Source of the DNA: an uncultured bacterium | Lineage (GTDB): Bacteria > Desulfobacterota > BSN033 > UBA1163 | Length of the DNA: 64,000 nt | Direction of reading: 5' to 3' | Assembly (NCBI GenBank): GCA_938045955.1 | Contig: CALIBK010000105.1 | Span: 5,187 to 69,186, forward strand | Shown: in pieces, positions 1-64,000 of the stretch | Numbering within the stretch: the stretch's first letter is position 1 | How the letters are laid out: every line of letters starts with the position of its first letter | Translations under genes and position numbers: made by a program | The notes under the pieces: generated by a model | Databases searched by the model: none | Seen by the model: the letters and a program-made list of their open reading frames with translations, nothing else | Told to the model about the DNA's origin: nothing

Positions 1-1242
1 AGATTTCCTGGATTCCTTCGAATCCCACTGTCCGAAATTGCAACACAGTCACCGGAAAATGCCCTTGATGAAATGGAGTATGACCTCTCTTTCGGGCAGA
101 AGGGGTTACTGATGGGGGACACCGAAAGTTTACTCTATTTACAGGAGATCTCCCCATTTTTTGGAAATGCTCTTCGACTGGAGCATGCCCGCTGGGGGAA
201 AAGAGAGTTTACAAATTATGAGGGATTGCTTCAATCAGAAGAGGTCTGTAAAATTTTACGGGATCGCTATTCGATTCTTAAGCGAACCGTCTCTCCCACC
301 CGGCTGGAAACCTATGCCTCCTGTCCTTTCCAATATCTTTTAAAGGTAGTGATGGGGATTGAGGCATTGACTGAACCCGAAAGGGAGGCCACCATCAGTT
401 CCCTTGACAGGGGGAAACTGGTTCACCACATTCTTTACACCTTTTTTACAGATCTGAAAAAGGAGAGGGGGGACTCGTTTCGATTAATTCCGGAAGATTT
501 AGAAAGGTTGATGGAGACTGCAGAAAAGAAATTTTTAGAATTTGAAGAGACAGGGATCACAGGGTATCCCATGCTCTGGGAAATGGAAAAAAGAGAGATG
601 AAGGAGCAATTGAGAGACTTCTTCGACGAGGAACTTCAGGAGACCGAGTTCATCCCGACCTATTTTGAAGTTCGATACGGGATGAACGCCCTCGATTTCC
701 AGGAGAGCGAAATTTCTACTGAAACACCGGTTTTTCTCAACGTAAAAGGTGAGACGATTCATTTACGGGGAAGGATTGACCGAATCGATCTTACCAGAGA
801 CGGGAAAAAAGGCCGTGTAAGGGATTACAAAACCGGAAAAGTCTCAGCTAAACCGAACGAATTTCAAGGAGGAAGAACACTCCAATTACCTCTCTATCTT
901 TATGCAGCCAGTCAACTCCTTGATCCCTTTTACAAAGGGATTGAAATCGAAGCTGCGGAATACTATTTTCTCAAAGAAAGAAAACGTATCCCCTTTGAAG
1001 CGTCAAGACTGGAGGAGAAGAAGGAGGAACTTCAAGAGATCCTTCAGACTCTTGCCCATGGCATTGAGAAGGGGATTTTTATTCCCCTCCCGGATAACCA
1101 GAGTTGCAGGTACCAATCCTGTGATTTCAGGAGGATCTGTGGAAGCTGGACGCGGATCCTTTTCGATCGTAAATCGAGGGACCCAAGGGTGAAGAGATTT
1201 TTGGAGGTGATTCAATCGAGGGCCCTGGAGGGTGAGGAATGA
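1..1242 (+). CDS. addB: AddB-like helicase-nuclease subunit, C-terminal part (PD-(D/E)XK nuclease with Fe-S cysteine cluster); partial, continues upstream of window
   Basis: Frame open from nt 1. RecB-family nuclease motifs GRIDRIDL and DYKTGK. Cys pattern CPFQ...CRYQSCDFRRIC typical of the AddB iron-sulfur nuclease domain. Stop overlaps the start of the following helicase gene (ATGA). Confidence 0.6.
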   Translation, partial: RFPGFLRIPLSEIATQSPENALDEMEYDLSFGQKGLLMGDTESLLYLQEISPFFGNALRLEHARWGKREFTNYEGLLQSEEVCKILRDRYSILKRTVSPTRLETYASCPFQYLLKVVMGIEALTEPEREATISSLDRGKLVHHILYTFFTDLKKERGDSFRLIPEDLERLMETAEKKFLEFEETGITGYPMLWEMEKREMKEQLRDFFDEELQETEFIPTYFEVRYGMNALDFQESEISTETPVFLNVKGETIHLRGRIDRIDLTRDGKKGRVRDYKTGKVSAKPNEFQGGRTLQLPLYLYAASQLLDPFYKGIEIEAAEYYFLKERKRIPFEASRLEEKKEELQEILQTLAHGIEKGIFIPLPDNQSCRYQSCDFRRICGSWTRILFDRKSRDPRVKRFLEVIQSRALEGEE

Positions 1243-4200
1243 CCCCTGATGAAAAGCTCATCGATCAGCACCAACGTGATCTTGCCACTGAAGACCTCTC
1301 CCAAAGTTACATCGTTGAGGCAGCGGCTGGAACCGGTAAGACTACCATTCTGATCAAACGCATTCTCAATCTGATCAGGAAAGGAGAGGCAGGACTCGAC
1401 GAGGTGGTTGCCATTACTTTTACGGAGAAAGCCGCTTCGGAATTAAAGATAAGGTTGCGTCAGGAACTTGAAAACGCCCTTTTGAAAGAGACACATCCCG
1501 ATCGAATTCAGCACATTTCGGAAGCCATATCAGACCTGGAACGAATGCAGATAACAACCATCCACTCCTTCTGTAGTTCCTTATTAAGGGAACGGCCGGT
1601 GGAGGCGAATCTCGATCCGAATTTTGAAGTGGCTGATGCCCTGATGGCACGTCTCTTACAGGGAGAGGTCTGGGAGGGCTGGCTTGAAAGGAAAATGGAG
1701 AACGATGACCCGGCACTGCGCCGAGCCTTATCCATGGGAGTTAAAACGGATCAGATTCATGAGATTGCCAGATCTCTTATTGAAAATAGGGAGATATTAG
1801 AATCTCTTTCCGTCCCTCCATCTCTGGGGAACCTGGAGAAAGCCATCCACCGATTTGTTGAGATTTTTCAAGAAAATGTAGCTTCCCTGAACTCCCTGAA
1901 ACAATACTGCAGAAAGAAGGAGGATAAGGCCTTTCTTACGATCGAAGAGTTAAACCTGAAAATGAAAAGGCTTGAGTCGATTTCAGATCGAGAAGAAAGG
2001 GAGAGGTTCCTCTATAAGGAGCTCCCACTCCCGAGCCCGAGCAAGGGGAATAAGTCGAACTGGAAGCCTGAGGATCATCTCACGAAAGTGAGAGAACATT
2101 TTGAGTTGATCCGGGAGAATCTCGAAAAGATCAAAGGAGCGATTGCAGATTCCATTCTCACAGAGATGATAGCCACTCTTCGCAGTTATCTCGATGCCTA
2201 TCAGGAGACTAAAAAGGAACGAAATCTGCTCGACTTCCATGATCTGCTCCTTTTTACCAGACAGATGCTCAAACACCATCCAGGGGTCCGAAGATATTTT
2301 CGCGATCGATACCGATTTCTGTTAGTGGACGAATTTCAAGATACCGATCCCCTTCAGGCCGAGATCATCTTCTTCCTTTCCGAAGAAGAGAGATCAGGGG
2401 CCACCGACTGGAGAACAGTTAAAGTTGCAAATAAGCGTCTCTTTCTGGTAGGCGATCCCAAACAGTCCATTTATCGTTTTCGAAGAGCAGACATCGAGAT
2501 GTATGAAGAGGCAAAAACTCGAATAGGCCAGAAACGACTCCTCACCATCTCTCAGAATTTTCGATGCGTCCCCTCAATCATTCATGTAGTAAATCGAATC
2601 TTTCAAGATCTGATCAAACCCCCTGAGGATGGTCAATACCAGCCTGGATATGTACCCCTTCACTTCGGGAGGAAGAACGAGACCATTCCTCCGGTCCACG
2701 GGATGATACTCCTCTATCCTCCCAAGGAAGAGAAGGTCCTGATCACCACAGTCGAAGAGTGCCGCTACTGGGAATCGCAGTGTATTGCCTCTTTCATTCA
2801 GAGGCTTAGAACTGAAGAGAGATGGGAGGTTTGGGATGAGGAGAACCAATCGTTCAGACCTATCATGTTCAAGGATATTGCGATCCTTATGCGAAACCAT
2901 AACCCTCTTCCTTTTCTGGAAGAGGCTCTGAGGTCTTATGGAGTGGGTTACCGGGTAGCTGGCGGAAGGTCCTTCTATCAGCGTCAGGAAGTCCAGCAGC
3001 TCCTAAACGTTCTTCAAGCCATAGATAACCCGAATGATAAGGTTGCTCTCATCGGAGCACTTCGTTCGCCCTTCTTCGGCATCTCGGATGAAGATCTCTT
3101 CCTCTTCCATGCTCGTGGAGGAGAGTTGAATTATCTGAGGGATGCTCCCCACACCGATCTGGAAGAACCCTTCAAACTTCTAAAAGAGCTTCACGAGATC
3201 CGAAATCGGGTCAGTGTTTCAATCCTTTTGCAGAAACTCTATGAAGCCACACGAGGGCTTGTCCTCTTTTTGATGAAACCTCAAGGTGAACAGAGGGTGA
3301 TGAATCTTCTCAAGATCGGTGAGGTGGCCCGGGCACTCGAAGAGAGGGGACTGATCCATTTTAGGGGGTTTGTGCGCTGGCTTTCTGAAAGACAGGAGGA
3401 GGAGGACGAAGAGGAGGAGCCTACGGCGCTTGAAAGGGGGGATGATTTTGTCCATCTCCTGACCTTCCACAAAGCTAAGGGATTGGAATTTCCAGTTGTT
3501 ATTTTGACTGATCTTGGCCATAAAGGGAGTGACCGCGCGAATCTTATCATTGACCGAAATGGAGGACGGATTGGAATTAAGATAGGGAGCGGAAAACATC
3601 CTCTCCAGACGCTCAATTTTGAAGAATTGAAGAAATGGGAAGAACAGCGAAGGGGGGCGGAGGAGAGGAGACTTCTCTATGTGGCGATGACGCGGGCAAG
3701 GGACTTTCTCGTTCTCCCTGTATTCTGGGTAAAGGATAAAAAAGGAGGGGCGAAGGAGATTCCTTCTGAAAGTTTCCTGGGATACCTTCCGTCTTATCTG
3801 ATAGATCCCGATCATGTTCCGGATGGAGAAATAGAGCAGGATATAATATTTTACGATCCCAATCGCCTCAATCTCACTCCAGAAGAGGAGGGCCCGTTCC
3901 GGTATCCAATCCACTTAGAAAAGCAAAGGGAAGAAGAAAAGGTTCAGTTATCCCTAACCCAGTTTGAGCGATGGAGAGAAGCCCAGAGAGAACTCAAGAG
4001 ACGAGGAGGGGAGGGACGTCCCATTGCGACTGCAATTGAAAAGGTGGAGGAGATTAAGGCGAATGAAGAATCGATCATTCCATTAGTGACGGGAGGCGAG
4101 GGAGCCATCTTTGGAGAGCTCGTTCACCATCTTTTTGAAAAGGTAGATTGGCATGAACCCGTACTTCTCAATGAATTAGCTGAAAATGAAGGAAAAACCC

Positions 4201-4568
4201 TCGGGGCTTCGGGTCCCATGATCAAAAGGGCAGCGGAGATGGTTCGTCGGGCCATTCGTTCTCCCACTCTTCAGCGTATTATTCACTCGGAGAATTATTA
4301 TAAAGAGGTTCCCTTCAGTTATAAAAAGAACGGGATCCTTTATGAGGGGGTAATGGATGTTGTTTTTAAGGAAAAGGATGGCCTGACCGTTCTCGATTTT
4401 AAGACGGATCTCGTCGATCCAGAGAATTTAAATTCAAAGGCTGAATCCTACAGGCCACAGGTAGAAGTCTATTCCGATGCGATTCAGAGCGTCTTTGGTA
4501 TCCCTCCAAAGGGGGTGATATTATTTTTTCTTCACCTCATGGAACCCTTTTTGATGCAACGTCATTAG
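1239..4568 (+). CDS. addA: AddA-like ATP-dependent helicase/nuclease (UvrD/REP superfamily 1 helicase with C-terminal PD-(D/E)XK nuclease)
   Basis: 1109 aa. Walker A AAAGTGKTT near N-terminus, UvrD motifs (LLVDEFQDTD, VGDPKQSIYRFRRAD), C-terminal nuclease block (VMDVVFKEKDG...LDFKTD). Translationally coupled to upstream addB-like gene. Confidence 0.8.
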   Translation: MTPDEKLIDQHQRDLATEDLSQSYIVEAAAGTGKTTILIKRILNLIRKGEAGLDEVVAITFTEKAASELKIRLRQELENALLKETHPDRIQHISEAISDLERMQITTIHSFCSSLLRERPVEANLDPNFEVADALMARLLQGEVWEGWLERKMENDDPALRRALSMGVKTDQIHEIARSLIENREILESLSVPPSLGNLEKAIHRFVEIFQENVASLNSLKQYCRKKEDKAFLTIEELNLKMKRLESISDREERERFLYKELPLPSPSKGNKSNWKPEDHLTKVREHFELIRENLEKIKGAIADSILTEMIATLRSYLDAYQETKKERNLLDFHDLLLFTRQMLKHHPGVRRYFRDRYRFLLVDEFQDTDPLQAEIIFFLSEEERSGATDWRTVKVANKRLFLVGDPKQSIYRFRRADIEMYEEAKTRIGQKRLLTISQNFRCVPSIIHVVNRIFQDLIKPPEDGQYQPGYVPLHFGRKNETIPPVHGMILLYPPKEEKVLITTVEECRYWESQCIASFIQRLRTEERWEVWDEENQSFRPIMFKDIAILMRNHNPLPFLEEALRSYGVGYRVAGGRSFYQRQEVQQLLNVLQAIDNPNDKVALIGALRSPFFGISDEDLFLFHARGGELNYLRDAPHTDLEEPFKLLKELHEIRNRVSVSILLQKLYEATRGLVLFLMKPQGEQRVMNLLKIGEVARALEERGLIHFRGFVRWLSERQEEEDEEEEPTALERGDDFVHLLTFHKAKGLEFPVVILTDLGHKGSDRANLIIDRNGGRIGIKIGSGKHPLQTLNFEELKKWEEQRRGAEERRLLYVAMTRARDFLVLPVFWVKDKKGGAKEIPSESFLGYLPSYLIDPDHVPDGEIEQDIIFYDPNRLNLTPEEEGPFRYPIHLEKQREEEKVQLSLTQFERWREAQRELKRRGGEGRPIATAIEKVEEIKANEESIIPLVTGGEGAIFGELVHHLFEKVDWHEPVLLNELAENEGKTLGASGPMIKRAAEMVRRAIRSPTLQRIIHSENYYKEVPFSYKKNGILYEGVMDVVFKEKDGLTVLDFKTDLVDPENLNSKAESYRPQVEVYSDAIQSVFGIPPKGVILFFLHLMEPFLMQRH

Positions 4569-4750
4569 GCTACCAAGCGAAAGGTATTTCCCCCAATTAA
4601 TCCAAAATCTTTGAATATGAAGATAGAAACCAATTTTATAGAGTTGAAGAAGGGTTGATATTAATTTAAAATTTTGATTAACCAGAAATTCGATTCGGGG
4701 GTTACAAAGCTTCACCTCCGTCATCCAAAGTCAAAGTCAAGGAGGAGGAT

Positions 4751-5254
4751 ATGAGAGGGAGACTCAAATTATTCTGGGTGGTTACCTTTCCTTTTATCCT
4801 ATTTTCCTGTCTTGGGGCAGGCAGGAATATTGTCTCAGAGGAACCTTTTCCGTTCATTCCTTACGATAGAGCATTTGATCTTACTTTGAAAGCTGCAAAC
4901 GAGATGCACGAAGAGTGTAGCAAAATAAATCCGATTAATTTTCCCACCGTAGTGTCTTTAGGGACAAGTAAATCGAGAGGGGTCATCACCATTCAATACA
5001 GGTTTGACCCAGAGGCTGGAAGTGTATGCAGAAAACCACCAGAAACCCTTTCATCTGTTGCAAAACGAGTTTTTGTCCCCCATTTTGGAGCTGAGTTCTT
5101 CATGCATATAAGATTTGTAAAGGAAGGGGAGGTGGCCAAAGGGGTAAAAATTGAAACCACTCAGATGAAAGGGGTCAAGAAAGAGGTCTTCGATAGAGAA
5201 ATGGAAAATCTAAAGGATTCTTATATGGCGTATTTAAAAAGATACTGGAGATAA
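4751..5254 (+). CDS. hypothetical exported protein (N-terminal signal peptide, possible lipoprotein)
   Basis: ATG at 4751 preceded by GGAGGAGG RBS; hydrophobic N-terminus MRGRLKLFWVVTFPFILFSCLGAG; no recognisable family. Confidence 0.45.
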   Translation: MRGRLKLFWVVTFPFILFSCLGAGRNIVSEEPFPFIPYDRAFDLTLKAANEMHEECSKINPINFPTVVSLGTSKSRGVITIQYRFDPEAGSVCRKPPETLSSVAKRVFVPHFGAEFFMHIRFVKEGEVAKGVKIETTQMKGVKKEVFDREMENLKDSYMAYLKRYWR

Positions 5255-5317
5255 TCTGAATCCGGGTGCTTCTGAAAAATTGATAAGGCTTGGTGACTGA
5301 AAGAGCCATGGTGAGTC

Positions 5318-5830
5318 TTAAAGGATCTTTTCCTCATTTAATCGACCTAACTGAATCTTCATTATCCTTTCATAGGGATCGGTATCTACATATTCAAAAC
5401 CAAATTTTTTATAAAGTTTGATGGCAATGAAATTGGAGAGGGGGACGGTCAGCCAGATGGATTCATAACCTAACTGGAAAGATTTCTGCAGGGCCAAACG
5501 CGTGAGTTCCGTTCCAATCCCCAGGTTTCGATGATCCTGATCTACAAAGATCACAAATTCTGCAGTCTTCCTTTTTGGATCAGGGATGAGGACTGCATGC
5601 CCGATCACTTGATCTCCCCTCCAGGCTAAAAGGTTCATTCCTATTTCCAGGAGATTATTCAACCAGCATCGGCAGACTTCGGGATCCTCGGGAGGAAGTC
5701 CTTGAGAGGCAGGTTTCGGAGAGAAGTGAAGATACATTTCGAGAAGAGACTCATAGTCTTCCGTGCAGCAGACCCCAATCGTAAAGGGATGACCTGACTT
5801 ATCGATTTTTTCAATTCGTTCGGGTTTCAT
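5318..5830 (-). CDS. GNAT family N-acetyltransferase
   Basis: 170 aa; acetyl-CoA binding-like segment (HRNLGIGTELTRLAL) typical of GNAT fold. Confidence 0.65.
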   Translation of the reverse strand: MKPERIEKIDKSGHPFTIGVCCTEDYESLLEMYLHFSPKPASQGLPPEDPEVCRCWLNNLLEIGMNLLAWRGDQVIGHAVLIPDPKRKTAEFVIFVDQDHRNLGIGTELTRLALQKSFQLGYESIWLTVPLSNFIAIKLYKKFGFEYVDTDPYERIMKIQLGRLNEEKIL

Positions 5831-5908
5831 TCAAGAGTTGGCCAAAGAGAAAAAGGCCATTTCATCAGTGAACCATTGGATCGCCCCAAACTGGCGGCAA
5901 AGAGTTTC

Positions 5909-7078
5909 TTAAAGGGCTCGGCCTGGAACTCCGATGTGTCTGGCAATGACAATCCGTTGAACTTCCGAGGTTCCTTCCCCAATGTCGAGGAGTTTCTGAT
6001 TCCGATAATGGCGCTCCACTGCGTATTCTTTCATCAATCCATACCCCCCATGGAGTTGAACGGCGTGATTGGCTACCCGGTGGTACATCTCAGAGCAAAA
6101 CATTTTTGCCATCGCTGATTCTTTGGAGAAGGGACGATGATTCTCACAGAGCCAGGTCGCCTTATACAGGATCAATCTCCCCAACTCGATCTCTGTAGCC
6201 ATATCTGCCAGTTTAAAGGCGTTAACCTGAAAAGAACCAATAGGCCTTCCGAACTGTTCCCTTTCTTTCGAATATTTAAGAGCTAATTCAAAGGCCCCCT
6301 GAGCTCCTCCCAGAGCCATGGCCGCAATGCTCAATCTCCCACCATCAAGAGTGGCCAGCATCTGCCGAAATCCATCCCCCCGTCTGCCCAGAAGATTCTC
6401 TTTGGGTACTTTGCAATCCTGGAAGTAAAGTTCTCCTGTGTTTGAGGCACGCCAGACCATTTTCCCGTGCATCGTCTTGGTGATAAAACCTGGGGTTCCG
6501 TTTGGAACCAGGATACAGGAGAGCTCATTTCTCCCGTCTTCTCGTTTTCCGGTTACGGCCTGGACCACACACACCTTACTGATGTCCGTGGTGGAATTGG
6601 TGATAAAGATCTTTGAGCCATTGATCACCCAGTAGTCTCCTTCCAGCACGGCAGTCGTCCGGGACGCCCCTGCATCGGAGCCTGCGTTGGGTTCGGTCAA
6701 TCCAAAGGAGGCCAGGGCCTTGCCCGTACAGAGATCAGGAAGCCACTGCTGTTTCTGTTCCTCGTTGCCATAGTAATAGATAGGGGAGATGCCGAGGGAG
6801 TTTCCTGCAGCAAGGGTTGCGGCCTGAGAGCCATCGATCCTTGCAATCTCCTCCACGGCAATGATATAGCTGAGGTAGCCCACATTGCTTCCACCATATT
6901 CTTCTGAAACGAAGGGACCGAAAAGGCCCAGCTCTCCCATCCGCCGGGTCAGATGGTAAGAGAACTCTTCCTTCTCATCCAGCTCCTGGGCCACCGGAGC
7001 AATCTCCTTCTCGGCAAAATTTCTGACCATTTTCCGTAGCATCTGTTGTTCTTCGGTAAGATCAAAATCGAGTGCCAT
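5909..7078 (-). CDS. acyl-CoA dehydrogenase (short/medium-chain, butyryl-CoA dehydrogenase-like)
   Basis: Start chosen at MALDFDLTEEQ (ATG at 7078) with GGAGG RBS; ACAD N-term, catalytic-base motif IGEGTSEVQ near C-terminus. Confidence 0.85.
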   Translation of the reverse strand: MALDFDLTEEQQMLRKMVRNFAEKEIAPVAQELDEKEEFSYHLTRRMGELGLFGPFVSEEYGGSNVGYLSYIIAVEEIARIDGSQAATLAAGNSLGISPIYYYGNEEQKQQWLPDLCTGKALASFGLTEPNAGSDAGASRTTAVLEGDYWVINGSKIFITNSTTDISKVCVVQAVTGKREDGRNELSCILVPNGTPGFITKTMHGKMVWRASNTGELYFQDCKVPKENLLGRRGDGFRQMLATLDGGRLSIAAMALGGAQGAFELALKYSKEREQFGRPIGSFQVNAFKLADMATEIELGRLILYKATWLCENHRPFSKESAMAKMFCSEMYHRVANHAVQLHGGYGLMKEYAVERHYRNQKLLDIGEGTSEVQRIVIARHIGVPGRAL

Positions 7079-7170
7079 AACTAACCTCCAAAAGGGATCG
7101 AGGGGACAAGGATTCAAGGAGTTAGGCTAAACCTTTTCCTCGAACCCTTGAACCCTGAGATCCTTGAATC

Positions 7171-7647
7171 CTATTTAATAGGTCTAAAATATTTGATATC
7201 TAAGATACTTCCCTCTCGTTCCTTTTTATCTTTGAAGACGGCTTCCACAGGCATGCCAAAATAGACATCTTTGAATTCCACCTCTCCGAGCCAGTGGACA
7301 AATCCCCCCTCCGTTCCATCAATTCGAATGACCGCCACAATGGAAGGAACTTCTTTCCTCACTCCATCATAGGTTTCGTAGCATTGGGTGAAGGTATGAA
7401 CCTTTCCTTTTGTCCCGACTTCGAGATAGTTTTCCTCCAGTCTTTCAAAACATTTTTCGCAATAGATTCGGGGAGGAACATAGATGAGGTTACACTGGTT
7501 GCATTTTGCTCCAAAAATCTTCCCGTTAATCATTTCACGAAAGAATTTTTCACCGGCTCTTCCAACCGTATAGATGTAACTCATCGGAATTTGCCCTTCC
7601 CAGTAAGTGACATCCGTCACCTTTTGAAATCTTTCGATCAATGCCAT
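7171..7647 (-). CDS. DUF35 family protein (Zn-ribbon + OB-fold), thiolase-associated
   Basis: 158 aa, CxxC...CxxC (CNQCNLIYVPPRIYCEKC) followed by OB-fold-like segment; GGAGGTG RBS; immediately downstream of SCP-x-type thiolase. Confidence 0.7.
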   Translation of the reverse strand: MALIERFQKVTDVTYWEGQIPMSYIYTVGRAGEKFFREMINGKIFGAKCNQCNLIYVPPRIYCEKCFERLEENYLEVGTKGKVHTFTQCYETYDGVRKEVPSIVAVIRIDGTEGGFVHWLGEVEFKDVYFGMPVEAVFKDKKEREGSILDIKYFRPIK

Positions 7648-7687
7648 ATTCTCACCTCCGTTCGTTAAATTTGAGAAAGGGTATAGA

Positions 7688-8218
7688 TTATTCGACCGGT
7701 TTAAAATATTTGATATCTGTAATCGCTCCGATTCTCTCCTCTGGTGGTTTCCAGACAGCCTTGACTCTCATCCCTCGATAGATCTTCCACGGATCTACCT
7801 CGTTAAGGAGATGAAGGATTCCCATTCCCTTGGTAGCACCATCAATTTCAATCACTGCTGGGGTGAAGGGTCTTACGCCTCCTTTGATATCAAGGCGTCC
7901 AGCTTTCCAATCCACATAACTGATGACCCAGGTATTCACGATCCCGGTATCCTTCACATAAACCCACTCCCCGGTTGGAACCCAGCAGAGTTCACAGAAC
8001 ATCCTTGGAGGAATCAAGATGCGATGACATTTATTACATTTTTTAGCAATAATCCTTCCGTTTTTTAATTCTGCCAGATAGCGTCCCAGTGCTGGTCCAT
8101 TATCCCAGGCATACTTTAAATTGGGTGTCCACTTGACAGAGAGAACTTTTCCTTTCTGTATATCTTCAGCGCTTAATTTTGTTGCGGTTTTAGCTACCAT
8201 TTTATCGGTAATTTCCAT
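7688..8218 (-). CDS. DUF35 family protein (Zn-ribbon + OB-fold), second paralog
   Basis: 176 aa, CNKCHRILIPPRMFCELC zinc ribbon; RBS GGGGAGGTG; adjacent to thiolase. Confidence 0.7.
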   Translation of the reverse strand: MEITDKMVAKTATKLSAEDIQKGKVLSVKWTPNLKYAWDNGPALGRYLAELKNGRIIAKKCNKCHRILIPPRMFCELCWVPTGEWVYVKDTGIVNTWVISYVDWKAGRLDIKGGVRPFTPAVIEIDGATKGMGILHLLNEVDPWKIYRGMRVKAVWKPPEERIGAITDIKYFKPVE

Positions 8219-8233
8219 AATTTCACCTCCCCT

Positions 8234-9391
8234 TTAGCTTCTCATTACAACCACCGTCCCCACCTGCATCAGGTCACCCCATGCCTGGGCCAAACCACAG
8301 GTGGGTTTTCCAGGGACCTGTCTTTTACCCGCCTCCCCGCGGAGCTGTAAAAAGATTTCGATAATCTTCATCAATCCCGTTGCTGATATGGGGTTACCTA
8401 CCCCCAGAGCCCCCCCAGAAGGGCAGGTTGGAAGGTTTCCATCTCTGTTGAAATATCCATCTTTCAACATTTCCACAGATTTTCCTCTCGGCGCCAGGAG
8501 AAGACCTTCGATGTGATGAAGTTCCTTGTAGGTGAAGGGATCATAAGGCTCGGCCACATGGATCTCCTTGGAAGGCTCTTTGATCCCTGCCATCTTGTAG
8601 GCCATCCTTGCAGCGACCTCCACATAGTCGGGATAATAGAGATCTCTTGTACACCAGTAGGCTGTATCAAGACACCAGCCTACTCCATCAATCCAGATGG
8701 GTTTTTCAGTCACTCTTCTTGCCACATGCTCTGCAGCCAGAACAATCGCTGCGGCCCCATCACTCGTTGGGCTAATATCGAGGCGATTCACAGGCCATGC
8801 CATGATTTCGGAATTGAGAACGTCCTGGACGGTAATCTCAGCACCCAGTTGGGCTGAAGGGTGATCCAGGGCATTCCTTTTATTTTTGACTGCGACCAAC
8901 GCAATATCCTCTTTTTTATAACCCCATGTGGTCATAAAACGATTCATTTCAATCGCAAAAATCCAGATCAGAGTAGGGTAAAGAGGTTGTTCGGTGGTGT
9001 GATCAAAGATCGTCAAAAAGGCTCCGGCAGGATGTGGATAGGCGGATGACATTTTCTCTTCAGCCACCACTAAACAGGTATCAAACATTCCCGAGGCTAC
9101 ATGGAACCAACCATGGATCGGAGAGAGGACACCTGTCCCTCCTCCCACAAAGTGTCTCATATAAGGTTTTCGATAGGCACCCGCACCATCTGCAAGATAC
9201 TCTCCTTTCATATGCACTCCATCAAAGGCATCGGGTGCTGTACCCATCACTACACAATCAATATCTGAGAGTTTCATTTCACAGGAATCAAGGGCCATCC
9301 TGGCAGCTTCGTAAGCCAATTCTTTAGGCGTTTCCTGAGCATTACGATAAAATTTAGTCAATCCAGCTCCGACGATTGCTACTCTTCTCAT
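8234..9391 (-). CDS. thiolase-like protein, SCP-x / nonspecific lipid-transfer-protein-type (DUF35-partnered)
   Basis: 385 aa, N-term MRRVAIVGAGLTKF, thiolase fold with C-terminal GGALGVGNPISATG; strong RBS. Confidence 0.8.
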   Translation of the reverse strand: MRRVAIVGAGLTKFYRNAQETPKELAYEAARMALDSCEMKLSDIDCVVMGTAPDAFDGVHMKGEYLADGAGAYRKPYMRHFVGGGTGVLSPIHGWFHVASGMFDTCLVVAEEKMSSAYPHPAGAFLTIFDHTTEQPLYPTLIWIFAIEMNRFMTTWGYKKEDIALVAVKNKRNALDHPSAQLGAEITVQDVLNSEIMAWPVNRLDISPTSDGAAAIVLAAEHVARRVTEKPIWIDGVGWCLDTAYWCTRDLYYPDYVEVAARMAYKMAGIKEPSKEIHVAEPYDPFTYKELHHIEGLLLAPRGKSVEMLKDGYFNRDGNLPTCPSGGALGVGNPISATGLMKIIEIFLQLRGEAGKRQVPGKPTCGLAQAWGDLMQVGTVVVMRS

Positions 9392-9409
9392 TTTCTCTCA
9401 CCTCCTTCT

Positions 9410-10558
9410 TTAATTACTCAATATCACCACAGTTCCTGTAGCGGTGGGTATCCCTCTCCAGCTTTGGGCAAGTCCGGTGGTGACATTCTTGATTTGATTC
9501 TTCCCTGCTTCTCCTCTCAACTGCCGCACGACCTCAAGGACTTTAAGTCCTCCGTTCAATTCATAGAGATTCCCCACTCCCAGACAACCTCCAGAGGGGT
9601 TGACTGGAAATTCTCCATTAATCTCGGTACCACCCATTGCGGTAAAGGCTCCTGCTTCTCCTTTTCTAAAGATCCTCATGGCTTCGAGGTGTTGAAGTTC
9701 TTTATAGGAGAACTCATCATTGACTTCTGCAAAGTCAATCTCCTTTCGAGGATATCGAATTCCTGCCATCTTATAGGCCATCTCTGCGGCTATCTGAGCG
9801 TAGACGGCCTCTCCCCAATTTCGGGTTTCAAGTCCGGGAGTATCGGAGCACCATCCGATGCCTCTTATCCAGATGGGCTTATCAGTAAGGGCTTTCGCGG
9901 TTTCCTCTTCCGCGAGAACCACAACCACAGCTCCATCTGAATGAGGGGCAATATCCATCTGAGTGAGTGGGTAAGAAACGACTTCAGAGTTCAGGACATA
10001 GTCGATATCCACAAGAACCCCATGGCCTGCATAGGGGTTTGTCAGAGCATTTCTTCTATTTTTTACCACCACTTGAGCAATCTGCTCTCTTGTGGTACCG
10101 GTTTCATACATAAATCTTGCCATCTCTAACCCTGCCACTGCATGAGGACTTTCCTTCAATGGTCTATTATAAATTGGATCCATTGCAAATGTGACCATTT
10201 CGGAGAGAGTAAGCATATTGGAGGCTTTACTGAGGCCCTGGACTACCGAGATGGGACCGATCCCTGAGAGAATCATCATATAGGCTGATGCCAGGGAATG
10301 GATAAAGTCTCCAGGTACGGTATAGATGGGTTTAAGCACTGCCCCTAACTGATCCGGAGAATACTCATCGGCGATGCTGTATCCCTCAAAAAAATCCTCG
10401 GCAGTGCTGACAAAAGAATCCACATCCTTAGGTTCGATGCCTGCATCCAGATAGGCCTTCATTGCCGCTTCATAGGTCAACTCGCGATAGGACACATCAG
10501 GAGTCGTTGCCCGAAATCCTGTGGTTCCTATTCCAACAATAGCCACTCGTTTAGTCAT
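9410..10558 (-). CDS. thiolase-like protein, SCP-x type, second paralog
   Basis: 382 aa, MTKRVAIVGIGTTGF..., C-terminal GGCLGVGNLYELNG; RBS GAAAGGAGGG. Confidence 0.8.
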   Translation of the reverse strand: MTKRVAIVGIGTTGFRATTPDVSYRELTYEAAMKAYLDAGIEPKDVDSFVSTAEDFFEGYSIADEYSPDQLGAVLKPIYTVPGDFIHSLASAYMMILSGIGPISVVQGLSKASNMLTLSEMVTFAMDPIYNRPLKESPHAVAGLEMARFMYETGTTREQIAQVVVKNRRNALTNPYAGHGVLVDIDYVLNSEVVSYPLTQMDIAPHSDGAVVVVLAEEETAKALTDKPIWIRGIGWCSDTPGLETRNWGEAVYAQIAAEMAYKMAGIRYPRKEIDFAEVNDEFSYKELQHLEAMRIFRKGEAGAFTAMGGTEINGEFPVNPSGGCLGVGNLYELNGGLKVLEVVRQLRGEAGKNQIKNVTTGLAQSWRGIPTATGTVVILSN

Positions 10559-10782
10559 TGTTGAATTCCCTCCTTTCGTTCCTTATTTTTAGCCTTGAGT
10601 GATCATTCATTAAAATAGCCTGTAAGTGCTTCACCTCCTTTCTCATCGGATGCGATTGACAATCCATGAAAGTCGATTAATAAAAATTCTTCCTTTCCCT
10701 TCAAAGGGGCCTAAGAATCTCTCCTGAATTCCACTTAACGTAAACTGTAAAATTAAACCAAAAAAATAGAACCCCACCCGTA

Positions 10783-11190
10783 TTACTTCCGTGGTTTAAT
10801 ATTTTCTTTGACCCATCGGACGGCTTCCTCGATGGGGGTTCCCGGGGTGAAGATGGCTTTCACGCCTGCCTGTTGGAGGGAAGGGATATCTTCTTCCGGG
10901 ATGATTCCACCTCCGAAGACGATGATATCTTCGGCTCCTTTTTCTTTGAGCAGTCGGATGACTTCCGGGAAGACGTAGTCATGAGCGCCAGAGAGGATAG
11001 ACAGTCCGATGGCGTCCACGTCTTCCTGGATGGCTGCGTTGACGATCTGTTCCGGGGTCTGGTGGAGTCCGGTGTAGATGACCTCGAAGCCTGCGTCCCG
11101 GAACCCTCGGGCGATGACTTTCGCCCCCCGGTCGTGTCCATCGAGTCCGGGTTTTCCGATAAGGATTCGAATTTTTCGTTCCGTGCTCAT
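10783..11190 (-). CDS. B12-binding small subunit of a split methylmalonyl-CoA-mutase-family acyl-CoA mutase (isobutyryl-CoA mutase small-subunit-like)
   Basis: 135 aa; cobalamin-binding DxHxxG motif ([11 protein letters not shown]), Rossmann-like B12 domain. Confidence 0.85.
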
Positions 11191-11220
11191 GGTCTCTCCT
11201 CGGGTTAAGGATTCAGGGAT

Positions 11221-12894
11221 TTAGAAGTATCCCGGGTCGGTGTATCTTCCGAAGACTTCCCTCCAGACGTCACAGATCTCCTGGATGGTGGCATACTCCC
11301 GGACGGCATTGATGATGTAGGGCATCAGGTTTTCTCCACTGATCGAGGCCCGTCGGATCTCTTCGAGGCACTGTTTGACCTTTTCGTTGTTTCGGGTTCT
11401 TTTGACTTCCTTAAGTCTTCTCAGTTGTCTTTCTTCGATTTCCGGTCTCATTCTCCAGATGGGGATAGGGGGGTGGTCGGTGACGTATTTATTTACTCCT
11501 ACGATGACCTTTTCGCCTGAGTCCACCTGTTTCTGGAATCGGTAGGCGGCCTCTGCGATCTCCATCTGGGGGTATCCCCGTTCGATCGCTTTGATCATTC
11601 CTCCCATCTCGTCGATCTTTCGGATGTATTCCCAGGCCTTCTCTTCGATCTCATTGGTGAGGGCTTCGACGAAGTAGGAGCCTGCGAGGGGGTCGATGGT
11701 ATTGGTGACTCCGGTCTCTTCGGCGAGGATCTGCTGGGTTCTCAGGGCGATCGTGACCGCTTCTTCTGTGGGGATGGCGTAGGTTTCATCGAGGGAGTTG
11801 GTGTGAAGCGACTGGGTTCCTCCGAGCACCGCGGCCAGGGCCTCGTAGGCAGTCCGGATGATGTTGTTGTAGGGTTGCTGGGCGGTGAGGGAGCATCCTG
11901 CGGTCTGGGTGTGGAAGCGGAGCATCCAGGATCTTGGGTTTTTGGCCAGAAAGCGTTCTCTCATGATCTTGGCCCACATTCTTCGGGCGGCTCGGAACTT
12001 AGCGATCTCTTCGAAGAAGTCGATGTGGGAGTCGAAGAAGAAGGAGAGTCTTGGGGCGAATTCATCGACATCGAGGCCTCGTTCCATGGCTGCTTCCACG
12101 TAGGCGATGCCATCGGCCAGGGTGAAGGCCAGTTCCTGGACGGCTGTGGCTCCTGCCTCACGGATATGGTAACCGCTGATGCTGATGGTATTCCATCGGG
12201 GGACTTCCCGGGTGCAGTATTCGATGGTATCGACGATGATTCGAAGGGAGGGTTTGGGTGGGAGCATGAAGGTCTTCTGGGCGATGAACTCTTTGAGCAT
12301 GTCGTTCTGAATCGTCCCTCCGATCTGTCTCTTGCTCACCCCCTGTTTTTCGGCGACGACGATATACATGGCGAGCAGGATAGAGGCAGGGGGATTGATG
12401 GTCATCGAGGTGGTTACTCGATCGAGGGGGATTCCTTCGAAGAGAATCTCCATATCTTTCAGGGTATCGACGGCAACCCCGCACTTTCCGACCTCTCCCC
12501 GGGCCATGGGGGAGTCACTGTCGTATCCCATCAGGGTCGGGTAATGGAAGGCGATGGAGAGCCCTGTCTCTCCGTGGTCGAGGAGGTAGTGGAAGCGTTT
12601 GTTGGTCTCTTCAGGTCCTCCGAGTCCTGAGAACATCCTCATCGTCCAGAGTCTTCCCCGATACATGGAGGGCTGGACTCCCCGGGTAAAGGGATAGATC
12701 CCTGGAAAGCCGATATCTCTCGAATAGTCCAGATCTTTGATATCCTCAGGAGTGTAGAGGGGTTTGATCTCGAGATCGGAGACGGTGGTGAATCGGGGAA
12801 GTCGCTCAGGTCTCTCACAGAGGGTCTTAGAGAGTTCTTCGTTCCATTTCTTCTTCTCCTCTTTGACCTTTTGGATCTGCTCCTCCTTAAACAT
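11221..12894 (-). CDS. acyl-CoA mutase large (substrate-binding TIM-barrel) subunit, isobutyryl-CoA-mutase-like
   Basis: 557 aa; conserved MCM-family blocks ([24 protein letters not shown]; [18 protein letters not shown]; [15 protein letters not shown]). Positions equivalent to MCM Tyr89/Arg207 read Phe/Gln by eye alignment. Confidence 0.85.
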
Positions 12895-12953
12895 ATCGTA
12901 TCACTCCTTGTGACGCTCTGGATATAACGCCAGAGCACCTTATTTGCTTATTT

Positions 12954-13478
12954 TTAGATTTCGATCCCTTCTCGGGACTGGATCCCTTTTTGATAGTAGT
13001 GTTTTCTTTCGACCATCTCCGTGACCAGATCGGCTTTTTCGAGGATCTCCGGTTTTGCGTATCTTCCCGTGAGGATGAGCTCCACGGATTCGGGTTTGGA
13101 TTCCATGAGCTCAAGAACTTCTTTGAGGGGAATCAGGCCGTAGTCCACCGCCACATTGATCTCGTCCAGGATGACGATATCATAGGCTTTGCTACGGATG
13201 GCTTCTCTGGCAAGTTCGAATCCTTTTCGGGCCAGTTCCGTATCGATCGGATCGGGATTCGTTCTGGAGACGAAGGTCTCTCTGCCCATCTGGTTGATTG
13301 TGAGGTGAGGGGAGAGCCTTTTTGAGGCCTCGAGTTCTCCGTACTGGATGTTTCCCTTCATGAACTGGATCATCAGGACTTTGAGGCCGTGGCCCGCTGC
13401 TCGAAGGGCGAGGCCCAGGGCAGCGGTTGTCTTTCCCTTTCCATCTCCTGTATAGACCTGAATGAGACCTTTTTTCAT
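12954..13478 (-). CDS. cob(I)alamin adenosyltransferase (CobA/CobO/BtuR type)
   Basis: 174 aa; P-loop-like GLIQVYTGDGKGKTTAALGLALRAAGHG characteristic of CobA-type ATP:corrinoid adenosyltransferase; sits directly upstream of the mutase genes. Confidence 0.8.
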   Translation of the reverse strand: MKKGLIQVYTGDGKGKTTAALGLALRAAGHGLKVLMIQFMKGNIQYGELEASKRLSPHLTINQMGRETFVSRTNPDPIDTELARKGFELAREAIRSKAYDIVILDEINVAVDYGLIPLKEVLELMESKPESVELILTGRYAKPEILEKADLVTEMVERKHYYQKGIQSREGIEI

Positions 13479-13485
13479 AAGATTC

Positions 13486-15420
13486 TTAACTCAGCTCTCT
13501 GATCTGGGCGATGATCTGTTCGGTTTTGAAGTGTCTCAGGCTGATGGCGCTTGAGGGGCAGGTGGCGTTACAGGCCCCGCATCCTTTGCAGAGGGCTTCG
13601 TTGACACTCATCACCTTTCGATAGGGATCGAGTCTGAGGGCACGGTATTCGCAGATCTGTTCACAGAGGCCACAGCCTGCACAGACGAGTTCATCCACGT
13701 GGGCGGTGATCGGTTCGATCTTTACCTTTCCTGCAAAAAGCGGGACCGTAGCCCTCGAGGCTGCCCCGTGAGCCTGTGAGAGGGTATCCTGGATATCCTT
13801 GGGTCCCTGACAGGTGCCGGCGAGAAAGATCCCATCGGTTGCGGTATCGAGGGGTCTCAGTTTTGGATGGGCCTCGAGGTAGAAACGATCGGGTCCCTGA
13901 GAGAGTTTAAGGAGGCTTCTCAGTCCGTCGGAGTCAGCCCTCTGGGTAAGGCCTGTGGCGAGCACCACCAGATCAGCTTCCTCTTCATAGGGTTCTCCGA
14001 GGAGTTCGTCATCGGCTCGGATGAGAAGCTTTCCATTTCTCTGGATGATCTCGGAAGGGACCCCTTTTCGATAGAGAATCCCCTTCTTCTGGACCTGTTC
14101 GTAAAACTGTTCGTATCCCTTTCCAAAGGCTCTTACATCGATATAACAGATCGTGATCCTCGCTTCTGGAAGAAGTTCTTTGGCGAGGAAGGCCTGCTTG
14201 GCCGTAAACATGCAGCACACCCTTGAGCAGTATTCATTATTGACTGTCTTATCCCGTGAGCCCACACACTGGATAAAGAAGATCCTTTCGGGTTCTTTTC
14301 CGTCGATGAGGAGTCTTCCTTTCGTGGGTCCTTCGGGGGAGAGAAGCCTTTCGAACTCAAGGGCGGTAAGGACATTTGGATAGAGGCCGTAGCCCAATTC
14401 GGGTTTCTTTTTTGGATCGAAGGGGTCATAACCCGTGGCTACAATGATGGTCCCGATGGGGATGTCGATCTCCATCCCCACCTCCTCGAACTGAACCGCT
14501 CCTTCCGGGCAGACCTCCCGGCATCGAGTGCATTCTCCTTTTCGAAGATAGAGGCAGTGTTCGGGATCGATTAGGTAACTCAATGGAAAGGCATAAGGAG
14601 AGGGCAGATAGATGGCCTTTCTGCGGTCAAGGCCCATGTTCCATTCGTTGGGAATTTCAACCGGGCAGACCTTCTCACACTCTGCGCATCGATTACACTT
14701 CAGGGGATCCACGAAGCGGGGATACTTTCTGAGCTTTACTTTGAAGTTCCCTACGAATCCCTCCACTCCCGTCACCTCACAGAGCGTTAAAACGTGAAGA
14801 GAAGGGTATTGCTTGAGTGTCTCGATTCTGGACCTCAGGATTTCTGAGGTCTCCTCAAGGTTGGGGAAGGTTCGTGAGATCTGGGTGAGATGACCACCGA
14901 TCGACGGAGCCTTCTCCACGAGATAGACCTCGAAACCCGATGAAGCGATATCCAGAGAGGCCTGAATACCCGCGATTCCGGCTCCGATGATGAGGACAGA
15001 GGGAGTCACAGGGGCCTCTTTCTCCTCAAGGGGTTCGTGAAGGGAGACCCTGGCCACTGCCGAGGCTACAAGCTCCATTGCCTTCCGGGTTGCCTCATCA
15101 CGATCCTGATGGACCCAGGAGCACTGCTCCCGGATGTTTGCCATTTCGAAGAAATAAGGATTGAGTCCGGCTGAGCGAATCGCATTTCGATAAGTGGGCT
15201 CATGCATCCGTGGAGAACAAGCCGCAACCACAATCCGGTCGAGGCCAAGGGCTTTGATATCATTCTTGATAAGATCCTGACCTGGATCGGAACACATGTA
15301 CTGATAATGACGGGCCACCTCCACATGGGGAAGGGTCATCGCAAAGGCTCTTACTCGTTCCACATCTACTGTGGCCGCTATATTGATCCCGCAATGACAG
15401 ATATAAACACCGATCTTCAT
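13486..15420 (-). CDS. hdrA: heterodisulfide reductase subunit A-like flavoprotein (HdrA)
   Basis: 644 aa; N-terminal Cys-rich HdrA block (GVYICHCGINIA...YMCSDPGQ...VVAACSPRMHE...REQCSWVH), FAD motif IIGAGIAGIQASLD, two 2x[4Fe-4S] ferredoxin-like inserts (CNRCAECEKVCP / CTRCREVCP; CAGCGLCEQICE / CKGCGACNATCP). Confidence 0.85.
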   Translation of the reverse strand: MKIGVYICHCGINIAATVDVERVRAFAMTLPHVEVARHYQYMCSDPGQDLIKNDIKALGLDRIVVAACSPRMHEPTYRNAIRSAGLNPYFFEMANIREQCSWVHQDRDEATRKAMELVASAVARVSLHEPLEEKEAPVTPSVLIIGAGIAGIQASLDIASSGFEVYLVEKAPSIGGHLTQISRTFPNLEETSEILRSRIETLKQYPSLHVLTLCEVTGVEGFVGNFKVKLRKYPRFVDPLKCNRCAECEKVCPVEIPNEWNMGLDRRKAIYLPSPYAFPLSYLIDPEHCLYLRKGECTRCREVCPEGAVQFEEVGMEIDIPIGTIIVATGYDPFDPKKKPELGYGLYPNVLTALEFERLLSPEGPTKGRLLIDGKEPERIFFIQCVGSRDKTVNNEYCSRVCCMFTAKQAFLAKELLPEARITICYIDVRAFGKGYEQFYEQVQKKGILYRKGVPSEIIQRNGKLLIRADDELLGEPYEEEADLVVLATGLTQRADSDGLRSLLKLSQGPDRFYLEAHPKLRPLDTATDGIFLAGTCQGPKDIQDTLSQAHGAASRATVPLFAGKVKIEPITAHVDELVCAGCGLCEQICEYRALRLDPYRKVMSVNEALCKGCGACNATCPSSAISLRHFKTEQIIAQIRELS

Positions 15421-15454
15421 CCACAGCCTCTCGCAACGCGCACGGTGCTAAGCG

Positions 15455-17698
15455 TTACTTTGAACCCCTCATTTTCCCTCTCGCAAGGAGGGTGCAGGCA
15501 AGAGCGGCTGCTCCGCTTGCCTGAGCCACCGTGTCCGGGATATCTTTCGGACCCTGACAGCAGCCGGCAAGAAAGATCCCCTCGACCGATGTTCTTATGG
15601 GGTCATGCCCCGGGGCCTCTGCAAAAAAACCCTCATCGGAATTCTCGAGACGAAGAATCTTTCCCAGCCACTCGCTCTCCTTTCGAGGAACGAGCCCTGA
15701 AGCGAGGACCACCAGATCTGCCTCGAGTTCGAAGGGCTCCCCAAGAAGGGTATCCTCCCCTCTGACTATGAGCTTCCCATCCCTTCGGTAGATCTCCGAG
15801 GGATTGGCCCTTCGATAGACGATATGCTCCTTCTGGACCCTCTCGTAGAACTCTTCGAATCCCTTTCCGAATGCCCTCACATCCATATATAAAACAGTAA
15901 TCCGAGCATCCGGAATCTTATCCCTCAAGAGATGAGCCTGCTTGGCCGTATACATACAACAGACCCTGGAACAGTATTCATTACCAACCGTCTTATCCCT
16001 CGATCCCACACAGTGGATAAAGACCACCTCTTTCGGTTTCTTTCCGTCGATCAGAATCTCTCCCCTGGTGGGTCCTGAGGCGGAGCATAGCCTCTCCATC
16101 TCGAGCCCATGGAGCACATTCGGATAGAGGCCGTATCCAAACTCGGGTTTCTTCTTCGGGTCAAAGGGATCAAAACCCGTGGCAAGGATAATGGCTCCAA
16201 CATGAAGCTCCACAATCTCTTCCTTCATCTCATAGTTAATGGCTCTGGGCTGGCAGTATCTCGCACACTCCCCGCAGTCCGAGCAGCCTCCACAGCTGAG
16301 ACACCTCCTGGCCTCCTCCATCGCCTCCTCTGCGCTGAGACCCGGGCCCATGGGTCTCACCATATCCGGAAGGGATTCCCGCTTATCCCTCTCCTTCTCA
16401 GGAAGCTCGCTCCGGATGGGAGAGGGTTTTTCTCTTTCAGGCTCTCTATCTTCATGGAGGTCATGACCCCTGAGGTAGCGATCGATAGAGCGAGCAGCCT
16501 TCCTTCCCTGAGCCATCGCCTCAACGATACTTCCAGGCCCCCTCACCGCATCCCCTCCAGCAAAGACCCCCTCAAGATTTGTCTGAAGTGTCACAGGATC
16601 AACCTCGATCATCCCCCTCCGATCCCTCTTCAAATCCCTGAGAGCTTTTGAGAGAGGCTCCACTCCATTTGATCCCACACCCAAAAAGATTGCCCCGTAA
16701 GAGGCTCGAATCTCCTCGAAGGAGAGATCCTTCCCTACCTCTGTATGGAGTCGAACCTCGATTCCCATCCTTTCGATGAGAGAGAGGTCTCTGCGGACAA
16801 TTTCTCGCGGAAGACGATAGGAAGGAAACCCATGGGTGAGGAGTCCTCCCAGCTCTTCCATGGATTCAAAGATCGTGACCCGATAACCCATCCTCCGAAG
16901 ATCGAAGGCCGAAACCAGCCCCGAAGGCCCTCCACCCACAATGGCGACTCTTTGAGGTCTCTCTTCGGGGAGTTCAAACTGAAACTCCGGCTCCTCCACA
17001 TGATCCACAAGAAACCTCTTCAGATCGCAGATCCTCACCGGGCGATCCACATCGATCCGCTTGCACTGCCGCTCACAGGGATGACTGCAAACATAGGCCA
17101 GGATCCCGGGGAAGGGAAGGGCTTTTCGAACCAGACTCAGAGCCTCTCGGAACTTCCCATGAGAGATTAATGCTACATATCCCTGAGCATTACAGCCGAG
17201 AGGACAGGCCGCCCGACAGGGAGGGATTCCACGTCGATCAATCGTATACTTCAAGGGAACGGCCTGAGGAAATGGAATATAGATGGCCTTCCTCATCCCG
17301 AGGCCCATATCAAACTCATTGGGAAGGGTGACAGGACACTGAGCCACACAATCCGCACAGGCCGTACATTTGTTAATATCCACGTAGCGGGGCTTCTTAC
17401 GAACCTTGACTCTAAAATCTCCCGCCCTTCCTTCGATGGAGATGATCTCTGAGTAGGTGAGCAGATTGATATTGGGATGATTGGCTGTATCCACCATCTT
17501 GGGGGTGATGATACAGGCCGAACAGTCAAGGGTGGGGAAGGTCTTATCCAGTTGGGCCATGTGACCACCGATTGAAGGCTCCTTCTCGACCAGATGGACG
17601 AGAAACCCCTTGTCTGCAATATCGAGAGCAGCCTGCATCCCGGCTATGCCCCCACCTATGACCAGAGCCTCGGGAATCGTTCTCTCTTCAAAATTCAT
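15455..17698 (-). CDS. HdrL-type large HdrA-like flavoprotein with inserted NAD(P)H-binding (GltD/NfnB-like) domain
   Basis: 747 aa; HdrA-like FAD motif VIGGGIAGMQAALD at N-term and HdrA-like C-terminal half (CVGSRD...CSRVCCMY...FLAGCCQGP). Inserted region has ferredoxin Cys motifs and a second Rossmann motif VAIVGGGPSGL...GGDAVRG. Confidence 0.8.
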   Translation of the reverse strand: MNFEERTIPEALVIGGGIAGMQAALDIADKGFLVHLVEKEPSIGGHMAQLDKTFPTLDCSACIITPKMVDTANHPNINLLTYSEIISIEGRAGDFRVKVRKKPRYVDINKCTACADCVAQCPVTLPNEFDMGLGMRKAIYIPFPQAVPLKYTIDRRGIPPCRAACPLGCNAQGYVALISHGKFREALSLVRKALPFPGILAYVCSHPCERQCKRIDVDRPVRICDLKRFLVDHVEEPEFQFELPEERPQRVAIVGGGPSGLVSAFDLRRMGYRVTIFESMEELGGLLTHGFPSYRLPREIVRRDLSLIERMGIEVRLHTEVGKDLSFEEIRASYGAIFLGVGSNGVEPLSKALRDLKRDRRGMIEVDPVTLQTNLEGVFAGGDAVRGPGSIVEAMAQGRKAARSIDRYLRGHDLHEDREPEREKPSPIRSELPEKERDKRESLPDMVRPMGPGLSAEEAMEEARRCLSCGGCSDCGECARYCQPRAINYEMKEEIVELHVGAIILATGFDPFDPKKKPEFGYGLYPNVLHGLEMERLCSASGPTRGEILIDGKKPKEVVFIHCVGSRDKTVGNEYCSRVCCMYTAKQAHLLRDKIPDARITVLYMDVRAFGKGFEEFYERVQKEHIVYRRANPSEIYRRDGKLIVRGEDTLLGEPFELEADLVVLASGLVPRKESEWLGKILRLENSDEGFFAEAPGHDPIRTSVEGIFLAGCCQGPKDIPDTVAQASGAAALACTLLARGKMRGSK

Positions 17699-17707
17699 GG
17701 GTTAAAT

Positions 17708-18862
17708 TTATTTCAGTTTTCCTATCAGTGCGGAGGCGATGGTATTTTTCTGGATCTCTTTGGTCCCTTCGTAGATCTCCATGATCTTGGCATCCCGATA
17801 GAATCGCTCCACTTCGTACTCCGTAATATACCCGTAGCCTCCAAAGATCTGGATCGCCTCATCAGCGACCTCCACTGCCACCTTCGCCGAAAACATCTTC
17901 GCCATCGAGGTGAGCTTCGGATCAATCCCTTTATGATCAAAGTTCCAGGCCGCTTTATAGGTGAGAAGCCTTGCCGTCTCCACCTTGGTTGCCATATCGG
18001 CAAGCTTGTGCTGGGTGATCTGAAACTCCACGAGCTTCCTGCCGAACTGCTCCCTCTGGCGGGCATAATCGAGAGCCCGATCGAAGGCCCCCTGGGCAAT
18101 CCCGAGGGCCTGGGCCGCGATCTCAATCCGACTTTCGTCAAAGAACTCGAGAACCTGGTAAAACCCCTTCTTCTCTTCCCCGATCAGGTTGCTCACAGGA
18201 ACCCTCACATCACTGAAGGAGAGCTCTGCCGTAGAGGTCATCCGAATCCCCATCTTCGGAGTAATCTCCGAGACCTCAAGACCCTTTACCCCCTTCTCCA
18301 CCAGAATCGTACACTGACCCCGATAGGTAGGTCTCGCCTGAGGATCGGTTTGACAGAGAACCACAAAGAAATCGGCCAGAGAACCATTGGTGATAAAGGT
18401 CTTTGTCCCATTGATCACGAAGAAGTCTCCCTCCCTCACAGCAGTCGTTGACATCAGCGTGATATCACTTCCATGATTGGGTTCTGTATAGGCCCCACCC
18501 GAGATAGACTCGCCGCGGGTTATCGGAGGAAGATACCTCTTCTTCTGCTCCTCAGAACCAAAGCGAAGAATCACCTCCGAGGAGAAGTCCGTAAGGCTGA
18601 GGGCGACTCCCACCCCCGAGTCCTTCCGACAGAACTCCTCCACGATCAGGATATTCTCCATCACTCCATATCCCTGTCCCCCATAATCCTCAGGGAAATG
18701 GATCCCTATGAATCCGAGCTTTGCTGCCTTTTTCCATATCTCAAAGGGAAAGGCATGCTCCTTCTCCCACCGGAGGATCTTCTCCTTATCATACTCCCCT
18801 TCCATAAACTCACGGGCTGCCTTCTGAATATCCCTCTGCTCCTCGGTCAACTCAAAGTCCAT
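17708..18862 (-). CDS. acyl-CoA dehydrogenase (butyryl-CoA dehydrogenase-like)
   Basis: 384 aa; ACAD fold, catalytic motif IYEGTKEIQ; RBS GGAGGAGG; immediately upstream of hdrL and downstream of etfAB. Confidence 0.85.
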   Translation of the reverse strand: MDFELTEEQRDIQKAAREFMEGEYDKEKILRWEKEHAFPFEIWKKAAKLGFIGIHFPEDYGGQGYGVMENILIVEEFCRKDSGVGVALSLTDFSSEVILRFGSEEQKKRYLPPITRGESISGGAYTEPNHGSDITLMSTTAVREGDFFVINGTKTFITNGSLADFFVVLCQTDPQARPTYRGQCTILVEKGVKGLEVSEITPKMGIRMTSTAELSFSDVRVPVSNLIGEEKKGFYQVLEFFDESRIEIAAQALGIAQGAFDRALDYARQREQFGRKLVEFQITQHKLADMATKVETARLLTYKAAWNFDHKGIDPKLTSMAKMFSAKVAVEVADEAIQIFGGYGYITEYEVERFYRDAKIMEIYEGTKEIQKNTIASALIGKLK

Positions 18863-18880
18863 GAATCCTCCTCCGAACCT

Positions 18881-19858
18881 CTATTTTTTCATCTCTTTGA
18901 TCTTATCCTTGATGACCGGGACGATCTTGAAGAGATCGCCCACGATCCCGTAATGGGCGACGCTGAAGATCGGGGCCTTTGGATCCTTATTGATCGCAAT
19001 GATCGTCCCCGAACCCTTCATCCCTGCCACATGCTGAAAGGCACCGCTGATCCCGATGGCAATATAGACCTTGGGCTTTACGGTCTTTCCCGACGTCCCC
19101 ACCTGACAGGACTTGGGAAGCCACTTCTTATCCACCACAGGCCTTGAACAGGCCAGAGCCCCTCCAATCGAGTCCGCGAACTCCTTGACCAGAGGGATGT
19201 TTTCTGCGTCCTTGATCCCCCTTCCTACAGCAACCAGAATATCGGCCTGCGTGATATCGACCTCTCCCACCGAAGCCTCGACATACTCAATAAATCGCCT
19301 TCCCAGAACCTCATCACTGAGAGGGGAGGAGGTTGTGACAATCTCCCCCTCAATGGGCTTCTTCTCTTCCACCGAAAAGGCTCCCGATCGAAGAGTCACA
19401 AGATAAGGAGCCTTCCGAACAAAGGAGACCTCTGCATTGATCTTCCCTCCATAGATCTGACGGATAAGAGTAAAAGAATCATCTTTTGGTTCTATTCCGA
19501 TACAGTCGGTCGCAAGTGGCCAACCGAGCCTGATTGCTAAGGCAGGGACAAAATCCATTCCCTGAGCCGTGTGGCCGATTAGCGTAAGAAAGGGCTTTTT
19601 CTCTGAAAGAAACTGAAAGAGAACCCTCTCATAGGTCTCCGAATTGTAGAACTCGAGTCGATCGTCTTCGATGAGATAGACCCGATGGGCTTTTGATCGA
19701 AGGGCCTCTGCAAAAGGCTTTACGCCTTTTCCTAAAAGAACGACCGAAAGAGTCCCTTCCATAGCCTCGGCAAGCGATCTTCCCTTCGAGAGCATCTCCC
19801 AGGTGATATCCCTCAACTCCCCTCGACGATGTTCAGCGACCACCATGATCTCTTTCAT
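18881..19858 (-). CDS. etfA: electron transfer flavoprotein alpha subunit (EtfA)
   Basis: 325 aa; ETF-alpha FAD-binding C-terminal domain (PKVYIAIGISGAFQHVAGMKGSGTIIAINKDP...); start overlaps etfB stop (ATGA). Confidence 0.85.
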   Translation of the reverse strand: MKEIMVVAEHRRGELRDITWEMLSKGRSLAEAMEGTLSVVLLGKGVKPFAEALRSKAHRVYLIEDDRLEFYNSETYERVLFQFLSEKKPFLTLIGHTAQGMDFVPALAIRLGWPLATDCIGIEPKDDSFTLIRQIYGGKINAEVSFVRKAPYLVTLRSGAFSVEEKKPIEGEIVTTSSPLSDEVLGRRFIEYVEASVGEVDITQADILVAVGRGIKDAENIPLVKEFADSIGGALACSRPVVDKKWLPKSCQVGTSGKTVKPKVYIAIGISGAFQHVAGMKGSGTIIAINKDPKAPIFSVAHYGIVGDLFKIVPVIKDKIKEMKK

Positions 19859-20649
19859 CAGACAAGCCCTCCTTTATCCTTCAGAATCTCAAAGACCTTC
19901 GCTGCGACCTCCTCAGGTTTCCCCTCAAGTATCTGAGCCCCCTCCCCAACCAGAGGGAGAAAGAGCCTCTCAAGCCCGATATCCGAACCCTTAAGCCCAA
20001 CCTCCTCCTCTTTAAGCCCGAGATCAGAAAGCCCCCAAACCTTGATCTCCTTCTTTGCGACCTTCCGGATCCCCATAATCGAGACATACCGGGGCTCATT
20101 GATCCCTGTCTGAATGGTAAGAAGTGCTGGAAGCTTAACCTCCACCACCTCCTCCAATCCTCCCTCAAGCTCCCGATGAGCCCTGATCTTCCCATCCTCC
20201 ATTTCAACTCGGGTTACAATTGCCACATGAGAAAGACCGAGGAGCCTGGCGACCATCACCCCCACCTCTCCAAACCCATCATCCTCAGCCTGTGTTCCGG
20301 TAAGAATCAAATCATAAGGAAGCCTGCGGATTGCCTGTGCAAGAACCTTTGCTGTCGCAAACCCATCAGAACCCGAAAAGGCAGGATCCGTAAGCCGGAT
20401 CGCCTCATCCGCTCCCATGGCCAGACACTTCCTTAAAGACTCATTCGTATCCTCCCCTCCCATGGAGAGAACCGTCACCGTCCCCCCGAACCTCTCCTTG
20501 AGAAGAATCGCCTCCTCGATGGCATAACTGTCCCACTCATTGAGATCAAAGGCCAGTCCCGTCTTCTCAATATCTCGGCCCGATCGATCAATCGCAAGAT
20601 CCGCATCCGCCGTGTCCGGAACCCTCTTGATACAGACAATGATATTCAT
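19858..20649 (-). CDS. etfB: electron transfer flavoprotein beta subunit (EtfB)
   Basis: ORF track starts at a TTG (20655); the ATG at 20649 giving MNIIVCIKRVPDT matches the canonical ETF-beta N-terminus and has GAGGAGG RBS. Confidence 0.85.
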   Translation of the reverse strand: MNIIVCIKRVPDTADADLAIDRSGRDIEKTGLAFDLNEWDSYAIEEAILLKERFGGTVTVLSMGGEDTNESLRKCLAMGADEAIRLTDPAFSGSDGFATAKVLAQAIRRLPYDLILTGTQAEDDGFGEVGVMVARLLGLSHVAIVTRVEMEDGKIRAHRELEGGLEEVVEVKLPALLTIQTGINEPRYVSIMGIRKVAKKEIKVWGLSDLGLKEEEVGLKGSDIGLERLFLPLVGEGAQILEGKPEEVAAKVFEILKDKGGLV

Positions 20650-20668
20650 CACCAAGACCTCCTCTTTA

Positions 20669-23173
20669 TTATGAAATCTTCCCCCTCTTCGTTTCGATTC
20701 TTACCCACTTCGGCTCCCTTTCAGGATCCAAAGGGTGTGGAGAATAGAGTAAAAGAACCCCGGGCGATGGATTCCTTGAGAGATGAACCATAAACTCCAT
20801 CTCCCCTCCATCCGATGATAAAACCTTAACCCAATCCCCCTCCTCAATCCCGAGACTCCGGGCCTCCTCAGGGTTCATCTCCAAAACAGGTCTCTCCATG
20901 ACCTTTCGGAGATGCTCACTCCTCAGGCTCAAACTCCCCGACTGAAAGAGTGAAGGCCTCTCGATCAAGACATAAGGATATCCTTCAGGAGGAGCCTTCG
21001 TCTCAGGAGGAGAAAGAGGAACCAATCTTCGGAAAGGAAAATCCTCGATGGAGAGAAACCTCGCCCCTCGAGGCCACTGCCTCCCATCCTCAATCCCCTG
21101 ATAATACGAAACCTCCCTTTTTATCCCCTCCAGTACCTCAGATGGAGTCTCCCCCGGAAGAGAGACCTCAAAACGTTTCAGAAGATCCCGAAAGATCTCA
21201 AAGTCTGAACGAGACTGCCCCAGGGAAGCCCTGATGGGATGAAGTCCCTGAACCCTCCGCTCAAGACTCGTATAACTGCCCTCCTTCTCAACAAAAGAAG
21301 AGACCGGAAGCACGAGATCCGCCCTCTCAAGAAGGGCATTTGCGAAGAGATCCTGGACCACCAGAAACTCAAGCCCCTCCAATGAAGAAATGGGCCTTTC
21401 TCCAACCGCATAAAGCCCCTTGATCTGACCTCGAGAGATCTTCGATTCCATCTCCCGAAGACCCCCTCGAAGAAAAGGAATCTTCATATCCATTAATCCC
21501 TGAGTATTGCACCTCTCTAAAAGAAGAAGAATCCCCGTAGCCTCCCTTCCCAGATGCCCGGTGAGAAGAGCGAGATTCCCACAGAGAGTTCCTATCTGCC
21601 GGGCATAGGAATAAGACCACGAACCTGGACAGATAAGAATCATCGCACTTTTCGCCCGGGAAAGGCTCCTTACCGCCTCCCCGAGCAACTCCCTTGACTC
21701 AGGAGAAAGCCCGTTAAGAATTCTCAGATACTCATCCTTCCTCTCAAAAAGAGTCTCAAACCCTTCTGTATGATTATGAATAAACCCTACGTCCTGAAGC
21801 CCTTCCTCAAGAATCAAACCCACCATCCCGACGAGCAGTCTTACCTCCTCTCCTGGTCTGGAGGAGAGAAAGATCGAAGGAGGCTGAAGAGGGGAGAGCC
21901 GGGTCTTCTCACTAAGGGCAATGTCATAGCTTCCAAGGACAATAAGACGGGCACGATTCCTGCGAATCGCAAGATGCATCTCATTCTTCACAATCGGATG
22001 GGTCAGGGAAGGATCTCCCCCTACCACCAAAACCACATCCGAGCCACGAATCTCACCGATAGAGTTTGTCGAAACTCCATAACCTAAGACCTCAGAAAGT
22101 CCGTCCGAAAGACCAAAACCCGAAACCCCTCCATCCAGAACAATCTCACCAGTCCCTAATGTCTCAACAAAAAGCTTCCTGAAAAGATAATACTCCTCAT
22201 TGGTCAAACGAGAAGAGAGAAGAACTCCAATCCCTTCAGCTCCATGGCGCTCGCTAATCGATTCAAGACGGTGATAAACTACCCCCAAGGCCTCCTCCCA
22301 GGAGACCTCCCTGAGACTCCCATTGACCCTGAGAAGAGGGGATCTGAGCCTTTGAGAGGAATTCACAAAATCCCAGCCAAAACGACCCTTCACACAGAGA
22401 TTCCCATCATTGGAGCCTAAAAGAGGATCCGAATAAACCCTCTTAATCTCCCCTCCCTTGGAAGCGATCGTCAACAAACAGCCACAACCACAATAAGGAC
22501 AGGGAGTCGTCGTCTCCAGACACTCCCAGAGCTTCGTCCCATAATCAAAACACTCCGACGTAATGGCCCCAACCGGACAGGTATCCAGACACTGACCACA
22601 GAACTCACACCGAAGAGGACGATGGAAATCCGTATCAATCACACACCGAATCCCCCGACGGGTGAAAGAGAGCTCCCCAACCCCCTGAACCTCCTCACAG
22701 ATCCTCACACATCGACCACAAAGAATACACTTATTCCCATCCCGAAAAAGAAGTGGGGAGGAATCATCCACCGGATATCTGATCGGCTCCCAGGGATACT
22801 GAGTCTCCTGTAGACCATACTCATAGAGGAGCCTCTGAAGCTCACACTCCCCCTCCCTCTCACACCTCGGACAGATCATTGGATGATTAAGAAGAATGAG
22901 TTGAAGCTGAAGCCTGCGAGCATCCAGAACCCTCGGGGAATGAGTATAAACCTCCATCCCATCCCCTACAGGTGTAAAACAGGAAGGAAGAAGCTCAGAA
23001 CCCCCCTTTACCTCCACCACACAGAGCCGACAGGCCCCAAAAGGCAGAAGCCTCCTATCATCACAGAGAGTCGGAATCCGAATACCCACTGAACGGGCCA
23101 CCTCAAGAATCGTCCGACCCCTCTTTGCCTCCACCTCCATCCCGTCAATTATGAGCTTAATGCTCCCGGCCAT
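20669..23173 (-). CDS. NuoG-like 75-kDa-type subunit: N-terminal [2Fe-2S]/[4Fe-4S] ferredoxin domains fused to a molybdopterin-oxidoreductase-like domain (formate-dehydrogenase-alpha fold, apparently without catalytic Cys/Sec)
   Basis: 834 aa; N-term IKLIIDGMEVEAKRGRTILE...TLCDD..GACRLC (2Fe-2S), CxxCxxxC motifs, then MopB-like block DVVLVVGGDPSLTHPIV. Region aligning to the FDH Sec/Cys (CARVUHG) reads LDGGVSGFG, by eye only. Confidence 0.7.
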   Translation of the reverse strand: MAGSIKLIIDGMEVEAKRGRTILEVARSVGIRIPTLCDDRRLLPFGACRLCVVEVKGGSELLPSCFTPVGDGMEVYTHSPRVLDARRLQLQLILLNHPMICPRCEREGECELQRLLYEYGLQETQYPWEPIRYPVDDSSPLLFRDGNKCILCGRCVRICEEVQGVGELSFTRRGIRCVIDTDFHRPLRCEFCGQCLDTCPVGAITSECFDYGTKLWECLETTTPCPYCGCGCLLTIASKGGEIKRVYSDPLLGSNDGNLCVKGRFGWDFVNSSQRLRSPLLRVNGSLREVSWEEALGVVYHRLESISERHGAEGIGVLLSSRLTNEEYYLFRKLFVETLGTGEIVLDGGVSGFGLSDGLSEVLGYGVSTNSIGEIRGSDVVLVVGGDPSLTHPIVKNEMHLAIRRNRARLIVLGSYDIALSEKTRLSPLQPPSIFLSSRPGEEVRLLVGMVGLILEEGLQDVGFIHNHTEGFETLFERKDEYLRILNGLSPESRELLGEAVRSLSRAKSAMILICPGSWSYSYARQIGTLCGNLALLTGHLGREATGILLLLERCNTQGLMDMKIPFLRGGLREMESKISRGQIKGLYAVGERPISSLEGLEFLVVQDLFANALLERADLVLPVSSFVEKEGSYTSLERRVQGLHPIRASLGQSRSDFEIFRDLLKRFEVSLPGETPSEVLEGIKREVSYYQGIEDGRQWPRGARFLSIEDFPFRRLVPLSPPETKAPPEGYPYVLIERPSLFQSGSLSLRSEHLRKVMERPVLEMNPEEARSLGIEEGDWVKVLSSDGGEMEFMVHLSRNPSPGVLLLYSPHPLDPEREPKWVRIETKRGKIS

Positions 23174-23179
23174 CTCCTC

Positions 23180-25030
23180 TTACTCTATCGCCCCGAATCT
23201 GCAGGCCGTAATACAGGAACGACACCGAATACAACGCTCCGGATCAATCCTCGCAGGCTCCTTCTTCTCCCAGCTGATCGCCTCCACAGGACAGGCCTTC
23301 TTGCAAAGCCCACACATCTTACACTTCTCAGAATTGACCCTGAACCTGATCAGATTCACACAGACCAACGCAGGACAGCGCTTCTCCTCTATATGAGCCT
23401 CATACTCGGACCGAAAGTACCGAATCGTAGAAAGCACAGGATTGGGAGCCGTCTTTCCCAGTCCACAATGGGAAGTCTCTTTAATATGGTTTCCAAGACG
23501 CTCCAGAAGATCGATATCCTCAGCCCTTCCATCCCCGGAGACAATCCGATTCAAGAGATTGAGCATCACCTTCATCCCCACCCGACAGGGAACACACTTC
23601 CCACAGGACTCATCCACAGAAAACTCCGTGAAAAACCTCGCCGTATCCACCATACAGGTTCGATCATCCATCACCACCAGTCCCCCAGAACCCATCATCG
23701 CCCCAGCCTCATCGAGAGAATCAAAATCCACCTCCGTATCTAACAGAGATTCAGGCAAACAGGCCCCGGATGGACCCCCAATCTGAATTGCCTTAAACTG
23801 CCTCTTCTCCGGGATCCCCCCTCCTATTTCATAAATAATCGTTCGAAGCGTCGTTCCCATAGGAACCTCAATCAGACCCACATTTTGAACCGCCCCGGTC
23901 AGAGCAAAAACCTTCGTCCCCTTCGAACCCTTCGTCCCGAGCTCCGAAAACCACTTCCCCCCGTGAAGAAGAATACTCGGAACATTGGCAAACGTCTCCA
24001 CATTGTTGAGCACCGTAGGCTGCCCCCAGAGCCCTGCCTCTGTCGAACGAGGAGGCTTGATCCTCGGCATCCCACGCCTCCCCTCAAGCGAATACATCAG
24101 AGCCGTCGACTCCCCACAGACAAAAGCCCCGGCCCCCGGATAGATCTCAATATCAAAATCAAACCCCGCTCCCAAAATATCCCTCCCCAACACACCCCAC
24201 TTCCTTGCCTGATCAATCGCAATCGTAAGCCGATGAATCGCCAGAGGATACTCCGCCCGCACATAGATATAACCCTGATGAGAATCAATCGCATAACCAC
24301 AAATGATCATCCCTTCCAGAACCGCATGAGGATCCGCCTCAAGTATAGAACGATCCATAAAGGCACCCGGATCGCCCTCATCCCCATTGCAGATCACATA
24401 CTTCGGAAACGAAGCATACCTGCGTCCCTCCTCCCACTTCCTCCCGGTCGGAAAACCCGCACCCCCACGACCCCTCAGACCCGAAACCTTTACCTCCTCG
24501 ATCACCTCCTCAGGCCTCATCGAAGAAAGAACCTTCGCAAGCGCCGCATAGCCATCCCTCGCAATATAGTCCTCAATCCTCTCAGGATTGATCAAACTCC
24601 TATTCCTGAGCGCCCTCAAGACCTGATGACGAAAAAACGGAATCTCACCCATCAATGAGATCTTACTCTTCGACCGAGGATCTATATAAAGAAAATCCTC
24701 AACCGGCTTGCCCTTCACAAAATGCTCCTCCACCAGACGAGAAACATCCTCGGGTCTTAACTTCCGATAAAAGATCCCCTCAGGGTAAACCACCAGAATA
24801 GGACCCTCCGCACAAAAACCATTACACCCGGAGATAAAAACCCTCACCCTCTCCGTTAACCCACGACGATCAAGCTCCTCCTCAAGCCTTCTGCGAACCT
24901 TCAGAGAATTACAGGCAACACAGCCCGTACCCGCACAAACCATCAACCCATACTGACCCTCCCCCAAAACAAATGAAGGAGTAAGCGTTTTCCTCACCTC
25001 CGAAAGATTCTCGATCGTTAGGCGAACCAT
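23180..25030 (-). CDS. NuoF-like NADH-binding 51-kDa-type subunit with N-terminal thioredoxin-like [2Fe-2S] domain and C-terminal 2x[4Fe-4S] ferredoxin
   Basis: 616 aa; FMN/NADH motifs (GLRGRGGAGFPTGRKWEEG; CGESTALMYSLEG), [4Fe-4S] SxxC...CGKCVPCR, C-terminal CKMCGLCKKACP / CIRCRSCITACR. Confidence 0.85.
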   Translation of the reverse strand: MVRLTIENLSEVRKTLTPSFVLGEGQYGLMVCAGTGCVACNSLKVRRRLEEELDRRGLTERVRVFISGCNGFCAEGPILVVYPEGIFYRKLRPEDVSRLVEEHFVKGKPVEDFLYIDPRSKSKISLMGEIPFFRHQVLRALRNRSLINPERIEDYIARDGYAALAKVLSSMRPEEVIEEVKVSGLRGRGGAGFPTGRKWEEGRRYASFPKYVICNGDEGDPGAFMDRSILEADPHAVLEGMIICGYAIDSHQGYIYVRAEYPLAIHRLTIAIDQARKWGVLGRDILGAGFDFDIEIYPGAGAFVCGESTALMYSLEGRRGMPRIKPPRSTEAGLWGQPTVLNNVETFANVPSILLHGGKWFSELGTKGSKGTKVFALTGAVQNVGLIEVPMGTTLRTIIYEIGGGIPEKRQFKAIQIGGPSGACLPESLLDTEVDFDSLDEAGAMMGSGGLVVMDDRTCMVDTARFFTEFSVDESCGKCVPCRVGMKVMLNLLNRIVSGDGRAEDIDLLERLGNHIKETSHCGLGKTAPNPVLSTIRYFRSEYEAHIEEKRCPALVCVNLIRFRVNSEKCKMCGLCKKACPVEAISWEKKEPARIDPERCIRCRSCITACRFGAIE

Positions 25031-25033
25031 CTC

Positions 25034-25513
25034 TTACGAAAAACTCCGAATCGCCTCAAGGGCCTTCCTTAAATCGAGGCCCCCGAAGGTCTCCTGCCCA
25101 ACCGCCATCACCGGTGCAAGCCCACAGGCCCCAAGACAACGAACCGCCTCGAGAGAAAACCTCCGATCCCTCGTCATCCCCCCAACCTCCACCTCCAACT
25201 CTCGCTGCAAACCCTCCAGAATCTCCTTCGACCCTCGAACATAACAGGCCGTCCCTAAACAGACCCGAATCACATGCCTCCCCCTCGGATGAGTCGTAAA
25301 AAAAGAATAAAAAGAGACGACCCCGAATACCTGAGACGAAGAAAGATGAAGCCCCTCGGCCACCCTCTGCTGAACCCTCCGAGGAAGATACCCACAGATG
25401 TCCTGAACCTCCTTAAGAACCGGGATCAACGCCCCAGGCCTCCCCCGATACCGAGAAATCACCTGCTCAACCCTCTCCCACTCCTCCTTCGAAATCGTCT
25501 CAACCCACCTCAT
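25034..25513 (-). CDS. NuoE-like 24-kDa-type [2Fe-2S] thioredoxin-like ferredoxin subunit
   Basis: ATG at 25513 (track shows an upstream TTG) overlaps the stop of the preceding gene (ATGA); motif HVIRVCLGTACYVRGS...CLGACGLAPV. Confidence 0.8.
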   Translation of the reverse strand: MRWVETISKEEWERVEQVISRYRGRPGALIPVLKEVQDICGYLPRRVQQRVAEGLHLSSSQVFGVVSFYSFFTTHPRGRHVIRVCLGTACYVRGSKEILEGLQRELEVEVGGMTRDRRFSLEAVRCLGACGLAPVMAVGQETFGGLDLRKALEAIRSFS

Positions 25514-26661
25514 CAACCCACCACCTCAGCCAGTAACTCCACCAGATCCATCACCCGAACCCTATCCTCATAACCAGAAGTCTTCACCGCATCCTCCAGA
25601 GTCAATACACAAAGAGGACAGGCCGTAACCAATACCTCAGCCCCTAAGGCCACTGCATCCTGAACCCGCAACTCCGCAAGCCTCTGCCCCACGTCAGAAG
25701 AAGACTCCACCCACATCTTCCCCCCTCCACCCTCACAACAGAGACTCCTCTCCCTCGAACGATCCATCTCACGAAACTGAATCCCAGGAATAGAAGCTAT
25801 AAGCTCACGGGGAGGATCAAAAAGACCATTCTGCTTACCCAAAAAACAGGGATCATGATAGGTTACCACCTTCCTCAACTCACGATCAAAACGAATCTTC
25901 CCTTCCCGAAACGCACGAAGAAGAATCTCAGAACTATGAAAAACCTCAAACCTCCCCTGAGGATACTCATTGCGAAACGTATTCAACCCATGAGGACAGG
26001 TCGTAAAAAGCCGCTTCACCCCATAAGCCTCGAACACCTCGAGATTCCCATCCCGCAACTCCTCAAATAATCCCGCCTCCCCCATCCTCCGAATCTCATT
26101 ACCACAACACTGCTCCTCAATACCCAGAATCCCAAAATCGACCCCCGCACGATCCAAAAGAAAGACCATCGAGCGCGCAACCTCCTGAATCCGAGGATCC
26201 GAAGAAGCCGTACAACCCACAAAATAAAGATACTCCGCCCGCTCCCCACGGGAGAAATCCTTCACCCTCAATCCCTCCGGCAACTCCCTCAACCACTCCG
26301 TCCTCTTACTCTTCGACTTGCCCCACGGATTGCGATGCTTATAAGCATTCTCCATCGCCTCAATCAACGTCTTCGGAATCCTACCCTCCTCAACCAACAC
26401 CCCCCTTAATCCAATCACTAAATCCATGGGCTTAAGCCCACGAGGACACCGAAGCGTACACGTTTTGCACGTCGTACAATCCCAGATCTCCTCCCTCTCC
26501 CCAACCCGATCCAGAACCCTCCCCAAAACCCCCTCAATCATCAAACGACGAATATTTAACCTCGACTTCATCGCCACAGGACAACCCCCCGTACACTTCC
26601 CACACTGATAACAACCATAAAGATCATACTGCTGAGCAAAAGTGATTTTGTTGGGTTCCAT
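25513..26661 (-). CDS. HdrD/GlpC-like Fe-S oxidoreductase (2x[4Fe-4S] + two CCG cysteine-rich domains), soluble
   Basis: 382 aa; CYQCGKCTGGCP and CTTCKTCTLRCP ferredoxin motifs followed by two CCG repeats (CCGNE...CPHG; CFLGKQNG...CCEGGGG...CPLC); no predicted TM helices; RBS AAGGAG. Confidence 0.75.
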   Translation of the reverse strand: MEPNKITFAQQYDLYGCYQCGKCTGGCPVAMKSRLNIRRLMIEGVLGRVLDRVGEREEIWDCTTCKTCTLRCPRGLKPMDLVIGLRGVLVEEGRIPKTLIEAMENAYKHRNPWGKSKSKRTEWLRELPEGLRVKDFSRGERAEYLYFVGCTASSDPRIQEVARSMVFLLDRAGVDFGILGIEEQCCGNEIRRMGEAGLFEELRDGNLEVFEAYGVKRLFTTCPHGLNTFRNEYPQGRFEVFHSSEILLRAFREGKIRFDRELRKVVTYHDPCFLGKQNGLFDPPRELIASIPGIQFREMDRSRERSLCCEGGGGKMWVESSSDVGQRLAELRVQDAVALGAEVLVTACPLCVLTLEDAVKTSGYEDRVRVMDLVELLAEVVG

Positions 26662-26726
26662 TCAGATTAGACTCCTTCAAATTGGATTGCGATTTTATTC
26701 ACAATCTCATTCGTAACAAATTTATA

Positions 26727-27872
26727 TTATCCTTTCAATATTTCTCTCGAGATTACGATTCGCTGGACTTCTGAAGTTCCTTCGTAAAGGGTTGTTCCGA
26801 TAATATCTCTTAAATAGCGTTCCACGGGATAATCCTTTGTGTAGCCATAACCCCCCAACATCTGAACTGCCCGGATAGCAACGTTTCTTGCGGTCTCCGT
26901 AGCAAAGAGTTTGGCCATGGAGGCTTCCTTGGTAAAGGGCAATTTATTCTCCTTCAGATAGGCTGCCCGGAGGACAAGAAGTTGGGCTGCCTCTAACTCT
27001 GTGTAGGAATCTGCAATCATCCACTGAATCGCTTCAAAAGAAGAGAGGGGTTTCCCGAAGGCCTCACGCTCTTTCACGTATTCGGTGGCAAAATCGATGG
27101 CTGCAAATCCAACCCCAACAGCTAATGAACCAATGCCAATCCTTCCTCCATCAAGTTCCATCATGGCAATCTTAAATCCCTCTCCCTCCTTTCCAAGGAG
27201 ACAGTTCGCGGGTATGACGCAGTTGTCAAAGATCAATTCATTCGTTAAGGAGGCTCGGTGTCCCATCTTTTCTTCAGCTTTTCCTACAATAAAACCCGGA
27301 GTTCCCTTTTCTACCACAAAGGCGCTTATGCCTTTTCCTTTTTTGGCATTCCGATCCGTCACTGCCCAGGTGACGGTGACCCCTGAAGCTTCTCCACTTG
27401 TAATCAAGGTCTTTGACCCATTAAGAATATAGGTCTCCCCTTTGCGGACAGCGGTGGTTCGAATATTGGCAGCATCTGATCCTGTGTGAGGTTCTGTGAT
27501 GGCAAAAGAGCCCGCAGGATACTCTCCACTGCATAACTTTTTTACATGCTTCCTTTTTATCTCTTCCTCCCCGAATTCATAAATGACTTCAGCCACCATA
27601 TTGGTGACAGAGGTCGTGACTGCATGTGAAGCACATCCCTTTGCAATCTCTGTGATGGCCAGACTATAGGCAATCACTCCCACTTCGGAGCCCCCGTATT
27701 CCACAGGAATATTCATTCCCATTAATCCCAGCTCTGCCATCCGCTTTAGATTTTCATAGGGAAAAGTTTTCTCTTCGTCGTAGAGGGCAGCAACGGGTTT
27801 GATGTTCTTCTCCGTAAACTCCCTCACCATATCCCGAATCATTTCCTGCTCTGAAGTGAGCCTGAAATCCAT
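26727..27872 (-). CDS. acyl-CoA dehydrogenase (butyryl-CoA dehydrogenase-like)
   Basis: Start set at MDFRLTSEQEM (ATG 27872; an alternative upstream ATG at 27902 exists); motif LYEGTSEVQRIV. Confidence 0.8.
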   Translation of the reverse strand: MDFRLTSEQEMIRDMVREFTEKNIKPVAALYDEEKTFPYENLKRMAELGLMGMNIPVEYGGSEVGVIAYSLAITEIAKGCASHAVTTSVTNMVAEVIYEFGEEEIKRKHVKKLCSGEYPAGSFAITEPHTGSDAANIRTTAVRKGETYILNGSKTLITSGEASGVTVTWAVTDRNAKKGKGISAFVVEKGTPGFIVGKAEEKMGHRASLTNELIFDNCVIPANCLLGKEGEGFKIAMMELDGGRIGIGSLAVGVGFAAIDFATEYVKEREAFGKPLSSFEAIQWMIADSYTELEAAQLLVLRAAYLKENKLPFTKEASMAKLFATETARNVAIRAVQMLGGYGYTKDYPVERYLRDIIGTTLYEGTSEVQRIVISREILKG

Positions 27873-27980
27873 CTTTTTATTCAAAAGGGTCCGAGGATGC
27901 AAGGGTCAATGGATTCAAGTAGCAGCACCCTATAGAGATTTTTCTCTTGACCCCCTGGAGCCTCGACTCCTTAACCCCTT

Positions 27981-28829
27981 TCAGTATTGATAGAAGCCTC
28001 TACCTGTCTTACGCCCGAGGTAGCCTGCATCGACATACTTTTTTAGAAGAGGGCAGGGGCGATATTTAGGGTCTCCAAAACCTTTATAAAGGACTTCCAT
28101 AATTGCTAAACAGGTATCCAGACCAATCAAATCAGCAAGGGCAAGCGGTCCCATGGGATGATTCATTCCGAGTTTCATTACCGTATCAATCGCCTCGGGT
28201 GTGCCCACCCCTTCAAAAAGGGCATAGATGGCTTCGTTAATCATTGGCATCAGAATCCTATTAGATATGAAACCGGGAAAGTCATTCGCCTCAACAGGGG
28301 TCTTTCCCAATCTCTCAGCAAGAGATTTTACGAGATCGAAGGTTTCCTGGGAGGTTTGAAGCCCCCGGATGATTTCCACGAGTTGCATCACAGGAACCGG
28401 ATTCATAAAATGCATCCCGATGACCTGAGAGGGTCTTCCGGTGACGGAGGCAATTCTGGTAATCGAGATAGAGGAGGTATTGGTCGAAAGGATGACCTCT
28501 TTACGGCAGATTTGATCCAGCTCTTTAAAGAGATTTAATTTAAGAGACTCGTTTTCAGTGGCTGCCTCCACAACAAAATCTACCTCGGCCATCTCTTTGA
28601 TTTGAATCGTTCCTTTGATTCTACCGACGATTTCACCCTTTTTTTCGGATGTGATTTTTCCCTTCTCTACCAAACGATCCAGATTTTTTGAGATACTGGA
28701 GAGTCCTTTTTGGATGAAGGCATCCGCAATGTCATTCATGATCACTTGAAAACCAGATTGGGAGGCAACCTGAGCGATACCACTTCCCATCTGTCCTGCA
28801 CCCACTACCCCGATGGTCTTGATTTCCAT
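27981..28829 (-). CDS. 3-hydroxyacyl-CoA (3-hydroxybutyryl-CoA) dehydrogenase
   Basis: NAD motif [16 protein letters not shown] at N-terminus, C-terminal dimerisation domain; ATG at 28829 (track begins at an adjacent TTG); RBS GGAGGG. Confidence 0.85.
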
Positions 28830-28865
28830 CAAACCCTCCGTGAAAAGATTATTGCAAAGTTAACA

Positions 28866-30044
28866 TCATATTTGCTCAACGATGAGGCTGACTGCTTCTG
28901 CTCCGCCCAAACAGAGGGAAGCCAGTCCTCTGCGTGCTCCTCTTTCCTTCATTGCATAAAGTAGAGTAGTAAGGATTCTTGCCCCACTCGCTCCAATGGG
29001 ATGTCCCAGGGCGACCGCTCCCCCACGGACGTTTACTTTTTCTTTGTCGATTCCAAGGGTTTTAATGATCGCCACGGTAGTTGCGGAAAAGGCCTCATTG
29101 ATTTCGAAGAGGTCTATGTCGTTAAGATTTAATCCTGCCTTTTTCAGGACTTTTGGAATAGAATAGATTGGAGCGATCAATACATCCTCAAGTTCCACGC
29201 CAGCCGAAGCCTGGGCCACCACTCTTGCCATGGGTTTTAATCCCAGGGCAAATGCCTTCTCCTTTGACATTACGACCAGAGCACTTGCACCATCACTGAT
29301 CTTTGAGGAATTGCCTGCTGTGACCACCCCTCCTTCTTTAAAAACAGGTTTGAGCTTTGCCAGGGCCTGAAGATCTGGATCCCGGGGCCCTTCATCGGTG
29401 TCAAAAAGTATCTGTTCCCCCTTTTTTGAAGGAATGGGGATCGGGAGGATCTCCTCTCTAAATCTTCCTTCTCGAATGGCTTTCATGGCTTTAAGATTCG
29501 ATTCGAAAGCGAATTGGTCCTGTTCTTCACGGGTAATATTAAATTTTTCAGACTGGATTTCGGCGGTATACCCCATATGGTAATCATTCACAATATCCCA
29601 GAGTCCATCATGAACCATTCCATCAACCAATTTCCCATCCCAGAGTCGATAACCCGTTCTCGCATTCTCAAGGTAGTACGGAGCTCGACTCATGCTTTCC
29701 ATTCCACCCGCCACAATCGCCTCTGCGTCCCCTGCGATAATCACCTGGGCAGCCAGCATCACAGCTTTGAGCCCGGAGCCGCAGACCTTATTGATCGTCA
29801 ATGCCCCTGCCTCCATGGGGAGTTTAGCTTTAATCATTGCCTGGCGCGCGGGGTTCTGACCCAACCCAAAAGGAAGAACATTCCCCATAATCACTTCATC
29901 CACCTCTTCCTTTTTGAGATGGGAACGTTTGACAGCCTCTTCAATGACCATCCCACCAAGTTCGGTGGCAGTAAAGGAACTCAGGGAACCTAAAAAATTA
30001 CCGATGGGGGTTCGAACGGCGCTTGTGATGACCACCTCTCGCAT
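28866..30044 (-). CDS. acetyl-CoA C-acetyltransferase (thiolase II)
   Basis: 392 aa; MREVVITSAVRTPIG, active-site Cys region NKVCGSGLKAV, C-terminal GGAVALGHPIGASGAR and CLGGAEAV motifs. Confidence 0.9.
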   Translation of the reverse strand: MREVVITSAVRTPIGNFLGSLSSFTATELGGMVIEEAVKRSHLKKEEVDEVIMGNVLPFGLGQNPARQAMIKAKLPMEAGALTINKVCGSGLKAVMLAAQVIIAGDAEAIVAGGMESMSRAPYYLENARTGYRLWDGKLVDGMVHDGLWDIVNDYHMGYTAEIQSEKFNITREEQDQFAFESNLKAMKAIREGRFREEILPIPIPSKKGEQILFDTDEGPRDPDLQALAKLKPVFKEGGVVTAGNSSKISDGASALVVMSKEKAFALGLKPMARVVAQASAGVELEDVLIAPIYSIPKVLKKAGLNLNDIDLFEINEAFSATTVAIIKTLGIDKEKVNVRGGAVALGHPIGASGARILTTLLYAMKERGARRGLASLCLGGAEAVSLIVEQI

Positions 30045-30471
30045 CCTTTTTTTCTCCTTCCTGAGAGTCCATTTCCATATTTAATTTTTGCTGGATCTTT
30101 TCTTGATAGGATAGGATCTCTTTTTTTAATTTGGTAAGAGTATGGATCCGTTCGTCAATTTTTTGAGCATGATGATCGAGTAATTCAAGAAGTCTGGGGA
30201 GCACCTTTCGATTGGTGCGGTGAATTTGATAGATGGCTTCGAGTTCATGCATTTCAGAAAGGGAAAGCCCAAGGTGTTTAAGTCGTTGAATAAATCTAAG
30301 GCGCTGGAGATCCTTGTCCGTGTAAACTCGTTTTCCCCCTTCGATCCGCTTCACAGAATTCAGCAATCCAATCTCTTCATAGTAGCGAATCGTTCGAGGG
30401 CTGATGTTTAAAAGATTAGCAAGCTCCCCAATCTGATAGTATTTTAATCCCTCGATTTCCATTTCACCCAT
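29998..30471 (-). CDS. MerR family transcriptional regulator
   Basis: HTH YQIGELANLLNISPRTIRYYEEIGLL plus coiled-coil region; 3' end overlaps thiolase start by about 47 nt. Start may instead be the MEIEG ATG at 30462. Confidence 0.7.
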   Translation of the reverse strand: MGEMEIEGLKYYQIGELANLLNISPRTIRYYEEIGLLNSVKRIEGGKRVYTDKDLQRLRFIQRLKHLGLSLSEMHELEAIYQIHRTNRKVLPRLLELLDHHAQKIDERIHTLTKLKKEILSYQEKIQQKLNMEMDSQEGEKKDARGGHHKRRSNPHR

Positions 30472-31149
30472 TTATACCGAAGGCCATCTGCCAATGGAGA
30501 GAACGTCGTAGCCTGCCTTTTCTAATTCTTTGACGACCTCTTGAACGTCTTCGGTCTGAAGACGCATGGCTGCGATTCGCTTTCCTTCCACCATAAATGA
30601 AGGGGTCACGACACTGATGAGGTTGATATTATGTTTTTTCAGGATTTCGAGAGCCCCCGCGAGAGAACCAGGCTTATCCTCGAGAGTAATGGTTATACGC
30701 GTCCCTTTCTGGTTTAGACCAAAAATATCAACCAGATGATCGAGGGCATCGGTTTCTGTAAATATTCCATAAAGCTTATCCCCTTCGACCACAGGAAGAC
30801 AACCAATCTTATGATCCCGCATCAACTTAACGGCCTCTTCAATCAGGGTATCCGGAGTGATCGTAATGAGTTTCTCCTTCGGAGTCATAAAGGCTGAGAC
30901 TTTCAATTTTCCTAAAAGATAATTTAATTCCTGGACACTGAGCAGGGTTGCATCCGAAGGGGCGGCTTCCCGGATATCCCGATCAGTCACAATCCCAAGT
31001 AATCGATTCTCTTTGTCCACAACGGGTAAGTGACGAATTCCCTTTTCATGGATGAGATTTCGAGCCTCAAAGAAGTTTGCATCTGGCCCGATGGTGATCG
31101 GATTTTTACGAATCTTTTCCCTCATGAACCCTTTGTAATGAATTTTCAT
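30472..31149 (-). CDS. CBS-pair + ACT domain protein (AcuB-like regulatory protein)
   Basis: 225 aa; two CBS motifs (HLPVVDKENRLLGIVTDRDI; CLPVVEGDKLYGIFTETD) and C-terminal ACT-like segment; RBS GAGGAGG. Confidence 0.7.
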   Translation of the reverse strand: MKIHYKGFMREKIRKNPITIGPDANFFEARNLIHEKGIRHLPVVDKENRLLGIVTDRDIREAAPSDATLLSVQELNYLLGKLKVSAFMTPKEKLITITPDTLIEEAVKLMRDHKIGCLPVVEGDKLYGIFTETDALDHLVDIFGLNQKGTRITITLEDKPGSLAGALEILKKHNINLISVVTPSFMVEGKRIAAMRLQTEDVQEVVKELEKAGYDVLSIGRWPSV

Positions 31150-31208
31150 CGTCTCTCCTCCTCTCTTTCTTTTTCAATTAGAAGATATTCTTCCCATCCC
31201 TCCTTTGT

Positions 31209-32504
31209 CTATTCCCAGGTTCTCTGATCATCGATTATTTTAGCTCCCTCAGGAATCGTCCCCCTGGGCAGGAATTGAACTTCCCCTCTCAACTTCATCA
31301 CCTCTCGAATCGATTTTTCGATCTCTTCCTTTAACCTCTCAGATGGGGGTACTTCTTCTTTAAGCTCAATGCGAAGAATCATTTCATCCTTATTTTCCTT
31401 TCTTGTGACGATCATCTGGCATCGTTCAATCTGAGGATGTTTGGAGGCTACCTCGCTGACCTGACCGGGGTGGATAAAGAGACCCCGAACTTTTGTCACC
31501 TGATCCACCCTCCCTAAAATTTTTATGAGTCGAGGCGAGGTTCTTCCACATGGACAGGGTGTTTCGGTCAGAACCGAAAGATCTCCTGTACCGAAACGGA
31601 TAAGGGGATAAACTTTATTAAAAGTCGTTGCTACGACCTCCCCTGTTTTTCCTGGTTCTAAGGATTGTCCGGTCTGGGGATCCACGATCTGGACAATCTT
31701 ATCATCAGGAACATGCATCCCGTTCTTTTTAAGACATTCATAGCCCAGACATCCAATATCTGCGGTTCCATAAGTCTGTCGAATCACCATTTCGAATTTC
31801 TCTTCGAGTTTCGTCCGGAGGGATTCCGGGAGCATTTCAGCAGCAACAAAGCCCACCTTAAGATTGAGATCTTTTTTCAGATCCAATCCCATCTCTTCCG
31901 CCTTCTCGGCAATTGCATGAAGAAAACTCGGAGTTCCACAAAATCCCGTCACTTTAAAAGTCTTCAGGATATTGACCTGCTGCTCCGTATTTCCCACTCC
32001 GGTGGGAATCACAATACATCCGATTCGATGAAGGGAATTATCGACCATATGGAGTGCGAAGGGAACCATATGATAGCTAAAGGTATTGATCACAATATCC
32101 CCAGGTCGAAAACCACAGGCATACATCCCCTGGGCCCATCCCAATTCTTGATATTCCATTTCTCCAGGCTCATAGATCGGTCCTGGAGAGACGTAAATTC
32201 TTCTTAATTCCGACAGAGGAACCCCTTCAAATCCCCCAAAAGGGGGATTTTTCTTCTGAAGCTCCACGAGATCAGCCTTTTTGGTAATTGGAATTCTATC
32301 TAAATCCTTGATGGTTCGGATATCTCTTGGTTTTATTCCCACGGAATCCAGTTTCTCTTTAAAAGCAGGAGAGTTTCGATATGCATACTGGACGATTCCT
32401 CTCAATTTTTGATTCAAATATTCCAGACGTTTTTTAGGAGGCATAGTTTCAAGACTTTTTTTAAGAAAACCAGAAGTGCGATCCATTAGATTTGATTTGG
32501 GCAT
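31209..32504 (-). CDS. phenylacetate-CoA ligase family (PaaK-like / coenzyme F390 synthetase-like) aryl- or acyl-CoA ligase
   Basis: 431 aa; PaaK-family N-terminal region (RLEYLNQKLRGIVQYAYRNSPAFKEKL...DLDRIPITKKADL) and adenylation core; RBS AAGGAG. Confidence 0.8.
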   Translation of the reverse strand: MPKSNLMDRTSGFLKKSLETMPPKKRLEYLNQKLRGIVQYAYRNSPAFKEKLDSVGIKPRDIRTIKDLDRIPITKKADLVELQKKNPPFGGFEGVPLSELRRIYVSPGPIYEPGEMEYQELGWAQGMYACGFRPGDIVINTFSYHMVPFALHMVDNSLHRIGCIVIPTGVGNTEQQVNILKTFKVTGFCGTPSFLHAIAEKAEEMGLDLKKDLNLKVGFVAAEMLPESLRTKLEEKFEMVIRQTYGTADIGCLGYECLKKNGMHVPDDKIVQIVDPQTGQSLEPGKTGEVVATTFNKVYPLIRFGTGDLSVLTETPCPCGRTSPRLIKILGRVDQVTKVRGLFIHPGQVSEVASKHPQIERCQMIVTRKENKDEMILRIELKEEVPPSERLKEEIEKSIREVMKLRGEVQFLPRGTIPEGAKIIDDQRTWE

Positions 32505-32591
32505 TGAAAGGCTCCTTTTATCTCCTCACCCTCTCCTCAATGATGGGAGAGGGTGAGAGAGATCAGAAAGGAAGAGAGGAAAATATTCTCG

Positions 32592-33161
32592 TTACTTCTT
32601 TGGAAATATCCCTTCGAATGGGACGAAAACGTCTCCTTTTTCGGTATTAAATACTGCCATTCCCTCAGAGACTTTAATCTTAAATGCAAAATCTCCAATT
32701 TTGGAGTACCATCCTTTGATCAACTCAGGGATATTCAAATTCCATTCATTTACTTTTGGGGCTTGTGCGACCAAAAGGGTTAAACGAATAGTGGCGGAAT
32801 CGATCACGCTCACAATACGGTACTGGCTTGTAGTATTGGGTGGGAAAAAGATTTGATCGTAGTTGGTAGGAGTGGCAATTTCAATATACTTTTCTGGTGC
32901 CGCTTCGAAAGAGACAGTGAATTTAATATTATCTAATTTAATATTATATCCACTCGGATTTTGAATATTAAAAACGAATCCAAGGGCAAGAGGGGTTCGA
33001 GCGGGTAGATCCACCCAGGGGAAATAACTCATGACTTCTATTCGATCTAAGGTCACCTTTGGTTTCCCAGCCTCCTCTGTGGGAAGGAGACCTGGTTTAC
33101 AAGAGGTCAATCCCCAGATTGTTAAGGATATTATCATCATGAATATAAATAGTTTACGCAT
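32592..33161 (-). CDS. hypothetical lipoprotein
   Basis: Start set at MRKLFIF (ATG 33161) with AAAGGAGG RBS; lipobox LTSC after hydrophobic signal; no clear family. Confidence 0.5.
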   Translation of the reverse strand: MRKLFIFMMIISLTIWGLTSCKPGLLPTEEAGKPKVTLDRIEVMSYFPWVDLPARTPLALGFVFNIQNPSGYNIKLDNIKFTVSFEAAPEKYIEIATPTNYDQIFFPPNTTSQYRIVSVIDSATIRLTLLVAQAPKVNEWNLNIPELIKGWYSKIGDFAFKIKVSEGMAVFNTEKGDVFVPFEGIFPKK

Positions 33162-33281
33162 AGCAAACCTCCTTTCAATGGTTACTTGACTATCTGCAAT
33201 GGTCGAAACCAATATTTCATGTCCAATGAAGAATCAAAAAATGAATTAGTCATTGATCACAAATTTTTAAAATGGATTCGT

Positions 33282-34097
33282 TTATGTGAGCCATCTCTTC
33301 CGACGTTTATAATGTTTGACCTGTCGAAAACTCTTTCTTTCACCGAGGTCTGAGAGACCCAGATAGAAATCCCGAATATCTGGATTCTCTTTCAACTTCT
33401 CTGAGGTATCATGCATCACAAGTCTTCCATTTTCGAGCACATAGGCATAAGGAGCTACGGTAAGGGCCAATTTCACATTTTGTTCGACTAAAAGGAGGGG
33501 AATTTTCTCTTCTTTATTCAGCTTCGTGATAATCTCAAAAATCTCTTTGATGAGAAGAGGGGCCAATCCCATCGAAGGCTCATCGAGGAGCATAAGTTTA
33601 GGCTGTGCCATCAGGGCTCGCCCGATCACTGTCATCTGTTGTTCTCCACCGCTGATAAAACCAGCCATCACGTTTTTCCGCTCAATCAATCTCGGGAAAT
33701 AATGATAAACCATCTCAAGTCTTTCTTTTATGGCTGAGCCATTTCCCCTTAGATGTGCCCCGACTCGAAGGTTCTCCTCGACGGTGAGATGTTCAAAGAC
33801 CCTTCTTCCTTCAATGATTTGGATAATCCCCCTTTTGGCAATCTCCTCGGCAGAGAGATGATGGATCTGTTCTCCCATAAATTCGATAGACCCATCGGTG
33901 ACCTCCCCATCCTCATGCTTCAAAAGGCCAGAGATGGACTTCAGGGTCGTTGATTTTCCTGCCCCATTGGCGCCCAGGAGGGCGACAATCCCCCCTTTGG
34001 GTATATCGATAGAGACGCCCTTGAGGACCAGGATGACCTCATGATACATGACCTCGATGTTATTGAGCTTAAGAATAATCTCTGATGATTGTTCCAA
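33282..34097 (-). CDS. branched-chain-amino-acid-type ABC transporter ATP-binding protein (LivF-like)
   Basis: Walker A GANGAGKST, ABC signature SGGEQQM, Walker B LLLDEP; begins at a TTG (34097) preceded by AGGAGG; no in-frame ATG upstream of the conserved N-terminus. Confidence 0.8.
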   Translation of the reverse strand: MEQSSEIILKLNNIEVMYHEVILVLKGVSIDIPKGGIVALLGANGAGKSTTLKSISGLLKHEDGEVTDGSIEFMGEQIHHLSAEEIAKRGIIQIIEGRRVFEHLTVEENLRVGAHLRGNGSAIKERLEMVYHYFPRLIERKNVMAGFISGGEQQMTVIGRALMAQPKLMLLDEPSMGLAPLLIKEIFEIITKLNKEEKIPLLLVEQNVKLALTVAPYAYVLENGRLVMHDTSEKLKENPDIRDFYLGLSDLGERKSFRQVKHYKRRKRWLT

Positions 34098-34110
34098 GGT
34101 TCATCCTCCT

Positions 34111-35367
34111 TTACCATCCGAGCCAGGAATCCCATTTGTCCGGGAATTTTGCCTTCATGTCAATTTCACCCACAGTTTGGGGTTTTCCTTTAATGACTCT
34201 CCCAACCCTCACGACAGAACTATATCGATGGTCAGTGGGGGTAATGGTCACCAGTTGCCCTCCGAACTTTTTAAGACCATCCCAATTTCGGAAGGATTCA
34301 AAGGCGTCTTTGATCCCTGGTCCATTTAATTTCCCGGCCTTATCGGCAATTTTCATCGCCTCTACAGCTAAAGTCACCTTCACCCAACCTTGGACGGTTC
34401 TTATCAATCTGTTCTCGAGTGGAACACCAGGATTCAGTTTTTTACAATATTCGATTACTGTTTTCTTTGCTGGATATTCATCAATGAAAAGAGCACAGGC
34501 GAGCAAACCCATAGCCCCTTCAGCCGCAGGTCCCGCCAGTTTAGGAAGGTTCTCATCAAATCCCCAGTTATTGATGATGTGATCCGCCCCAAGACCTAAT
34601 GCATAAGCATCTTTTAAAGCAGCGGAGACTGACATTGTCGTATTTCCATGCCACACCAGATTGGCTCCAAATGCTTTAGCTGCAATCACCTGACTTTTTG
34701 TATCCAAAGCGGTTAAAGCGACATGCTGATCAGGTCCAATTTCAAAACCCAAAATAGTTGCCTGATCTTTAATCGCTTTGATTGGAGCGGTAGCATAAGG
34801 AGAAGCCGTATCCATAAAACATACGAATTTGGGCTTCACCCCTTTTTCTCTCAATTCCTTCCATTTTGGGTCTTTCTTCCAAACTTCCTCATACCAGTAT
34901 GTAATTGCTCCGCGAGCATTCGTTGAGTAATCGGTTCCATAAACAAAGTTGTAAGGAGTCTTTTTGGGGTCACAAAGATGACCGGAAAAGGAGCTCGAGA
35001 GGTAAGGCATTTTATCAGCGTTAATCGTCGGAGAGAGAGCTTCTGTATCACCGGTACCCCATCCCAAGACCATCACGACTTTGTCGTAGTCTCTAAATCT
35101 TTTGTAGGTGGTGATAGCCTCAGGAACTCGATATCCATAGTCGTATTGGAAGAGACGAATCTTTTTACCATTGATCCCTCCCATATCATTATAATACTGG
35201 ACTGCTTCTCGAACTCCTAAGGCTTCATCCTTTCCAACATCCGATGTGGCGCCGGTTGTATCCTGAAGTGCGCCGAGTCTTACTTCTTGTGCAAAACTGA
35301 GCATTCCAAAAGGACCCAAGATCATCAATGTTACAATGACTATTAGATTGATTCTTTTTTTCATCAT
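34111..35367 (-). CDS. ABC transporter periplasmic substrate-binding protein (LivK/Leu-Ile-Val-binding family fold)
   Basis: 418 aa with signal peptide MMKKRINLIVIVTLMILGPFGMLSFA; type-I periplasmic binding fold; RBS AGGAGGTG. Confidence 0.8.
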   Translation of the reverse strand: MMKKRINLIVIVTLMILGPFGMLSFAQEVRLGALQDTTGATSDVGKDEALGVREAVQYYNDMGGINGKKIRLFQYDYGYRVPEAITTYKRFRDYDKVVMVLGWGTGDTEALSPTINADKMPYLSSSFSGHLCDPKKTPYNFVYGTDYSTNARGAITYWYEEVWKKDPKWKELREKGVKPKFVCFMDTASPYATAPIKAIKDQATILGFEIGPDQHVALTALDTKSQVIAAKAFGANLVWHGNTTMSVSAALKDAYALGLGADHIINNWGFDENLPKLAGPAAEGAMGLLACALFIDEYPAKKTVIEYCKKLNPGVPLENRLIRTVQGWVKVTLAVEAMKIADKAGKLNGPGIKDAFESFRNWDGLKKFGGQLVTITPTDHRYSSVVRVGRVIKGKPQTVGEIDMKAKFPDKWDSWLGW

Positions 35368-35532
35368 TTTTTCACCTCCTATTTAATTTCCTTATAGCCT
35401 TGATCATTCTTTCACCTGCCATCCACTTGACGAGCATCACCTCCTTTTTTAGTGATGGTGATCGTAATTGTGATGGAGTTAAAAATTTTACTCTATCACC
35501 CACACCATTCACTCTCGTTACCATTCTAAATG

Positions 35533-36627
35533 TTAATAGGAAAATGGCCAGAGATTAAAGTAATTCTTTATCTGCCACCACCGATATGAAAGTCCATTCG
35601 GTTCATAAATCAAGAAAAAAGCAATGGCTAACCCGAAGGCTGCCTCTTTGACATATAGAAACTTTTCGAGCAAATGAGGTAAAAAAGGCATAAGATTTAC
35701 GAAAAAGGGACTCTGGGTTAAGAAGAAGATCAAAAATTTTAGGCCTTCTGGGATAAGGGTCATAAATAAAGAGCCAAAGATGGTTCCGTAGATACTTCCC
35801 ACCCCTCCAATGAGGATCACTCCAACTAACCAAAGTGACCATCCAAAATGGAAATGCTCGGGACTGACCGCAGCCAGGGAGGTGATCCAAAAGGCTCCTG
35901 CTATTCCTCCAAAGAATCCAGCAACAAAGAAAGCAAGAAGTTTATATAGAACAATATTCACTCCCATCGTTTCGGCAGCAATGTCATTGTCCCGAATGGC
36001 AATCCAGGCCCTACCAACCTTGGATCGAAGCAGATTCGCCATGGCCAACGTGCAAAGAACTACCAATATAACCATAAGATAATAGACATCTCTATCTGTC
36101 TTGATCACCCAGGGCCCGATTTTGATCGTTCCTGGAGGGATTGAGAATGCCACCCCTCGTCCTCCAATTTGACTTATATATTGTGTGATGAAGAATTCTA
36201 CCGTGATGAATTGGGCTGCCATCGTGGTCATAATCAAATAAAATCCTTTCACACGGGCGGATGGAAGACCAAATAGAACACACCATAGCCCACCCACCAA
36301 TCCCCCGATAATCATAGCAATCAAAAAGGGGATATGAAGCTGAAGCATCAAAAGGGTACAGGTATAGGCACCTACTGCGAGAAAGGCCGCATGTCCTAAA
36401 GTTATCTGCCCACAATATCCAATAAGAAGTTGAACTCCCATGGCTGCGAGGATGGTATAACCTACCACATTGGCTACAGAGATAAGATACATCCCTGCAA
36501 ATTGGGGAATAAGATAGAAGATGGTAATAAAAAGGAGAGTCATTTTTCCCCAGACAAATTTGGTCTGCCACCAGGCGTGATCCTGACTATAATATTGATG
36601 ATAAACACCACATGGTCGATAACCCAT
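35533..36627 (-). CDS. ABC transporter permease (LivM-like)
   Basis: 364 aa polytopic membrane protein; LivM-family hydrophobic profile; RBS AGGAGG. Confidence 0.75.
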   Translation of the reverse strand: MGYRPCGVYHQYYSQDHAWWQTKFVWGKMTLLFITIFYLIPQFAGMYLISVANVVGYTILAAMGVQLLIGYCGQITLGHAAFLAVGAYTCTLLMLQLHIPFLIAMIIGGLVGGLWCVLFGLPSARVKGFYLIMTTMAAQFITVEFFITQYISQIGGRGVAFSIPPGTIKIGPWVIKTDRDVYYLMVILVVLCTLAMANLLRSKVGRAWIAIRDNDIAAETMGVNIVLYKLLAFFVAGFFGGIAGAFWITSLAAVSPEHFHFGWSLWLVGVILIGGVGSIYGTIFGSLFMTLIPEGLKFLIFFLTQSPFFVNLMPFLPHLLEKFLYVKEAAFGLAIAFFLIYEPNGLSYRWWQIKNYFNLWPFSY

Positions 36628-36694
36628 CTATTAACCTCCTTGTTAATTCCAAAATTAACAATGGGAATTTAGCAATTTCTTTTTGTAATTTGCA

Positions 36695-37579
36695 TTATAC
36701 TCTTTCGATTCTAATCCAGCCCCAAAGTCCGTAAGGTTTGAAAAGCAAAATGATGACCATCACAAAAAATGGAAAGACGTCTTTTACACCTCCCGGCGTA
36801 TAACGACTCAAATAACCGTCTGCAAGATTTTGAATGACCCCGATAACTAACCCTCCCACGATTGCCCCGGGGACAGAATTGAGTCCCCCCAGAACCACCG
36901 CAGGAAGAACCAATAGACCGAGATAGCCAACCGAAATATTCAAACCATTAATATTTCCAAGGAGGGTACCTCCCACCCCTGCTGCCATAAAGGCAATAGC
37001 CCAGGCAAGGGCATAGACGACCTTTGCATTCACTCCTAAGGATAAAGCTGCCATTTCATCATCCGCGGTGGCCTGCATGGAGAGACCCCATTTTGTATAT
37101 TTAAAGAATGAGACAAATGCTAAGAGAAGAATAATAGAGGCGATAAAAGCCCAGAGATAGACTTGGCCAATTACAATCTTCCCAAGAAAGATAGGTTCTA
37201 TGGGAAAGACGGGTGGAGAGAAAACAACTGTATCCGTTCCCCAAATCAATTCCACCATTCCTTTAAAGAAAAATGATAGACCTACAGTGACCATTATTAC
37301 ACTTAAGACAGGTTCCCCAACCATGGGGCGAAGGAAAACGACTTCGGTGAGAATCCCTAAAGCAAATCCAATAGCCAGGGTAATCAAAAGAGCAAGAATA
37401 AAAGGAATATGCCAATGGTATAAGGTGAGACAGACATAGGCCCCGATGAGGGTGAGTTCCCCCATCGCAAGATTTAGCACTCCAGAACATTTATAAATAA
37501 GCGTCCAACCCAGTGCCACCAAAGCGTAGATACTTCCAACCAGAATCCCTGTAATTAAGAGTTGTAAAAAAAGTTCCAT
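36695..37579 (-). CDS. ABC transporter permease (LivH-like)
   Basis: 294 aa polytopic membrane protein, LivH-like; RBS AGGAGG. Confidence 0.75.
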   Translation of the reverse strand: MELFLQLLITGILVGSIYALVALGWTLIYKCSGVLNLAMGELTLIGAYVCLTLYHWHIPFILALLITLAIGFALGILTEVVFLRPMVGEPVLSVIMVTVGLSFFFKGMVELIWGTDTVVFSPPVFPIEPIFLGKIVIGQVYLWAFIASIILLLAFVSFFKYTKWGLSMQATADDEMAALSLGVNAKVVYALAWAIAFMAAGVGGTLLGNINGLNISVGYLGLLVLPAVVLGGLNSVPGAIVGGLVIGVIQNLADGYLSRYTPGGVKDVFPFFVMVIILLFKPYGLWGWIRIERV

Positions 37580-37616
37580 GAAAACCTCCTAAAAATAAGT
37601 TAAATAGCAAAATTAG

Positions 37617-37663
37617 CGATGCAAAATTAACAATTTGAAATGTTTATTTTGCATCGATTTTTT
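37617..37663 (-). promoter_or_regulatory. intercistronic perfect 11-bp palindromic hairpin between the acyl-CoA synthetase and the livH-like permease gene, flanked by T/A-rich runs (attenuator/terminator-like or RNA-stability element)
   Basis: CGATGCAAAAT (37617-37627) and ATTTTGCATCG (37646-37656) are exact reverse complements, 18-nt loop; T-run ATTTTTTATT follows on + strand and TAATTTTGCTATTT on - strand. Confidence 0.35.
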
Positions 37664-39596
37664 ATTGAGGCACCTCCATCACTCGAAGGTCTGTTTTGAT
37701 ATGGACCACCCGTCCATCCTCATAGGTGATGGTCGTGTCCATATGGATATTCTGGGTATCTGAATAGAGTCCGTTTACGATATCCTTATAGCGATTTTCC
37801 ACAAAGGCCCTTCGGAGTTTTCGAGTTCGGGTTAATTCATCATCATCGGCATCAAATTCTTTATAGAGATTCACGAACTTGCGAATTCGAGCGGCTGGGG
37901 GTAAATCCCGGTTCATTTTAACGATCTCTTTTTTAACCAATTCATAAACCTCAGGCTTCTGAGAAAGCTCTGGATAACTGGTATAAGGAATATTGCGATC
38001 TTCAGCCCACTTCCCCACCACCCCATAATCGATACAGATTACCCCGGTTACGTAAGGACGGTTATCCCCGATGGCCCAAACATCCTTAATATAGGGGCTG
38101 AATTTCAATCGACTCTCCAGATACTGGGGGGCAAATTTGGTCCCATCACTCAGGGTCATCACATCCTTGGTTCGGTCAAAAACCACCAGATGACCGTCGG
38201 CGTCAATAAAACCGGTATCCCCGGAATGAAGCCATCCATCCCGAAGGGTTTTTGCTGTTTCTTCTGGCATCTTATAGTACCCCTGAAAGACCGACGGACT
38301 CTTTGAAATAATCTCTCCATCCGGAGTGATCTTCACCTCTGTTTCAGGGATGGGACGTCCTACCGTATCGAATTTGATATCATCATCCCGGTGAAGCACG
38401 GAGATACCGGCGATCTCTGTCTGACCATAGATCTGTTTAAGATTGACCCCCAAGGCATGGAAGAATCGGAAATGGTCGGGCCCCATTGCAGCTCCACCGG
38501 TATAGGTATAGCGAATTCTCGAGAGTCCCAAGTGATCCTTCAATTTTTTATGCACCCCTAAATAGGCAAGATAGTGTAAAACCTTCCAGTACCAGGGGAT
38601 AGGGGTTTTGGAGAACTTTAACTCTGCCACGTGGTATCCAATCTTCATCGCCAGCTCATAGGCCTTCCGTTTTGTCCAGGTAGAATCGAGGTATTTGACC
38701 TGGACATTTCGAACCATCTGTTCATAGATTCGTGGAGGAGCAAACATCACATGAGGACCGATTTCACGAATATTTTCCTGGGCGGTCTCGGGTTCTTCTG
38801 GAAAGTTAAGGGTAAAGCCTGCCTGAATCCCACAGGAGATGGACATCATCTGCTCACCGATCCAGGCAAAAGGAAGATAGGAAACAAAATCGTCAGTTTC
38901 AAAGTAAGGATCGACCCGCATCAGGTTTCTTCCCATGGTTAACATATTGTAATGGGTAAGAAGCGCTCCTTTTGGAAGGGCTGTCGTTCCTGAGGTATAG
39001 AAGAGGAGACAGATTTCATCTCCTTTACCTTTAGAGATCATGTCTTCAAAGAGGCCGGGCTCTTTTTTATCCACCTCTTCTCCAATTTTCATCACTTCCT
39101 TGATACTGATAAGAATGGGATCGTCATAAGCTCTCATTCCCTTTGGGTCATCCCAGAGCATCTTCTTGAGCTTTGGACATTTATCCTTAATCATCAGACA
39201 TTTATCAACCTCTTCCTGTCCTTCTCCAACCATGAGCTTTGCATCTGAATGGTCAATGATATATTGAACCTCATCAATGAGGGAGTCCTGGAATAACCAG
39301 ACTCCCACAGCCCCCACACACATGGCAGCCATTTCGCACCAGAGGGCTTCTGGGCGATTATCTCCAATCATGGCGACCTTGTCTTCACGCTCCAATCCCA
39401 GAGCCACCATCCCAAGGGCAATCTTCTTGACATTTTCATAATACTGTTTCCAGGTAATGGGAATCCAGATTCCAAATTCCTTCTCTCTCATGGCGACCTT
39501 TTTATCCCAGTACTTCTTGGCCATCTGAAGCCAGAGTTTCGGGATGGTTAAATCTTTGGTAATCTCGATCTCTTTCCAGTTAGCGCCTTGTGACAT
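37662..39596 (-). CDS. AMP-forming acyl-CoA synthetase (long-chain-fatty-acid--CoA ligase family) embedded in ABC transporter operon
   Basis: ATG at 39596 (track starts at an upstream TTG) with GGAGGA RBS. AMP-binding motifs YTSGTTALPKGALLTH, GYGQTE-like YGQTEIAG, and a C-terminal domain. Overlaps the livG-like gene by 17 nt. Confidence 0.8.
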   Translation of the reverse strand: MSQGANWKEIEITKDLTIPKLWLQMAKKYWDKKVAMREKEFGIWIPITWKQYYENVKKIALGMVALGLEREDKVAMIGDNRPEALWCEMAAMCVGAVGVWLFQDSLIDEVQYIIDHSDAKLMVGEGQEEVDKCLMIKDKCPKLKKMLWDDPKGMRAYDDPILISIKEVMKIGEEVDKKEPGLFEDMISKGKGDEICLLFYTSGTTALPKGALLTHYNMLTMGRNLMRVDPYFETDDFVSYLPFAWIGEQMMSISCGIQAGFTLNFPEEPETAQENIREIGPHVMFAPPRIYEQMVRNVQVKYLDSTWTKRKAYELAMKIGYHVAELKFSKTPIPWYWKVLHYLAYLGVHKKLKDHLGLSRIRYTYTGGAAMGPDHFRFFHALGVNLKQIYGQTEIAGISVLHRDDDIKFDTVGRPIPETEVKITPDGEIISKSPSVFQGYYKMPEETAKTLRDGWLHSGDTGFIDADGHLVVFDRTKDVMTLSDGTKFAPQYLESRLKFSPYIKDVWAIGDNRPYVTGVICIDYGVVGKWAEDRNIPYTSYPELSQKPEVYELVKKEIVKMNRDLPPAARIRKFVNLYKEFDADDDELTRTRKLRRAFVENRYKDIVNGLYSDTQNIHMDTTITYEDGRVVHIKTDLRVMEVPQ

Positions 39597-40389
39597 AGAT
39601 TTCCTCCGCTTCTCCAAGATAGGCTTTAATTACGTGAGGATTGTTTTGAACCTCTGGGGGAGTCCCTTCGGCAATCTTTTCCCCGAAATTCAGTGCCATC
39701 ACCCGATGGGAGATATCCATCACGACTCCCATATCGTGCTCGACTAACACACAGGTCGTTTGCCATCGTTCCTCTTCATTGATATCCAGGATGAATCGGG
39801 CCATATCCTCCACTTCTTCCAAATTCAGTCCCGCGAGAGGTTCGTCAAGAAGAATAATCTTAGGGTTAAGAGCCAGGGCCCTTGCCAATTCAACACGCTT
39901 TTGAAGCCCATAGGGGAGCATCCCGACGATCTTATCCCGGATATGTTCGATTTCAAGGAGGTCGATAATCTCCCTTTCGATAAAGTCTCGATGCTCTACT
40001 TCCTCCCGTGCAGTCTTTCCAAAATAGATGGCTCCACTGAGAAGGCCGGATTTGAGATGGATGTGGCGACCGAGTCGGATATTGTCGAGAACGGTTGCTC
40101 CTTTAAAGAGCTCGATCTTCTGAAAGGTTCGTGAGATTCCTAACTGGGCCCTTTGATAGGGTTTCAATTTGGTAATCTCTTTACCTTCGAAAAAGATCCT
40201 CCCTTTCTGAGGATGATAAAGGCCATTGATACAGTTTAGCATGACGGTCTTTCCCGCTCCATTTGGACCTATGATAGAAAAGATTTCGCCTTTTTTGACT
40301 TCAAAACTGACTCCCATCAGGGCTTGAACCCCTCCAAAGGCCATATGGATATTTTCGACCTTCAATTGGATCTCATCAGTAAGCACCAT
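39580..40389 (-). CDS. branched-chain-amino-acid-type ABC transporter ATP-binding protein (LivG-like)
   Basis: Walker A GPNGAGKT, signature LPYGLQKRVELARAL, Walker B ILLDEP; RBS AAGGAG. Confidence 0.85.
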   Translation of the reverse strand: MVLTDEIQLKVENIHMAFGGVQALMGVSFEVKKGEIFSIIGPNGAGKTVMLNCINGLYHPQKGRIFFEGKEITKLKPYQRAQLGISRTFQKIELFKGATVLDNIRLGRHIHLKSGLLSGAIYFGKTAREEVEHRDFIEREIIDLLEIEHIRDKIVGMLPYGLQKRVELARALALNPKIILLDEPLAGLNLEEVEDMARFILDINEEERWQTTCVLVEHDMGVVMDISHRVMALNFGEKIAEGTPPEVQNNPHVIKAYLGEAEEIYVTRR

Positions 40390-40540
40390 CCAGAGACTCC
40401 TTTCTCAAGAAGGGTATAATGAAAAATGAATTTTTTATTTCCTACATCTTACAGAGTCTAAAATTTTTTTTGAATCATAAGGAGGGAGAATGAGCTAAAA
40501 TCCATTCATCATTGAAAACTGTTATTCTCTTACCAGAACC

Positions 40541-40565
40541 AATTTTTTTTGTCAAGAAAAAAATT
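40541..40565 (-). promoter_or_regulatory. A/T inverted repeat containing TTGACA (minus strand) upstream of the liv-like/ligase transporter operon; shares a 15-nt core with the TAXI-TRAP upstream region
   Basis: AATTTTTTT-TGTCAAG-AAAAAAATT; core TTTGTCAAGAAAAAA (40548-40562) is repeated exactly at 48711-48725 upstream of the TAXI operon. Minus-strand reading gives TTTTTTCTTGACAAA (-35-like box with upstream T-tract). Confidence 0.3.
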
Positions 40566-40649
40566 GCCAGTTTACGTAAAATGTGAAAAAATTCTCTTAT
40601 AATTTGAATTTAAAGTGATTTTGATAAATTATAAACGAGGATAAGGAAT

Positions 40650-41477
40650 TTAAATATCGAAGAGAATCCTTTGGGCATTCCTGTATAGGATGGCCTCAAT
40701 CGCCTTCTCGCTCAGGGGAAGATCCTTGATGGCTTCGATGTTGGCTCGAATGCTTGTGGGCATGGTGGGCCAGTCTGACCCAAATACTACCTTTTCGGAA
40801 TTCTTTTCAAGCTCCGGAAAGTATCGAAGAAGGTTTTGCGGAGGAAGACCGGTGATGTCCATGTAGAGGTTTCTATGAAGGCGGGAGAGTGAAAAGCAGT
40901 CTTCATACCAGAACCCTCTCCCACTGTGAGCCATAATCATCTTTAAATCAGGGAAGTCTACCGCTACATCATCCAGATAGATGGGATCACAATACTTCAG
41001 CCTCGTACCTTTGAAGATAGAGGTTCCAATGTGAAAGACGATGGGGATTCTTAATTCCTGGGCTTTCTGATAAAGGGGATAGAGTCTTGCCTCATTGGGG
41101 TAGAAAAATTGATAGGAGGGGTGAAGCTTCAGTCCTTTTACCCCTCCTATCTTTACATATTCCTCAAGCCGCTGTGCGATATCTTCATGGACGTTTGGAT
41201 TGATCGAAGCAAAAGGAATGAGGGTCTCATGGCCTCGACAATAATCGATCACCTCTTCCGTCGGGACATATCCACTGGTCGCAGGGGCACACTCGGGAAG
41301 AACCACAGCATACCTGACCCCCTCTGTTTTTAAATGGGCAACTACGAGTTCAGGGTGCTCACTGAATTCATCCATCTTAGAAAAGAATTCAGGGTTAATC
41401 GATTCTAAATAGTTTAACCAGGTGGGATTAAGCAATTCCTTCTTGACATAATGGATATGGAAATCGATCACATCCAT
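40650..41477 (-). CDS. amidohydrolase-2 family metal-dependent hydrolase/decarboxylase (ACMSD/LigW-like TIM barrel)
   Basis: 275 aa; N-terminal metal-binding VIDFHIHY, later HSGRGFWYED and FGSDWP motifs typical of amidohydrolase_2; RBS AAGGAG. Confidence 0.65.
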   Translation of the reverse strand: MDVIDFHIHYVKKELLNPTWLNYLESINPEFFSKMDEFSEHPELVVAHLKTEGVRYAVVLPECAPATSGYVPTEEVIDYCRGHETLIPFASINPNVHEDIAQRLEEYVKIGGVKGLKLHPSYQFFYPNEARLYPLYQKAQELRIPIVFHIGTSIFKGTRLKYCDPIYLDDVAVDFPDLKMIMAHSGRGFWYEDCFSLSRLHRNLYMDITGLPPQNLLRYFPELEKNSEKVVFGSDWPTMPTSIRANIEAIKDLPLSEKAIEAILYRNAQRILFDI

Positions 41478-41487
41478 TTAGCGCTCC

Positions 41488-41760
41488 TTATCCTCCGGCA
41501 AGCATTAAGACCAGATGAATTTCGTCACCGTCTTTCACGGGTTTGAGGAGTTCATCCGGGTAGGCACTCGCATGATTGAGGTAGACCTCCACATGATTGA
41601 GGAGTTTCCCCTTTTTCGCAAACAGGGCTTTTTCCATGGCGGGGTATTGGTGGATGAGATGCTCCAGACATTCACCCACCGTTTGCCCTTCCACTTCCAC
41701 CACTTCCGCTCCATTTGTAAATTGCCGATGTGTGGTATGAATATGAACTTTCACGCCCAT
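41488..41760 (-). CDS. MoaD/ThiS-family ubiquitin-like sulfur-carrier protein (C-terminal Gly-Gly)
   Basis: 90 aa ending ...HLVLMLAGG; beta-grasp-like size; directly downstream of the ThiF/MoeB-like gene (4-nt gap). Confidence 0.6.
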   Translation of the reverse strand: MGVKVHIHTTHRQFTNGAEVVEVEGQTVGECLEHLIHQYPAMEKALFAKKGKLLNHVEVYLNHASAYPDELLKPVKDGDEIHLVLMLAGG

Positions 41761-41763
41761 CCT

Positions 41764-42507
41764 TTACTCCTTCGATGGGATAGATCCACAATGATCACAA
41801 TCTGGGTTTCGCTCCACAGCAAATTCATTGAATGTAAGTTCTAATCCGTCATAGAGAAGGAACCGATTGGTCAGCAGTGTCCCAATGCCCAGTAAATATT
41901 TAATGGCTTCTGTGGCCTGGATGCAACCGATTACCGCAGGAACCACTCCAATGACTGGAAATTTCTCCGGAGGAAGGGTCCCCCGATAGAGACATCTCAG
42001 ACAAGCCGATTTTCCGGGAAGAACGGTCATCACCCTTCCTTCAAACCCATATACCGCCCCATGAATGAATGGGATTCCCTTTTCTATCGAACATCGATTG
42101 AGCACATATCGAGTGGGGAGATTATCCATCGCATCGAGGATGGCATCACACCCTTCAAAAAGAGCCGAGGCATTGGTTTCGTTAATAGTTTCTGCAATGG
42201 CTTCGATTTGAATGGTGGAGTTCAATTTTTCTAACTTCCATTTTGCGGAGTCTACTTTTTTTCGACCGATATCTTCTTCCCAATGTAAAATTTGCCGATT
42301 AAGATTACTCAGGGTAACCTCATCATGATCAATGATCCGTAGTTTTCCAATCCCGGCAGCCGTAAGATAAAAAGCAATGGGAGAACCCAACCCCCCTGCA
42401 CCTGCAATGGCCAGGCACGAACGCTTGAGTTTCTCCTGTCCCTCTGTTCCAATCTCCCCGATCATGATCTGACGGTCATATCTTTCTCGTTCTCCACGTG
42501 TAAGCAT
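41764..42507 (-). CDS. ThiF/MoeB/HesA-family E1-like adenylyltransferase
   Basis: 247 aa; RYDRQIMIGEIG...LAIAGAGGLGSPIAFYLTAAGIGKLRIIDHDEVTLSNLNRQILH nucleotide-binding block; CxxC...CxxC zinc motif (CLRC...CDHC). Confidence 0.8.
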   Translation of the reverse strand: MLTRGERERYDRQIMIGEIGTEGQEKLKRSCLAIAGAGGLGSPIAFYLTAAGIGKLRIIDHDEVTLSNLNRQILHWEEDIGRKKVDSAKWKLEKLNSTIQIEAIAETINETNASALFEGCDAILDAMDNLPTRYVLNRCSIEKGIPFIHGAVYGFEGRVMTVLPGKSACLRCLYRGTLPPEKFPVIGVVPAVIGCIQATEAIKYLLGIGTLLTNRFLLYDGLELTFNEFAVERNPDCDHCGSIPSKE

Positions 42508-42545
42508 CCTTCTCGCTCTTCCTCTCTATCCTAAAATTTTTTGAC

Positions 42546-43028
42546 TCATCTGCCTGGCCTCAAAAAATCGGCTATCCGTTTGGCGGCCTCTCGTTTTCTT
42601 TCTACATTTATAAGGTCTGCGTCTATGTAGCTCACAGCCTTTGGATTACAAAAAAGAACACACTGGGGATTGCCATCACAATAGTCACATTTACAGGTGA
42701 CCCGGTCGATAGGATCAAAGAAGGGGTGCCCGAAAGGACAGGCCATGATGCAAGTTTTGCATCCGATACATTTCTTGGGATCGATGACGACCCTTCGGTT
42801 TTCAAGATCTTTGTGACAGGCCTTGGTAGGACAGACCTCCGTGCAAATAGGTGTTTCACAGTGCTGGCAAACCATGGGGAGATAGAGTCCAACCTCTTCC
42901 CATTTAAGGATACGAATCCTTGAGCGGGTGGGATTGCTCACCCCGCTGTGGAAGACCGAACAAACCATCTCACAGTTTCGACATCCTGTGCATTTTTCAG
43001 GATCTACAAAAAGCACTTTTCCATGCAT
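42546..43028 (-). CDS. 4Fe-4S multi-cluster ferredoxin (DmsB/PsrB/HybA-type electron-transfer subunit, no Tat signal)
   Basis: 160 aa with four Cys clusters (CTGCRNCEMVC, CQHCETPICTEVCP, CIGCKTCIMACP, CKCDYCDGNPQCVLFC). Confidence 0.75.
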   Translation of the reverse strand: MHGKVLFVDPEKCTGCRNCEMVCSVFHSGVSNPTRSRIRILKWEEVGLYLPMVCQHCETPICTEVCPTKACHKDLENRRVVIDPKKCIGCKTCIMACPFGHPFFDPIDRVTCKCDYCDGNPQCVLFCNPKAVSYIDADLINVERKREAAKRIADFLRPGR

Positions 43029-43091
43029 GGGTTTACTCCGGATCTTAAACTAAATCGGCCGTTCTCTTATAAAGCGAACCCCCAGAGCAGT

Positions 43092-44117
43092 CTATTTCTC
43101 TTTTAGACTTAGACGCCCCAAAAGATGTTGAGCCTCGATCCATCTCTCCATCGGAATCTGGTTCTTTACACCTGCCATGAGAATTCCGTAACGGAGGAGA
43201 AGTCCTCCAAGGAGAAGGGAGATCCCAGCAAACCAGACGAGAGCGGGATATTCAGGGAATCTGGAGAAAAAGGATTCCAGAATGAAAGGGAAGAGGAATC
43301 CCGAGAAGACGATCCCTAACCAGAAAAGAAGTTTCAGCTCCCCTTTTAAAAGAAGAGAGACGGAAAGTCCTCCCTGTGCCCCCTGATCATTTGTTTGATT
43401 CACCCGGTAAAGATAAAGGACCAGAACGATCCCTTCGATAATGATCAGAATCTGTTCGACTCCCATTAAAAATTTTATGAGTGAAGAAGAAAAGATTCCT
43501 TGAAGAAGGGTTCTTCCCATCCCAAGGATAAGCATCAATAGACTCATTGAACCGGTAGAAAGAGCGGAAATAAGGAAAAGCAATGGAAGGAGATAGGTGT
43601 TCCATAGAGCTACATGTTTTACCGATTTGAGGAGGATTCCTGTATAGAGGGCCGTCGCGAAAGCAAGGATCAAGGCAACCGTTTCCAGTCCCCTTATCCC
43701 ATCTGTTCCTATATAAGTTCTTAAGTCAGGGGAGAGGGAAAGGATCAGACTGATCAATCCAAATAGAATGAATGAGGAAAGGATGAGAAAACCCCTTGCG
43801 ACCCAGGAGGTTTTGGGATTTAAACAGGCGTAAAGAAATCTCCGTTTTATTCCGAGGTCGAGAATGAGGAAAGGGGCCCCGATTGCAACCAGAACAGGAC
43901 CCCAGAGAAGGGTGGCTTTGGCAATATCCAACTGGAGGGTGAACGGACGGATCTCCATAAGCTTCGTTGAGCCCGTAAACCAATGGATCAATGTCCCGAT
44001 GATGAATGAACCAGCTCCCATCCCTGCCAGGTAGAGATAAATTGCAATGATCCAGCCCCAGTGATGCTGAGGCTTTAGATGTCTTCCGATTCTTGAAGAA
44101 TTGAAAGACCCCGTCAT
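43092..44117 (-). CDS. NrfD/PsrC-family polytopic membrane protein (quinone-interacting anchor)
   Basis: Start set at MTGSF (ATG 44117, AAGGAG RBS); an upstream ATG at 44147 lacks an RBS. About 8-9 predicted TM helices, NrfD-like N-terminal WGWIIAIYLYLAGMGAGS. Confidence 0.65.
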   Translation of the reverse strand: MTGSFNSSRIGRHLKPQHHWGWIIAIYLYLAGMGAGSFIIGTLIHWFTGSTKLMEIRPFTLQLDIAKATLLWGPVLVAIGAPFLILDLGIKRRFLYACLNPKTSWVARGFLILSSFILFGLISLILSLSPDLRTYIGTDGIRGLETVALILAFATALYTGILLKSVKHVALWNTYLLPLLFLISALSTGSMSLLMLILGMGRTLLQGIFSSSLIKFLMGVEQILIIIEGIVLVLYLYRVNQTNDQGAQGGLSVSLLLKGELKLLFWLGIVFSGFLFPFILESFFSRFPEYPALVWFAGISLLLGGLLLRYGILMAGVKNQIPMERWIEAQHLLGRLSLKEK

Positions 44118-44291
44118 TTTTGATTCCACTCCTTTAGAGCTTCCCATTCAAGTTCTTCCCAATGAACAGGCAAATTATCTTTAAAATAATAGCATATCTC
44201 ATTATCTTGTCAAGATTAAATAACCTGTTAATTCCCAGTTAAACCTGATTTGACAATTCAATTGAAATCGGGTATTCTTAATTTGTTCAAT

Positions 44292-45071
44292 ATGATGAAC
44301 AGGCTTAAAAAGACCATCTATTCTGCTCCATCGGTGAAAAAGGCCTTCCGGATCCTAAAGGCCATAGCCGATTCTCCATCAAGACTTGGGGTAAGTGAGT
44401 TATCGAAACAGCTCAAGATAGGTAAAAGTACGGTCCATGGGATCACTATTGCGCTGGAGGAGTTGGGGGTCCTGGTAAGGGATCCCATCGATAAAAAATA
44501 CAGTATTGGATACCGGCTGATAGAACTCGGGAGAAAGGCTTATGGAAGAATCGAATTGAGAGAGATAGCAAGAATCCCTTTAGAAAGATTGGTTGAGGAG
44601 ATTGGGGAAACCGTATTTTTAGGAATCATGGATGGAGATCATATCCTGATTCTGGACGTGGTGGAGCCTCCCAGTGAAATGAAGATTACCTCTCCACCCG
44701 GCACAAGGCTTCCCCTTTTAGCAGGCGCCACAGGAAAGGCCTTTCTCAGTCTCCTTGAAGAAGAGAAGGCAAAAGATATTGTTCAAAAGATCGGGTTAAG
44801 AGGTTATACCCATAAGTCGATCACCGACCCCAAGCGGTATTTAAAGGAGGTTAAAGAGACGAAAGAGAGAGGCTATGCGATTGATGATGAGGAGTACTTG
44901 ATCGGTGTTCGAGCCATTGCGGCTCCTTTACCTATACCTTCCTCTCCTCTTTCAGCCATCTGGCTCGTTGGATTCTCCTCGCGACTGACTGACCAAAAGA
45001 TGGAGAAGGCCATAAAAGAGATCCTTAAGACCGTCCAAGAAATCATCCATTCCTTTGAGATCTACTCCTGA
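44292..45071 (+). CDS. IclR family transcriptional regulator
   Basis: HTH LGVSELSKQLKIGKSTVHGITIALEELGVL followed by an IclR effector-binding domain; the ORF opens with a TTG at 44250, and ATG ATG at 44292 is a plausible start. Start uncertain. Confidence 0.7.
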   Translation: MMNRLKKTIYSAPSVKKAFRILKAIADSPSRLGVSELSKQLKIGKSTVHGITIALEELGVLVRDPIDKKYSIGYRLIELGRKAYGRIELREIARIPLERLVEEIGETVFLGIMDGDHILILDVVEPPSEMKITSPPGTRLPLLAGATGKAFLSLLEEEKAKDIVQKIGLRGYTHKSITDPKRYLKEVKETKERGYAIDDEEYLIGVRAIAAPLPIPSSPLSAIWLVGFSSRLTDQKMEKAIKEILKTVQEIIHSFEIYS

Positions 45072-45103
45072 GGAGCTCCTAACGAACCTTTATGGCCTTC
45101 TCC

Positions 45104-45136
45104 CCTCACCGATTGAGGGATTATAAGTTTTTTAAG
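45104..45136 (+). terminator. candidate intrinsic terminator after iclR-family gene (convergent with TRAP permease gene)
   Basis: Stem CCCTCA/TGAGGG (45104-45109 / 45115-45120), loop CCGAT, followed within 8 nt by GTTTTTT. Confidence 0.3.
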
Positions 45137-47084
45137 TTTCCTTGGCTCTTCTTCCTATGAAAGGAATAGAAATCTTAACATATTTTTGACTTAATAATCC
45201 TAATCCAATTAAACCTAATCCAATTAGATCTGAAATTCCAGAGGGATGGAGGACTCCCAATCCCCCTGCGAAAAAAAGGACTCGTTCTAAGGGTGTAGTA
45301 GGTTTTAAAAAATGTCCCATGACAGATGCTTCAAGAGGGAACATAGCCAAAATAGCTAAGATGGCCATTCGAATCACATCTAATGGATGTCCCTTCATTA
45401 AAAAGACTGGATAGAAAACAAAAAAGAAGGGCATGATATAGCCTCCGATCCCTAATCGAATCGAAATCCAGGCGGTTCGTAGCCAATTGGAACCAGCAAT
45501 CGCAGCAGCCGTAAAGACCGCGATACATACCGGAGGGGTAAGACCTGATTTGATGGCAAACCAGAAAATAAAAAGATGGCCGGCAAGAGGAGGGAGCCCC
45601 AATCCTTCAAGGGCAGGGCCTAACACTGCGGCTGCAATCACATAAGCAGCGGTTGTCGTCATCCCCATCCCTAAGATGATGGCACAGATCATAGTGGCTA
45701 AGAGGGCAAGGAAGATATTGACTCCAGCAAGAGACATAATAATCTCGGAAATCTTTACACCAAAGCCCGTCAATGAGATCATGGTAACAGCCATCTGCAC
45801 ACAGCTCATCATAACCATAAGCCAGGCGAGTGCCGAAGTGATTCCTCTAAAATAGGCTTCCGATATAATTTTAATCCTCTCCCAGGCATTTTTGAGTGTT
45901 AAAGGGCCTCCAAGGAACATAAATAAGATCATGGCTGCTATCAATGACCAGGCGGCACAGATTTGCGGGGGGATGTACATAAGGAGAAGGATAATAAGTA
46001 TTCCGATTGGTATGAACACAATCACCAATTGCTTAGGAGCAAAGACTTCCCTAAACTTTGGGATGAGCTCACGAGGCAGTTTGCCTAACCCATACCTTTT
46101 TGCTTCCACATAGATTCCTGCCCATACACCCGCATAATAGACTAGGGCAGGAATCACAGCAGCAAGCATGACCTCAAGGTAGGGGATATTGAGAAATTCT
46201 GCCATTACAAAGGCGCCAGCCCCCATAATTGGAGGGGTAATCTGACCTCCGGAGGATGCCGAAGCCTCAATGGCTCCTGCAAACTCTGGTTTATAGCCCA
46301 CCTTTTTCATTGTAGGAATGGTGAAGGAACCCGTCGTTGCAACATTGGCTACCGAGGAACCCGATAGCATTCCGAAAAAGGCACTTGAGACCACAGCAAT
46401 CTGCCCTGCTCCTCCTGTAAAACGACCCCCTGTAAATTTAGCAATATCCATGAATCCTTTACCTACACCCACAGCAAATAGAACAGGACCGAAAATAACA
46501 AAAAGTGCGATGACTCGGCTGGTGAGATCGGTAAGTAATCCCCAAATCCCTTCGGTCATTAGGTAGAGTTGATAAAAAATTTCAGCATAGTGATACCCAG
46601 CATGACCAAAAAAGCCCGGAATATACTGTCCTGTGAGGGCATACACCAGAAAAAGGAGGACAAGAATTGGAATAGCTTTACCCAGTGCCCGTCTCGTTCC
46701 TTCAAGGAGAAGGATAATTAATATGATCCCTAAAACCAATTGATAATTTTCGTAGCGTCCAACTGCACGGGCTACCGCTTCCCATGAAATCATAATATAG
46801 ATGCAAGGGATTACAGAAAGGATCAGAAATAAGATATCCATCCAAGAGGGGGAGTCTTTGGTGCCATAGAGAAATCTATCTTTCCATGAGGTGGCTTTTT
46901 CTGGTAGATGTCTACTATTGATTGGATAGAGGAGAAAGACAAGGGCCAATCCAAAGGCCAGAGAGACTCCTCCTTGAAGAAGAGGGTGGAGGGCAATGGT
47001 AAGAGCCGTATAAAGTAGAAAGATTGACCAGCAACCGACCAGTATAGAAGCCAGTATTTTCCATCCTCTTGAAAGCTCCCTCAT
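45132..47084 (-). CDS. TRAP transporter fused permease (4TM/12TM fusion, TAXI type)
   Basis: 650 aa, about 16 TM helices; RBS AAGGAG; lies between a TAXI solute receptor gene and an IclR regulator gene. Confidence 0.8.
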   Translation of the reverse strand: MRELSRGWKILASILVGCWSIFLLYTALTIALHPLLQGGVSLAFGLALVFLLYPINSRHLPEKATSWKDRFLYGTKDSPSWMDILFLILSVIPCIYIMISWEAVARAVGRYENYQLVLGIILIILLLEGTRRALGKAIPILVLLFLVYALTGQYIPGFFGHAGYHYAEIFYQLYLMTEGIWGLLTDLTSRVIALFVIFGPVLFAVGVGKGFMDIAKFTGGRFTGGAGQIAVVSSAFFGMLSGSSVANVATTGSFTIPTMKKVGYKPEFAGAIEASASSGGQITPPIMGAGAFVMAEFLNIPYLEVMLAAVIPALVYYAGVWAGIYVEAKRYGLGKLPRELIPKFREVFAPKQLVIVFIPIGILIILLLMYIPPQICAAWSLIAAMILFMFLGGPLTLKNAWERIKIISEAYFRGITSALAWLMVMMSCVQMAVTMISLTGFGVKISEIIMSLAGVNIFLALLATMICAIILGMGMTTTAAYVIAAAVLGPALEGLGLPPLAGHLFIFWFAIKSGLTPPVCIAVFTAAAIAGSNWLRTAWISIRLGIGGYIMPFFFVFYPVFLMKGHPLDVIRMAILAILAMFPLEASVMGHFLKPTTPLERVLFFAGGLGVLHPSGISDLIGLGLIGLGLLSQKYVKISIPFIGRRAKET

Positions 47085-47125
47085 TTTTTTCTCCTTTCCT
47101 TTTCATGGCCCCTGTCTAAAATGAT

Positions 47126-47530
47126 TTATGGAATCACACTGATGTTAAAAGTGGCCATACTCCCTTTATTCCCCATTGCGGTAATTTTATAGTTCCCCTT
47201 GGGGGTTTTAACAGGAATTCCAGATTTCACTTCGAATGCTCCCTTATCATTGGCTACGATGACATCTTCTTTTTCGGTCCCTAAGCTATGGTGAACCTCA
47301 CCCACGGTCATGATCACCTCCACTTCTTCGCCAGGGAGAAATTGGTAGCCACTGATAAAAATGACCGCACCGGCTTGGGCGGTGGTGGGCATTACTGAAA
47401 GGGCTGCCTGTCGTTCTTTTGGTTCTTTTTGTTCTTTTGGTGCTTTTGGAACACAGGCGAAAAGATAAAGCAGAATAAAACAAAAGATGATAGCCATTCC
47501 CCTGTAGATCCAATTATATTTTTTTTGCAT
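47126..47530 (-). CDS. small membrane-anchored/exported protein of unknown function (possibly the DUF1850-type accessory protein often found with TAXI-TRAP systems)
   Basis: 134 aa; single N-terminal TM/signal (AIIFCFILLYLFACV), strong RBS GGAGGGAGG; position between TAXI receptor and permease. Confidence 0.35.
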   Translation of the reverse strand: MQKKYNWIYRGMAIIFCFILLYLFACVPKAPKEQKEPKERQAALSVMPTTAQAGAVIFISGYQFLPGEEVEVIMTVGEVHHSLGTEKEDVIVANDKGAFEVKSGIPVKTPKGNYKITAMGNKGSMATFNISVIP

Positions 47531-47574
47531 AATAAGCCTCCCTCCTTTCTATAAAATAGAACCTCAACTCTTAA

Positions 47575-48579
47575 TTATTTTACTTCCGGTGGGATTAACT
47601 CAGGTGGTATATTTTGCCCTATCTCACGATAAAATTTCACAGCCCCGGCATGAAAAGGAACTTTCAGGCCAAATTTAATGGCATTTCCTACCATATCATC
47701 AAATTTTCCTTCTTTAAGTGTAGCGAGAGGAGCCACCATAGCGGCCCGGTTTTCCCATATCGCCTTCACAATTTTATAGACCACATCATCAGGGACATCC
47801 TTACGGACAAAATCACTAATCACGTAGGCATAACTGAGCTGGTCCTGAGTGACCGCTTTAAATAATCCTGCTGGAATCGTCATACTTCGATGTAAACCCG
47901 GCTGGACTTTTTCGGCTTTTTCCATAAGTTCCTTTGTCACAGGGACAATTGTAATTTCCATGGCAGCTTCAATGTCAAGAATTGCCGCATCTTTAAAACC
48001 TGCTTTAAACCAACCATCGACTACACCCGCTTTCATGGCATCTGGACTTGCTCCTAAACCCATCAGTTTGTAGTTAGGTTTGATCCCAATAGCTTGCATA
48101 AAATACTCCATATGCCATCCAGAAGTGGTACCTGGGTTCATGGCAAAGGTTCTACCCTCGAAATCTTCCACTCTTTTAATTCCGCTTTTTTTGCTGGCAA
48201 CTAAATGAATCGGGGTAAAGTAACCTCCCCATAAGGTCCTCAAGTTTTTATCCGGTTTATCTTTCCAATCCAATATGCCTAAATAACTGGCTGCACCAGC
48301 CCCGGTACTTGCGGGACCAGCATGAATTGTTCCTCTTCGGAGTCTCTCGAGGTTTTCCACATATCCACCCGTCTCAACGACGGTCACGATGATATCCCCG
48401 GGATAAGCCTTATTAATAATCCCGGCCATAGCGACTGTGTTAGCATAAAGTCCTGATCGGACACTGGTGGAACCGAATTTAAAACGGAAAGGGGCTGCGT
48501 TTACGTCCGAAAAATGGAATACAATAACTATGAAAATTGATAAGCTTAATATACAAAAAATAAAATTTTTCTTTACCAT
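47575..48579 (-). CDS. TAXI-family TRAP transporter solute-binding protein
   Basis: 334 aa with signal peptide; TAXI-type fold hallmarks (GSTSVRSGLYANTVAMAGIINKAYP...VVETGGYVENLERLRRG); RBS GAAAGGAGG. Confidence 0.8.
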   Translation of the reverse strand: MVKKNFIFCILSLSIFIVIVFHFSDVNAAPFRFKFGSTSVRSGLYANTVAMAGIINKAYPGDIIVTVVETGGYVENLERLRRGTIHAGPASTGAGAASYLGILDWKDKPDKNLRTLWGGYFTPIHLVASKKSGIKRVEDFEGRTFAMNPGTTSGWHMEYFMQAIGIKPNYKLMGLGASPDAMKAGVVDGWFKAGFKDAAILDIEAAMEITIVPVTKELMEKAEKVQPGLHRSMTIPAGLFKAVTQDQLSYAYVISDFVRKDVPDDVVYKIVKAIWENRAAMVAPLATLKEGKFDDMVGNAIKFGLKVPFHAGAVKFYREIGQNIPPELIPPEVK

Positions 48580-48710
48580 TTTACTTTCCTCCTTTCTAAT
48601 ACAGAATTTAATTTTTTATAATTAAAATTTTTTAGGCAAATTCACCTCCTTTATTATTTTTGTTTTGGGTAATGAAAACTCATTTACTTATTCGATATTA
48701 AATTTAATAA

Positions 48711-48727
48711 TTTGTCAAGAAAAAATT
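48711..48727 (-). promoter_or_regulatory. second copy of TTTGTCAAGAAAAAA motif upstream of TAXI-TRAP operon (putative shared promoter -35/UP element or operator)
   Basis: Exact 15-mer shared with 40548-40562; both lie in AT-rich regions immediately upstream (minus-strand sense) of transporter operons. Confidence 0.3.
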
Positions 48728-48757
48728 CTTGAATTTCTGTAACTCATCATTAAGAGA

Positions 48758-51034
48758 TTACCTCTCTCTCTTTTCAAGGGCTTCGAGAACCTTATCCGGG
48801 GTCACGGGAAGGGTCTTAAACCTCACTCCTATTGCATCGTAGATGGCGTTCACGATAGCTGGAGCTGGAGAAAGCTGAGTTCCTTCTCCCGATTCCTTTG
48901 CTCCAAAAGGGCCTTCAGGATCATTTGTCTCCACCTCAATGGATTCAATTGAGGGAATCTCCATGGCCGTGGGGATTCCATAATCGAGGAAATTCGGATT
49001 GAGGACCTGGCCTTTCTCCATGATTATATTCTCATAAAGAGCCTGACCCATTCCTCCAACGACAGAGCCTTCTAACTGTCCTTCCACAAGCATTGGATTG
49101 ATCGCCTTTCCACAGTCGTGGGCAGTCACCATCTTTAAAACTCTAACTCTTCCCGTTTTTGGATCCACCTCTACCTCTGCGGCTTGGGTCATAAAGGAAT
49201 AAGCGGGGGAGAAGTTTCCATCCTCGTGAAGAAGGGTGGTTGGTTCCTTAGCCGGTGGAAAGTAGGATCCCCTTCCAATGATGGGCATGGGGCGATCGGA
49301 GTATTGATAGATCTTAATAGCCTCCTCAAATGAGAAACCACGATCAGGGTTCTCCCTCAAAAAGATTCTTCGATTCTTCATCTCAAGCTCGCCTGGACTT
49401 ACTTCCATCTTCTCTGCAATCGCTTCGAGAAGTTTCTCCTTTGCTGCCCGGGCTGCCATTCGGGCGGCATTTCCGGCCCTCAATGTAACACCGCTCCCAA
49501 AGGTTCCTGGATCGAGAGGAGTAATCTCTGTATCGGCCGCGGTAATTCGAATATCCTCAATTCGGACCCCTAACTCCTCAGCTACAATCTGGGAGATCAC
49601 CGTCTCTGCTCCCTGGCCAATATCCGCTGCCCCTGTTAGTAAAGTAACGGAACCATCTCTCTCGATCTTGACAATAGCGCCAGAGGAGATATGACTCATA
49701 TTGCTCACACCGCTTGGAAAACTGGCTCCAGCCAGACCCACTCCCCGTCCGAAAGGAAGTTTTCCTCTCTTTTCCCTCCACCCGATGGCCTCTGCGGCCT
49801 TCTTTAAGGTCTCACTGAACCCACAACTCTGAACCAGGAGTTTTGCTGGGTGAGGTTCTCCAGCCTGAAAGGCATTCTTTAGCCTGAGCTCAAGAGGATC
49901 GATCCCTATCTTTTCGGCGATGATATCGAGCTGAGTTTCTACCGCAAATCGAACCTGTGGAATTCCATGTCCCCTCATAGCTCCTCCGACAGGTTTATTC
50001 GTATAGACATGATACCCCTCAAAGAGAAGATTTTCGATACGATATGGAAGCATGATGAAGAAACAGGCCAGCGTGATCATCAGGGGGGCTGTGCTGTTAT
50101 AGGCTCCTCCGTCGGCAATGACTCTAAATTGCTGCGCAAGGATGGTCCCATCTTTTTTCACTCCCGTCTTTAAGTAGATATACATAGGATGACGTTGACG
50201 GGTACAGGTGAAGACTTCCTCTCGGTCATAGACAAACTTCACAGGCCTTCCGGTTCTCATGGCAAAGAAGGCTGCACAGAAGTCTTTGGCATAAAGATCA
50301 ATCTTCTGACCAAACCCCCCTCCCACTTTGGGTTTGATAATTCTCACTTTACTTTCCGGGAGATCGAGGGTGGTTGCCAGGTTCCTCCTGAGAAAGAAGG
50401 GAATCTGGGTAGAAGACCAGAGGGTGACTTTTCCAAAATGGTCCACCATGGCCAGAGCAGCCTGAGGCTCCATCGGGCAGTGATTCACAGGCTGAGTTTC
50501 AAAATGGTCCTCAAAAATAAAGTCAGAGTCTTTAAAGGCTTTCGCCACATTTCCAAATTCCTTTCGAATGGTGGCGCTCACATTATCAGGAACCTCTTCG
50601 TGAATGATGGGGGCCCCTGGTTTCATTGCCTCCAGAGGATCAAAGACCGCCGGGAGTTCTTCATATTCGACTTTTATCCTGGAGATGGCTTCTTCGGCTG
50701 CTTCAGGAGAGGTGGCTACCACCGCTGCCACTTCGTCCCCAATATAGCGAACCTTTTCAATCGCAAGGGCATACTCATCCTTTGCCTTCGGGACGATTCC
50801 ATATTTTCGTTTAGGGATGTCTCTGCCACTGATCGCATCTTTCACACCCGGAACTTTTAAGGCTTCTGTAAGGTCGACTTTAAGGATTTTGGCATGGGGC
50901 AGGGGGCTTCGAAGAATCTTTCCAAAGAGCATTCCCGGTAATGAAAGATCATCGGTATATTTTGCTTTTCCGGTTGCCTTTTCCCATGCATCAAGCATGG
51001 GTTCTCGTTTTCCAACCACATTAAACTCGCTCAT
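48758..51034 (-). CDS. xanthine dehydrogenase-family molybdopterin-binding large subunit (aldehyde oxidoreductase / 4-hydroxybenzoyl-CoA reductase alpha-like)
   Basis: Start chosen at MSEFNVVGKREPMLDA (ATG 51034, AGGAG RBS), the canonical family N-terminus. Family motifs GGGFGQK, AHDCGKAINP, and a C-terminal glutamate region. Confidence 0.8.
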   Translation of the reverse strand: MSEFNVVGKREPMLDAWEKATGKAKYTDDLSLPGMLFGKILRSPLPHAKILKVDLTEALKVPGVKDAISGRDIPKRKYGIVPKAKDEYALAIEKVRYIGDEVAAVVATSPEAAEEAISRIKVEYEELPAVFDPLEAMKPGAPIIHEEVPDNVSATIRKEFGNVAKAFKDSDFIFEDHFETQPVNHCPMEPQAALAMVDHFGKVTLWSSTQIPFFLRRNLATTLDLPESKVRIIKPKVGGGFGQKIDLYAKDFCAAFFAMRTGRPVKFVYDREEVFTCTRQRHPMYIYLKTGVKKDGTILAQQFRVIADGGAYNSTAPLMITLACFFIMLPYRIENLLFEGYHVYTNKPVGGAMRGHGIPQVRFAVETQLDIIAEKIGIDPLELRLKNAFQAGEPHPAKLLVQSCGFSETLKKAAEAIGWREKRGKLPFGRGVGLAGASFPSGVSNMSHISSGAIVKIERDGSVTLLTGAADIGQGAETVISQIVAEELGVRIEDIRITAADTEITPLDPGTFGSGVTLRAGNAARMAARAAKEKLLEAIAEKMEVSPGELEMKNRRIFLRENPDRGFSFEEAIKIYQYSDRPMPIIGRGSYFPPAKEPTTLLHEDGNFSPAYSFMTQAAEVEVDPKTGRVRVLKMVTAHDCGKAINPMLVEGQLEGSVVGGMGQALYENIIMEKGQVLNPNFLDYGIPTAMEIPSIESIEVETNDPEGPFGAKESGEGTQLSPAPAIVNAIYDAIGVRFKTLPVTPDKVLEALEKRER

Positions 51035-51115
51035 CTTAGATACTCCTGTATGGGTGATAAAGATTGTCATGAAGGACAGTGAATGATAAGAATTCACTCT
51101 TATTCACAATAGCCC

Positions 51116-51592
51116 CTATTCACCTCTCGATTCTCTCCCGCTTGCTGATAAAATGGCTTCGACAATCTTCACATAACCGGTGCATCGACAAAGGTTTCCA
51201 GAAATCGCCCTCTTTACCTCTTCCTCTGAGGGATGAGGATTTTCTTCTAAGAAGGCCTTTGCCGTAAGAATCATCCCTGGGGTACAGAAGCCACATTGGA
51301 TTGCTCCTTTTTCAATAAAAGCGTTTTGGAGAGGGTGAAGCTTACCATTCTGTGCCAGACCCTCAATGGTGGTGATCTTTTTCTTTTCCACAGCCACGGC
51401 CAGGGTAAGACAAGAAAGCCATGGCCTTCCATCCACAAGAACGGTACAGGCCCCGCAGGTCCCAAGATCGCATCCTCTTTTTGTTCCTGTCAGGCCAAGA
51501 TCCTCTCTTAAGACTTCGAGAAGGGTTTTATGACCTTCAACCAGGATTTCCAAATCCTCTCCATTTACGTTGAGTTTAAGAATACGTTTCAT
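51116..51592 (-). CDS. [2Fe-2S]-binding small subunit of XDH-family enzyme (CoxS/HcrC-like)
   Basis: ATG 51592 (MKRILKLNVNGE) with AGGAG RBS; plant-type ferredoxin motif CDLGTCGACTV and second cluster motif CGFCTPG...CRCTGY. Confidence 0.85.
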   Translation of the reverse strand: MKRILKLNVNGEDLEILVEGHKTLLEVLREDLGLTGTKRGCDLGTCGACTVLVDGRPWLSCLTLAVAVEKKKITTIEGLAQNGKLHPLQNAFIEKGAIQCGFCTPGMILTAKAFLEENPHPSEEEVKRAISGNLCRCTGYVKIVEAILSASGRESRGE

Positions 51593-51662
51593 AATCACTC
51601 CTGTATTTTCTCTCTTTCCCCATTCCTGTTCACTCTTAGTGTTTAAAATTTCGTTTCGAATT

Positions 51663-52640
51663 TCAATTTATCCACTTGAGTCTATCAAGCCCTTCTCGTA
51701 AAAGTATTCCGGCCATCTTTCTTTTATAGGCCGGGGAGTAGATAGACGTCCTCATAGGAGAAACCGTTTGAGGAACCTCCCGGGATAGAGAATCTATGAT
51801 GGAATCATCGAGGGTTTTTCCGATAAGCATCTTTTCAATTCCAGAAGCTTCTACTGGACCCTCTCCCACTCCGCTGAAGACCACCCTTGCCAGGCTTATC
51901 TTATTATCTTCTTTTTCAATATAAAGAGCTAATGAGACGATCGGGAATTCAATCGATCCTCTCCATCTCCATTTGAGGTAAACTCCTTTCCCGGAGGATT
52001 GAGGCACTATGACTTCTTTAATGATCTCTCCTTTCCTTAAGGAGAGGGGTTTTTTACCATTAAAAGAATAGAGTCTTTTTAGAGGAAAGATCCTTTCCCC
52101 TTGAGGACCTAAAACTTTAACCCGCGCACCCATTGCAATGAGAGCGGGAGCCAGATCTCCGCAATAGGTGGAATGACATTCCCTGGGCTTTTTTATGACA
52201 TGGCAGATCTCTCCTCCCGCCTTGAAGCAAGGGGGTCTTACGCTTCGCCAGAAAGGAGACTGATTATAGAAACGACATCGGTTCCCCTGACATAGGTTTC
52301 CTCCGACCGTTCCCATGACCTGATGGGCATAGGCTCCGACCTCTCTGGCTGCGTGAGAAAGAATCGAAAATTTTTCCTGAATCAAGGGGGAGGTATATAG
52401 ATCGCGAAGAGAGGTGAGTACCCCGATTCTTATCGCTTCTTTCTCTTCAATTATGTAAGAAAGTTTTGGAATGGATTTGAGATGAATAATTCTTGCGGGC
52501 GTTATGACTCCGAATTTCATATTCACCAGAAGATCTGTTCCTCCAGCCAAAAGGTAGGTTCCTGATGGATCAGCGGAAAGATTCTTTACCGCTTCTTTCA
52601 AGGATTTCGGTTCAATATATTCAAATTTTGGAAGTCGCAT
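51663..52640 (-). CDS. FAD-binding subunit of XDH-family enzyme (CoxM/HcrB-like) with Cys-rich insertion
   Basis: 325 aa; FAD-binding domain LLAGGTDLLVNMK; unusual six-Cys insertion GNLCQGNRCRFYNQSPFWRSVRPPCFKAGGEICHVIKKPRECHSTYCG. Confidence 0.8.
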   Translation of the reverse strand: MRLPKFEYIEPKSLKEAVKNLSADPSGTYLLAGGTDLLVNMKFGVITPARIIHLKSIPKLSYIIEEKEAIRIGVLTSLRDLYTSPLIQEKFSILSHAAREVGAYAHQVMGTVGGNLCQGNRCRFYNQSPFWRSVRPPCFKAGGEICHVIKKPRECHSTYCGDLAPALIAMGARVKVLGPQGERIFPLKRLYSFNGKKPLSLRKGEIIKEVIVPQSSGKGVYLKWRWRGSIEFPIVSLALYIEKEDNKISLARVVFSGVGEGPVEASGIEKMLIGKTLDDSIIDSLSREVPQTVSPMRTSIYSPAYKRKMAGILLREGLDRLKWIN

Positions 52641-52664
52641 CTTTTCTCTCCCAGAAGATTTAAA

Positions 52665-53966
52665 TCATTTGATTAAATTTGGCAAAATGAGGGCGAGTTT
52701 CGGGAAGAGGATTAATATTCCCGCATTAATCAACAGGGCTACCAGAAAAGGGAAGATCCCTTTAAAGATCGTCTCCAGAGGTATCTCGGGGGCAATTCCC
52801 TTGATGACATAGACATTGACTCCTACCGGCGGTGTAATCACACCCATCTCACTTACAAGCACAATAATCACACCAAACCAGATCGGATCAAATCCGAGCC
52901 TGAGCACGACAGGGAAAATCACCGGCACGGTGAGAACCACCAGGGCCATCGCATCCATAAAACAGCCCCCGATGAGATAAATCAGGATGATGACCCCCAT
53001 AATGGCAACAGGATGGAGAGGGAGCCCAGCAATCCAGTCCGCCAGAATAAAAGGGATCGTCGAGACTGCCATGAAGTGGCCGAATACCGTAGCCCCGGCA
53101 ATCACACAAAGAACCATGCAGGAGGTTCTCAGCCCATCCAGGGTTGAATCGATGAACCCCCTCAAACGGATCTCCCTCCTCATCAAGCCAATCCCCAAGG
53201 CTCCAGCAGCCCCAATCCCCCCGGCCTGGGTGGGTGTAAACCAACCGAGAAAGAGGCCTCCGATTACCAAACAGAAAAGAACCAGAGCTTCCCCTATCCC
53301 AATAAGAGCCTTCATCTTCTCTCTGAGAGTGGTCGAAGGACCTGCAGGAGCACATTCCGGCTTTCGCCAGCAGAGGATCCCCACCGTAAGAATGAAAAGA
53401 AAGACGAGGATTATCCCTGGAATGATTCCAGCCACGAAGAGCTTCCCGATGGATTGCTCCGTAATAATCCCATAGACCAGAAAGATTGTGCTCGGAGGGA
53501 TGAGAATCCCCAGTGTCCCCGCACTTGCCACACACCCTGTGGCCAGCGTATCATCATATTTATACTTTTTCATCTCCGGGAGGGCCATCTTCCCGATGGT
53601 AGCCGCAGTGGCAGAGGTTGAGCCACAAATCGCTGCAAAGAACCCACAGGCGACCACCGTGGCCATCGTTAATCCCCCACGAAGCCCTCCCAAGATCGTA
53701 TAGGCGGCTTCATAGAGCCTCCTGCCAATCCCTGAGGCAAAGGCAAAAGAACCCATGAGAATAAACATCGGAATTGCACTTAAAGGAAAGCTGAAAAACT
53801 GCTCGAAGAAATCTCGGGCAAGAAGTCTAAGCCCTGCCTTCAAGGTAGAAAGATACGAGAAACCCAGGAACCCCACAAAGGCCATTGCAAAGGCCACAGG
53901 CATTCGAATGAGAAAGAGCAAAACAAGCAAAAGGATTCCAAAGATACCCACATTAACGGGATCCAT
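52665..53966 (-). CDS. dctM: TRAP transporter large permease (DctM)
   Basis: ATG at 53966 (MDPVNVGIFGILLLVLLFL) matches the DctM N-terminus; the track begins at an upstream TTG. 12-TM profile. Confidence 0.85.
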   Translation of the reverse strand: MDPVNVGIFGILLLVLLFLIRMPVAFAMAFVGFLGFSYLSTLKAGLRLLARDFFEQFFSFPLSAIPMFILMGSFAFASGIGRRLYEAAYTILGGLRGGLTMATVVACGFFAAICGSTSATAATIGKMALPEMKKYKYDDTLATGCVASAGTLGILIPPSTIFLVYGIITEQSIGKLFVAGIIPGIILVFLFILTVGILCWRKPECAPAGPSTTLREKMKALIGIGEALVLFCLVIGGLFLGWFTPTQAGGIGAAGALGIGLMRREIRLRGFIDSTLDGLRTSCMVLCVIAGATVFGHFMAVSTIPFILADWIAGLPLHPVAIMGVIILIYLIGGCFMDAMALVVLTVPVIFPVVLRLGFDPIWFGVIIVLVSEMGVITPPVGVNVYVIKGIAPEIPLETIFKGIFPFLVALLINAGILILFPKLALILPNLIK

Positions 53967-54441
53967 CTCCAAAGACCTCAAAAAGGGATTCGATCGTCTC
54001 TATAAAGAAGACCAGACAGACAGGAAGGCAACAGAAGGCTATGAAGTAGGCAAATGGATAGTAGGGAAGGTGAGAGGTTGAACCGATCTCCCCAGCCTCT
54101 TGAAGAGACCTCCCGTAGAGAAGACTCTGCCAGAGAAGAAATACAAAAAGGATCAATGAAAGGAAAGAGCTGAAGCCACTGATCCCGGCCCGAATTCGCC
54201 TTGGAAAACGATCGAGAATAAATTCGACCCGAATATGTCGACCCATAAGAAGGGCCATGGCGATGGTCGAAGCAATCGCCATAATTTGAGAAAAACCGAT
54301 GAGCTCCGTCGCCCCGGGGACGGGCCAAAGAAAAAGTTTCGCCCCAATCACATCGATCAGATTCACCAGGAACATTAAAAGGAGCCCGATCAATCCCACC
54401 CATTCGAGGGATTGACTGAACCTCCTGGTCCACCCTTCCAT
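53953..54441 (-). CDS. dctQ: TRAP transporter small permease (DctQ)
   Basis: 162 aa, 4 TM helices, positioned between dctP and dctM; overlaps dctM start. Confidence 0.7.
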   Translation of the reverse strand: MEGWTRRFSQSLEWVGLIGLLLMFLVNLIDVIGAKLFLWPVPGATELIGFSQIMAIASTIAMALLMGRHIRVEFILDRFPRRIRAGISGFSSFLSLILFVFLLWQSLLYGRSLQEAGEIGSTSHLPYYPFAYFIAFCCLPVCLVFFIETIESLFEVFGDGSR

Positions 54442-54526
54442 GAATGAAACCTCTTGATAGAGGATTCTTGTAGCCTTTCCCTTTCTCCTTTCTTGCTACA
54501 AGGAGAAAGGGAAAGAATCGCGATGA

Positions 54527-55594
54527 TTATTTGATGCGAACTTCGGAAGGACCGGTTGAGGATTTCACTCCCAACTCTTTCTGCTTCTTCGTCCAATACT
54601 CGATCCGCATTCGAGCATAATTGATCAACTCCCGGGTCTCTTTCTCCGAATATCCCGCTGCCACCATCGATTTCACATACTTGTCCAATACAGGCTCCAC
54701 CGCCTTTTTCCACTTGGTAATCTCCTCACTCGGAAGCTCAATGAATTGCAGACCCTTTTCCTTTCCATACTGCTTTCCATCAATGTCCACCTCATTCCAC
54801 ATCGTCGCCAGCTTCTCCTCAAAAGGATATTCACTCAATATCTTTTTCAGCTCCGGTGAAAGTTTGTTCCAGGCCTCCTTATTCATAATCAAATAAAAGG
54901 TATAGACCTGACCGATCGGCCAACACTCCGTTACATATTTAGCCACCTCTGCATACCGAAAAGCCCTCATCGTCTCCATCGGAATCATTAATCCATCGAT
55001 CACCTTCTTCTGCATCGCTTCATAGGCTTCAGGGGTAGGAATGGGTCGAGGGGTTGCCCCCAGGGCTGTGACCACTTCTGCTATAAAACCCAGGCCCCTT
55101 AACGTCATCCCTTTTAGATCCTCCATCTTGTAGACTGGCTTTGTGGCTGAAAGGACGACATTGACAGGACTTGTATGCATCGAAAGTATATGAACCTTAT
55201 CCCATTCCTTCGGCTTAAATTCTCTGATAAAATCATTGGCCACATGATTAGCCACCCAGGCATTCGGAAACCCCAGAGGGAGATCCAGGGTTTCGGTCAT
55301 CCGGAAGCGCCCAAAGGTATAACCAATGTTGGAGAAGCCAATGTCCGCAATCCCTTCAACCACCCCATCATACATTTTCGGGGCCGTCAACAGGGTCCCT
55401 GCCGGAAAATAACGAATCTTTAATTCTCCTTTGGAGCGGGCCTCCAGATCCTTGATGAATTCCTCACAGATCTTGGACTGCCGAGCAGGAATCGGAAAAT
55501 AATTGCAGAATTTTAACTCCACGGCTCCCCAAACAAAGGAAGGCAAAACCATCACGAAAAGAATGAATCCAACGAGCAGTCTCTCCTTTTTCAT
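54527..55594 (-). CDS. dctP: TRAP transporter solute-binding protein (DctP family)
   Basis: Start set at MKKERLLVGFILFVMVLPSFVWGA (ATG 55594, AAGGAGGTG RBS); DctP-family fold. Confidence 0.8.
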   Translation of the reverse strand: MKKERLLVGFILFVMVLPSFVWGAVELKFCNYFPIPARQSKICEEFIKDLEARSKGELKIRYFPAGTLLTAPKMYDGVVEGIADIGFSNIGYTFGRFRMTETLDLPLGFPNAWVANHVANDFIREFKPKEWDKVHILSMHTSPVNVVLSATKPVYKMEDLKGMTLRGLGFIAEVVTALGATPRPIPTPEAYEAMQKKVIDGLMIPMETMRAFRYAEVAKYVTECWPIGQVYTFYLIMNKEAWNKLSPELKKILSEYPFEEKLATMWNEVDIDGKQYGKEKGLQFIELPSEEITKWKKAVEPVLDKYVKSMVAAGYSEKETRELINYARMRIEYWTKKQKELGVKSSTGPSEVRIK

Positions 55595-55955
55595 ATGAAA
55601 TCCACCTCCTTTTTGAATTTTATCCATCCTAAAAATTTTTAATTCGTAATCTTATTCCTCCTCACCTCCTTTCCGGATAAAGGCCTGTTCAATAACCCAC
55701 AAATCATTGTGAGACAGGATTTCGCAGGGACATCAATTTTTTATTTATCGCAGTCTGTCATTCCGTGCTGGACACGGATTCCAGGGCTTCCCATGAAAAC
55801 GGGAATCCAATTCCTAATATTTCCCTGACTTCGCACCTCGTACTTGATACGGGGCTGAATTCCTGCTCCCTGCTTAAGACCTGCAGTGACAATTTTCACA
55901 GGAATGACGCCTTAAACCCCCTCTGTTATTGGAAACCTCAGAGAAGGTTTCCTCC

Positions 55956-57647
55956 TTAGGGTTTGATTTTTCCTTCTTGAATCAACTTTTCCGTGATGAT
56001 CTGCTTCAACCTTTTTTTATCCACTTTTCCAACGTTGGTCAAGGGGAATTCGTTCAGAATTTCAATTCGTTCAGGGAGATAGATCACGGAAGTTTTCTTA
56101 TCCTTTAAGAAGGAGATGATCTCTTCAAAAGTGATCGTTTCCTCCGTTCGGGGTTTGATGAAGGCACAGATTCGTTCCCCAAGGATAGGATCGGGCATGG
56201 GAACCACCGCCACTTGCTCGATCTTGGGATGGCCGATCATTAAATTCTCCACTTCTTTTGCACTGATATTCTCCCCGCCTCGAATGATGATCTCCTTCTT
56301 CCGACCTGTAATGATCAAATGACCTTCCCGATCAAATTTCGCAATGTCCCCGGTTCGATAAAACCCGTCGGGGGTAAAGGCCTCTCGATTTTCCTCTTCA
56401 GATTTATAATAACCTCGAAAGATACAGGGCCCTCTGGCCACCAGCTCTCCCTCTGTTTCGGGCGGGAGGAGATTTCCATGGGAATCGATCACTTTAAATT
56501 CATCATAGGGGCAGATGGGCCACCCTACCGTGTGAAGGACGATCTCTTCCGGGTCTTCCAATCGGGTCTGAGAGCATGGACCTTCGGAGCTGCCATAGAC
56601 ATTATAAAATTTACATTTTAATTTTTTATAAATTTTTTTAATCGTTTCAGGAGGGATAGAAGAGCCTCCGGTAGCGATCACATGAAGAGAGGATAGATCG
56701 TACTGGTCGAGTTCAGGTGAATCCACAATCTGTTGGACCTGAGCCACTGCGAGGATGGTCGTCGTAATCCTCTCCCTCTCAATGGTCTCCAGTATGTCTT
56801 TAGGATGGGTGGAGGGAATGATGACCACTTTTCCCCCCGTAAGGAGGGTGGGATTTAAGGAAACCTCGATGGCCATGTTATGAGTGAGGGGGGTTGCAAT
56901 TAGGGTAATATCGTGAGGGCTCCGCTGCCATGCCTTAGCCCGGTATTCTATATTGCAATAAAAATCGTTATGGGTCCTCGGGACTAATTTTGGAAATCCA
57001 GTCGTTCCCCCGGTAGGCATCAAATGACATATTTCATTCGGGTCGGGTTTAAAAGATTCAAGATAATCCTCTGGATATTTGCTCGGATCGACTTCGGCTA
57101 AAATTTTATTGAAGGATATTGTTCCCTCGGGGATCGATTTCCCTTTCTCCTGAGATGAGTCGATGACTAAAATATATTTTAATGAATAAGGATGAGATTT
57201 TATGGCAGAAATGATGGGTTGATAATCTATCTTTTCAAACCGAAGGGGAACGATCCAGGCCTTCGCCTCAGTGATTTCGCAGAAATATTCTATCTCCCTC
57301 TGAGAAAATCGAGGAATACACATGACAGGAATTGCCCCGATTTTGTGAAGCCCATAATATGCAAAAACAAATTCGGGCCAGTTCGGGATCTGAAGAAGGA
57401 CTCGGTCAAATTTCTCGATGCCTAACTCGAGAAAGGCAAGGGCTGTGCGGTTGACCTTTTCTTGAAGTTCCCGATAGGTGAGTCGAACGCTGCCGGCGAC
57501 AAGGGCCTCCTTATAAAAATAGAGATCGGCACTCCGGTCAAGCATTTCTCCGAGAGTGATTCCCAACCACCAGTGATTTTTGTAGTATCGCTCAACAAAT
57601 TCTTCTGGAAATGGAATGGTTCCGGGTAAGGTCATCGAAGTGACCAT
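55956..57647 (-). CDS. AMP-dependent synthetase/ligase (aryl-CoA ligase-like; 2,3-dihydroxybenzoate-AMP ligase / cyclohexanecarboxylate-CoA ligase family)
   Basis: 563 aa; AMP-binding motifs MPTGGTTGFPKLVPRTH, YGSSEG, and a C-terminal lysine region (GKVDKKRL). Confidence 0.8.
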   Translation of the reverse strand: MVTSMTLPGTIPFPEEFVERYYKNHWWLGITLGEMLDRSADLYFYKEALVAGSVRLTYRELQEKVNRTALAFLELGIEKFDRVLLQIPNWPEFVFAYYGLHKIGAIPVMCIPRFSQREIEYFCEITEAKAWIVPLRFEKIDYQPIISAIKSHPYSLKYILVIDSSQEKGKSIPEGTISFNKILAEVDPSKYPEDYLESFKPDPNEICHLMPTGGTTGFPKLVPRTHNDFYCNIEYRAKAWQRSPHDITLIATPLTHNMAIEVSLNPTLLTGGKVVIIPSTHPKDILETIERERITTTILAVAQVQQIVDSPELDQYDLSSLHVIATGGSSIPPETIKKIYKKLKCKFYNVYGSSEGPCSQTRLEDPEEIVLHTVGWPICPYDEFKVIDSHGNLLPPETEGELVARGPCIFRGYYKSEEENREAFTPDGFYRTGDIAKFDREGHLIITGRKKEIIIRGGENISAKEVENLMIGHPKIEQVAVVPMPDPILGERICAFIKPRTEETITFEEIISFLKDKKTSVIYLPERIEILNEFPLTNVGKVDKKRLKQIITEKLIQEGKIKP

Positions 57648-57657
57648 TCACTTTTGT

Positions 57658-58737
57658 CTATTTAAAGGTGGATTTTACAATATCACCGGGGCTGAAGTCG
57701 TTTCCTTCCACTCTCTTTGCAATGGCAGCATCGACCCCGAAGAGTTCTTGAACTCTTACTAAACCCTTAAGTCTTCCCGTCGTCCAACCAAGGGAGAGGT
57801 GAGTAGTGGGATGAATGATCTCCTTTCCAGGCTCATAGACCTCAAGATGGTCTCCTACCCGAAGCCCCGAGAGCTTCCCTGCGTTAAGGAAGAGGGTTTC
57901 TCCTTCGATCTTTGCAATGGTCGTACTCCATTCAAGATAATCTAAATATCTCAGGAGGCCATCCAGGGTGTCTTCAAGGGCGAAATCAATCGCTTTCGTT
58001 ACCGCTTTGCTCCGGCTATACTCTCCGGTTTCTTTCGTTCCAAAGATGGGACTTCGTCCAATAAAGGTTTTTAGAAGATTTCCTGTGGAGGCATCGACCA
58101 GCCGAACCTCTACCTTGGCCGTTGCAAAAGAGACCTCTTCTTCAGAAGCTTCAGAGGTTTTTGAGGAAAGAAGGCTAACGTCCATCACTGATCCATAAAG
58201 GACGGCCTGGATTCCATAGGAGCGATGGGCTCGTTTAATAAATTCAAGATTCGAGAGGCTTTCAAAAGAGAGTCCCTCTCGACGAAGCATCTCTAATATT
58301 GCATTTCGATCTATCAGAACTACTCTCTGGGAAGCTTCCAGTTTGTCGGAGAGTCGTTTGGCTACGGTTTCGCCAATCTTCTCTTCTTTATAGGTGGTTT
58401 TATTTTCAAAGTCTAAAATAATGACCTTTTTCTTTAAACCCATCTGAAAGTAAGGAAGGGGAGATCCATAGAAGGGACGACTCGGAATAGATGCGATCTT
58501 TGAATCAGGTTCTTTCCTGATTGGTGGAGGAGGAGAGGGTTTGCTCGGAGGAGGAGTTTCGGCGATCTGAGGATTCACCCCTTTAATCGTTTCCAATCCT
58601 TCAACCCTGACGGTTTTACCCTCCGGAAGTTTTTCTTCTGACCTCTTTTTCCCGATCAATGGAAGATTTGCACAGCCATTTAGAAAAAAAATTAAAAAAA
58701 GAGAGATTACAAAAACTTCAACAATTCTATTTTTCAT
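57658..58737 (-). CDS. CsgG-family-like outer-membrane lipoprotein with Pro-rich linker and extra C-terminal domain
   Basis: Lipobox FFLNGC; Pro-rich PPPSKPSPPPPIRKEP; CsgG-like block KKVIILDFENKTT...VAKRLSDKLEASQRVVLIDRNAILEM; RBS AAGGAG. Confidence 0.5.
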   Translation of the reverse strand: MKNRIVEVFVISLFLIFFLNGCANLPLIGKKRSEEKLPEGKTVRVEGLETIKGVNPQIAETPPPSKPSPPPPIRKEPDSKIASIPSRPFYGSPLPYFQMGLKKKVIILDFENKTTYKEEKIGETVAKRLSDKLEASQRVVLIDRNAILEMLRREGLSFESLSNLEFIKRAHRSYGIQAVLYGSVMDVSLLSSKTSEASEEEVSFATAKVEVRLVDASTGNLLKTFIGRSPIFGTKETGEYSRSKAVTKAIDFALEDTLDGLLRYLDYLEWSTTIAKIEGETLFLNAGKLSGLRVGDHLEVYEPGKEIIHPTTHLSLGWTTGRLKGLVRVQELFGVDAAIAKRVEGNDFSPGDIVKSTFK

Positions 58738-58983
58738 GAAATCTCCTTTTAATAAGGTTCCCTTCTTAAAAATTATCCTCCTTTGAGGACCTCGTCCTAA
58801 TCTAAGAGAAAAGCTAATTTCATTGCAATATTACCAATTTTATAAAATAAGTCAAGCAAAGGGGGTACTGTCTCGCAATCCATCGGTCAGGATTGGGGAA
58901 TAGGCCTGATAGGGATGCACTGACCCCAAACGCGGTCTAAGGGTTTATTAAAGCATCCGGGGTAAAAGGGATGAAATAAAGAA

Positions 58984-59012
58984 TTGACGGAGATAAGGAT
59001 ATTTGATATAAA
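58984..59012 (+). promoter_or_regulatory. putative sigma70-type promoter for the DUF2267-TctC gene
   Basis: TTGACG (58984-58989), 17-nt spacer, TATAAA (59007-59012); about 120 nt upstream of ATG at 59136. Confidence 0.35.
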
Positions 59013-59135
59013 ATGCTTGGGTTTTGTTCATTCTATCCTGATTCGGAGCGGATTTCGTTTCATATCGTAATCAGAAATCTCCCTTTCTCATCGATTTCTT
59101 CAGGAATCATTTTTTTAAAAAGAGGAGGTTAGGAG

Positions 59136-60203
59136 ATGATGACCCGAAAGGAATTTCTTGAGCAGGTCATGAAGATGGCAAATCTTCGGGATTTAAAACA
59201 GGCGGACGAGGCTACACGGGCGGTGATTTCACTTACTAAATTAATTATTGGACCAAAGCTATCTCAGAAGATTGCAGAAGTTTCTCCCCCCGATCTCAGG
59301 ATAGGATGGGAAGCCATTCAGCCTGCCTACCCGAAGAAATCCATCAAGATTATTACAGGTCCCGGGGGTGAGGATGAAGATATTCGGCAGGTGGTTCCCT
59401 ATCTTCAAAAATACCTCGGGGTAGAGGTGGTCATTGAACATATTGTTGGTTTCTGGGGAAGGATTCCTTTCGAAAAATTTCAGACCACTGATCCTGATGG
59501 ATATACCTTAATGTGCTATACCTTCCCGAGGAGTATCATGATTGAACTTACGGGGGAAAGCCATTTTAAGACCAGAGAGTTTACCCCCATTTTTGCCTGG
59601 TCCTCTGGAAATCAATTCTTAGTGGTTCCCTCTGAGAGGTTTAAAACGTTTGATGAATTTATAAAGGAAGCTAAAACCCGGAGGTTTTCCGCAGCCATTC
59701 CTGTTAAAAGGGGGATCAGCCATTTGTCTGGATTATTGTTTTCCGAAGGGTTGGGGATTCAGGTGGATTGGATCCCTTACGGGGGATTGGCTTCAAGTAT
59801 GGCCGCCCTGAATCGGGGAGAGGTTGATTTTATGATCTCCTTGGCGAATGCTCTTCCTACTTATATGAAAACGGGCAGGATAAAGGTCCTTGCGATGCTT
59901 CCTGAAAAGTCAGGGAAACGATGCCCTTATTTTCAACATATTCCTTCCATTAAGGAACTCGGATACGATATTCCGATGATCACAGTTCGACACGTGTTGG
60001 AGGCTCCACCCAATACTCCCGCTCATATTGTAATGGTTCTCGAAGGGGCGCTCAAGCGGGCGATTCAAGGACCTACCTATCTGGAGTGGGCGAAGAGGAA
60101 CTTCGTCAATATTGAGCCTCTGGACGTTAGGGCTTTTTCACAGGAGAAGGAGGAAGCCTATACTAAGATAGAAAGAGTGAAAGAGAAGTTCGGAGAGGAG
60201 TAG
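59136..60203 (+). CDS. cytoplasmic fusion protein: DUF2267-like N-terminal helical segment + TctC/Bug-family (tripartite tricarboxylate transporter receptor-like) domain, no signal peptide
   Basis: ATG ATG at 59136 with AGAGGAGG RBS and upstream sigma70-like promoter. N-term MMTRKEFLEQVMKMANLRDLKQADEATRAVISLTKLI resembles the DUF2267 consensus. Residues about 65-355 carry TctC hallmarks (YPKKSIKIITGPGG..., TDPDGYTL). Confidence 0.55.
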   Translation: MMTRKEFLEQVMKMANLRDLKQADEATRAVISLTKLIIGPKLSQKIAEVSPPDLRIGWEAIQPAYPKKSIKIITGPGGEDEDIRQVVPYLQKYLGVEVVIEHIVGFWGRIPFEKFQTTDPDGYTLMCYTFPRSIMIELTGESHFKTREFTPIFAWSSGNQFLVVPSERFKTFDEFIKEAKTRRFSAAIPVKRGISHLSGLLFSEGLGIQVDWIPYGGLASSMAALNRGEVDFMISLANALPTYMKTGRIKVLAMLPEKSGKRCPYFQHIPSIKELGYDIPMITVRHVLEAPPNTPAHIVMVLEGALKRAIQGPTYLEWAKRNFVNIEPLDVRAFSQEKEEAYTKIERVKEKFGEE

Positions 60204-60226
60204 GTATTGATTCGAAGGAGATGAGA

Positions 60227-62281
60227 TTATAGGGATGGATCTTCCATTGCCTTTTCCAAAAGTTCAGCTATATCATAAACCTTCACGGAATCCTCCTTTC
60301 TTCTGGCCTTGAGGCCATCCTCGAGCATCGTTAGACAATAGGGGCAGGCTGTGATAATCTGATCAGGTTTAAGAGCCAGTGCCTGATCCACACGCATTTC
60401 ATTGATCCGCTTCCCGAGATGTTCCTCCATCCACATCCTGCCCCCTCCGCCTCCGCAGCAGAAGCTTTTAGAGCGAGTCCTTTCCATTTCCTGAAGTCTT
60501 ATTCCGTGGAGGGTGGTTAGGATTTTCCTCGGTTCTTCATAGATTCCATTATATCGACCCAGATAACAAGAATCATGATAGGTGACAGTGATCGGACTTC
60601 CCTTTTTTAGGGAGAGCCTTTCTTCCTGAAGGAGCCGGGCGAGATACTCTGTGTGATGGATGATTTCAAAAGAACCCCCAAATTGTGGGTATTCATTCTT
60701 TAAGGTATTGAAACAGTGGGGACAGGAAGTAAGAATCTTCTTCACCCCGTATTGTCTCAAGGTCTGAATATTGGCCTCTGCCAAATTTTTAAAGAGATAT
60801 TCATTGCCGATCCTCCGGACGGATTCACCACAACATCCTTCTTCTTTACCCAGAATTCCAAACTTCACCCCTGCACGCTTAAGGATTCGAGAAAGCGAGA
60901 TGGCCACCTTTTTACTTCGGTCATCATAACTCTTGAAACATCCGGGGAAGTAGAGGATCTCCACCTCTGGATCCTCAGGAAAGGATTTTACTCCTAATAG
61001 GGAAGCCCAATCTGAACGAAGATGCCTTTCGGCACCCCATGGATTGCTCCTCCTTTCCAGATTTTTGAATACCTCCCTTACTTCTGTGGGATACCGAGAT
61101 TCCATCAGGACCAGATATCGTCTCACCTCTATAATTTTGTCATAAGCAGAAATAAAAACCGGACATTGTTCGTAACAATTGAGGCAGAACGTGCATGCCC
61201 AGAGAGCCTCTTCAGAAAGGAGTTCATTGAGAGAAGGATCCTCTGTTGCAGAAAAGGAAGGATTCCAGAGAAGCCTCCTTCCTTTTTCATGGAGAAGGGT
61301 TCTAAGGTCTTGAATAACCTTTTTGGGAGACAGGGGCTTTTGGCTCAGATAGGCAGGGCAGTGCTCCTGACATCGTCCACAATTGGTACAGGCCTCAAGA
61401 TCCAAAAGTTGCTTCCAAGAAAATTCAAAGAGGTTTTTCACCCCGTAAGTCTCGGCCTCCTCGAAATCAGGAATGGGAGAGAGGGCTCCTTTCAGGGTGA
61501 GAGGGCGGAAAAATATATTGAGAGGAGATAAGAAGAGATGCTGGAGAGAGGAGTGGCTGAGGGTAATATAGAAGAACAGGAATAGAGCAGGAAGGGCATG
61601 GATGAAGATTCGATGCCATATAAAAAGTTCATTCAAAAGGTCTGTTGAAAAAACAGGGAGGAGACGGGAGATGGGATAACTAAGGGGTGCCCAGGAGAGC
61701 CACTCGGGAGGGGGAAGAGATCCAGCTACAGCCATTCGGTACCCCTTTATGAGAAACCCTGTGATCAAAATTCCAAAACCCCAGAGGAAGATCAAGGTCC
61801 TATCGGGTTGGGTTTCCAGACGATAAGGTCTAAAAAGGTACCTACGAATTACGGCAAGAGCACCCCCAATGAGAACCAGCCCCCCTCCCATCTCGGAAAC
61901 AAAGGAGGAGTATAAAAATATGGATTGAGGGGGATCGGTTAATCCAAATGGGAGAGAGAAGAGCCTGATAAATTTACCTAAAAAGATGAGCATCATTCCC
62001 CAGAAGATTAAAATATGCATGAGTCCAGAATATCCTTTTTTCCAGAATCGGGAATGGGTCAGGGTAGTCATGAGAAGGGTTTTAAGTCTGAAAGCTACAT
62101 CGCCTGTTCTCCTCTCATCCTTTCCAGAGTGCCAGAGTCGATAATGGAATTTCCAGAAAAAGAAAAGAAAGAAAGCCATCAAAAAAGGGAGAAGGATTAG
62201 AAAACCGAGGAGAATCGGGGAAAATATCTCCTTGATATAAAAATGTTGAATTTTCCAGAATTGAAGCGTCGAGCCTTCCAT
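60227..62281 (-). CDS. membrane-bound Fe-S oxidoreductase: N-terminal polytopic cytochrome-b-like (HdrE/NarI-like) domain fused to 2x[4Fe-4S] + double CCG (HdrD-like) domain
   Basis: 684 aa; about 6 TM helices with conserved His (LMHILIFWG; IWHRIFIHALPA), then CTNCGRCQEHCP / CTFCLNCYEQCP and CCG domains (CPHCFNTLKNEYPQ; DSCYLGRYNG; CCGGGGGRMW; CPYCLTM). Confidence 0.75.
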   Translation of the reverse strand: MEGSTLQFWKIQHFYIKEIFSPILLGFLILLPFLMAFFLFFFWKFHYRLWHSGKDERRTGDVAFRLKTLLMTTLTHSRFWKKGYSGLMHILIFWGMMLIFLGKFIRLFSLPFGLTDPPQSIFLYSSFVSEMGGGLVLIGGALAVIRRYLFRPYRLETQPDRTLIFLWGFGILITGFLIKGYRMAVAGSLPPPEWLSWAPLSYPISRLLPVFSTDLLNELFIWHRIFIHALPALFLFFYITLSHSSLQHLFLSPLNIFFRPLTLKGALSPIPDFEEAETYGVKNLFEFSWKQLLDLEACTNCGRCQEHCPAYLSQKPLSPKKVIQDLRTLLHEKGRRLLWNPSFSATEDPSLNELLSEEALWACTFCLNCYEQCPVFISAYDKIIEVRRYLVLMESRYPTEVREVFKNLERRSNPWGAERHLRSDWASLLGVKSFPEDPEVEILYFPGCFKSYDDRSKKVAISLSRILKRAGVKFGILGKEEGCCGESVRRIGNEYLFKNLAEANIQTLRQYGVKKILTSCPHCFNTLKNEYPQFGGSFEIIHHTEYLARLLQEERLSLKKGSPITVTYHDSCYLGRYNGIYEEPRKILTTLHGIRLQEMERTRSKSFCCGGGGGRMWMEEHLGKRINEMRVDQALALKPDQIITACPYCLTMLEDGLKARRKEDSVKVYDIAELLEKAMEDPSL

Positions 62282-62292
62282 TTTTTCCTTGA

Positions 62293-62526
62293 TCAGAGAA
62301 CATGATGTAAGCGTGGGTAGAATGTAAACAGATGGGCGATCAGAAAGGAAAGAACCATTCCCCCAATAATCAGTAAGGAGATCCTTAAAAATTTTTTATA
62401 TTTTGGGTCCAACCCGAGGTCAAAAAGGATGAGTCTGATAGCCACAAGAAAGGAGTATAAAAAGGCCGTCAGTAAGATTAATTCCAAAGATATAGCCAGA
62501 GGTCTAATAACATCCTCCGTCATCAT
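62293..62526 (-). CDS. small two-TM membrane protein (HmcD-like position)
   Basis: 77 aa, two hydrophobic helices; start overlaps stop of upstream NrfD-like gene. Confidence 0.4.
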   Translation of the reverse strand: MMTEDVIRPLAISLELILLTAFLYSFLVAIRLILFDLGLDPKYKKFLRISLLIIGGMVLSFLIAHLFTFYPRLHHVL

Positions 62527-63716
62527 GATTGCTCCGTGATTGCCTTGGGATCTTCCTTTTCAATGAGAGGAAGGAGTTCCAAATACCTCAATCCAAGGAC
62601 AAAAAACAAACCCATCATAGAGAATATTCCCAGACACAGGAAAAGTTCAATAACGGTGATAGGAAAGATTCCTGCTTGACCCCACACCCCTTCGATCCTT
62701 CCGGGATAGAAAGGCATCGGAAGGGCCGTCCCCGGGATCACCAATGTATATCTCTCAAAGAAGATCCCGATAACGATTAAAGAGGAAGCTACCATCAGAC
62801 CTTTTATTGTTTTTCGAACTTCAGGAAGACTTAATAATAAAATGGGGAGAATGTACCCGCATCCCACCTGGAATCCCCAGAATAATCGGGCAAAGGGACC
62901 TGTAAGAAGCCAGAGAGTTGGTTCTCGATGGGGGGAGTAAAGGTGGGTTAATTTATCTATCAGGACGAAGACGACTAACGTGATCGTCAACCCTAAAAGT
63001 AATTTAGCCAGGGAGAAAAAGGGTTCTTTCCAGTATCGTCTTTTTGCAAAATGGAAGGCGGAGATGACGACGATCATCAGAAGGGCCAATCCGGAAGCCA
63101 TGGCTGCAGCCACAAATTCGAAGGGTTTTATGGGAGAATAAAAAATCGGCCTGGCTATAATAAAGCCAAAGATTGCTCCAGTACCCATATGGACCATGGA
63201 AGCCCAGATGATGGCCAATATCCCTATCTTTTTAGCCCACTTTTGATTGTTCGCCAGAATGAACCCAAAATAAAGAAAGCTTATCACAAAGTATCCTCCA
63301 TACAGGATCCCATTGAGAGCGAACATCGAGCGCATATTATTTAAGACAAAAAACATGAAGAGACGCCACATCTTTTCAGGTCTTCCGAGATCCATGGAAA
63401 TTCCGACCATAGCTCCGAAGATCAGGACAATGGCAAGAAAGACAGCAATCCGCGAGATCAGGCGATATTCTTCTCGACCAAAAACATAGGTCAAAGAAGA
63501 GAGAATGAGAGATCCTGCGCTCAAGCCGATGAGAAAGATAGTCATGATGATGGGCATCCCCCAGGGGATCCGATTACTCATTCCGAAGACCTGATGCCCA
63601 TGAATATAACTGACCACAAAGCAAACGAATCCTATAATCGAAAGAGCTGAAAGAATTACCAGAACCAGATAGTAATTTCGAGACTGGAATTCAACAGGAG
63701 TATAGATCAGTTTCAT
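62523..63716 (-). CDS. NrfD/HmcC/DsrP-family polytopic membrane protein
   Basis: 397 aa, about 10 TM helices, NrfD-like N-terminus; directly downstream of a 4Fe-4S protein gene. Confidence 0.65.
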   Translation of the reverse strand: MKLIYTPVEFQSRNYYLVLVILSALSIIGFVCFVVSYIHGHQVFGMSNRIPWGMPIIMTIFLIGLSAGSLILSSLTYVFGREEYRLISRIAVFLAIVLIFGAMVGISMDLGRPEKMWRLFMFFVLNNMRSMFALNGILYGGYFVISFLYFGFILANNQKWAKKIGILAIIWASMVHMGTGAIFGFIIARPIFYSPIKPFEFVAAAMASGLALLMIVVISAFHFAKRRYWKEPFFSLAKLLLGLTITLVVFVLIDKLTHLYSPHREPTLWLLTGPFARLFWGFQVGCGYILPILLLSLPEVRKTIKGLMVASSLIVIGIFFERYTLVIPGTALPMPFYPGRIEGVWGQAGIFPITVIELFLCLGIFSMMGLFFVLGLRYLELLPLIEKEDPKAITEQS

Positions 63717-63726
63717 TCAAATTCCC

Positions 63727-64000
63727 TTATCTTGTCAGGTAGTAGACCTTTGGCTTGGTCTCGAGCTCGTCTCGAAGTCTGAACCAGATCCGTGATGAGA
63801 GGAGACGGCAAACCTCGCTCGTTAGATCGTCTAAATCTCCAAATGTTCTTGCGCAGGAAGGGCAGCTCTCCACACAGGCCGGCACAATTTCTATTCCAAT
63901 CTTTTTTCCTTCCTTTATCCCCTGATCGATTCGATGGAAACAGAAATTACACTTTTCCACCACCCCATGGGTCCGCTTTGGGAAGGGCCAGCTCCCTCGA
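63727..64000 (-). CDS. 4Fe-4S ferredoxin-type protein (HmcB/DsrO/HybA-like), C-terminal part; partial, continues beyond window end
   Basis: Frame remains open to nt 64000; C-terminal motifs CNFCFHRIDQG and CVESCPSCARTF. Confidence 0.6.
   Translation of the reverse strand, partial: RGSWPFPKRTHGVVEKCNFCFHRIDQGIKEGKKIGIEIVPACVESCPSCARTFGDLDDLTSEVCRLLSSRIWFRLRDELETKPKVYYLTR

Follow-up and report, generated by a model that had tools for sequence, protein, structure and literature searches.

What can a pair of thiolase-like proteins do in a beta-oxidation operon if neither has kept the catalytic residues of a thiolase? The question is raised by four minus-strand ORFs that exactly fill positions 7171-10558 of the 64-kb stretch of DNA analyzed here (the window). 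They code for two thiolase-like proteins (TA and TB) and two stand-alone DUF35 proteins (DA and DB) in the order TA-TB-DA-DB, with 15 nt between the TB stop and the DA start (Table 1).

Table 1. Features of the four-gene module and its surroundings (positions in the window).
Feature	Position	Strand	Length	Description
ACAD1	5909..7117	-		Bcd-like short-chain acyl-CoA dehydrogenase; three ACAD Pfam domains
DB	7171..7647	-	158 aa	DUF35-B, second stand-alone DUF35
DA	7688..8218	-	176 aa	DUF35-A, stand-alone, longer N-terminal extension
TB	8234..9391	-	385 aa	Thiolase-like B, Cys-less 'B-type'
TA	9410..10558	-	382 aa	Thiolase-like A, Cys-less 'A-type'
Mutase, B12-binding subunit	10783-11190	-		ICM-type; Pfam B12-binding 5.1e-26
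Mutase, large subunit	11221-12894	-		ICM-type B12-dependent acyl-CoA mutase; Pfam MM_CoA_mutase 3.3e-234
Adenosyltransferase	12954..13478	-		ATP:corrinoid adenosyltransferase (CobA/CobO type); Pfam CobA_CobO_BtuR 4.8e-68
Thiolase II	28866-30044			Conventional thiolase II, all domains present, same operon

Organization and distribution of the module

The four genes are real, with orthologues of up to 98-100% identity and at least 591 related genomic stretches. The TA-TB-DA-DB order is kept in 65/65 related loci with enough flanking sequence from at least ten phyla (Desulfobacterota, Krumholzibacteriota, Actinomycetota, Chloroflexota, Spirochaetota, Myxococcota/Bdellovibrionota, Planctomycetota, Firmicutes and Bathyarchaeia among them), and the intergenic gaps within the module stay at ~15-40 nt. 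This constancy indicates that the module is ancient rather than the product of a recent duplication. The earlier note had read the locus as two tandem pairs of a thiolase and a DUF35 gene, generated by duplication of the whole pair. The coordinates, the SCP2/archaeal-type fold, the DUF35 partners and the position of the genes between a Bcd-like acyl-CoA dehydrogenase (ACAD) and an ICM-type mutase all hold. However, the order is T-T-D-D, with no DUF35 gene directly after each thiolase-like gene, and a tandem duplication of the pair is at odds with this conserved arrangement and with paralogues that share only 40% (TA and TB) and 39% (DA and DB) identity in pairwise comparisons. The A-type/B-type/D/D operon also occurs in a sister family with 43-50% identity. 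Furthermore, natural fusions (P0241, with 731 aa, and P0253) join TB to a DA-like and a DB-like domain in a single polypeptide. Our literature search found no paper on the TA-TB-DA-DB module.

DUF35 proteins combine a zinc ribbon (PF12172, zf-ChsH2), with the pattern C-x2-C...C-x2-C, and a following OB fold (PF01796, OB_ChsH2_C). DA (5.5e-06 and 2.2e-07, respectively) and DB (7.4e-07 and 4.8e-11) match both domains over the cut-off and have the zinc-ribbon cysteines (CNKC...CELC in DA and CNQC...CEKC in DB), which are conserved in 48 DA and 52 DB orthologues. Hence, zinc ribbon and OB fold are present in both proteins. The best PDB match of each is SSO2064 (3irb; 4.9e-11 for DA and 4e-20 for DB). 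DA also matches the DUF35 domain of ChsH2 weakly (6ok1_B), and DB matches 6esq_E (3.5e-11), the DUF35 protein of the archaeal ACAT/HMGCS complex, and PhlB (1.6e-3).

The genes that recur next to the module belong to short-chain acyl-CoA metabolism, with the ICM-type mutase and Bcd-like ACAD in this locus and crotonase, thiolase II and ETF in others. The best NCBIfam matches of ACAD1 are acryloyl-/butyryl-type ACADs. Orthologues with 79-94% identity immediately follow DB in Desulfobacterota, as do orthologues with 70-71% in Spirochaetota and 56-57% in Actinomycetota; some Chloroflexota have one in this place as well. An ACAD lies within 5 kb of the module in 21/80 loci, and a second module in L057, with the order D-T-T-D, has two ACADs and a pair of MaoC-like hot-dog genes next to it. 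The public record begins the ACAD1 call at an internal ATG (389 aa). The mutase (10783..12894) has the signature WTMRMF...IAQK (Phe and Gln), and related loci carry a second mutase with the RQY...AR signature of methylmalonyl-CoA mutase (MCM). The ICM-type mutase is linked to the module only in this clade and in two other loci (L037 and L063). The CobA/CobO-type adenosyltransferase gene, which is the first of the mutase-module block, also precedes the mutase in related loci, where a MeaB-like GTPase comes after ACAD1; mutase accessory genes thus bracket the module. Most phyla carry the module as an isolated operon amid housekeeping genes; as a result, gene context yields no substrate.

Catalytic residues of the thiolase-like pair

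TA and TB match the Pfam domain Thiolase_C_1 (1.4e-31 and 2.6e-28, respectively) and TB also matches Thiolase_N. These domains, together with a TB model from AF2 (pLDDT 89.7), show that the alpha-beta-alpha-beta-alpha fold of thiolases is present. The best Foldseek matches of the model are 7yvy and 6et9 (TM 0.87-0.94, with 0.94 for 6et9), and the top matches are mainly thiolase-fold proteins from DUF35 complexes or DUF35-adjacent genes such as archaeal ACAT (TM 0.94), BbsB, PhlC, Sal and Ltp2. TB is a member of a family already catalogued as NCBIfam NF004721 (PRK06065; score 641.9, cut-off 455). TA scores just below the cut-off of NF004722 (PRK06066; 486.6 against 516) and is formally not a member. 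The curated name of both families is only 'thiolase domain-containing protein', with no function attached.

We assigned the catalytic positions with HMMER alignments to 6esq (archaeal ACAT), 7pxp_C (BbsB), 7yvy (P. furiosus thiolase), 4yzo and 6hsj (SCP2 thiolase) and with a MAFFT alignment of about 107 sequences, and both approaches agreed. The loop of the nucleophilic cysteine, the residue on which thiolases form the acyl-enzyme, reads AACASGS in 6esq, SACSAGA in BbsB and NNCSTGS in SCP2. TB has G84 at the cysteine position, within a VGGGTGV stretch (V82-V88) that stands in place of the CASG loop, and TA has Phe85 and a one-residue deletion. The HDCF/HDAF motif of thiolases supplies a histidine to the oxyanion hole and, in the SCP2 type, an acid/base cysteine. 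Y283-D-P-F replaces this motif in 65/65 TB orthologues (context E281PYDPFxYK289), and its TA counterpart is an NDEF motif that varies among orthologues. The catalytic histidine of the GH motif is an asparagine in both proteins (G332-N333-P in TB and G-N-L in TA), and the CxG loop, which in type II thiolases holds a C-terminal cysteine, is W371-G-D373 in TB and W-R-G in TA. No position has an invariant cysteine in the 65 TB or 62 TA orthologues. The absence of all the thiolase catalytic residues makes TA and TB thiolases by fold only and, as far as the alignments can tell, neither of them can be a thiolase.

The identity proposed in the earlier note, two genuine SCP2-type thiolases with a DUF35 partner each that act on a branched or unusual 3-oxoacyl-CoA or in the condensing direction, is the central part of its reading and is not supported. 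The thiolase fold, the real thiolases among the closest solved structures, the name 'acetyl-CoA acetyltransferase' in public sources and the beta-oxidation neighbors speak for such enzymes. Yet we consider them very improbable in view of the lost nucleophilic Cys, HDCF/HDAF His and Cys, GH His and CxG Cys, the lack of an invariant cysteine in both families, the noncommittal NCBI models and the conventional thiolase II that the same operon already holds. Nor did phylogeny bring the pair close to BbsB, archaeal thiolase and SCP2 thiolases, the comparison that the note had suggested: in a tree built without Ltp2 and Sal sequences, TA and TB each group in a Cys-less clade of their own, apart from the one that contains BbsB, archaeal ACAT and SCP2 thiolases.

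The two subunits differ in conservation. TB has 149/385 positions conserved in at least 98% of its 65 orthologues from many phyla, including all the active-site loops, compared to 61 positions conserved in at least 98% of the sequences for TA (62 orthologues). The TB motifs VGGGTGV, IFDHTTE, EPYDPFxYK, PSGGxLGVGNPI and WGDLMQ are conserved at 94% or more at every position, and H131, E134, H177, D205 and D373 are invariant polar residues. TA positions equivalent to the TB active site vary among the 62 orthologues, for example at residues 280 (D/N/S/C), 282 (E/T/I/L) and 330 (H/N/D/Y). This sequence pattern fits one catalytic subunit and a degenerate partner, with TB and its invariant Y283-D-P-F as the candidate catalytic subunit and TA as a probable non-catalytic partner.

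Relationship to thiolase-fold/DUF35 complexes

The analogy to thiolase-fold/DUF35 complexes drawn in the earlier note stands, and among the systems it listed the steroid aldolases prove to be the most relevant analogue. These retro-aldolases (TcLtp2-ChsH2(DUF35), 6ok1; CtSal-Shy(DUF35), 9myr; and Atf1-ChsH4 of Mycolicibacterium) resemble TB in having a Cys-less thiolase fold, a tyrosine for the histidine of H-D-C-F and a required DUF35 protein or domain, which in ChsH4 is stand-alone as in DA and DB, and an ACAD and a hydratase act before them (PMC12329534, PMC10398937). The Ltp2/Sal family is recognized by the thiolase-like fold without nucleophilic cysteine, which in Sal is a glycine, and by a Y-D-x-[FY] motif (Y-D-H-F in Ltp2 and Y-D-C-Y in Sal) whose tyrosine is the catalytic base (PMC12329534). 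TB has both features (G84 and Y283-D-P-F) and TA does not. However, the second catalytic residue of the family (Tyr344 in Ltp2 and Cys304 of Y-D-C-Y in Sal) was not found in TB. Both known aldolase proton donors are absent, with Pro285 at the Sal Cys304/Ltp2 His site and Asn333 at the Ltp2 Tyr344/Sal Gln352 site. The latter equivalence is based on alignment to thiolases rather than directly to 6ok1/9myr and on spacing, as N333 lies 50 residues past the TB tyrosine, like Y344 past Y294 in Ltp2 and Q352 past Y302 in Sal.

Common descent of TB with Ltp2/Sal is not supported by the E-values or Foldseek ranks. TB matches 7yvy at 2.7e-47 but 9myr_A at 4.2e-24 and 6ok1_A at 1.2e-19, and Sal and Ltp2 are at Foldseek ranks 39-40 (TM 0.82-0.84). 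TB is thus nearer to true thiolases in both sequence and structure, and any aldolase chemistry would be convergent. Furthermore, the steroid aldolases are homodimers with a single type of DUF35; the module has two thiolase-like subunits and two DUF35 proteins, no MaoC fusion, no steroid genes and a separate TB clade. Its hosts are uncultured anaerobes and its neighbors short-chain acyl-CoA genes, unlike those of the steroid systems.

Other complexes of thiolase-fold and DUF35 proteins keep the cysteine. PhlABC, ACAT/HMGCS/DUF35 and MucABC also combine two thiolase-superfamily subunits and a DUF35 protein in one operon, and 6et9 and 6esq_E are clear matches of TB and DB. We rejected TA/TB as a heteromer of this type with a Cys subunit, as neither family has an invariant cysteine. 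At least one subunit of the PhlABC and ACAT-HMGCS systems has a catalytic cysteine (thiolase, HMGCS, PhlC Cys88), their second subunit is HMGCS or KAS III rather than an SCP2-type paralogue, and they have one DUF35 species. Benzoylsuccinyl-CoA thiolase (BbsAB, 7pxp), from an anaerobic beta-oxidation-like pathway of Desulfobacterota and Betaproteobacteria, is similar in pairing an SCP2-type with a DUF35 subunit, and BbsB matches TB by sequence (3.8e-33) and fold. Yet BbsAB has one subunit of each kind, and BbsB, with its Cys nucleophile, HDAF and GH all intact, is a real thiolase. For the T-T pair, the nearest genetic precedent, compared here by description, is Ltp3/Ltp4 of actinobacterial sterol degraders, two proteins proposed to be aldol-lyases. 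They are encoded by adjacent paralogous genes for thiolase-like 'lipid-transfer proteins' that, as relayed in PMC10398937, are both needed for cleavage of branched side chains (Wilbrink et al., 2012); unlike the module, they serve aerobic steroid catabolism.

A proposed C-C lyase and its alternatives

Because no acyl-enzyme intermediate is possible, we propose that the complex does Cys-independent C-C chemistry on a CoA thioester. TA and TB would form a heterodimeric thiolase-fold core, each protomer clamped by its own zinc-ribbon/OB-fold DUF35 as in the DUF35:T:T:DUF35 arrangement of solved complexes. We infer this heterotetramer from gene order, the fusions and analogy. Its single active site would be in TB, and the likeliest predicted reaction is the retro-aldol cleavage of a short-chain 3-hydroxyacyl-CoA (or the reverse aldol addition). 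Tyr283 may act as the general base at the beta-hydroxyl, and Asn333 and the Gly-rich loop may stabilize the thioester enolate; the conserved Asp373, His131 and His177 are candidate proton donors. The ICM-type mutase, the Bcd-like ACAD and a hydratase with its gene elsewhere would then act ahead of the module; the absence of a hydratase gene from the 64-kb window counts against this reading.

The same loss of every canonical catalytic residue could instead signal a scaffold without catalytic activity, in which a pseudo-enzyme complex would bind acyl-CoA and organize or channel it between beta-oxidation enzymes or the mutase. The DUF35 scaffolds known from archaeal ACAT/HMGCS and KT/ACR/HCD assemblies (PMC12329534; bioRxiv 10.1101/2024.07.05.601840) and the neighbors that differ between loci (mutase, ACAD, ECH, thiolase II, SDR) speak for it. 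We nevertheless regard it as unlikely, because the former active-site loops are among the most conserved parts of TB and TB orthologues from different phyla share at least 70% identity, a pattern expected for a working active site rather than the decay seen in TA, and because most genomes have the operon alone, without genes for partner enzymes. A Cys-independent decarboxylase of malonyl-, methylmalonyl- or ethylmalonyl-CoA, similar to KS-Q/CLF domains and the SLP of T. brucei, seems more doubtful still. TbSLP, a structural neighbor of TB with a YDCF motif, slowly decarboxylates malonyl-CoA according to work cited in PMC12329534, and in this clade the module is followed within a few kb by genes for methylmalonyl-CoA carboxyltransferase, MCM and epimerase. 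However, these methylmalonyl genes are missing from the 64-kb window and most related loci, the module-linked mutase has the non-carboxylate Phe/Gln rather than the Tyr/Arg signature, and CtSal, with its Y-D-x motif, has no decarboxylase activity (PMC12329534).

Rather unlikely, too, is some other chemistry new to the thiolase fold, such as hydration/dehydration, isomerization/epimerization, thioester hydrolysis or a citrate-synthase-like non-covalent Claisen/aldol condensation with hydrolysis. No ECH or MaoC hydratase gene is found in the operon or anywhere in the 64-kb window, the invariant polar residues of TB have no assigned role, and six Chloroflexota loci have a gene for a CitE/HpcH-type acyl-CoA lyase immediately upstream. 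Yet such reactions have no precedent in the fold, and two loci (L037, ThlII-HBD-crotonase-ACAD-mutase-TTDD; and L085, SDR-TTDD-TetR-crotonase-ThlII-EtfBA) have an ordinary crotonase gene next to the module, which is hence not a simple crotonase replacement.

We give a probability of about 0.4 to the reading of TA/TB/DA/DB as a heteromeric Cys-independent C-C lyase, with a retro-aldolase that resembles Ltp2/Sal but lies outside those families as its likeliest form. TA-TB-DA-DB is an uncharacterized four-gene unit shared by many anaerobic phyla and probably cleaves C-C bonds by aldolase-like, not thiolase, chemistry.

Organization and spread of the four-gene module

Four minus-strand ORFs fill positions 7171-10558 of the window exactly and are transcribed in the order TA, TB, DA, DB, with gaps of 18, 15 and 40 nt (table). 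TA and TB code for thiolase-fold proteins (A-type and B-type, respectively) and DA and DB for stand-alone DUF35 proteins; all Pfam assignments of the four exceed the curated cut-offs. Upstream of the module, Pfam identified a corrinoid adenosyltransferase and an acyl-CoA mutase with a large and a B12-binding subunit, and downstream of it a Bcd-like acyl-CoA dehydrogenase (ACAD1) and a GNAT protein. The earlier note, which had described two tandem SCP-x-type thiolase/DUF35 pairs between a mutase and an ACAD, was correct about these genes and flanks, but the order is T-T-D-D rather than pairwise and the identification as thiolases does not hold. A search for regulatory RNAs in the 224-nt gap between the small mutase subunit and TA gave no Rfam match (E <= 1, positions 4500-14000), and promoter-like or terminator-like sites were no more frequent in this gap than in shuffled sequences.

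Features of the window, with Pfam domains and the identity of homologues to the window protein
Feature	Positions	Strand	Length (aa)	Pfam	Identity (%)
TA	9410-10558	-	382	Thiolase_C_1	49-92
TB	8234-9391	-	385	Thiolase_N + Thiolase_C_1	70-96
DA	7688-8218	-	176	zf-ChsH2 + OB_ChsH2_C	45-93
DB	7171-7647	-	158	zf-ChsH2 + OB_ChsH2_C	35-81
ACAD1	5909-7117	-			
GNAT acetyltransferase	5318-5830				
Acyl-CoA mutase, both subunits	10783-12894	-			
Beta-oxidation operon with electron-transfer set	13486-30471				
Skewed stretch	20001-26000				
Separate block	41764-63716				
Xanthine-dehydrogenase-family subunits	48758-52640				

Of the related stretches recovered by a scan of one genome per species, at least 591 in number, the best 80 all come from metagenome-assembled genomes (MAGs), as do the named homologues, and no cultured host was found among either. 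The 80 stretches stem from Desulfobacterota, Krumholzibacteriota, Actinomycetota, Chloroflexota, Spirochaetota/Leptospirales, Myxococcota/Bdellovibrionota, Planctomycetota, Syntrophomonadaceae, Symbiobacterium and Bathyarchaeia. A 3.6-kb contig of a MAG labelled 'Candidatus Methanomethylicaceae archaeon' also has nearly identical versions of TA and TB (P0049 and P0122; 97-98%); a binning error probably accounts for this, not a true archaeal host. All 65 loci with sufficiently long flanks keep the order TA-TB-DA-DB, two of them with inserts between genes. These are the Chloroflexota loci L049 (~8047-12938) and L060 (~8289-11826), which have about 0.5-1 kb of extra sequence between TA and TB, and L049 has an additional insert between TB and DA; all other loci are tightly packed.

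In a library of 50%-identity representatives, every full-length member of the TB family shares at least 61% identity with the window protein, and the next relatives share 43%. The latter fall into two large groups that also lack the thiolase cysteine: a B-type group, with TB, has a T-G-G-x-T-G loop, Tyr at the position of the HDCF His and a [ST]-N-P-I-G motif, and an A-type group, with TA, has an x-D-G-x-x-A loop carrying a deletion. A sister family, 43-50% identical to TB, also forms an A-type/B-type/DUF35/DUF35 operon amid housekeeping genes. TA and TB are 40% identical, and DA and DB 39%; therefore, the duplication is old and the 2+2 architecture is a conserved unit. What had been noted as a remarkable tandem duplication of a whole pair is thus an ancient arrangement, fixed as T-T-D-D across phyla.

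Active-site residues and predicted assembly

We compared TA and TB with the archaeal acetoacetyl-CoA thiolase (6esq), the benzoylsuccinyl-CoA thiolase BbsB (7pxp_C), a Pyrococcus furiosus thiolase (7yvy), ST0096 (4yzo) and the zebrafish SCP2 thiolase (6hsj), using pairwise HMMER alignments and a MAFFT alignment of about 107 sequences, which agree on the replacements. The nucleophilic Cys of the C-A-S-G loop is Gly84 in TB (V-G-G-G-T-G-V) and Phe85, with a one-residue deletion, in TA. The H-D-C-F/H-D-A-F motif reads Y283-D-P-F in TB and N-D-E-F in TA, the histidine of the G-H-P motif is replaced in G-N333-P (TB) and G-N-L (TA), and the C-terminal C-x-G loop is W371-G-D373 and W-R-G, respectively. 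No invariant Cys was found in 65 TB and 62 TA orthologues, so a covalent acyl-enzyme is unavailable to either protein. This intermediate is the defining step of thiolysis and of the thiolase Claisen condensation. The sequences thus indicate that TA and TB cannot be thiolases. TB exceeds the cut-off of the NCBIfam model NF004721 (score 641.9 versus 455) and TA falls below that of NF004722 (486.6 versus 516), curated models that label both families merely 'thiolase domain-containing protein'. Furthermore, a neighbour-joining tree, crude and only indicative, placed the A-type and B-type groups separately from the 6esq/7yvy/BbsB/SCP2-thiolase clade, outside which both TA and TB lie.

The proposal that these proteins are specialised or condensing thiolases is essentially excluded by the absence of the catalytic Cys, the HDCF/HDAF motif and the GH His from both. 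The neighbouring DUF35 genes and the acyl-CoA flanks on which the earlier functional interpretation also drew are supported; the thiolase activity is not.

The pocket of TB is nonetheless preserved. Among orthologues from about ten phyla, at least 98% of sequences agree at 149 of the 385 TB positions, and these take in every loop lining a thiolase active site: V82GGGTGV88, I128FDHTTE134, N173-A-x-x-H177-P, D205-x-S-P, E281PYDPFxYK289, P324SGGxLGVGNPI335 and W371GDLMQ376. The active-site motifs are fully or nearly fully conserved (at least 94% at each position). Just 61 TA positions reach the 98% level, and its equivalents of catalytic positions vary freely (D/N/S/C at 280, E/T/I/L at 282 and H/N/D/Y at 330). 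Such a pattern would be expected for a heterodimer with a single working site and a structural partner, the same logic found in KS/CLF, ChsH1/ChsH2 and FadE28/FadE29.

Gene fusions also bear on the putative complex. In two representatives from the 50% library, P0241 (731 aa) and the N-terminally truncated P0253 (562 aa), a single chain with plausible linkers joins TB to both a DA-like and a DB-like DUF35 domain. The second Zn ribbon is degenerate in these fusions, with two or three of the four Cys left. DA and DB both keep four-Cys zinc ribbons and match SSO2064 (3irb) best; DB also matches PhlB and the DUF35 protein of the archaeal thiolase/HMG-CoA synthase complex. An AlphaFold2 model of TB built from a 60-sequence, three-subfamily alignment reached a pLDDT of 89.7 and a pTM of 0.92; an alignment of 20 sequences of at least 79% identity gave a pLDDT of 37. 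The closest structures are mainly thiolase-fold proteins from DUF35 complexes or encoded beside DUF35 genes, including 6et9 (TM 0.94), BbsB, PhlC, MucABC, Sal (9myr) and Ltp2 (6ok1), together with 7yvy and ST0096. In the Sal structure, two DUF35 domains flank a central dimer (PMC12329534). By analogy, we infer a TA:TB heterodimer with two different DUF35 proteins; such a heterodimer would need two distinct partners and would therefore explain the gene count.

Acyl-CoA context of the module

The mutase linked to the module has the Phe/Gln signature that marks isobutyryl-CoA-type (ICM) mutases (WTMRMF...IAQK), in the window and in the related loci L003-L011, L037, L048 and L063. Related loci encode a second mutase a few kb off, which carries the Tyr/Arg signature typical of methylmalonyl-CoA mutase. 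In the window's clade the linked mutase reads AFH[YF]PT; the methylmalonyl-CoA mutases of the same loci, and the L037 enzyme, read AFD[LF]PT. The linked mutase may have a specificity other than plain isobutyryl-CoA/butyryl-CoA. The gene order in this clade is adenosyltransferase, mutase, module and ACAD, followed in relatives by a MeaB-like GTPase; thus, mutase accessory genes bracket the module. The MeaB/ArgK-like gene follows ACAD1 or DB directly (L003, L005, L007, L008, L011, L042, L048 and L063). In the window a GNAT acetyltransferase gene occupies its place, and none of the ORFs of the 64-kb window that were compared with Pfam or NCBIfam matched a MeaB/ArgK-type GTPase.

The mutase link is restricted to the window's clade and two other lineages (L037 and L063), and the association with short-chain beta-oxidation genes is more general. 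For example, an ACAD lies within 5 kb of the module in 21 of the best 80 of the at least 591 loci. In L037 the order is thiolase II, 3-hydroxybutyryl-CoA dehydrogenase (HBD), crotonase, ACAD, mutase and module, and in L085 it is SDR, module, TetR, crotonase, thiolase II and EtfBA. A normal enoyl-CoA hydratase thus adjoins the module in both, which weakens the idea that the module stands in for a missing crotonase; none is encoded within the 64-kb window. A Leptospirales MAG (L057, 30-8031) has a second, divergent module (36-40% identity) in the order D-T-T-D. Behind it come genes for a TetR regulator, a pair of ACADs and a pair of small MaoC-like hot-dog proteins, directly upstream of a canonical XRE/cupin-TTDD-ACAD set, a layout resembling the steroid ChsE/ChsH/Ltp2 logic.

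Upstream of the module in the window, the same strand encodes MerR, thiolase II, HBD, two ACADs, EtfB and EtfA. This beta-oxidation operon embeds a large electron-transfer set that, with EtfAB, comprises two HdrA-like flavoproteins, NuoE/NuoF-like proteins, an FdhA/NuoG-like molybdopterin protein and an HdrD-like (HdrD/CCG) protein. The set suggests that acyl-CoA electrons are disposed of by confurcation or bifurcation, as in syntrophs. Over the FdhA-like and NuoF-like genes, the plus strand is strongly skewed in composition (GC skew down to -0.40, AT skew up to +0.26), far more so than elsewhere in the window. A separate block further along encodes xanthine-dehydrogenase-family molybdoenzyme subunits, TRAP and TctC transporters, two AMP-forming ligases, an IclR regulator, ThiF, and NrfD-like membrane proteins with ferredoxin and CCG proteins. 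This block may serve the catabolism of aromatic or heterocyclic acids and appears unrelated to the module.

In the majority of phyla, the module stands alone as an operon amid housekeeping genes. In eight Chloroflexota loci (L059, L062, L065, L068, L069, L077, L079 and L081) it ends a conserved string of fabD, fabG, asp23-like, nusB, tatA and tatC, and in six of these TA is directly preceded by the gene for a CitE/HpcH-type acyl-CoA lyase. The context places the module in short-chain acyl-CoA metabolism; because of its isolation in most phyla, it names no substrate.

Proposed chemistry and its meaning

The steroid side-chain retro-aldolases Ltp2 and Sal have a thiolase fold, work without a nucleophilic Cys and require a DUF35 partner (PMC12329534). 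A catalytic base Tyr replaces the HDCF His (Y-D-H-F in Ltp2, Y-D-C-Y in Sal), and Sal has Gly at the former Cys position (PMC12329534). Stand-alone DUF35 partners also exist, such as ChsH4 with Atf1 (PMC10398937). Like these enzymes, TB has a Tyr at the HDCF-His position (the invariant Tyr283) and, putatively, DUF35 partners, and its Gly84 corresponds to the Gly of Sal. However, it has Pro285 at the proton-donor position of Sal (Cys304) and Ltp2 (His), and Asn333 in place of Tyr344 (Ltp2) or Gln352 (Sal), an equivalence drawn from a conserved 50-residue spacing rather than from residue-level alignment to Ltp2 (6ok1_A) or Sal (9myr_A). TB also lies nearer true thiolases than Ltp2/Sal, by sequence and structure. 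We therefore treat it as working like the Ltp2/Sal aldolases but keep it out of their family because their proton donors are absent and it is closer to true thiolases.

Our best guess is that the module carries out retro-aldol or aldol chemistry with a short 3-hydroxyacyl-CoA as substrate. In this scheme Tyr283 would act as base, Asn333 and the Gly-rich loop would stabilise the enolate, and the conserved Asp373, His131 and His177 are candidate acids. Examples would be the cleavage of 3-hydroxybutyryl-CoA to acetaldehyde and acetyl-CoA or of 3-hydroxy-3-methylbutyryl-CoA to acetone and acetyl-CoA. We put the probability that the module is a widespread four-subunit enzyme of anaerobes, a Cys-free thiolase-fold aldolase on short-chain 3-hydroxyacyl-CoAs, at roughly 15%.

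Several alternatives have to be set beside this tentative reading. The four proteins are unlikely to form a purely structural scaffold, a role hard to reconcile with the near-complete conservation of the TB pocket loops. A decarboxylase would fit the weak malonyl-CoA decarboxylase activity of TbSLP, which has a YDCF motif, and the methylmalonyl-CoA genes near the module in related loci, and we consider it quite improbable. Some other acyl-CoA chemistry is rather unlikely. We rejected a connection to the pathway by which sulfate reducers metabolise acetone anaerobically. Its cluster pairs a 2-hydroxyisobutyryl-CoA mutase with one thiolase and one DUF35 protein and needs a TDP enzyme (PMC8084838), whereas the module has two of each, there is no such TDP enzyme here, and the linked mutase carries the Phe/Gln signature of ICM.

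A Cys-less thiolase fold with DUF35 is already known as a non-thiolytic C-C lyase. The predicted 2+2 heteromeric architecture and the putative Y-D-P-F/Asn active site appear undescribed so far, as do the very high conservation and the spread through non-steroid anaerobes; our literature search found no publication on the TA-TB-DA-DB module. Public sources name the TA/TB family 'acetyl-CoA acetyltransferase' in many MAGs, so metabolic reconstructions will count these proteins as thiolases, against the sequence evidence. Identity of at least 70% in TB across about ten phyla, together with the fixed operon order, is the signature of an important conserved function. If the module is not an aldolase, it would still be a rare assembly of two paralogues and two DUF35 proteins with one site preserved and one decayed, and so an instructive case of how the thiolase fold is put to new uses. 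If it is a short-chain acyl-CoA aldolase, chemistry specific to steroids in Ltp2 and Sal would be carried into general anaerobic metabolism, adding a new reaction to beta-oxidation and chain-elongation schemes. The enzyme would provide a shunt around the 3-oxoacyl-CoA/thiolase steps and, in reverse, a C-C bond formation thermodynamically easier than Claisen condensation. For syntrophic and subsurface bacteria, the modelling of (iso)butyrate and branched-chain acid oxidation, or of chain elongation, would then change.

Follow-up and report, generated by a model that had tools for sequence, protein, structure and literature searches.

Isobutyrate arises from valine and is a regular intermediate when proteins are degraded anaerobically. 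Its B12-dependent isomerisation to butyrate has been known physiologically since about 1990, and work by Matthies and Schink 1992 is cited in PMC5017805. A report of the isomerising enzyme of a strict anaerobe purified from a defined gene was not found in the literature. Syntrophothermus lipocalidus TGB-C1 isomerises isobutyrate to butyrate (PMC5017805), and its genes Slip_0757-0760 have been assigned as an isobutyryl-CoA mutase (ICM), a prediction made from physiology and genomics (Narihiro 2016, PMC5017805). In Streptomyces, ICM supplies polyketide precursors, a physiological setting other than that of the locus described here (PMC2847961). The use of a 2-hydroxyisobutyryl-CoA-type mutase is known among the Desulfobacterota (PMC7888143), and the mutase of Desulfococcus biacutus has been described as RcmAB-like (PMC7176365).

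The locus lies in a 64-kb window, which is the whole stretch of DNA that was analysed, and includes genes for a split acyl-CoA mutase and a CobA-type adenosyltransferase. Judged from sequence comparison, this trio probably encodes a heteromeric adenosylcobalamin (AdoCbl)-dependent isobutyryl-CoA/n-butyryl-CoA mutase (EC 5.4.99.13-type) together with its own CobA, which would feed beta-oxidation. Anaerobe-type ICM clusters of this kind have already been predicted in syntrophic bacteria and the window cluster is another member. In databases these proteins carry generic names or that of methylmalonyl-CoA mutase (MCM). With such labels, metabolic reconstructions would assign propionate metabolism wrongly and miss a B12 dependency of branched-chain fatty-acid turnover. 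What is gained here is a simple residue rule (Phe/Gln versus Tyr/Arg) that was checked against co-resident paralogs, and a defined candidate for expression and assay.

The mutase genes and their neighbourhood

The mutase trio and the genes related to beta-oxidation in the window were as follows:

5909-7117, minus strand: ACAD1, acyl-CoA dehydrogenase (Pfam; synteny)
10783-11190, minus strand: B12-binding small subunit (MutS), 135 aa (PF02310, 91 bits)
11221-12894, minus strand: acyl-CoA mutase large subunit (MutL, substrate-binding TIM barrel), 557 aa (PF01642 MM_CoA_mutase)
12954-13478, minus strand: CobA/CobO/BtuR-type ATP:cob(I)alamin adenosyltransferase, 174 aa (PF02572 CobA_CobO_BtuR, 229 bits)
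17708-18862, minus strand: ACAD2, short-chain Bcd/AcrC-like acyl-CoA dehydrogenase (Pfam ACAD domains; best NCBIfam match AcrC-like)
18881-19858, minus strand: EtfA (PF01012 and PF00766 for EtfA/EtfB)
19858-20655, minus strand: EtfB (PF01012 and PF00766 for EtfA/EtfB)
26727-27902, minus strand: ACAD3 (Pfam)
27981-28832, minus strand: 3-hydroxybutyryl-CoA dehydrogenase, Hbd (Pfam; NF004474, 476 bits, cutoff 408)
28866-30044, minus strand: acetoacetyl-CoA-type thiolase (Pfam; TIGR01930, 459 bits against a cutoff of 240.55)

An earlier note, made from the sequence alone, had placed three genes at 10783-13478, and open reading frames were found exactly there on the minus strand. Its assignment of the large subunit to the MCM family agreed with PF01642, the whole profile of which was covered by the 557-aa protein (779 bits, E 3e-234), and with TIGR00641 (836 bits). 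The B12-binding Rossmann domain was the 135-aa small subunit, as had been proposed, with TIGR00640 (acid_CoA_mut_C) scoring 182 bits, well over its cutoff of 57, and the base-off/His-on DxHxxG motif reading D17-G-H19-D-R-G22. The CobA-type adenosyltransferase was likewise recovered, with TIGR00708 (cobA) at 180.5 bits exceeding the equivalog cutoff of 167.75 and a P-loop, GDGKGKTT, at residue 11. The profile scores of the trio are too high for chance matches and the split ICM-type architecture is present, with a PF01642 large subunit and a separate DxHxxG B12 subunit. CobA would make or repair AdoCbl for the mutase.

The beta-oxidation context described earlier was also evident, with three ACADs, EtfAB, Hbd and an acetoacetyl-CoA-type thiolase in the window. 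ACAD3, Hbd and the thiolase (26727-30044) cover C4 beta-oxidation steps downstream of butyryl-CoA. ACAD2 lies in the same gene string as the mutase trio and is a putative pathway partner of the mutase, while a counterpart of ACAD1 follows the mutase pair in related loci, either directly or after a thiolase-like/DUF35 insert. MeaB was reported as missing from the window, and neither a PF03308 scan of the open reading frames of at least 130 aa nor tblastn with two MeaB proteins found one. Enoyl-CoA hydratase was not found in the window, nor was a second mutase by tblastn with the mutase and its neighbours as queries. Across the whole window there was no Rfam match at gathering thresholds to a cobalamin riboswitch or other RNA, and a promoter and terminator scan of 5-20 kb returned fewer sites than shuffled controls, and hence no usable regulatory signal.

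Active-site residues and relatives of the large subunit

The large subunit was aligned with the structures 1REQ, 5REQ, 4R3U and 2XIJ using HMMER, and its active-site region was ungapped against the solved structures at approximately 50% identity. In the gap-free phmmer alignment with chain A of 1REQ, RMF88SGLG lay over RQY89AGF of MutB and FIAQ206KTF over MVR207NTY, and the Phe of 5REQ, the deposited Y89F mutant, fell in the same column as Phe88. The earlier placement of Phe and Gln by eye agreed with these alignments, and the comparison with 1REQ, 4R3U and the Streptomyces IcmA orthologs indicated that the Tyr/Arg pair is not kept. Phe and Gln occupied the same two columns in the Streptomyces IcmA orthologs, the motifs being RQFAGFG and KEYIAQKEW there versus RMFSGLG and KEFIAQKTF in the window protein. 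Tyr89 and Arg207 of MutB are the ligands of the substrate carboxylate in MCM. With Phe88 and Gln206 in place of the Tyr89 and Arg207 expected of MCM or ethylmalonyl-CoA mutase, the pocket would accept an uncharged alkyl group. The MCM equivalog NF006944 scored 674 bits, below its cutoff of 876.

The general catalytic residues Gln196, Tyr242, His243, His328, Gln330 and Asn366 were kept (Gln197, Tyr243, His244, His328, Gln330 and Asn366 in MutB). Clade-specific residues beside the signature were Met87, Ser89, Leu91, Thr208 and Phe209, which correspond to Gln, Ala, Phe, Glu and Trp of IcmA, respectively, and Ala115 was found at the position of HcmA Asp117. Over 140 other family members were aligned, and almost all of them have Asp in the column of His117 of the window protein; a literature search on D139N in human MCM, aimed at the function of this Asp, returned nothing. 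The flanking substitutions and His117 could alter chain-length or branch specificity.

The Phe/Gln pair was consistently present in about 325 relatives, including all 80 genome loci, all 120 close homologs and approximately 123 of 125 homologs of the Syntrophomonadaceae type. The candidate gene set was very widespread in Thermodesulfobacteriota and strongly conserved there, with 87-97% identity among the 120 closest cluster representatives, and its genes sit in an ACAD/ETF/HdrA/formate-dehydrogenase-like gene string, and the Phe/Gln clade spanned Thermodesulfobacteriota, Syntrophomonadaceae and Dehalococcoidia. Six related loci contained a second mutase pair with Tyr/Arg that was 60-68% identical over the full length. 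In locus L007, the Tyr/Arg pair (L007:18547-20692) formed part of a MeaB-carboxyltransferase-mutase-B12-epimerase module, and ACAD/ETF were the neighbours of the Phe/Gln pair. The MeaB-carboxyltransferase-epimerase setting is that of the methylmalonyl pathway. The invariance of the clade and the contrast with the Tyr/Arg paralogs support the suggestion that Phe/Gln marks mutases of non-carboxylated acyl-CoAs.

Most of the 80 loci had an ACAD flanking the two mutase genes, cobA was directly upstream of the mutase in approximately 35 of the loci, and EtfA/EtfB were kept upstream in L005-L011, L016, L017 and L022. The gene order in strain NaphS2 was Thl-Thl-ECH-ACAD-MutL-MutS-MeaB-ACAD. The closest loci featured an unusual thiolase-like/DUF35 block adjoining the mutase, the thiolase-like proteins of which were Cys-less. 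MeaB was identified by tblastn in 46 of the 80 loci, including L063, L071, L079 and L083 where it directly followed MutS, and its absence from the window is therefore not a family trait. A MeaB-type G-protein chaperone usually accompanies ICM but does not strictly define it.

The window clade, including Syntrophomonadaceae sequences, was recovered with 96% bootstrap in a neighbour-joining tree, in which it formed an all-Phe/Gln group with Streptomyces IcmA at a bootstrap of only 21%. Core identity was 71% to the co-resident Tyr/Arg split mutase versus 61% to IcmA. Taken together, the low bootstrap and the higher identity to the Tyr/Arg paralog suggest that Phe/Gln could be convergent with IcmA.

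In the mechanism proposed by analogy with the enzyme family, AdoCbl would be held base-off/His-on via His19 of the small subunit and Co-C homolysis would generate the 5'-deoxyadenosyl radical, which would take a hydrogen from the acyl group in the TIM barrel of the large subunit. The thioester carbonyl would then move to the adjacent carbon, with the uncharged alkyl group fitting the pocket formed with Phe88 and Gln206. We infer a flux in which isobutyryl-CoA from valine or isobutyrate would be converted to linear butyryl-CoA, and butyryl-CoA to two acetyl-CoA via the neighbouring Bcd-type ACAD/EtfAB, Hbd and acetoacetyl-CoA thiolase. Such interconversion would make isobutyrate usable by ordinary beta-oxidation.

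Alternative substrates

A mutase for another uncharged acyl-CoA, forming a specificity class of its own rather than an ICM, is possible but unlikely. Its substrates would be 2-methylbutyryl-/valeryl-CoA, longer 2-methyl-branched acyl-CoAs, or pivalyl-/isovaleryl-CoA as in a PCM-like enzyme. Such a class would be consistent with the 50% identity to Streptomyces IcmA and the weakly supported deep branching (21% bootstrap), and with the clade-specific changes beside the signature and at Asp118, a position conserved elsewhere, while the several ACADs and the thiolase-like/DUF35 block of the closest loci suggest branched substrates. A PCM-like activity is, however, disfavoured by the Phe retained in the window protein; a smaller residue at the corresponding position of IcmF is said to favour pivalyl-CoA activity (F598A, in work by Kitanishi et al. 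2015). Methylcrotonyl-CoA carboxylase genes were not found nearby, the neighbouring Hbd and thiolase are of the C4 type, and the orthologous cluster of a known isobutyrate isomeriser was assigned as ICM by Narihiro et al.

A bolder proposal is that the Phe/Gln clade evolved independently from split MCMs as a class with its own substrates, for example interconverting 2-methyl-branched C5+ and straight-chain acyl-CoAs. The mutase of the window subclade may then be tuned by its unique Asp-to-His change (His117) and may work with the Cys-less thiolase-like/DUF35 proteins in a multi-branch branched-chain fatty-acid pathway. We regard this proposal as rather doubtful.

A 2-hydroxyisobutyryl-/3-hydroxybutyryl-CoA mutase (HCM- or RCM-like), as found in fuel-oxygenate degraders or in the acetone pathway of Desulfococcus biacutus and Desulfosarcina cetonica, is highly improbable. 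HcmAB (4R3U) was the best solved match for both subunits and the Gln at the Arg207 position is common to HcmA, but HcmA Ile90 and Asp117, the roles of which were reportedly described by Kurteva-Yaneva et al. 2015, correspond to Phe88 and Ala115 here. RcmA reportedly has Val at the HcmA-117 position (Weichler et al. 2015), and the Ala115 of the window protein also differs from this RcmAB type of Kyrpidia tusciae and D. biacutus. P0251, presumed to be RcmA-like by its motifs RQIAGYG and TAVFD alone, branched elsewhere in the tree at a great distance from the window clade. The window is without the thiamine-diphosphate enzyme, SDR, 2-HIBA-CoA ligase and MeaH/MeaB that accompany those mutases. There is precedent for such a mutase in Desulfobacterota (PMC7888143), although the enzyme of D. 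biacutus is RcmAB-like (PMC7176365). The acetone pathway was rejected on the missing thiamine-diphosphate enzyme, SDR and MeaB and on this RcmAB-like type of the D. biacutus mutase.

A carboxylated substrate, be it methylmalonyl-, ethylmalonyl- or (1-methylalkyl)succinyl-CoA, has next to no credence: the family is labelled as MCM in databases and many hydrocarbon-associated Desulfobacterota, strain NaphS2 among them, carry members of the clade, but Tyr89 and Arg207 are both replaced, the NF006944 score is below the MCM cutoff, and the Tyr/Arg paralogs that coexist in related genomes reside in methylmalonyl-pathway modules. Anaerobic alkane degradation, offered as an example in the earlier note, and with it an alkylsuccinyl-CoA mutase, was rejected because glycyl-radical (alkylsuccinate synthase-type) genes were not seen in the window and the carboxylate-binding Arg/Tyr are absent. 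Only beta-oxidation-type neighbours were identified in the 80 related loci by tblastn with the window and L063 proteins as queries, a query set that contained no glycyl-radical protein.

Comparison with described mutases

IcmF (4XC6) would catalyse the same reaction as that proposed for the window mutase and carries the Phe/Gln signature according to the literature. Unlike the window proteins it is a fused ICM-MeaB that includes a G-protein domain and is about 1100 aa long. The window protein matched it weakly and over only part of its length (PDB, 286 bits; NF045497, 366 bits against a cutoff of 1500). Another mutase-B12-MeaB fusion, P0288, was found by PDB search to be distinct from IcmF. 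The split (archaeal/thermophile-type) MCM paralogs share the split architecture and 67-71% core identity (two compared) and are often in the same locus, but keep Tyr/Arg in the motifs RQYAGFA and KEYAARGTY.

Among the solved structures, HcmAB of Aquincola tertiaricarbonis matched best with 579 bits for the large and 145 bits for the small subunit, the latter score being shared by HcmB (4r3u_C) and 2yxb. The split architecture and the Gln at the Arg207 position are common to both systems, whereas Ile90 and Asp117 of HcmA are replaced in the window protein, and the HcmA motifs ISEAG and HCQTAAAT correspond to IREAG and HTQTAGCS there.

IcmA/IcmB of Streptomyces cinnamonensis, the characterised enzyme, is also split, its large subunit having about 560 aa and its B12 subunit about 135 aa. 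It was represented here by the Streptomyces orthologs P0121 and P0140, which were 97% identical to a fragment taken to be S. cinnamonensis IcmA. The orthologs shared Phe/Gln, the Ala at the HcmA Asp117 position and identical catalytic residues with the window protein but were only 50% identical over the full length.

The S. lipocalidus cluster (TGB-C1, DSM 12680; large subunit ADI01538.1 / WP_013174940.1) differed from the window in ending with MeaB (CobA-MutL-MutS-MeaB), in not being embedded among beta-oxidation genes, and in having AFDFPT with Asp where the window protein has AFHYPT with His. It shared the cobA-large-small gene order, the clade supported by 96% bootstrap, and the motifs RMFSG.G and KEFIAQKT. 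with the window protein, and identity was 66% for the large subunit, 64% for the small subunit and 60% for CobA. The isobutyrate/butyrate interconversion in syntrophs that had been offered as an example is where the evidence points, given this orthology to a predicted ICM and the C4-type neighbours in the window.

The mutase gene cluster and its active site

Three successive open reading frames, all on the minus strand, occupied positions 10783-13478, and profile matches bore out the adenosyltransferase, large subunit and B12 subunit described in the earlier note.

12954-13478, minus strand: CobA/CobO/BtuR adenosyltransferase (CobA), 174 aa; PF02572, 229 bits; TIGR00708, 180.5 bits against a curated cutoff of 167.75
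11221-12894, minus strand: acyl-CoA mutase large subunit (MutL), 557 aa; PF01642, 779 bits over the whole profile; TIGR00641, 836 bits
10783-11190, minus strand: B12-binding subunit (MutS), 135 aa; TIGR00640, 182 bits; D17-x-H19-x-x-G22

Compared with hundreds of homologs, none of the three proteins was truncated, and CobA carried the P-loop GDGKGKTT at residue 11. MutL scored below the equivalog cutoffs for methylmalonyl-CoA mutase (MCM; 674 against 876) and IcmF (366 against 1500). An HdrA-like gene was separated from cobA by 7 bp, followed by spacings of 59 bp and 30 bp within the cluster and 224 bp from the MutS gene to the next gene.

A phmmer comparison of MutL with all PDB sequences gave matches to HcmA (4R3U, 579 bits), human MCM (530 bits) and Propionibacterium MutB (1REQ, 511 bits), and the active-site region was gap-free. 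The window motif RMF88SGLG was placed over RQY89AGF of MutB and FIAQ206KTF over MVR207NTY. The structure 5REQ, the Y89F mutant, has Phe in the same column as Phe88, and SEQRES numbering was offset from the literature by exactly one for Tyr89, Arg207, Gln197, Tyr243 and His244. The earlier by-eye alignment was therefore right: relative to 1REQ, Tyr89 and Arg207 are replaced by Phe88 and Gln206. This exchange removes the carboxylate ligands and is the hallmark of isobutyryl-CoA mutase (ICM). The general catalytic residues Gln196, Tyr242, His243, His328, Gln330 and Asn366 were retained.

Conservation of the signature and its descent

Every mutase large subunit was extracted from 80 related genome loci. 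Each of the 80 primary homologs, which were 66-91% identical, had Phe and Gln within the motifs R[MQ]F[SA]G[LMF]G and KEF[IAVT]AQKT[FLW]. The two residues were also present in 120 of the 120 nearest database cluster representatives and in about 123 of the 125 Syntrophomonadaceae-branch homologs. Six loci held an additional large/small pair (60-68% identity) that retains Tyr and Arg, in the motifs RQYAGFA and KEYAARGTY. The gene order at this pair in locus L007 (MeaB, carboxyltransferase, mutase, B12 subunit, glyoxalase-family epimerase) is that of the methylmalonyl-CoA pathway, and the full module (L007:15806-21170) was located a few genes from a Phe/Gln mutase pair with ACAD (acyl-CoA dehydrogenase), ETF and CobA as neighbours. 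Equivalent regions of L001, L009, L010, L076 and L077 carried the other Tyr/Arg-type pairs, while in the window this place is taken by AddAB-like nuclease/helicase genes together with a GNAT gene. Because paralogs of the same genome differ in both signature and pathway neighbours, the comparison argues strongly against the Phe/Gln enzyme being an MCM.

A fragment of Streptomyces cinnamonensis IcmA matched Streptomyces proteins of 566 aa with 97% identity; for some of these, the source records give the name isobutyryl-CoA mutase large subunit. A protein of this type was 50% identical to MutL and had the motifs RQFAGFG and KEYIAQKEW. In a neighbour-joining tree that combined Streptomyces IcmA with the loci, three PDB sequences and 150 representatives of clusters formed at 50% identity, the window clade was placed within an all-Phe/Gln group, adjoining Streptomyces IcmA and near HcmA. 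Bootstrap values were 96% for the window clade including Syntrophomonadaceae sequences, 88% with two RQFAGFG outliers and only 21% for its union with Streptomyces IcmA. Core identity of MutL was 71% to the co-resident Tyr/Arg split mutases, 61% to IcmA, 58% to HcmA and 52% to MutB. Given this low bootstrap value and the higher identity to Tyr/Arg mutases than to IcmA, the Phe/Gln signature could be convergent with that of IcmA.

The 50%-identity representatives also included P0288 (913 aa), a Phe/Gln-type fusion of large subunit, B12 domain and MeaB with a domain order unlike that of IcmF; the longer P0312, which may be a similar fusion; and a large number of mutase-like proteins so divergent that their active-site motifs could not be recognised.

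The gene neighbourhood

Minus-strand genes around the mutase, from high to low coordinates
acetoacetyl-CoA-type thiolase
3-hydroxybutyryl-CoA dehydrogenase (Hbd; 476 bits against a cutoff of 408)
ACAD
HdrD-like CCG protein
NuoE-, NuoF- and NuoG/formate-dehydrogenase-like proteins
EtfB, EtfA
ACAD
two HdrA-like proteins
CobA, MutL, MutS
two thiolase-like proteins
two DUF35 proteins
ACAD
GNAT

The ACADs, ETF, Hbd and thiolase bear out the earlier description of a mutase embedded among beta-oxidation genes, and the C4-type Hbd and thiolase are consistent with a mutase that delivers butyryl-CoA to that pathway; no enoyl-CoA hydratase was found within the window. In the 80 loci an ACAD nearly always flanked the mutase pair, often with thiolases, Hbd, ETF and a crotonase nearby, as in strain NaphS2 (Thl-Thl-ECH-ACAD-MutL-MutS-MeaB-regulator-ACAD). 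The window contained no MeaB by Pfam and tblastn, as had been noted. MeaB was present in 46 of the 80 loci, where it followed MutS immediately or, among the closest relatives, lay a few genes downstream next to the Tyr/Arg mutase. That the window lacks it is a matter of local gene order and is no trait of the enzyme family.

Two HdrA-like flavo-iron-sulfur proteins were encoded between the ACAD/EtfAB genes and cobA in the region 13486-26661 (minus strand), with the NuoE-, NuoF-, NuoG/formate-dehydrogenase-like and HdrD-like CCG genes upstream. The order ACAD-HdrD-EtfBA-ACAD-HdrA-HdrA-CobA-mutase was complete or nearly so in loci L005-L010, L016, L017 and L022. These genes are candidates for an electron-confurcating module with which a syntroph-like organism would oxidise acyl-CoA. 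The Fdh/Nuo-like genes at 20001-26000 showed an unusually strong strand bias (GC skew -0.24 to -0.40, AT skew +0.12 to +0.26; flanks about -0.1).

At 7171-10558 (minus strand), two thiolase-fold paralogs (9410-10558 and 8234-9391, mutually 40% identical) preceded two DUF35 (ChsH2 OB/Zn-ribbon) proteins. Compared with solved thiolases, both paralogs had Gly in the Cys column and Asn for the GHP His and so were without the canonical catalytic residues. The block occurred only in the closest loci (87-92% identity), between the mutase and the ACAD at 5909-7117 (minus strand); speculatively, its products could act as a retro-aldolase of the Ltp2/ChsH2 kind on a tertiary 3-hydroxyacyl-CoA.

Elsewhere in the window were a Liv-type ABC transporter accompanied by an acyl-CoA ligase, additional ligases, TRAP transporters and, at 48758-57647 (minus strand), a three-subunit molybdenum hydroxylase of the xanthine dehydrogenase family. 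The latter was nearest 4-hydroxybenzoyl-CoA reductase yet below cutoffs (TIGR03194, 777 against 994). Its flanking genes encode TRAP/TAXI transporters, an IclR regulator and an AMP ligase of the aryl-acid type, and the whole may form an aromatic-acid module.

Predicted substrate and comparison with Syntrophothermus lipocalidus

The cluster probably encodes an isobutyryl-CoA/butyryl-CoA mutase of the anaerobe type, together with its own adenosyltransferase. Isobutyryl-CoA from isobutyrate or valine would be converted to butyryl-CoA by the predicted mutase and would then enter C4 beta-oxidation. The earlier proposal of an ICM-type enzyme feeding beta-oxidation is thus supported by Phe/Gln invariance, the contrast with Tyr/Arg paralogs, C4-type neighbours and orthology with S. 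lipocalidus.

A different uncharged substrate, C5 branched or pivalyl, is possible. Met87, Ser89, Leu91, Thr208 and Phe209 of MutL are unlike IcmA, and residue 117 is His (AFHYPT in place of AFD[LMF]PT). Each of the 120 closest homologs, and loci L001-L013, L021 and L024, had His at this position (once Gln); among the other acyl-CoA mutases aligned, very divergent cluster representatives included, nearly all had Asp. A 2-hydroxyisobutyryl-CoA mutase (HCM/RCM type) is disfavoured: although Gln206 aligns with Gln208 of HcmA, the window has Phe88 and Ala115 at HcmA Ile90 and Asp117, and the accompanying thiamine enzyme, SDR, ligase and chaperone were absent from the window. The Desulfococcus biacutus enzyme has been described as RcmAB-like (PMC7176365), and a representative presumed RcmA-like by its motifs only was placed elsewhere in the tree. 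The suggested role in alkane degradation is likewise disfavoured, since an alkylsuccinyl-CoA substrate has a free carboxylate, Tyr and Arg are lost from MutL, and no glycyl-radical enzyme genes occurred within the window (the 80 loci were compared by tblastn with window proteins only).

An anaerobe-type ICM has already been predicted in the literature by comparative genomics; no report of an enzyme assay for any member of this clade was found there. The present assignment mends generic 'methylmalonyl-CoA mutase' annotations and flags a widespread clade of predicted mutases. A search from the Syntrophomonadaceae member L079 led to an S. lipocalidus protein whose 90% cluster includes ADI01538.1/WP_013174940.1 of strain DSM 12680 (TGB-C1). 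The complete genome (CP002048.1) has a four-gene cluster of CobA, large subunit, small subunit and MeaB, a content that fits Slip_0757-0760, assigned as isobutyryl-CoA mutase by Narihiro et al. 2016, who also noted that the genes are akin to a group found in sulfate reducers (PMC5017805). Strain TGB-C1 degrades isobutyrate via isomerisation to butyrate (PMC5017805). Identities to the window were 66% for the large subunit, 64% for the small subunit and 60% for CobA, with shared motifs, and the cluster resembles cassettes predicted in Syntrophomonas and Syntrophomonadaceae MAGs (PMC6687939, PMC8674449).

Follow-up and report, generated by a model that had tools for sequence, protein, structure and literature searches.

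A conserved nine-gene cluster that appears to join the kind of modules found in tungsten benzoyl-CoA reductase, without the tungsten enzyme, to an acyl-CoA dehydrogenase and its ETF, linking them to NADH and ferredoxin

Gene content of the locus

The DNA analysed here is a stretch of 64,000 nucleotides (the window) from an uncultured sulfate-reducer-type member of the Thermodesulfobacteriota, in which nine minus-strand open reading frames at 13486-26661 encode, in order, HdrD-like, NuoE-like, NuoF-like, NuoG-like, EtfB, EtfA, acyl-CoA dehydrogenase (ACAD), HdrL and HdrA proteins. Coordinates and order were verified as an earlier interpretation of the bare DNA (the sequence-only reading) had given them, and the domain content of all nine proteins matches its description by Pfam and NCBIfam. 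The tight linkage that it described also stands, with intergenic gaps of 3, 6, 13, 18, 9 and 34 nt and two overlaps (HdrD/BfuC and EtfB/EtfA); as a trivial correction, these overlaps are not ATGA but TGATG, 1 nt each, and starting instead at an alternative TTG lengthens the overlap to 4 nt. All nine products are predicted to be soluble.

The first gene (25513..26661, minus strand) encodes a soluble HdrD/BamD/EtfD-like CCG iron-sulfur protein of 382 aa with two [4Fe-4S] motifs (Pfam Fer4_8), two CCG domains and no predicted transmembrane segment. Among solved structures, the closest is the soluble portion of the mycobacterial ETF oxidase EtfD (9ojn_A, residues 406-742, E 7e-58); in the same PDB search HdrC matched at 1e-18 and HdrB gave no match at E <= 1e-5. 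All 17 Cys are invariant among 17 orthologs, and CCG motif 2 is complete while motif 1 ends in C-P-H-G, with its CC pair kept and the Gly invariant. We propose that this protein is the ETF docking and electron-exchange subunit. The window also encodes its membrane-anchored paralog, an EtfD/EMO-like protein at 60227-62281; along its entire length the CCG protein shares 38% identity with the cytoplasmic part of this paralog.

The next three genes had been described as NuoEFG-like. The presence of such a module is borne out, and its type can be refined. The NuoE-like protein (25034..25516, minus strand, 160 aa) is a BfuC/HydC/BamG-like [2Fe-2S] thioredoxin-like subunit (PF01257 at 5e-47) that matches the HoxE and NuoE NCBIfam models, both under cut-off, and its four cluster Cys are conserved in 24/24 orthologs. 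The NuoF-like protein (23180..25030, minus strand, 616 aa), assigned from its Pfam domain set and PDB matches as the BfuB/HydB/BamH-like FMN/NAD(H) subunit, carries an N-terminal [2Fe-2S] domain and a C-terminal ferredoxin-like domain with two [4Fe-4S] clusters. It is far nearer to HydB than to complex I, matching bifurcating HydB over its full length (7q4v_B, E 2e-237; Nqo1 of complex I, 6e-117), with further full-length matches to NiFe-HydB (7t2r_B) and StnB (8oh5_B). Its Cys ligands are conserved in orthologs, and it keeps every hallmark of the ferredoxin-coupled Bfu enzymes. This homology makes the "NuoEFG" genes an NADH/ferredoxin module of the HydBC/Bfu type.

The NuoG-like protein BfuA (20669..23173, minus strand, 834 aa) is a BfuA/BamI-like iron-sulfur wire whose molybdopterin domain (Pfam Molybdopterin and Molydop_binding) is degenerate, and it scores below the cut-offs of both the NuoG and the Fdh-alpha NCBIfam models. 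In an alignment with FdsA of R. capsulatus (6tg9_A), GGVSGFGL takes the place of ARVCHSPT, with Cys replaced by Ser and His by Gly. Among 22 homologs these active-site columns are hypervariable, whereas no Fe-S Cys varies; identity is 67-78% in the Fe-S domains and 45-55% in the Mo domains. Judged by alignment, BfuA is thus not a formate dehydrogenase, its Cys/Sec-His site being absent.

EtfB (19858..20655, minus strand, 265 aa, PF01012), EtfA (18881..19858, minus strand, 325 aa, PF01012 and PF00766) and ACAD2 (17708..18862, minus strand, 384 aa) follow. The best PDB match of EtfB is the AMP-containing W3A1 ETF (1o94_C, 189 bits), with CarD at 167 bits. Three segments common to five solved bifurcating EtfBs, NPxD, GADTxAT and DGDTxQVG, read NEWD, GSDGFAT and DDG[FY]G(Q/E)VG here, the last being conserved across 23 orthologs. 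By these segments EtfB is not of the canonical bifurcating type, and bifurcation would have to lie elsewhere. ACAD2 is a butyryl-CoA-dehydrogenase-like enzyme with all three ACAD domains, the catalytic-base motif YEGT at position 364, and best NCBIfam matches to the AcrC and Acd types, both under cut-off.

HdrL (15455..17698, minus strand, 747 aa) combines an HdrA thioredoxin-reductase-like core with an inserted GltD/NfnB-like module of two [4Fe-4S] clusters and FAD. Its residues 10-156 and 472-743 match HdrA 145-291 and 293-570 (5odc_A), its insert has PDB matches to StnC and NfnA, and the N- and C-terminal HdrA domains are missing. All of its Cys are conserved in 12 orthologs. The sequence-only reading had given HdrL a GltD-like NAD(P)H site, which is contradicted by BLASTP against a full-length homolog (L064): 147 aa (L064 residues 309-455) are missing, and the Pyr_redox_2 profile is covered at positions 139-291 in HdrL versus 2-291 in L064. 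The insert has, on this comparison, lost its NAD(P)H-binding Rossmann domain, which leaves the FMN of BfuB as the only recognisable NAD(H) site.

HdrA (13486..15420, minus strand, 644 aa) is a full-length methanogen-type protein (5odc_A, E 4e-223 over residues 2-641) with all Fe-S Cys conserved in 10 orthologs and no MvhD domain. The Lys409 equivalent, which contacts the bifurcating flavin, is present in both HdrA and HdrL. The flavin-near CxxC pair is retained only in HdrL (C59, C62); in HdrA the positions of C197/C200 read E/E (TFPNLEETSEIL). Natural HdrL-HdrA fusions in the same order occur at two loci (L064 and L078), supporting an HdrL/HdrA heterodimer.

Conservation and operon context

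The conservation of this neighbourhood, on which the sequence-only reading had asked its proposal to be judged, was examined in loci encoding a NuoG-like protein at least 53% identical to that of the window (L006-L040 and L083). The nine-gene order is strictly the same in every such locus long enough to show the neighbours, even where the NuoG-like protein has diverged to 53-59% identity, except that the BfuB gene is missing in L014 and L015. EtfBA-ACAD2 always lies between BfuA and HdrL with short gaps in every orthologous locus, and the 1-nt overlap of EtfB stop and EtfA start is kept in nearly all of those measured. This arrangement is far beyond chance.

The conserved unit extends beyond the nine genes, both upstream and downstream. 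Upstream (26727..32504, minus strand), Pfam identifies a PaaK-like AMP ligase, a CBS/ACT protein, a MerR regulator, a thiolase, a 3-hydroxyacyl-CoA dehydrogenase and ACAD1, which like ACAD2 keeps the catalytic Glu; this beta-oxidation gene order is repeated in L006, L015, L025, L028, L040 and others. Downstream (10783..13478, minus strand), it identifies a CobO-type ATP:corrinoid adenosyltransferase and the large and B12-binding small subunits of an acyl-CoA mutase. CobO begins 7 nt after HdrA in the window and follows HdrA in 11/11 loci reaching that far, at 7 to 145 nt, with the mutase coming next in nine. The mutase large subunit best matches HcmA (4r3u_A, 8e-173), and its segments WTMRMF and FIAQKT place Phe and Gln at the positions of MCM Tyr89 and Arg207, which we take to be ICM-like residues. 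With ligases, thiolase, 3-hydroxyacyl-CoA dehydrogenase, three ACADs and an ICM-like mutase in its context, the operon is best read as a conserved (iso)butyrate catabolic operon.

A proposed electron-transfer complex

We tentatively favour, at somewhat below an even chance, the reading that all nine products form a single soluble complex of the class II benzoyl-CoA reductase (BCRII) type, with several flavins and many Fe-S clusters. It would catalyse acyl-CoA + reduced ferredoxin + 2 NAD+ <-> enoyl-CoA + oxidised ferredoxin + 2 NADH, the net reaction of Bcd-EtfAB but carried out with an Hdr-type flavin. With the wiring drawn by homology, NAD(H) would react at the FMN of BfuB, and electrons would travel via BfuC, BfuB and the Fe-S clusters of BfuA to the HdrL/HdrA heterodimer, the molybdopterin domain of BfuA serving only as a scaffold. 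The bifurcating FAD would most likely sit in HdrL, which retains the Lys as well as the CxxC pair, and the truncated GltD-like FeS/FAD insert may replace the missing adaptor. The high-potential branch would lead over the EtfD/BamD-like CCG protein and EtfAB to ACAD and the acyl-CoA/enoyl-CoA couple, while the low-potential branch would reach ferredoxin by way of HdrA's ferredoxin-like domains. Within the (iso)butyrate operon the expected direction is oxidative: the complex would re-oxidise ETF independently of the membrane, with reduced ferredoxin supplied by, for example, Rnf or CODH, and with Bfu as a plain NAD+ reductase. The trimeric HydABC-type hydrogenase of S. wolfei, which reportedly works without ferredoxin, is a precedent for such a plain NAD(H) module. 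It drives NADH-dependent H2 formation, according to the work cited in PMC6687939.

The suggestion that the acyl-CoA/enoyl-CoA couple is linked via ETF to NAD(H) and ferredoxin is partly supported, by the modules and by the BamD precedent (see below), but not in its NAD(P)H site in HdrL. By calculation, acyl-CoA + NAD+ -> enoyl-CoA + NADH costs about +60 kJ/mol net. If a canonically coupled Bfu stands in series with Hdr, it is thermodynamically impossible to oxidise acyl-CoA with formation of NADH and reduced ferredoxin, so the direction and stoichiometry sketched in the sequence-only reading are provisional; with such coupling, running reductively would bring no net ferredoxin gain unless an acceptor below the ferredoxin potential exists.

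Several observations run against this reading. BfuB has lost none of its ferredoxin-coupling hallmarks, and without an MvhD/BamF adaptor there is no recognised route of electrons to the Hdr flavin. The CxxC pair is missing from HdrA and the terminal HdrA domains from HdrL; L014 and L015, lacking BfuB, would have no recognisable NAD(H) site; and ETF could be re-oxidised conventionally by the membrane EtfD/EMO-like protein.

Alternative explanations

An unlikely alternative is a true BCRII-like generator of electrons below the ferredoxin potential, about -0.6 to -0.8 V at lowest, in which BfuCBA would confurcate NADH and reduced ferredoxin, HdrL/HdrA would then bifurcate, and ETF would be only the high-potential sink, handing electrons on either through ACAD to enoyl-CoA or through the membrane EMO-like protein to menaquinone. 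Possible acceptors of the low-potential electrons are a carrier of low potential, a reductase whose gene lies elsewhere, and cob(II)alamin, reduced for CobO and the B12 mutase. Calculated from quoted potentials, this is the only thermodynamically consistent direction if both modules are canonical; it agrees with the demonstrated logic of BCRII and with the intact BfuB, CobO comes after HdrA in all 11 loci reaching that far and the mutase in nine, and the HdrL insert, ending in a flavin domain without an NAD(P)H domain, could be a novel output site. However, the operon is one of catabolic beta-oxidation, where ETF arises reduced and is not consumed, and no candidate low-potential reductase (AOR/BamB, class I BCR or dehydratase activator) was found in the conserved cluster or the 64-kb window. 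Corrinoid repair, moreover, needs only a trickle of electrons, which ordinary flavodoxin or ferredoxin supplies in other organisms.

Less probable again is that two separate systems are co-regulated, EtfAB-ACAD2 delivering to the membrane EtfD/EMO-like protein and quinone, and the CCG protein with BfuCBA, HdrL and HdrA forming an independent NADH/ferredoxin:disulfide oxidoreductase, for a DsrC-type substrate for example, along the lines of FlxABCD-HdrABC or HdrABC/HdrL. The window does encode the membrane protein, one of the two CCG motifs is complete and the other retains its CC pair, and in sulfate reducers DsrC is the presumed substrate of the HdrABC/HdrL and Flx-Hdr complexes (PMC5947623). 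Yet EtfBA-ACAD2 lies inside the Bfu/Hdr genes at every orthologous locus, the CCG protein is far nearer to EtfD than to HdrB, BamD favours ETF docking over disulfide binding, and a dsrC-like gene was not found in the cluster.

That a canonical bifurcating Bcd-EtfAB does the energetic coupling beside unrelated Hdr/Bfu neighbours is very improbable: ACAD2 adjoins EtfAB, both are of general Bcd/Etf type, and the bifurcating CarD is the second-best PDB match of EtfB, but all three bifurcating segments are missing, the AMP-containing ETF is nearer, and the position inside the Bfu/Hdr genes is conserved. We give almost no credence to a formate dehydrogenase or hydrogenase, NAD-dependent or bifurcating, in which the NuoG-like protein would be catalytic, as its molybdopterin domains and FdsA-type best PDB matches would suggest, because the Mo-ligand Cys/Sec and catalytic His are replaced in hypervariable columns, the gene has no in-frame TGA, the Mo domains are its least conserved part, and true Sec-type paralogs form a separate tier (32-38% identity) in a different gene context; the overlooked catalytic subunit of this kind that the sequence-only reading had named as fatal to its proposal does not exist in the cluster, by alignment and homolog columns.

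Comparison with known systems

No paper describing the nine-gene cluster was found in the searchable literature, in keeping with the earlier remark that no characterised complex has this exact subunit set. The closest likeness, which had also been pointed out and is supported here, is to the electron module of BCRII (BamDEFGHI), the Bam side being taken from published descriptions. BCRII contains a HydBC-type module (BamGH) and an HdrA dimer fused into one protein (BamE), and electrons of high potential leave it through BamD, on which ETF docks; crotonyl-CoA is reduced by BCRII together with ETF and butyryl-CoA dehydrogenase (2026 preprint, bioRxiv 10.64898/2026.04.10.717634). By analogy, this docking is a direct precedent for the proposed wiring of the CCG protein to ETF, and the NuoEF-like pair is, like BamGH, of HydBC/Bfu type. 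The cluster differs in that BamBC and the MvhD-like adaptor BamF are absent, and in that the equivalent of the single fused BamE is divided, HdrL and HdrA together looking like a split BamE. The locus therefore appears to hold the same kind of modules as tungsten benzoyl-CoA reductase, without the tungsten enzyme, in an arrangement linking ACAD and ETF to NADH and ferredoxin.

Gene Content and Genomic Context of the Cluster

The nine minus-strand open reading frames that a sequence-only reading had claimed for positions 13486-26661 of the window are all in place, and their content was confirmed with Pfam and NCBIfam. The first encodes a CCG protein of 382 aa, in which two [4Fe-4S] motifs accompany two CCG domains (25513-26661). 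It is followed by the genes for BfuC, a NuoE-like [2Fe-2S] protein of PF01257 (25034-25516), BfuB, a NuoF-like protein of 616 aa with extra N-terminal [2Fe-2S] and C-terminal 2 x [4Fe-4S] domains (23180-25030), and BfuA, a NuoG-like protein of 834 aa with molybdopterin-type domains (20669-23173). EtfB (19858-20655), EtfA (18881-19858) and the acyl-CoA dehydrogenase ACAD2 (17708-18862) come next, and the cluster closes with HdrL, an HdrA-like protein of 747 aa carrying a GltD-like insert (15455-17698), and a full-length HdrA of 644 aa (13486-15420). Intergenic gaps within the cluster measure 3-34 nt, both gene overlaps read TGATG, and all nine proteins lack predicted transmembrane segments.

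The flanking genes on both sides share the strand of the cluster. Upstream of the CCG gene, Pfam identifies a PaaK-like ligase, a CBS/ACT protein, a MerR protein, a thiolase, a 3-hydroxyacyl-CoA dehydrogenase and a further acyl-CoA dehydrogenase (ACAD1); ACAD1 and ACAD2 both retain the catalytic glutamate of YEGT. Downstream, a CobO adenosyltransferase lies 7 nt past HdrA, followed by the large subunit and the B12-binding subunit of a B12 mutase (Pfam). This mutase carries Phe and Gln at the positions of Tyr89 and Arg207 of methylmalonyl-CoA mutase, a combination which we take to be the signature of isobutyryl-CoA mutase. A third acyl-CoA dehydrogenase is encoded beyond the mutase (5909-7117, minus strand). 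With its ligases, ABC transporter, thiolase, 3-hydroxyacyl-CoA dehydrogenase, three acyl-CoA dehydrogenases and isobutyryl-CoA mutase-like enzyme, the operon is catabolic. Also downstream of the mutase, at 7171-10558 of the minus strand, are two SCP-x-type thiolase-like proteins (382 and 385 aa) and then two DUF35/ChsH2-type OB-fold zinc-ribbon proteins, a pairing typical for thiolytic steps on branched or unusual acyl-CoAs.

Scanning for promoters and terminators gave results at chance level and was uninformative. The G+C content is 51-54% in the stretch bounded by the B12-binding and CCG genes, against 42-48% across most of the window (10000-26000 versus the flanks), and between 18 and 26 kb the plus strand shows a strongly negative GC skew (to -0.40) with a positive AT skew. 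Such a contrast could reflect either a different origin or a strong codon and amino-acid bias in redox genes. Elsewhere in the window, a three-subunit molybdoenzyme of the xanthine-dehydrogenase/aldehyde-oxidase family (48758-52640, minus strand; MoCoBD 779 aa, [2Fe-2S] 160 aa, FAD 325 aa) has TRAP transporters and an AMP-forming ligase on its flanks; it may resemble 4-hydroxybenzoyl-CoA reductase or act on a similar aromatic or heterocyclic compound.

The Bfu Module

BfuB gives full-length matches to bifurcating HydB (E 2e-237), NiFe-HydB, StnB and NfnB (range 1e-200 to 1e-237), compared with E 6e-117 for Nqo1 of complex I, and on these matches the NuoF-like protein is assigned to HydB/BfuB. 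The core of this HydABC-type bifurcating family has been defined as BfuBC, and BamGHI of class II benzoyl-CoA reductase (BCRII) were assigned to the same family as "Bam-Bfu" (Schut et al., 2022; PMC9304861). The core is present in the cluster, with the FMN/NAD(H) site, the N-terminal [2Fe-2S] and the C-terminal 2 x [4Fe-4S] in BfuB and the [2Fe-2S] in BfuC; by its BfuBC core, the cluster belongs to the Bfu family.

In BfuA, the Mo-ligand pair Cys386-His387 of R. capsulatus FdsA is replaced by Ser-Gly, and Arg587 is not kept. Across 22 homologs the Mo-site columns are hypervariable and hold no Cys or Sec, all Fe-S cysteines being invariant, and the Mo-type domains share 45-55% identity versus 67-78% for the Fe-S domains. 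Since BfuA lacks the active-site residues of formate dehydrogenase (FDH) and its Mo domains are weakly conserved, it probably serves as an Fe-S wire plus scaffold, as do NuoG, NiFe-HydA and StnC. Identity of the NuoG-like protein as an FDH or hydrogenase was rejected, the Mo-ligand Cys/Sec-His being absent, and the overlooked catalytic subunit of this kind that the sequence-only reading had named as its own possible undoing is removed by the same loss of the active site.

The CCG Protein and EtfAB

Among solved structures, the CCG protein comes closest to the soluble part of mycobacterial EtfD (9OJN, 9ojn_A; E 7e-58, residues 56-378), a membrane enzyme that accepts electrons from ETF (PMC13083937); HdrC is matched at E 1e-18 and HdrB is not matched. 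All 17 cysteines are invariant across 17 orthologs. The first CCG motif ends in CPHG with an invariant Gly, so that one cluster site would have four, not five, cysteines, and the Hdr-type CC pair is kept. By these predicted features, the CCG protein is of the EtfD/BamD type without a membrane anchor. Its membrane-anchored paralog of the EtfD/EMO type (60227-62281, minus strand; 684 aa, two CCG domains) is 38% identical along the whole length of the CCG protein and keeps CPHC. About five hydrophobic segments are predicted in the first 245 aa of this paralog and none in the 382-aa protein. An NrfD/DsrP-like membrane protein adjoins it (62523-63716, minus strand). The presence of this paralog suggests that the organism also has the standard ETF-to-quinone route.

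EtfB finds its best PDB match in the AMP-containing W3A1 ETF. Three segments common to five solved bifurcating EtfBs, NPxD, GADTxAT and DGDTxQVG, read NEWD, GSDGFAT and DDGFGEVG in the window EtfB, and the third (checked region, residues 112-140) is altered in 23 of 23 orthologs. In bifurcating EtfAB of group 2 (Bcd/Car/Ldh/Fix-associated), EtfB binds NADH and a second, bifurcating FAD. On this typing, which is our own comparison with solved structures by a three-segment sequence proxy derived from alignments, the cluster is not a canonical bifurcating Bcd-EtfAB. At another metagenome locus (L084:1291-13919), EtfB and EtfA (sharing 41% and 37% identity with those of the window) come straight after a Sec-split FDH-type BfuA. 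The genes for a multihaem cytochrome, an Fe-S protein, NrfD, a molybdopterin oxidoreductase and a 37% identical CCG protein stand next, an arrangement which suggests that ETF genes have been recruited beside other Bfu/CCG contexts too.

HdrL and HdrA

HdrA aligns with methanogen HdrA over its whole length (E 4e-223) with all Fe-S cysteines kept; it retains the Lys contacting flavin N5, and the C197/C200 pair is absent. The core of HdrL corresponds to the thioredoxin-reductase-like part of HdrA, matching residues 145-291 and 293-570 of 5ODC. The N-terminal and C-terminal HdrA domains are missing from HdrL, a CxxC pair (C59, C62) and the Lys are retained, and a GltD/NfnB/StnC-like module interrupts it within an inserted ferredoxin domain.

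The sequence-only reading had placed an NAD(P)H site in HdrL. In BLASTP against a 1440-aa ORF of the paralogous locus L064, HdrL residues 37-343 align with residues 1-308 and residues 345-742 with 456-869, leaving 147 aa unmatched. The Pfam profile Pyr_redox_2 is covered at positions 139-291 by HdrL versus 2-291 by the L064 protein, and the GltD-family NCBIfam matches of HdrL fall into two stretches, the best covering the first half only of each profile. All 120 best homologs have the same short form (738-801 aa). The alignments thus indicate that the NAD(P)H-binding Rossmann domain has been lost from the GltD-like module, and the proposed site was rejected in view of the 147-aa deletion and the partial Pyr_redox_2 domain. 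HdrL is not the NAD(P)H-binding HdrL of D. autotrophicum and S. fumaroxidans (sensu Strittmatter, 2009).

At L064 and a second paralogous locus, L078, the corresponding proteins are HdrL-HdrA fusions in the order found in the window, which provides a Rosetta-stone argument for an HdrL/HdrA heterodimer. The ORF at L064:33-4355 (with an equivalent in L078) joins an HdrL whose GltD-like NAD(P)H module is complete to a full HdrA. The genes after the fusion encode MetV/MetF (methylene-THF reductase), a CooC-like ATPase, BfuC, BfuB and a TGA-interrupted (Sec) FDH-type BfuA, an arrangement that looks like a Wood-Ljungdahl-linked Hdr/Bfu/FDH cluster.

Conservation and Distribution

More than 120 homolog clusters of BfuA were found at 55-80% identity, all of them in metagenomes or MAGs whose labels read Thermodesulfobacteriota, Deltaproteobacteria or Syntrophaceae, and two contigs with such homologs show identical gene order. 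A metagenome scan yielded 80 further loci, which were compared by tblastn with all window proteins. The order CCG-BfuC-BfuB-BfuA-EtfB-EtfA-ACAD2-HdrL-HdrA-CobO-mutase recurs in every sufficiently long locus with a NuoG-like protein at least 53% identical, except that BfuB is missing in two of them. Strict co-inheritance of the nine genes stands beside their parts, cofactor motifs and predicted solubility as what is known of the cluster. BfuA is the least conserved subunit (53-59% identity, versus 70-90% for the others).

The two exceptions (L014:1205-2040 and L015:5253-6085) have an otherwise complete cluster with about 340 nt of non-coding DNA between BfuC and BfuA, and BfuB is matched nowhere else in either locus. 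They are probably one lineage sampled twice, and this variant would be without a recognisable NAD(H) site. The cluster otherwise occurs in two forms, a compact one, as in the window and L006, and one with an insert of about 2.5 kb between the CCG gene and BfuC, consisting of DRTGG, HATPase_c, DRTGG, PHP and HATPase_c genes; of the 21 orthologous loci that could be measured, 12 have the insert (e.g., L007:3272-5785). Insert-bearing loci carry a 127-aa ORF after BfuC, and L007 has an additional 465-aa ORF ahead of BfuA, both without a Pfam match. Being free of the accessory regulatory genes of many relatives, the compact nine-gene form of the window is a good candidate for heterologous expression.

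A scan of genome contigs with the NuoG-like protein, seeded on poorly conserved 8-mers, returned distant matches only (at most 31% identity). Second-tier loci, with NuoG-like proteins of 32-38% identity, contain Sec-interrupted FDH-type genes adjoined by BfuCB only. They were considered as Bam clusters and rejected on account of their Sec-split BfuA genes, and are a different family. In the full-text literature searched, no description of this gene set was encountered; prior mention is possible, as key reviews on bifurcating-ETF motifs and on HdrA module diversity fall outside that body of text. A paper on deep-sea Chloroflexi lists the components merely as separate systems, and the "FDH5 with NuoEF" of Ca. 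Phosphitivorax (Hao, 2020) was rejected as the same cluster, since it is a Sec-type FDH cluster.

Proposed Function and Alternatives

Where strict anaerobes place the high-potential electrons released when acyl-CoA is dehydrogenated (about -10 mV) has long been a problem in the study of syntrophy and sulfate reduction. The sole route demonstrated, to our knowledge, is membrane-bound; it leads from ETF through EMO/EtfD to menaquinone and involves reverse electron transport. A soluble complex, widespread and strictly conserved, that joins ETF to Hdr-type and HydBC-type modules would give a second route, and would make the question of ETF-electron disposal directly testable. The cluster is real, widespread and conserved and touches this open question, and Bam-type modules coupled to ETF have just been published for BCRII.

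By homology, a high-potential branch would connect the acyl-CoA dehydrogenase reversibly with ETF, the CCG protein and the Hdr flavin; NAD(H) would react at the FMN of BfuB, BfuA would form the wire towards HdrA/HdrL, and the ferredoxin-like domains of HdrA and/or BfuB would be the sites for ferredoxin (Fd). Potentials were taken from cited sources (crotonyl-CoA -10 mV, ETF +16 mV, NADH about -280 to -320 mV, Fd about -500 mV). If Bfu were canonically coupled (NADH + reduced Fd <-> electrons of roughly -400 mV) in series with an Fd-producing Hdr bifurcation, the net reaction would be NADH + enoyl-CoA -> NAD+ + acyl-CoA, and the reverse would be impossible. One option is that Bfu acts as a plain NAD(H) module and that an Hdr-type flavin serves for the Bcd-Etf reaction. 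In S. wolfei, a trimeric hydrogenase of the HydABC type reportedly needs no ferredoxin. That enzyme has been cited as NADH-dependent (PMC6687939). The other option would be a run as in BCRII, delivering very-low-potential electrons to an acceptor outside the cluster.

As to mechanism and direction, we infer that the first option, run oxidatively, is favoured, because the operon is catabolic. The reaction acyl-CoA + reduced Fd + 2 NAD+ -> enoyl-CoA + Fd + 2 NADH, with Bfu as a plain NAD(H) module, would have a chance of being correct that we place just under even. More tentatively, and as a possibility that falls somewhat further short of even, the cluster may represent the first known case in which the hardest step of anaerobic or syntrophic fatty-acid oxidation follows a soluble route, independent of the membrane. 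In this proposal a BCRII-type supercomplex of HydBC-type and split BamE-like Hdr modules would re-oxidise ETF, reduced in the dehydrogenation of butyryl- or isobutyryl-CoA-derived acyl-CoA, by confurcation with reduced Fd to NADH; or, run forwards, an enoyl-CoA/ETF sink would provide sub-ferredoxin-potential electrons for another reduction, e.g., of the corrinoid for the always-adjacent B12 mutase.

The BCRII-like mode with an acceptor outside the cluster is unlikely when taken as the actual function, and cob(II)alamin reduction as its output is kept merely as a low-probability variant. We consider it quite improbable that the genes encode independent, co-regulated modules with a DsrC-type acceptor. 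A canonical bifurcating Bcd-EtfAB among unrelated neighbours is very improbable, given an EtfB without the three segments of the five solved bifurcating EtfBs, and an FDH or hydrogenase deserves next to no credence with the Mo-ligand Cys-His replaced in BfuA and these columns hypervariable in its 22 homologs.

Should this proposal be true in either direction, the cluster would add to BCRII a second functional class among "hierarchically coupled" bifurcation machines, with a new adaptor in the form of a GltD-like FeS/FAD domain that has lost the NAD(P)H site. The BCRII principle of serial confurcation and bifurcation modules with an ETF partner, published only in 2026, would then be a reusable design and not unique to aromatic ring reduction.

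Comparison with Known Systems

The Bcd-EtfAB of Clostridia and Acidaminococcus has the same proposed net reaction, coupling crotonyl-CoA/butyryl-CoA with NADH and Fd, and its trio of acyl-CoA dehydrogenase and EtfAB is likewise found in the cluster. However, Bcd-EtfAB bifurcates at the FAD of EtfB, whereas in the cluster, whose EtfB is without those motifs, the bifurcating flavin would be Hdr-type, and six further subunits are present. With the Bfu family (HydABC, NiFe-HydABCSL, StnABC/NfnABC) the cluster shares strong full-length matches of BfuB and BfuC, the same Fe-S set in BfuA, and a degenerate FDH-like domain as in NiFe-HydA (7t2r_A) and StnC. It differs in having no H-cluster, NiFe, Mo or NADPH site, and the "third substrate" of Bfu would here be the Hdr module, as in Bam-Bfu.

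As for HdrABC-MvhAGD, the window HdrA differs from methanogen HdrA about as much as methanogen HdrAs differ among themselves, and tandem hdrL-hdrA genes also occur in D. autotrophicum locus VIII and S. fumaroxidans Sfum_0819-0824, whose HdrL has the defining NAD(P)H domain that the window HdrL lacks. In contrast to this complex and to the HdrABC/HdrL and FlxABCD-HdrABC of sulfate reducers, the cluster has no MvhD/FlxD, its CCG subunit is EtfD-like, not HdrB-like, and its proposed partner is ETF/ACAD in place of heterodisulfide or DsrC. EtfD/EMO shares two [4Fe-4S] motifs and two CCG domains throughout its soluble region (PMC13083937), the region that accepts electrons from ETF and that the CCG protein matches. 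Its first CCG motif is CPHC, where the CCG protein has Gly for the last Cys, and its N-terminal membrane domain of about five helices is absent from the CCG protein by transmembrane prediction; without this membrane/haem domain, the CCG protein cannot reduce quinone.

The module logic of the cluster resembles that of the BCRII of Geobacter metallireducens, Bam[(BC)2DEFGHI]2 with the ETF BamOP, for which a preprint of April 2026 reports a cryo-EM and cryo-ET structure. BamGH is its HydBC-type confurcating input for NADH and reduced Fd, and BamI with the MvhD-like BamF leads to BamE, a fused HdrA dimer with the bifurcating FAD in unit 1 (Lys280, Cys59-Cys62) and a second, non-bifurcating flavin. 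BamD, HdrD-like and unsuited to heterodisulfide binding, is the high-potential exit and, in cells, the docking site of ETF; crotonyl-CoA was reduced in vitro by BCRII with ETF and butyryl-CoA dehydrogenase (10.64898/2026.04.10.717634). In Desulfococcus, ETF genes lie inside bam clusters (PMC5109826).

The sequence-only reading had likened the cluster to a Bam module, and this stands in part. By module and domain type and by published descriptions, BfuCB corresponds to BamGH and BfuA to the NuoG-like Fe-S wire BamI; HdrL plus HdrA would correspond to the pair of HdrA-type flavin units in BamE, and the CCG protein to BamD, a subunit with one altered non-cubane cluster site, as is predicted for the CCG protein; ETF, the partner of the CCG subunit in BCRII, is proposed for the same role here. 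The BamD comparison covers predicted solubility, two cubane and two CCG motifs and a CCG motif without its last Cys. For BamE, two separate genes were found, HdrL with C59/C62 and Lys, HdrA with Lys but no CxxC. Judged by the description of BamE, the N-terminal architecture of HdrL would fit the first unit, with its direct thioredoxin-reductase-like start and Cys pair at 59/62, and the HdrL Lys would lie about 300 residues beyond Lys280, approximately the length of the insert.

The likeness does not extend to the tungsten subunits BamBC or the MvhD-like, Sec-containing BamF. No AOR-family (BamB) or BamC-like ORF was found with Pfam and tblastn in the cluster, the orthologous loci or the window ORFs of at least 120 aa, nor any FlpD/MvhD domain in ORFs of the cluster or window, and the intergenic gaps are too short for a hidden MvhD/BamF gene. 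Because BamBC and BamF are absent, the cluster is not a member of BCRII despite its BCRII-like module logic. It departs from BCRII further in splitting the HdrA dimer over two genes, in the extra truncated GltD-like FeS/FAD insert of HdrL, in including an acyl-CoA dehydrogenase, and in its context, which is (iso)butyrate beta-oxidation instead of aromatic degradation.
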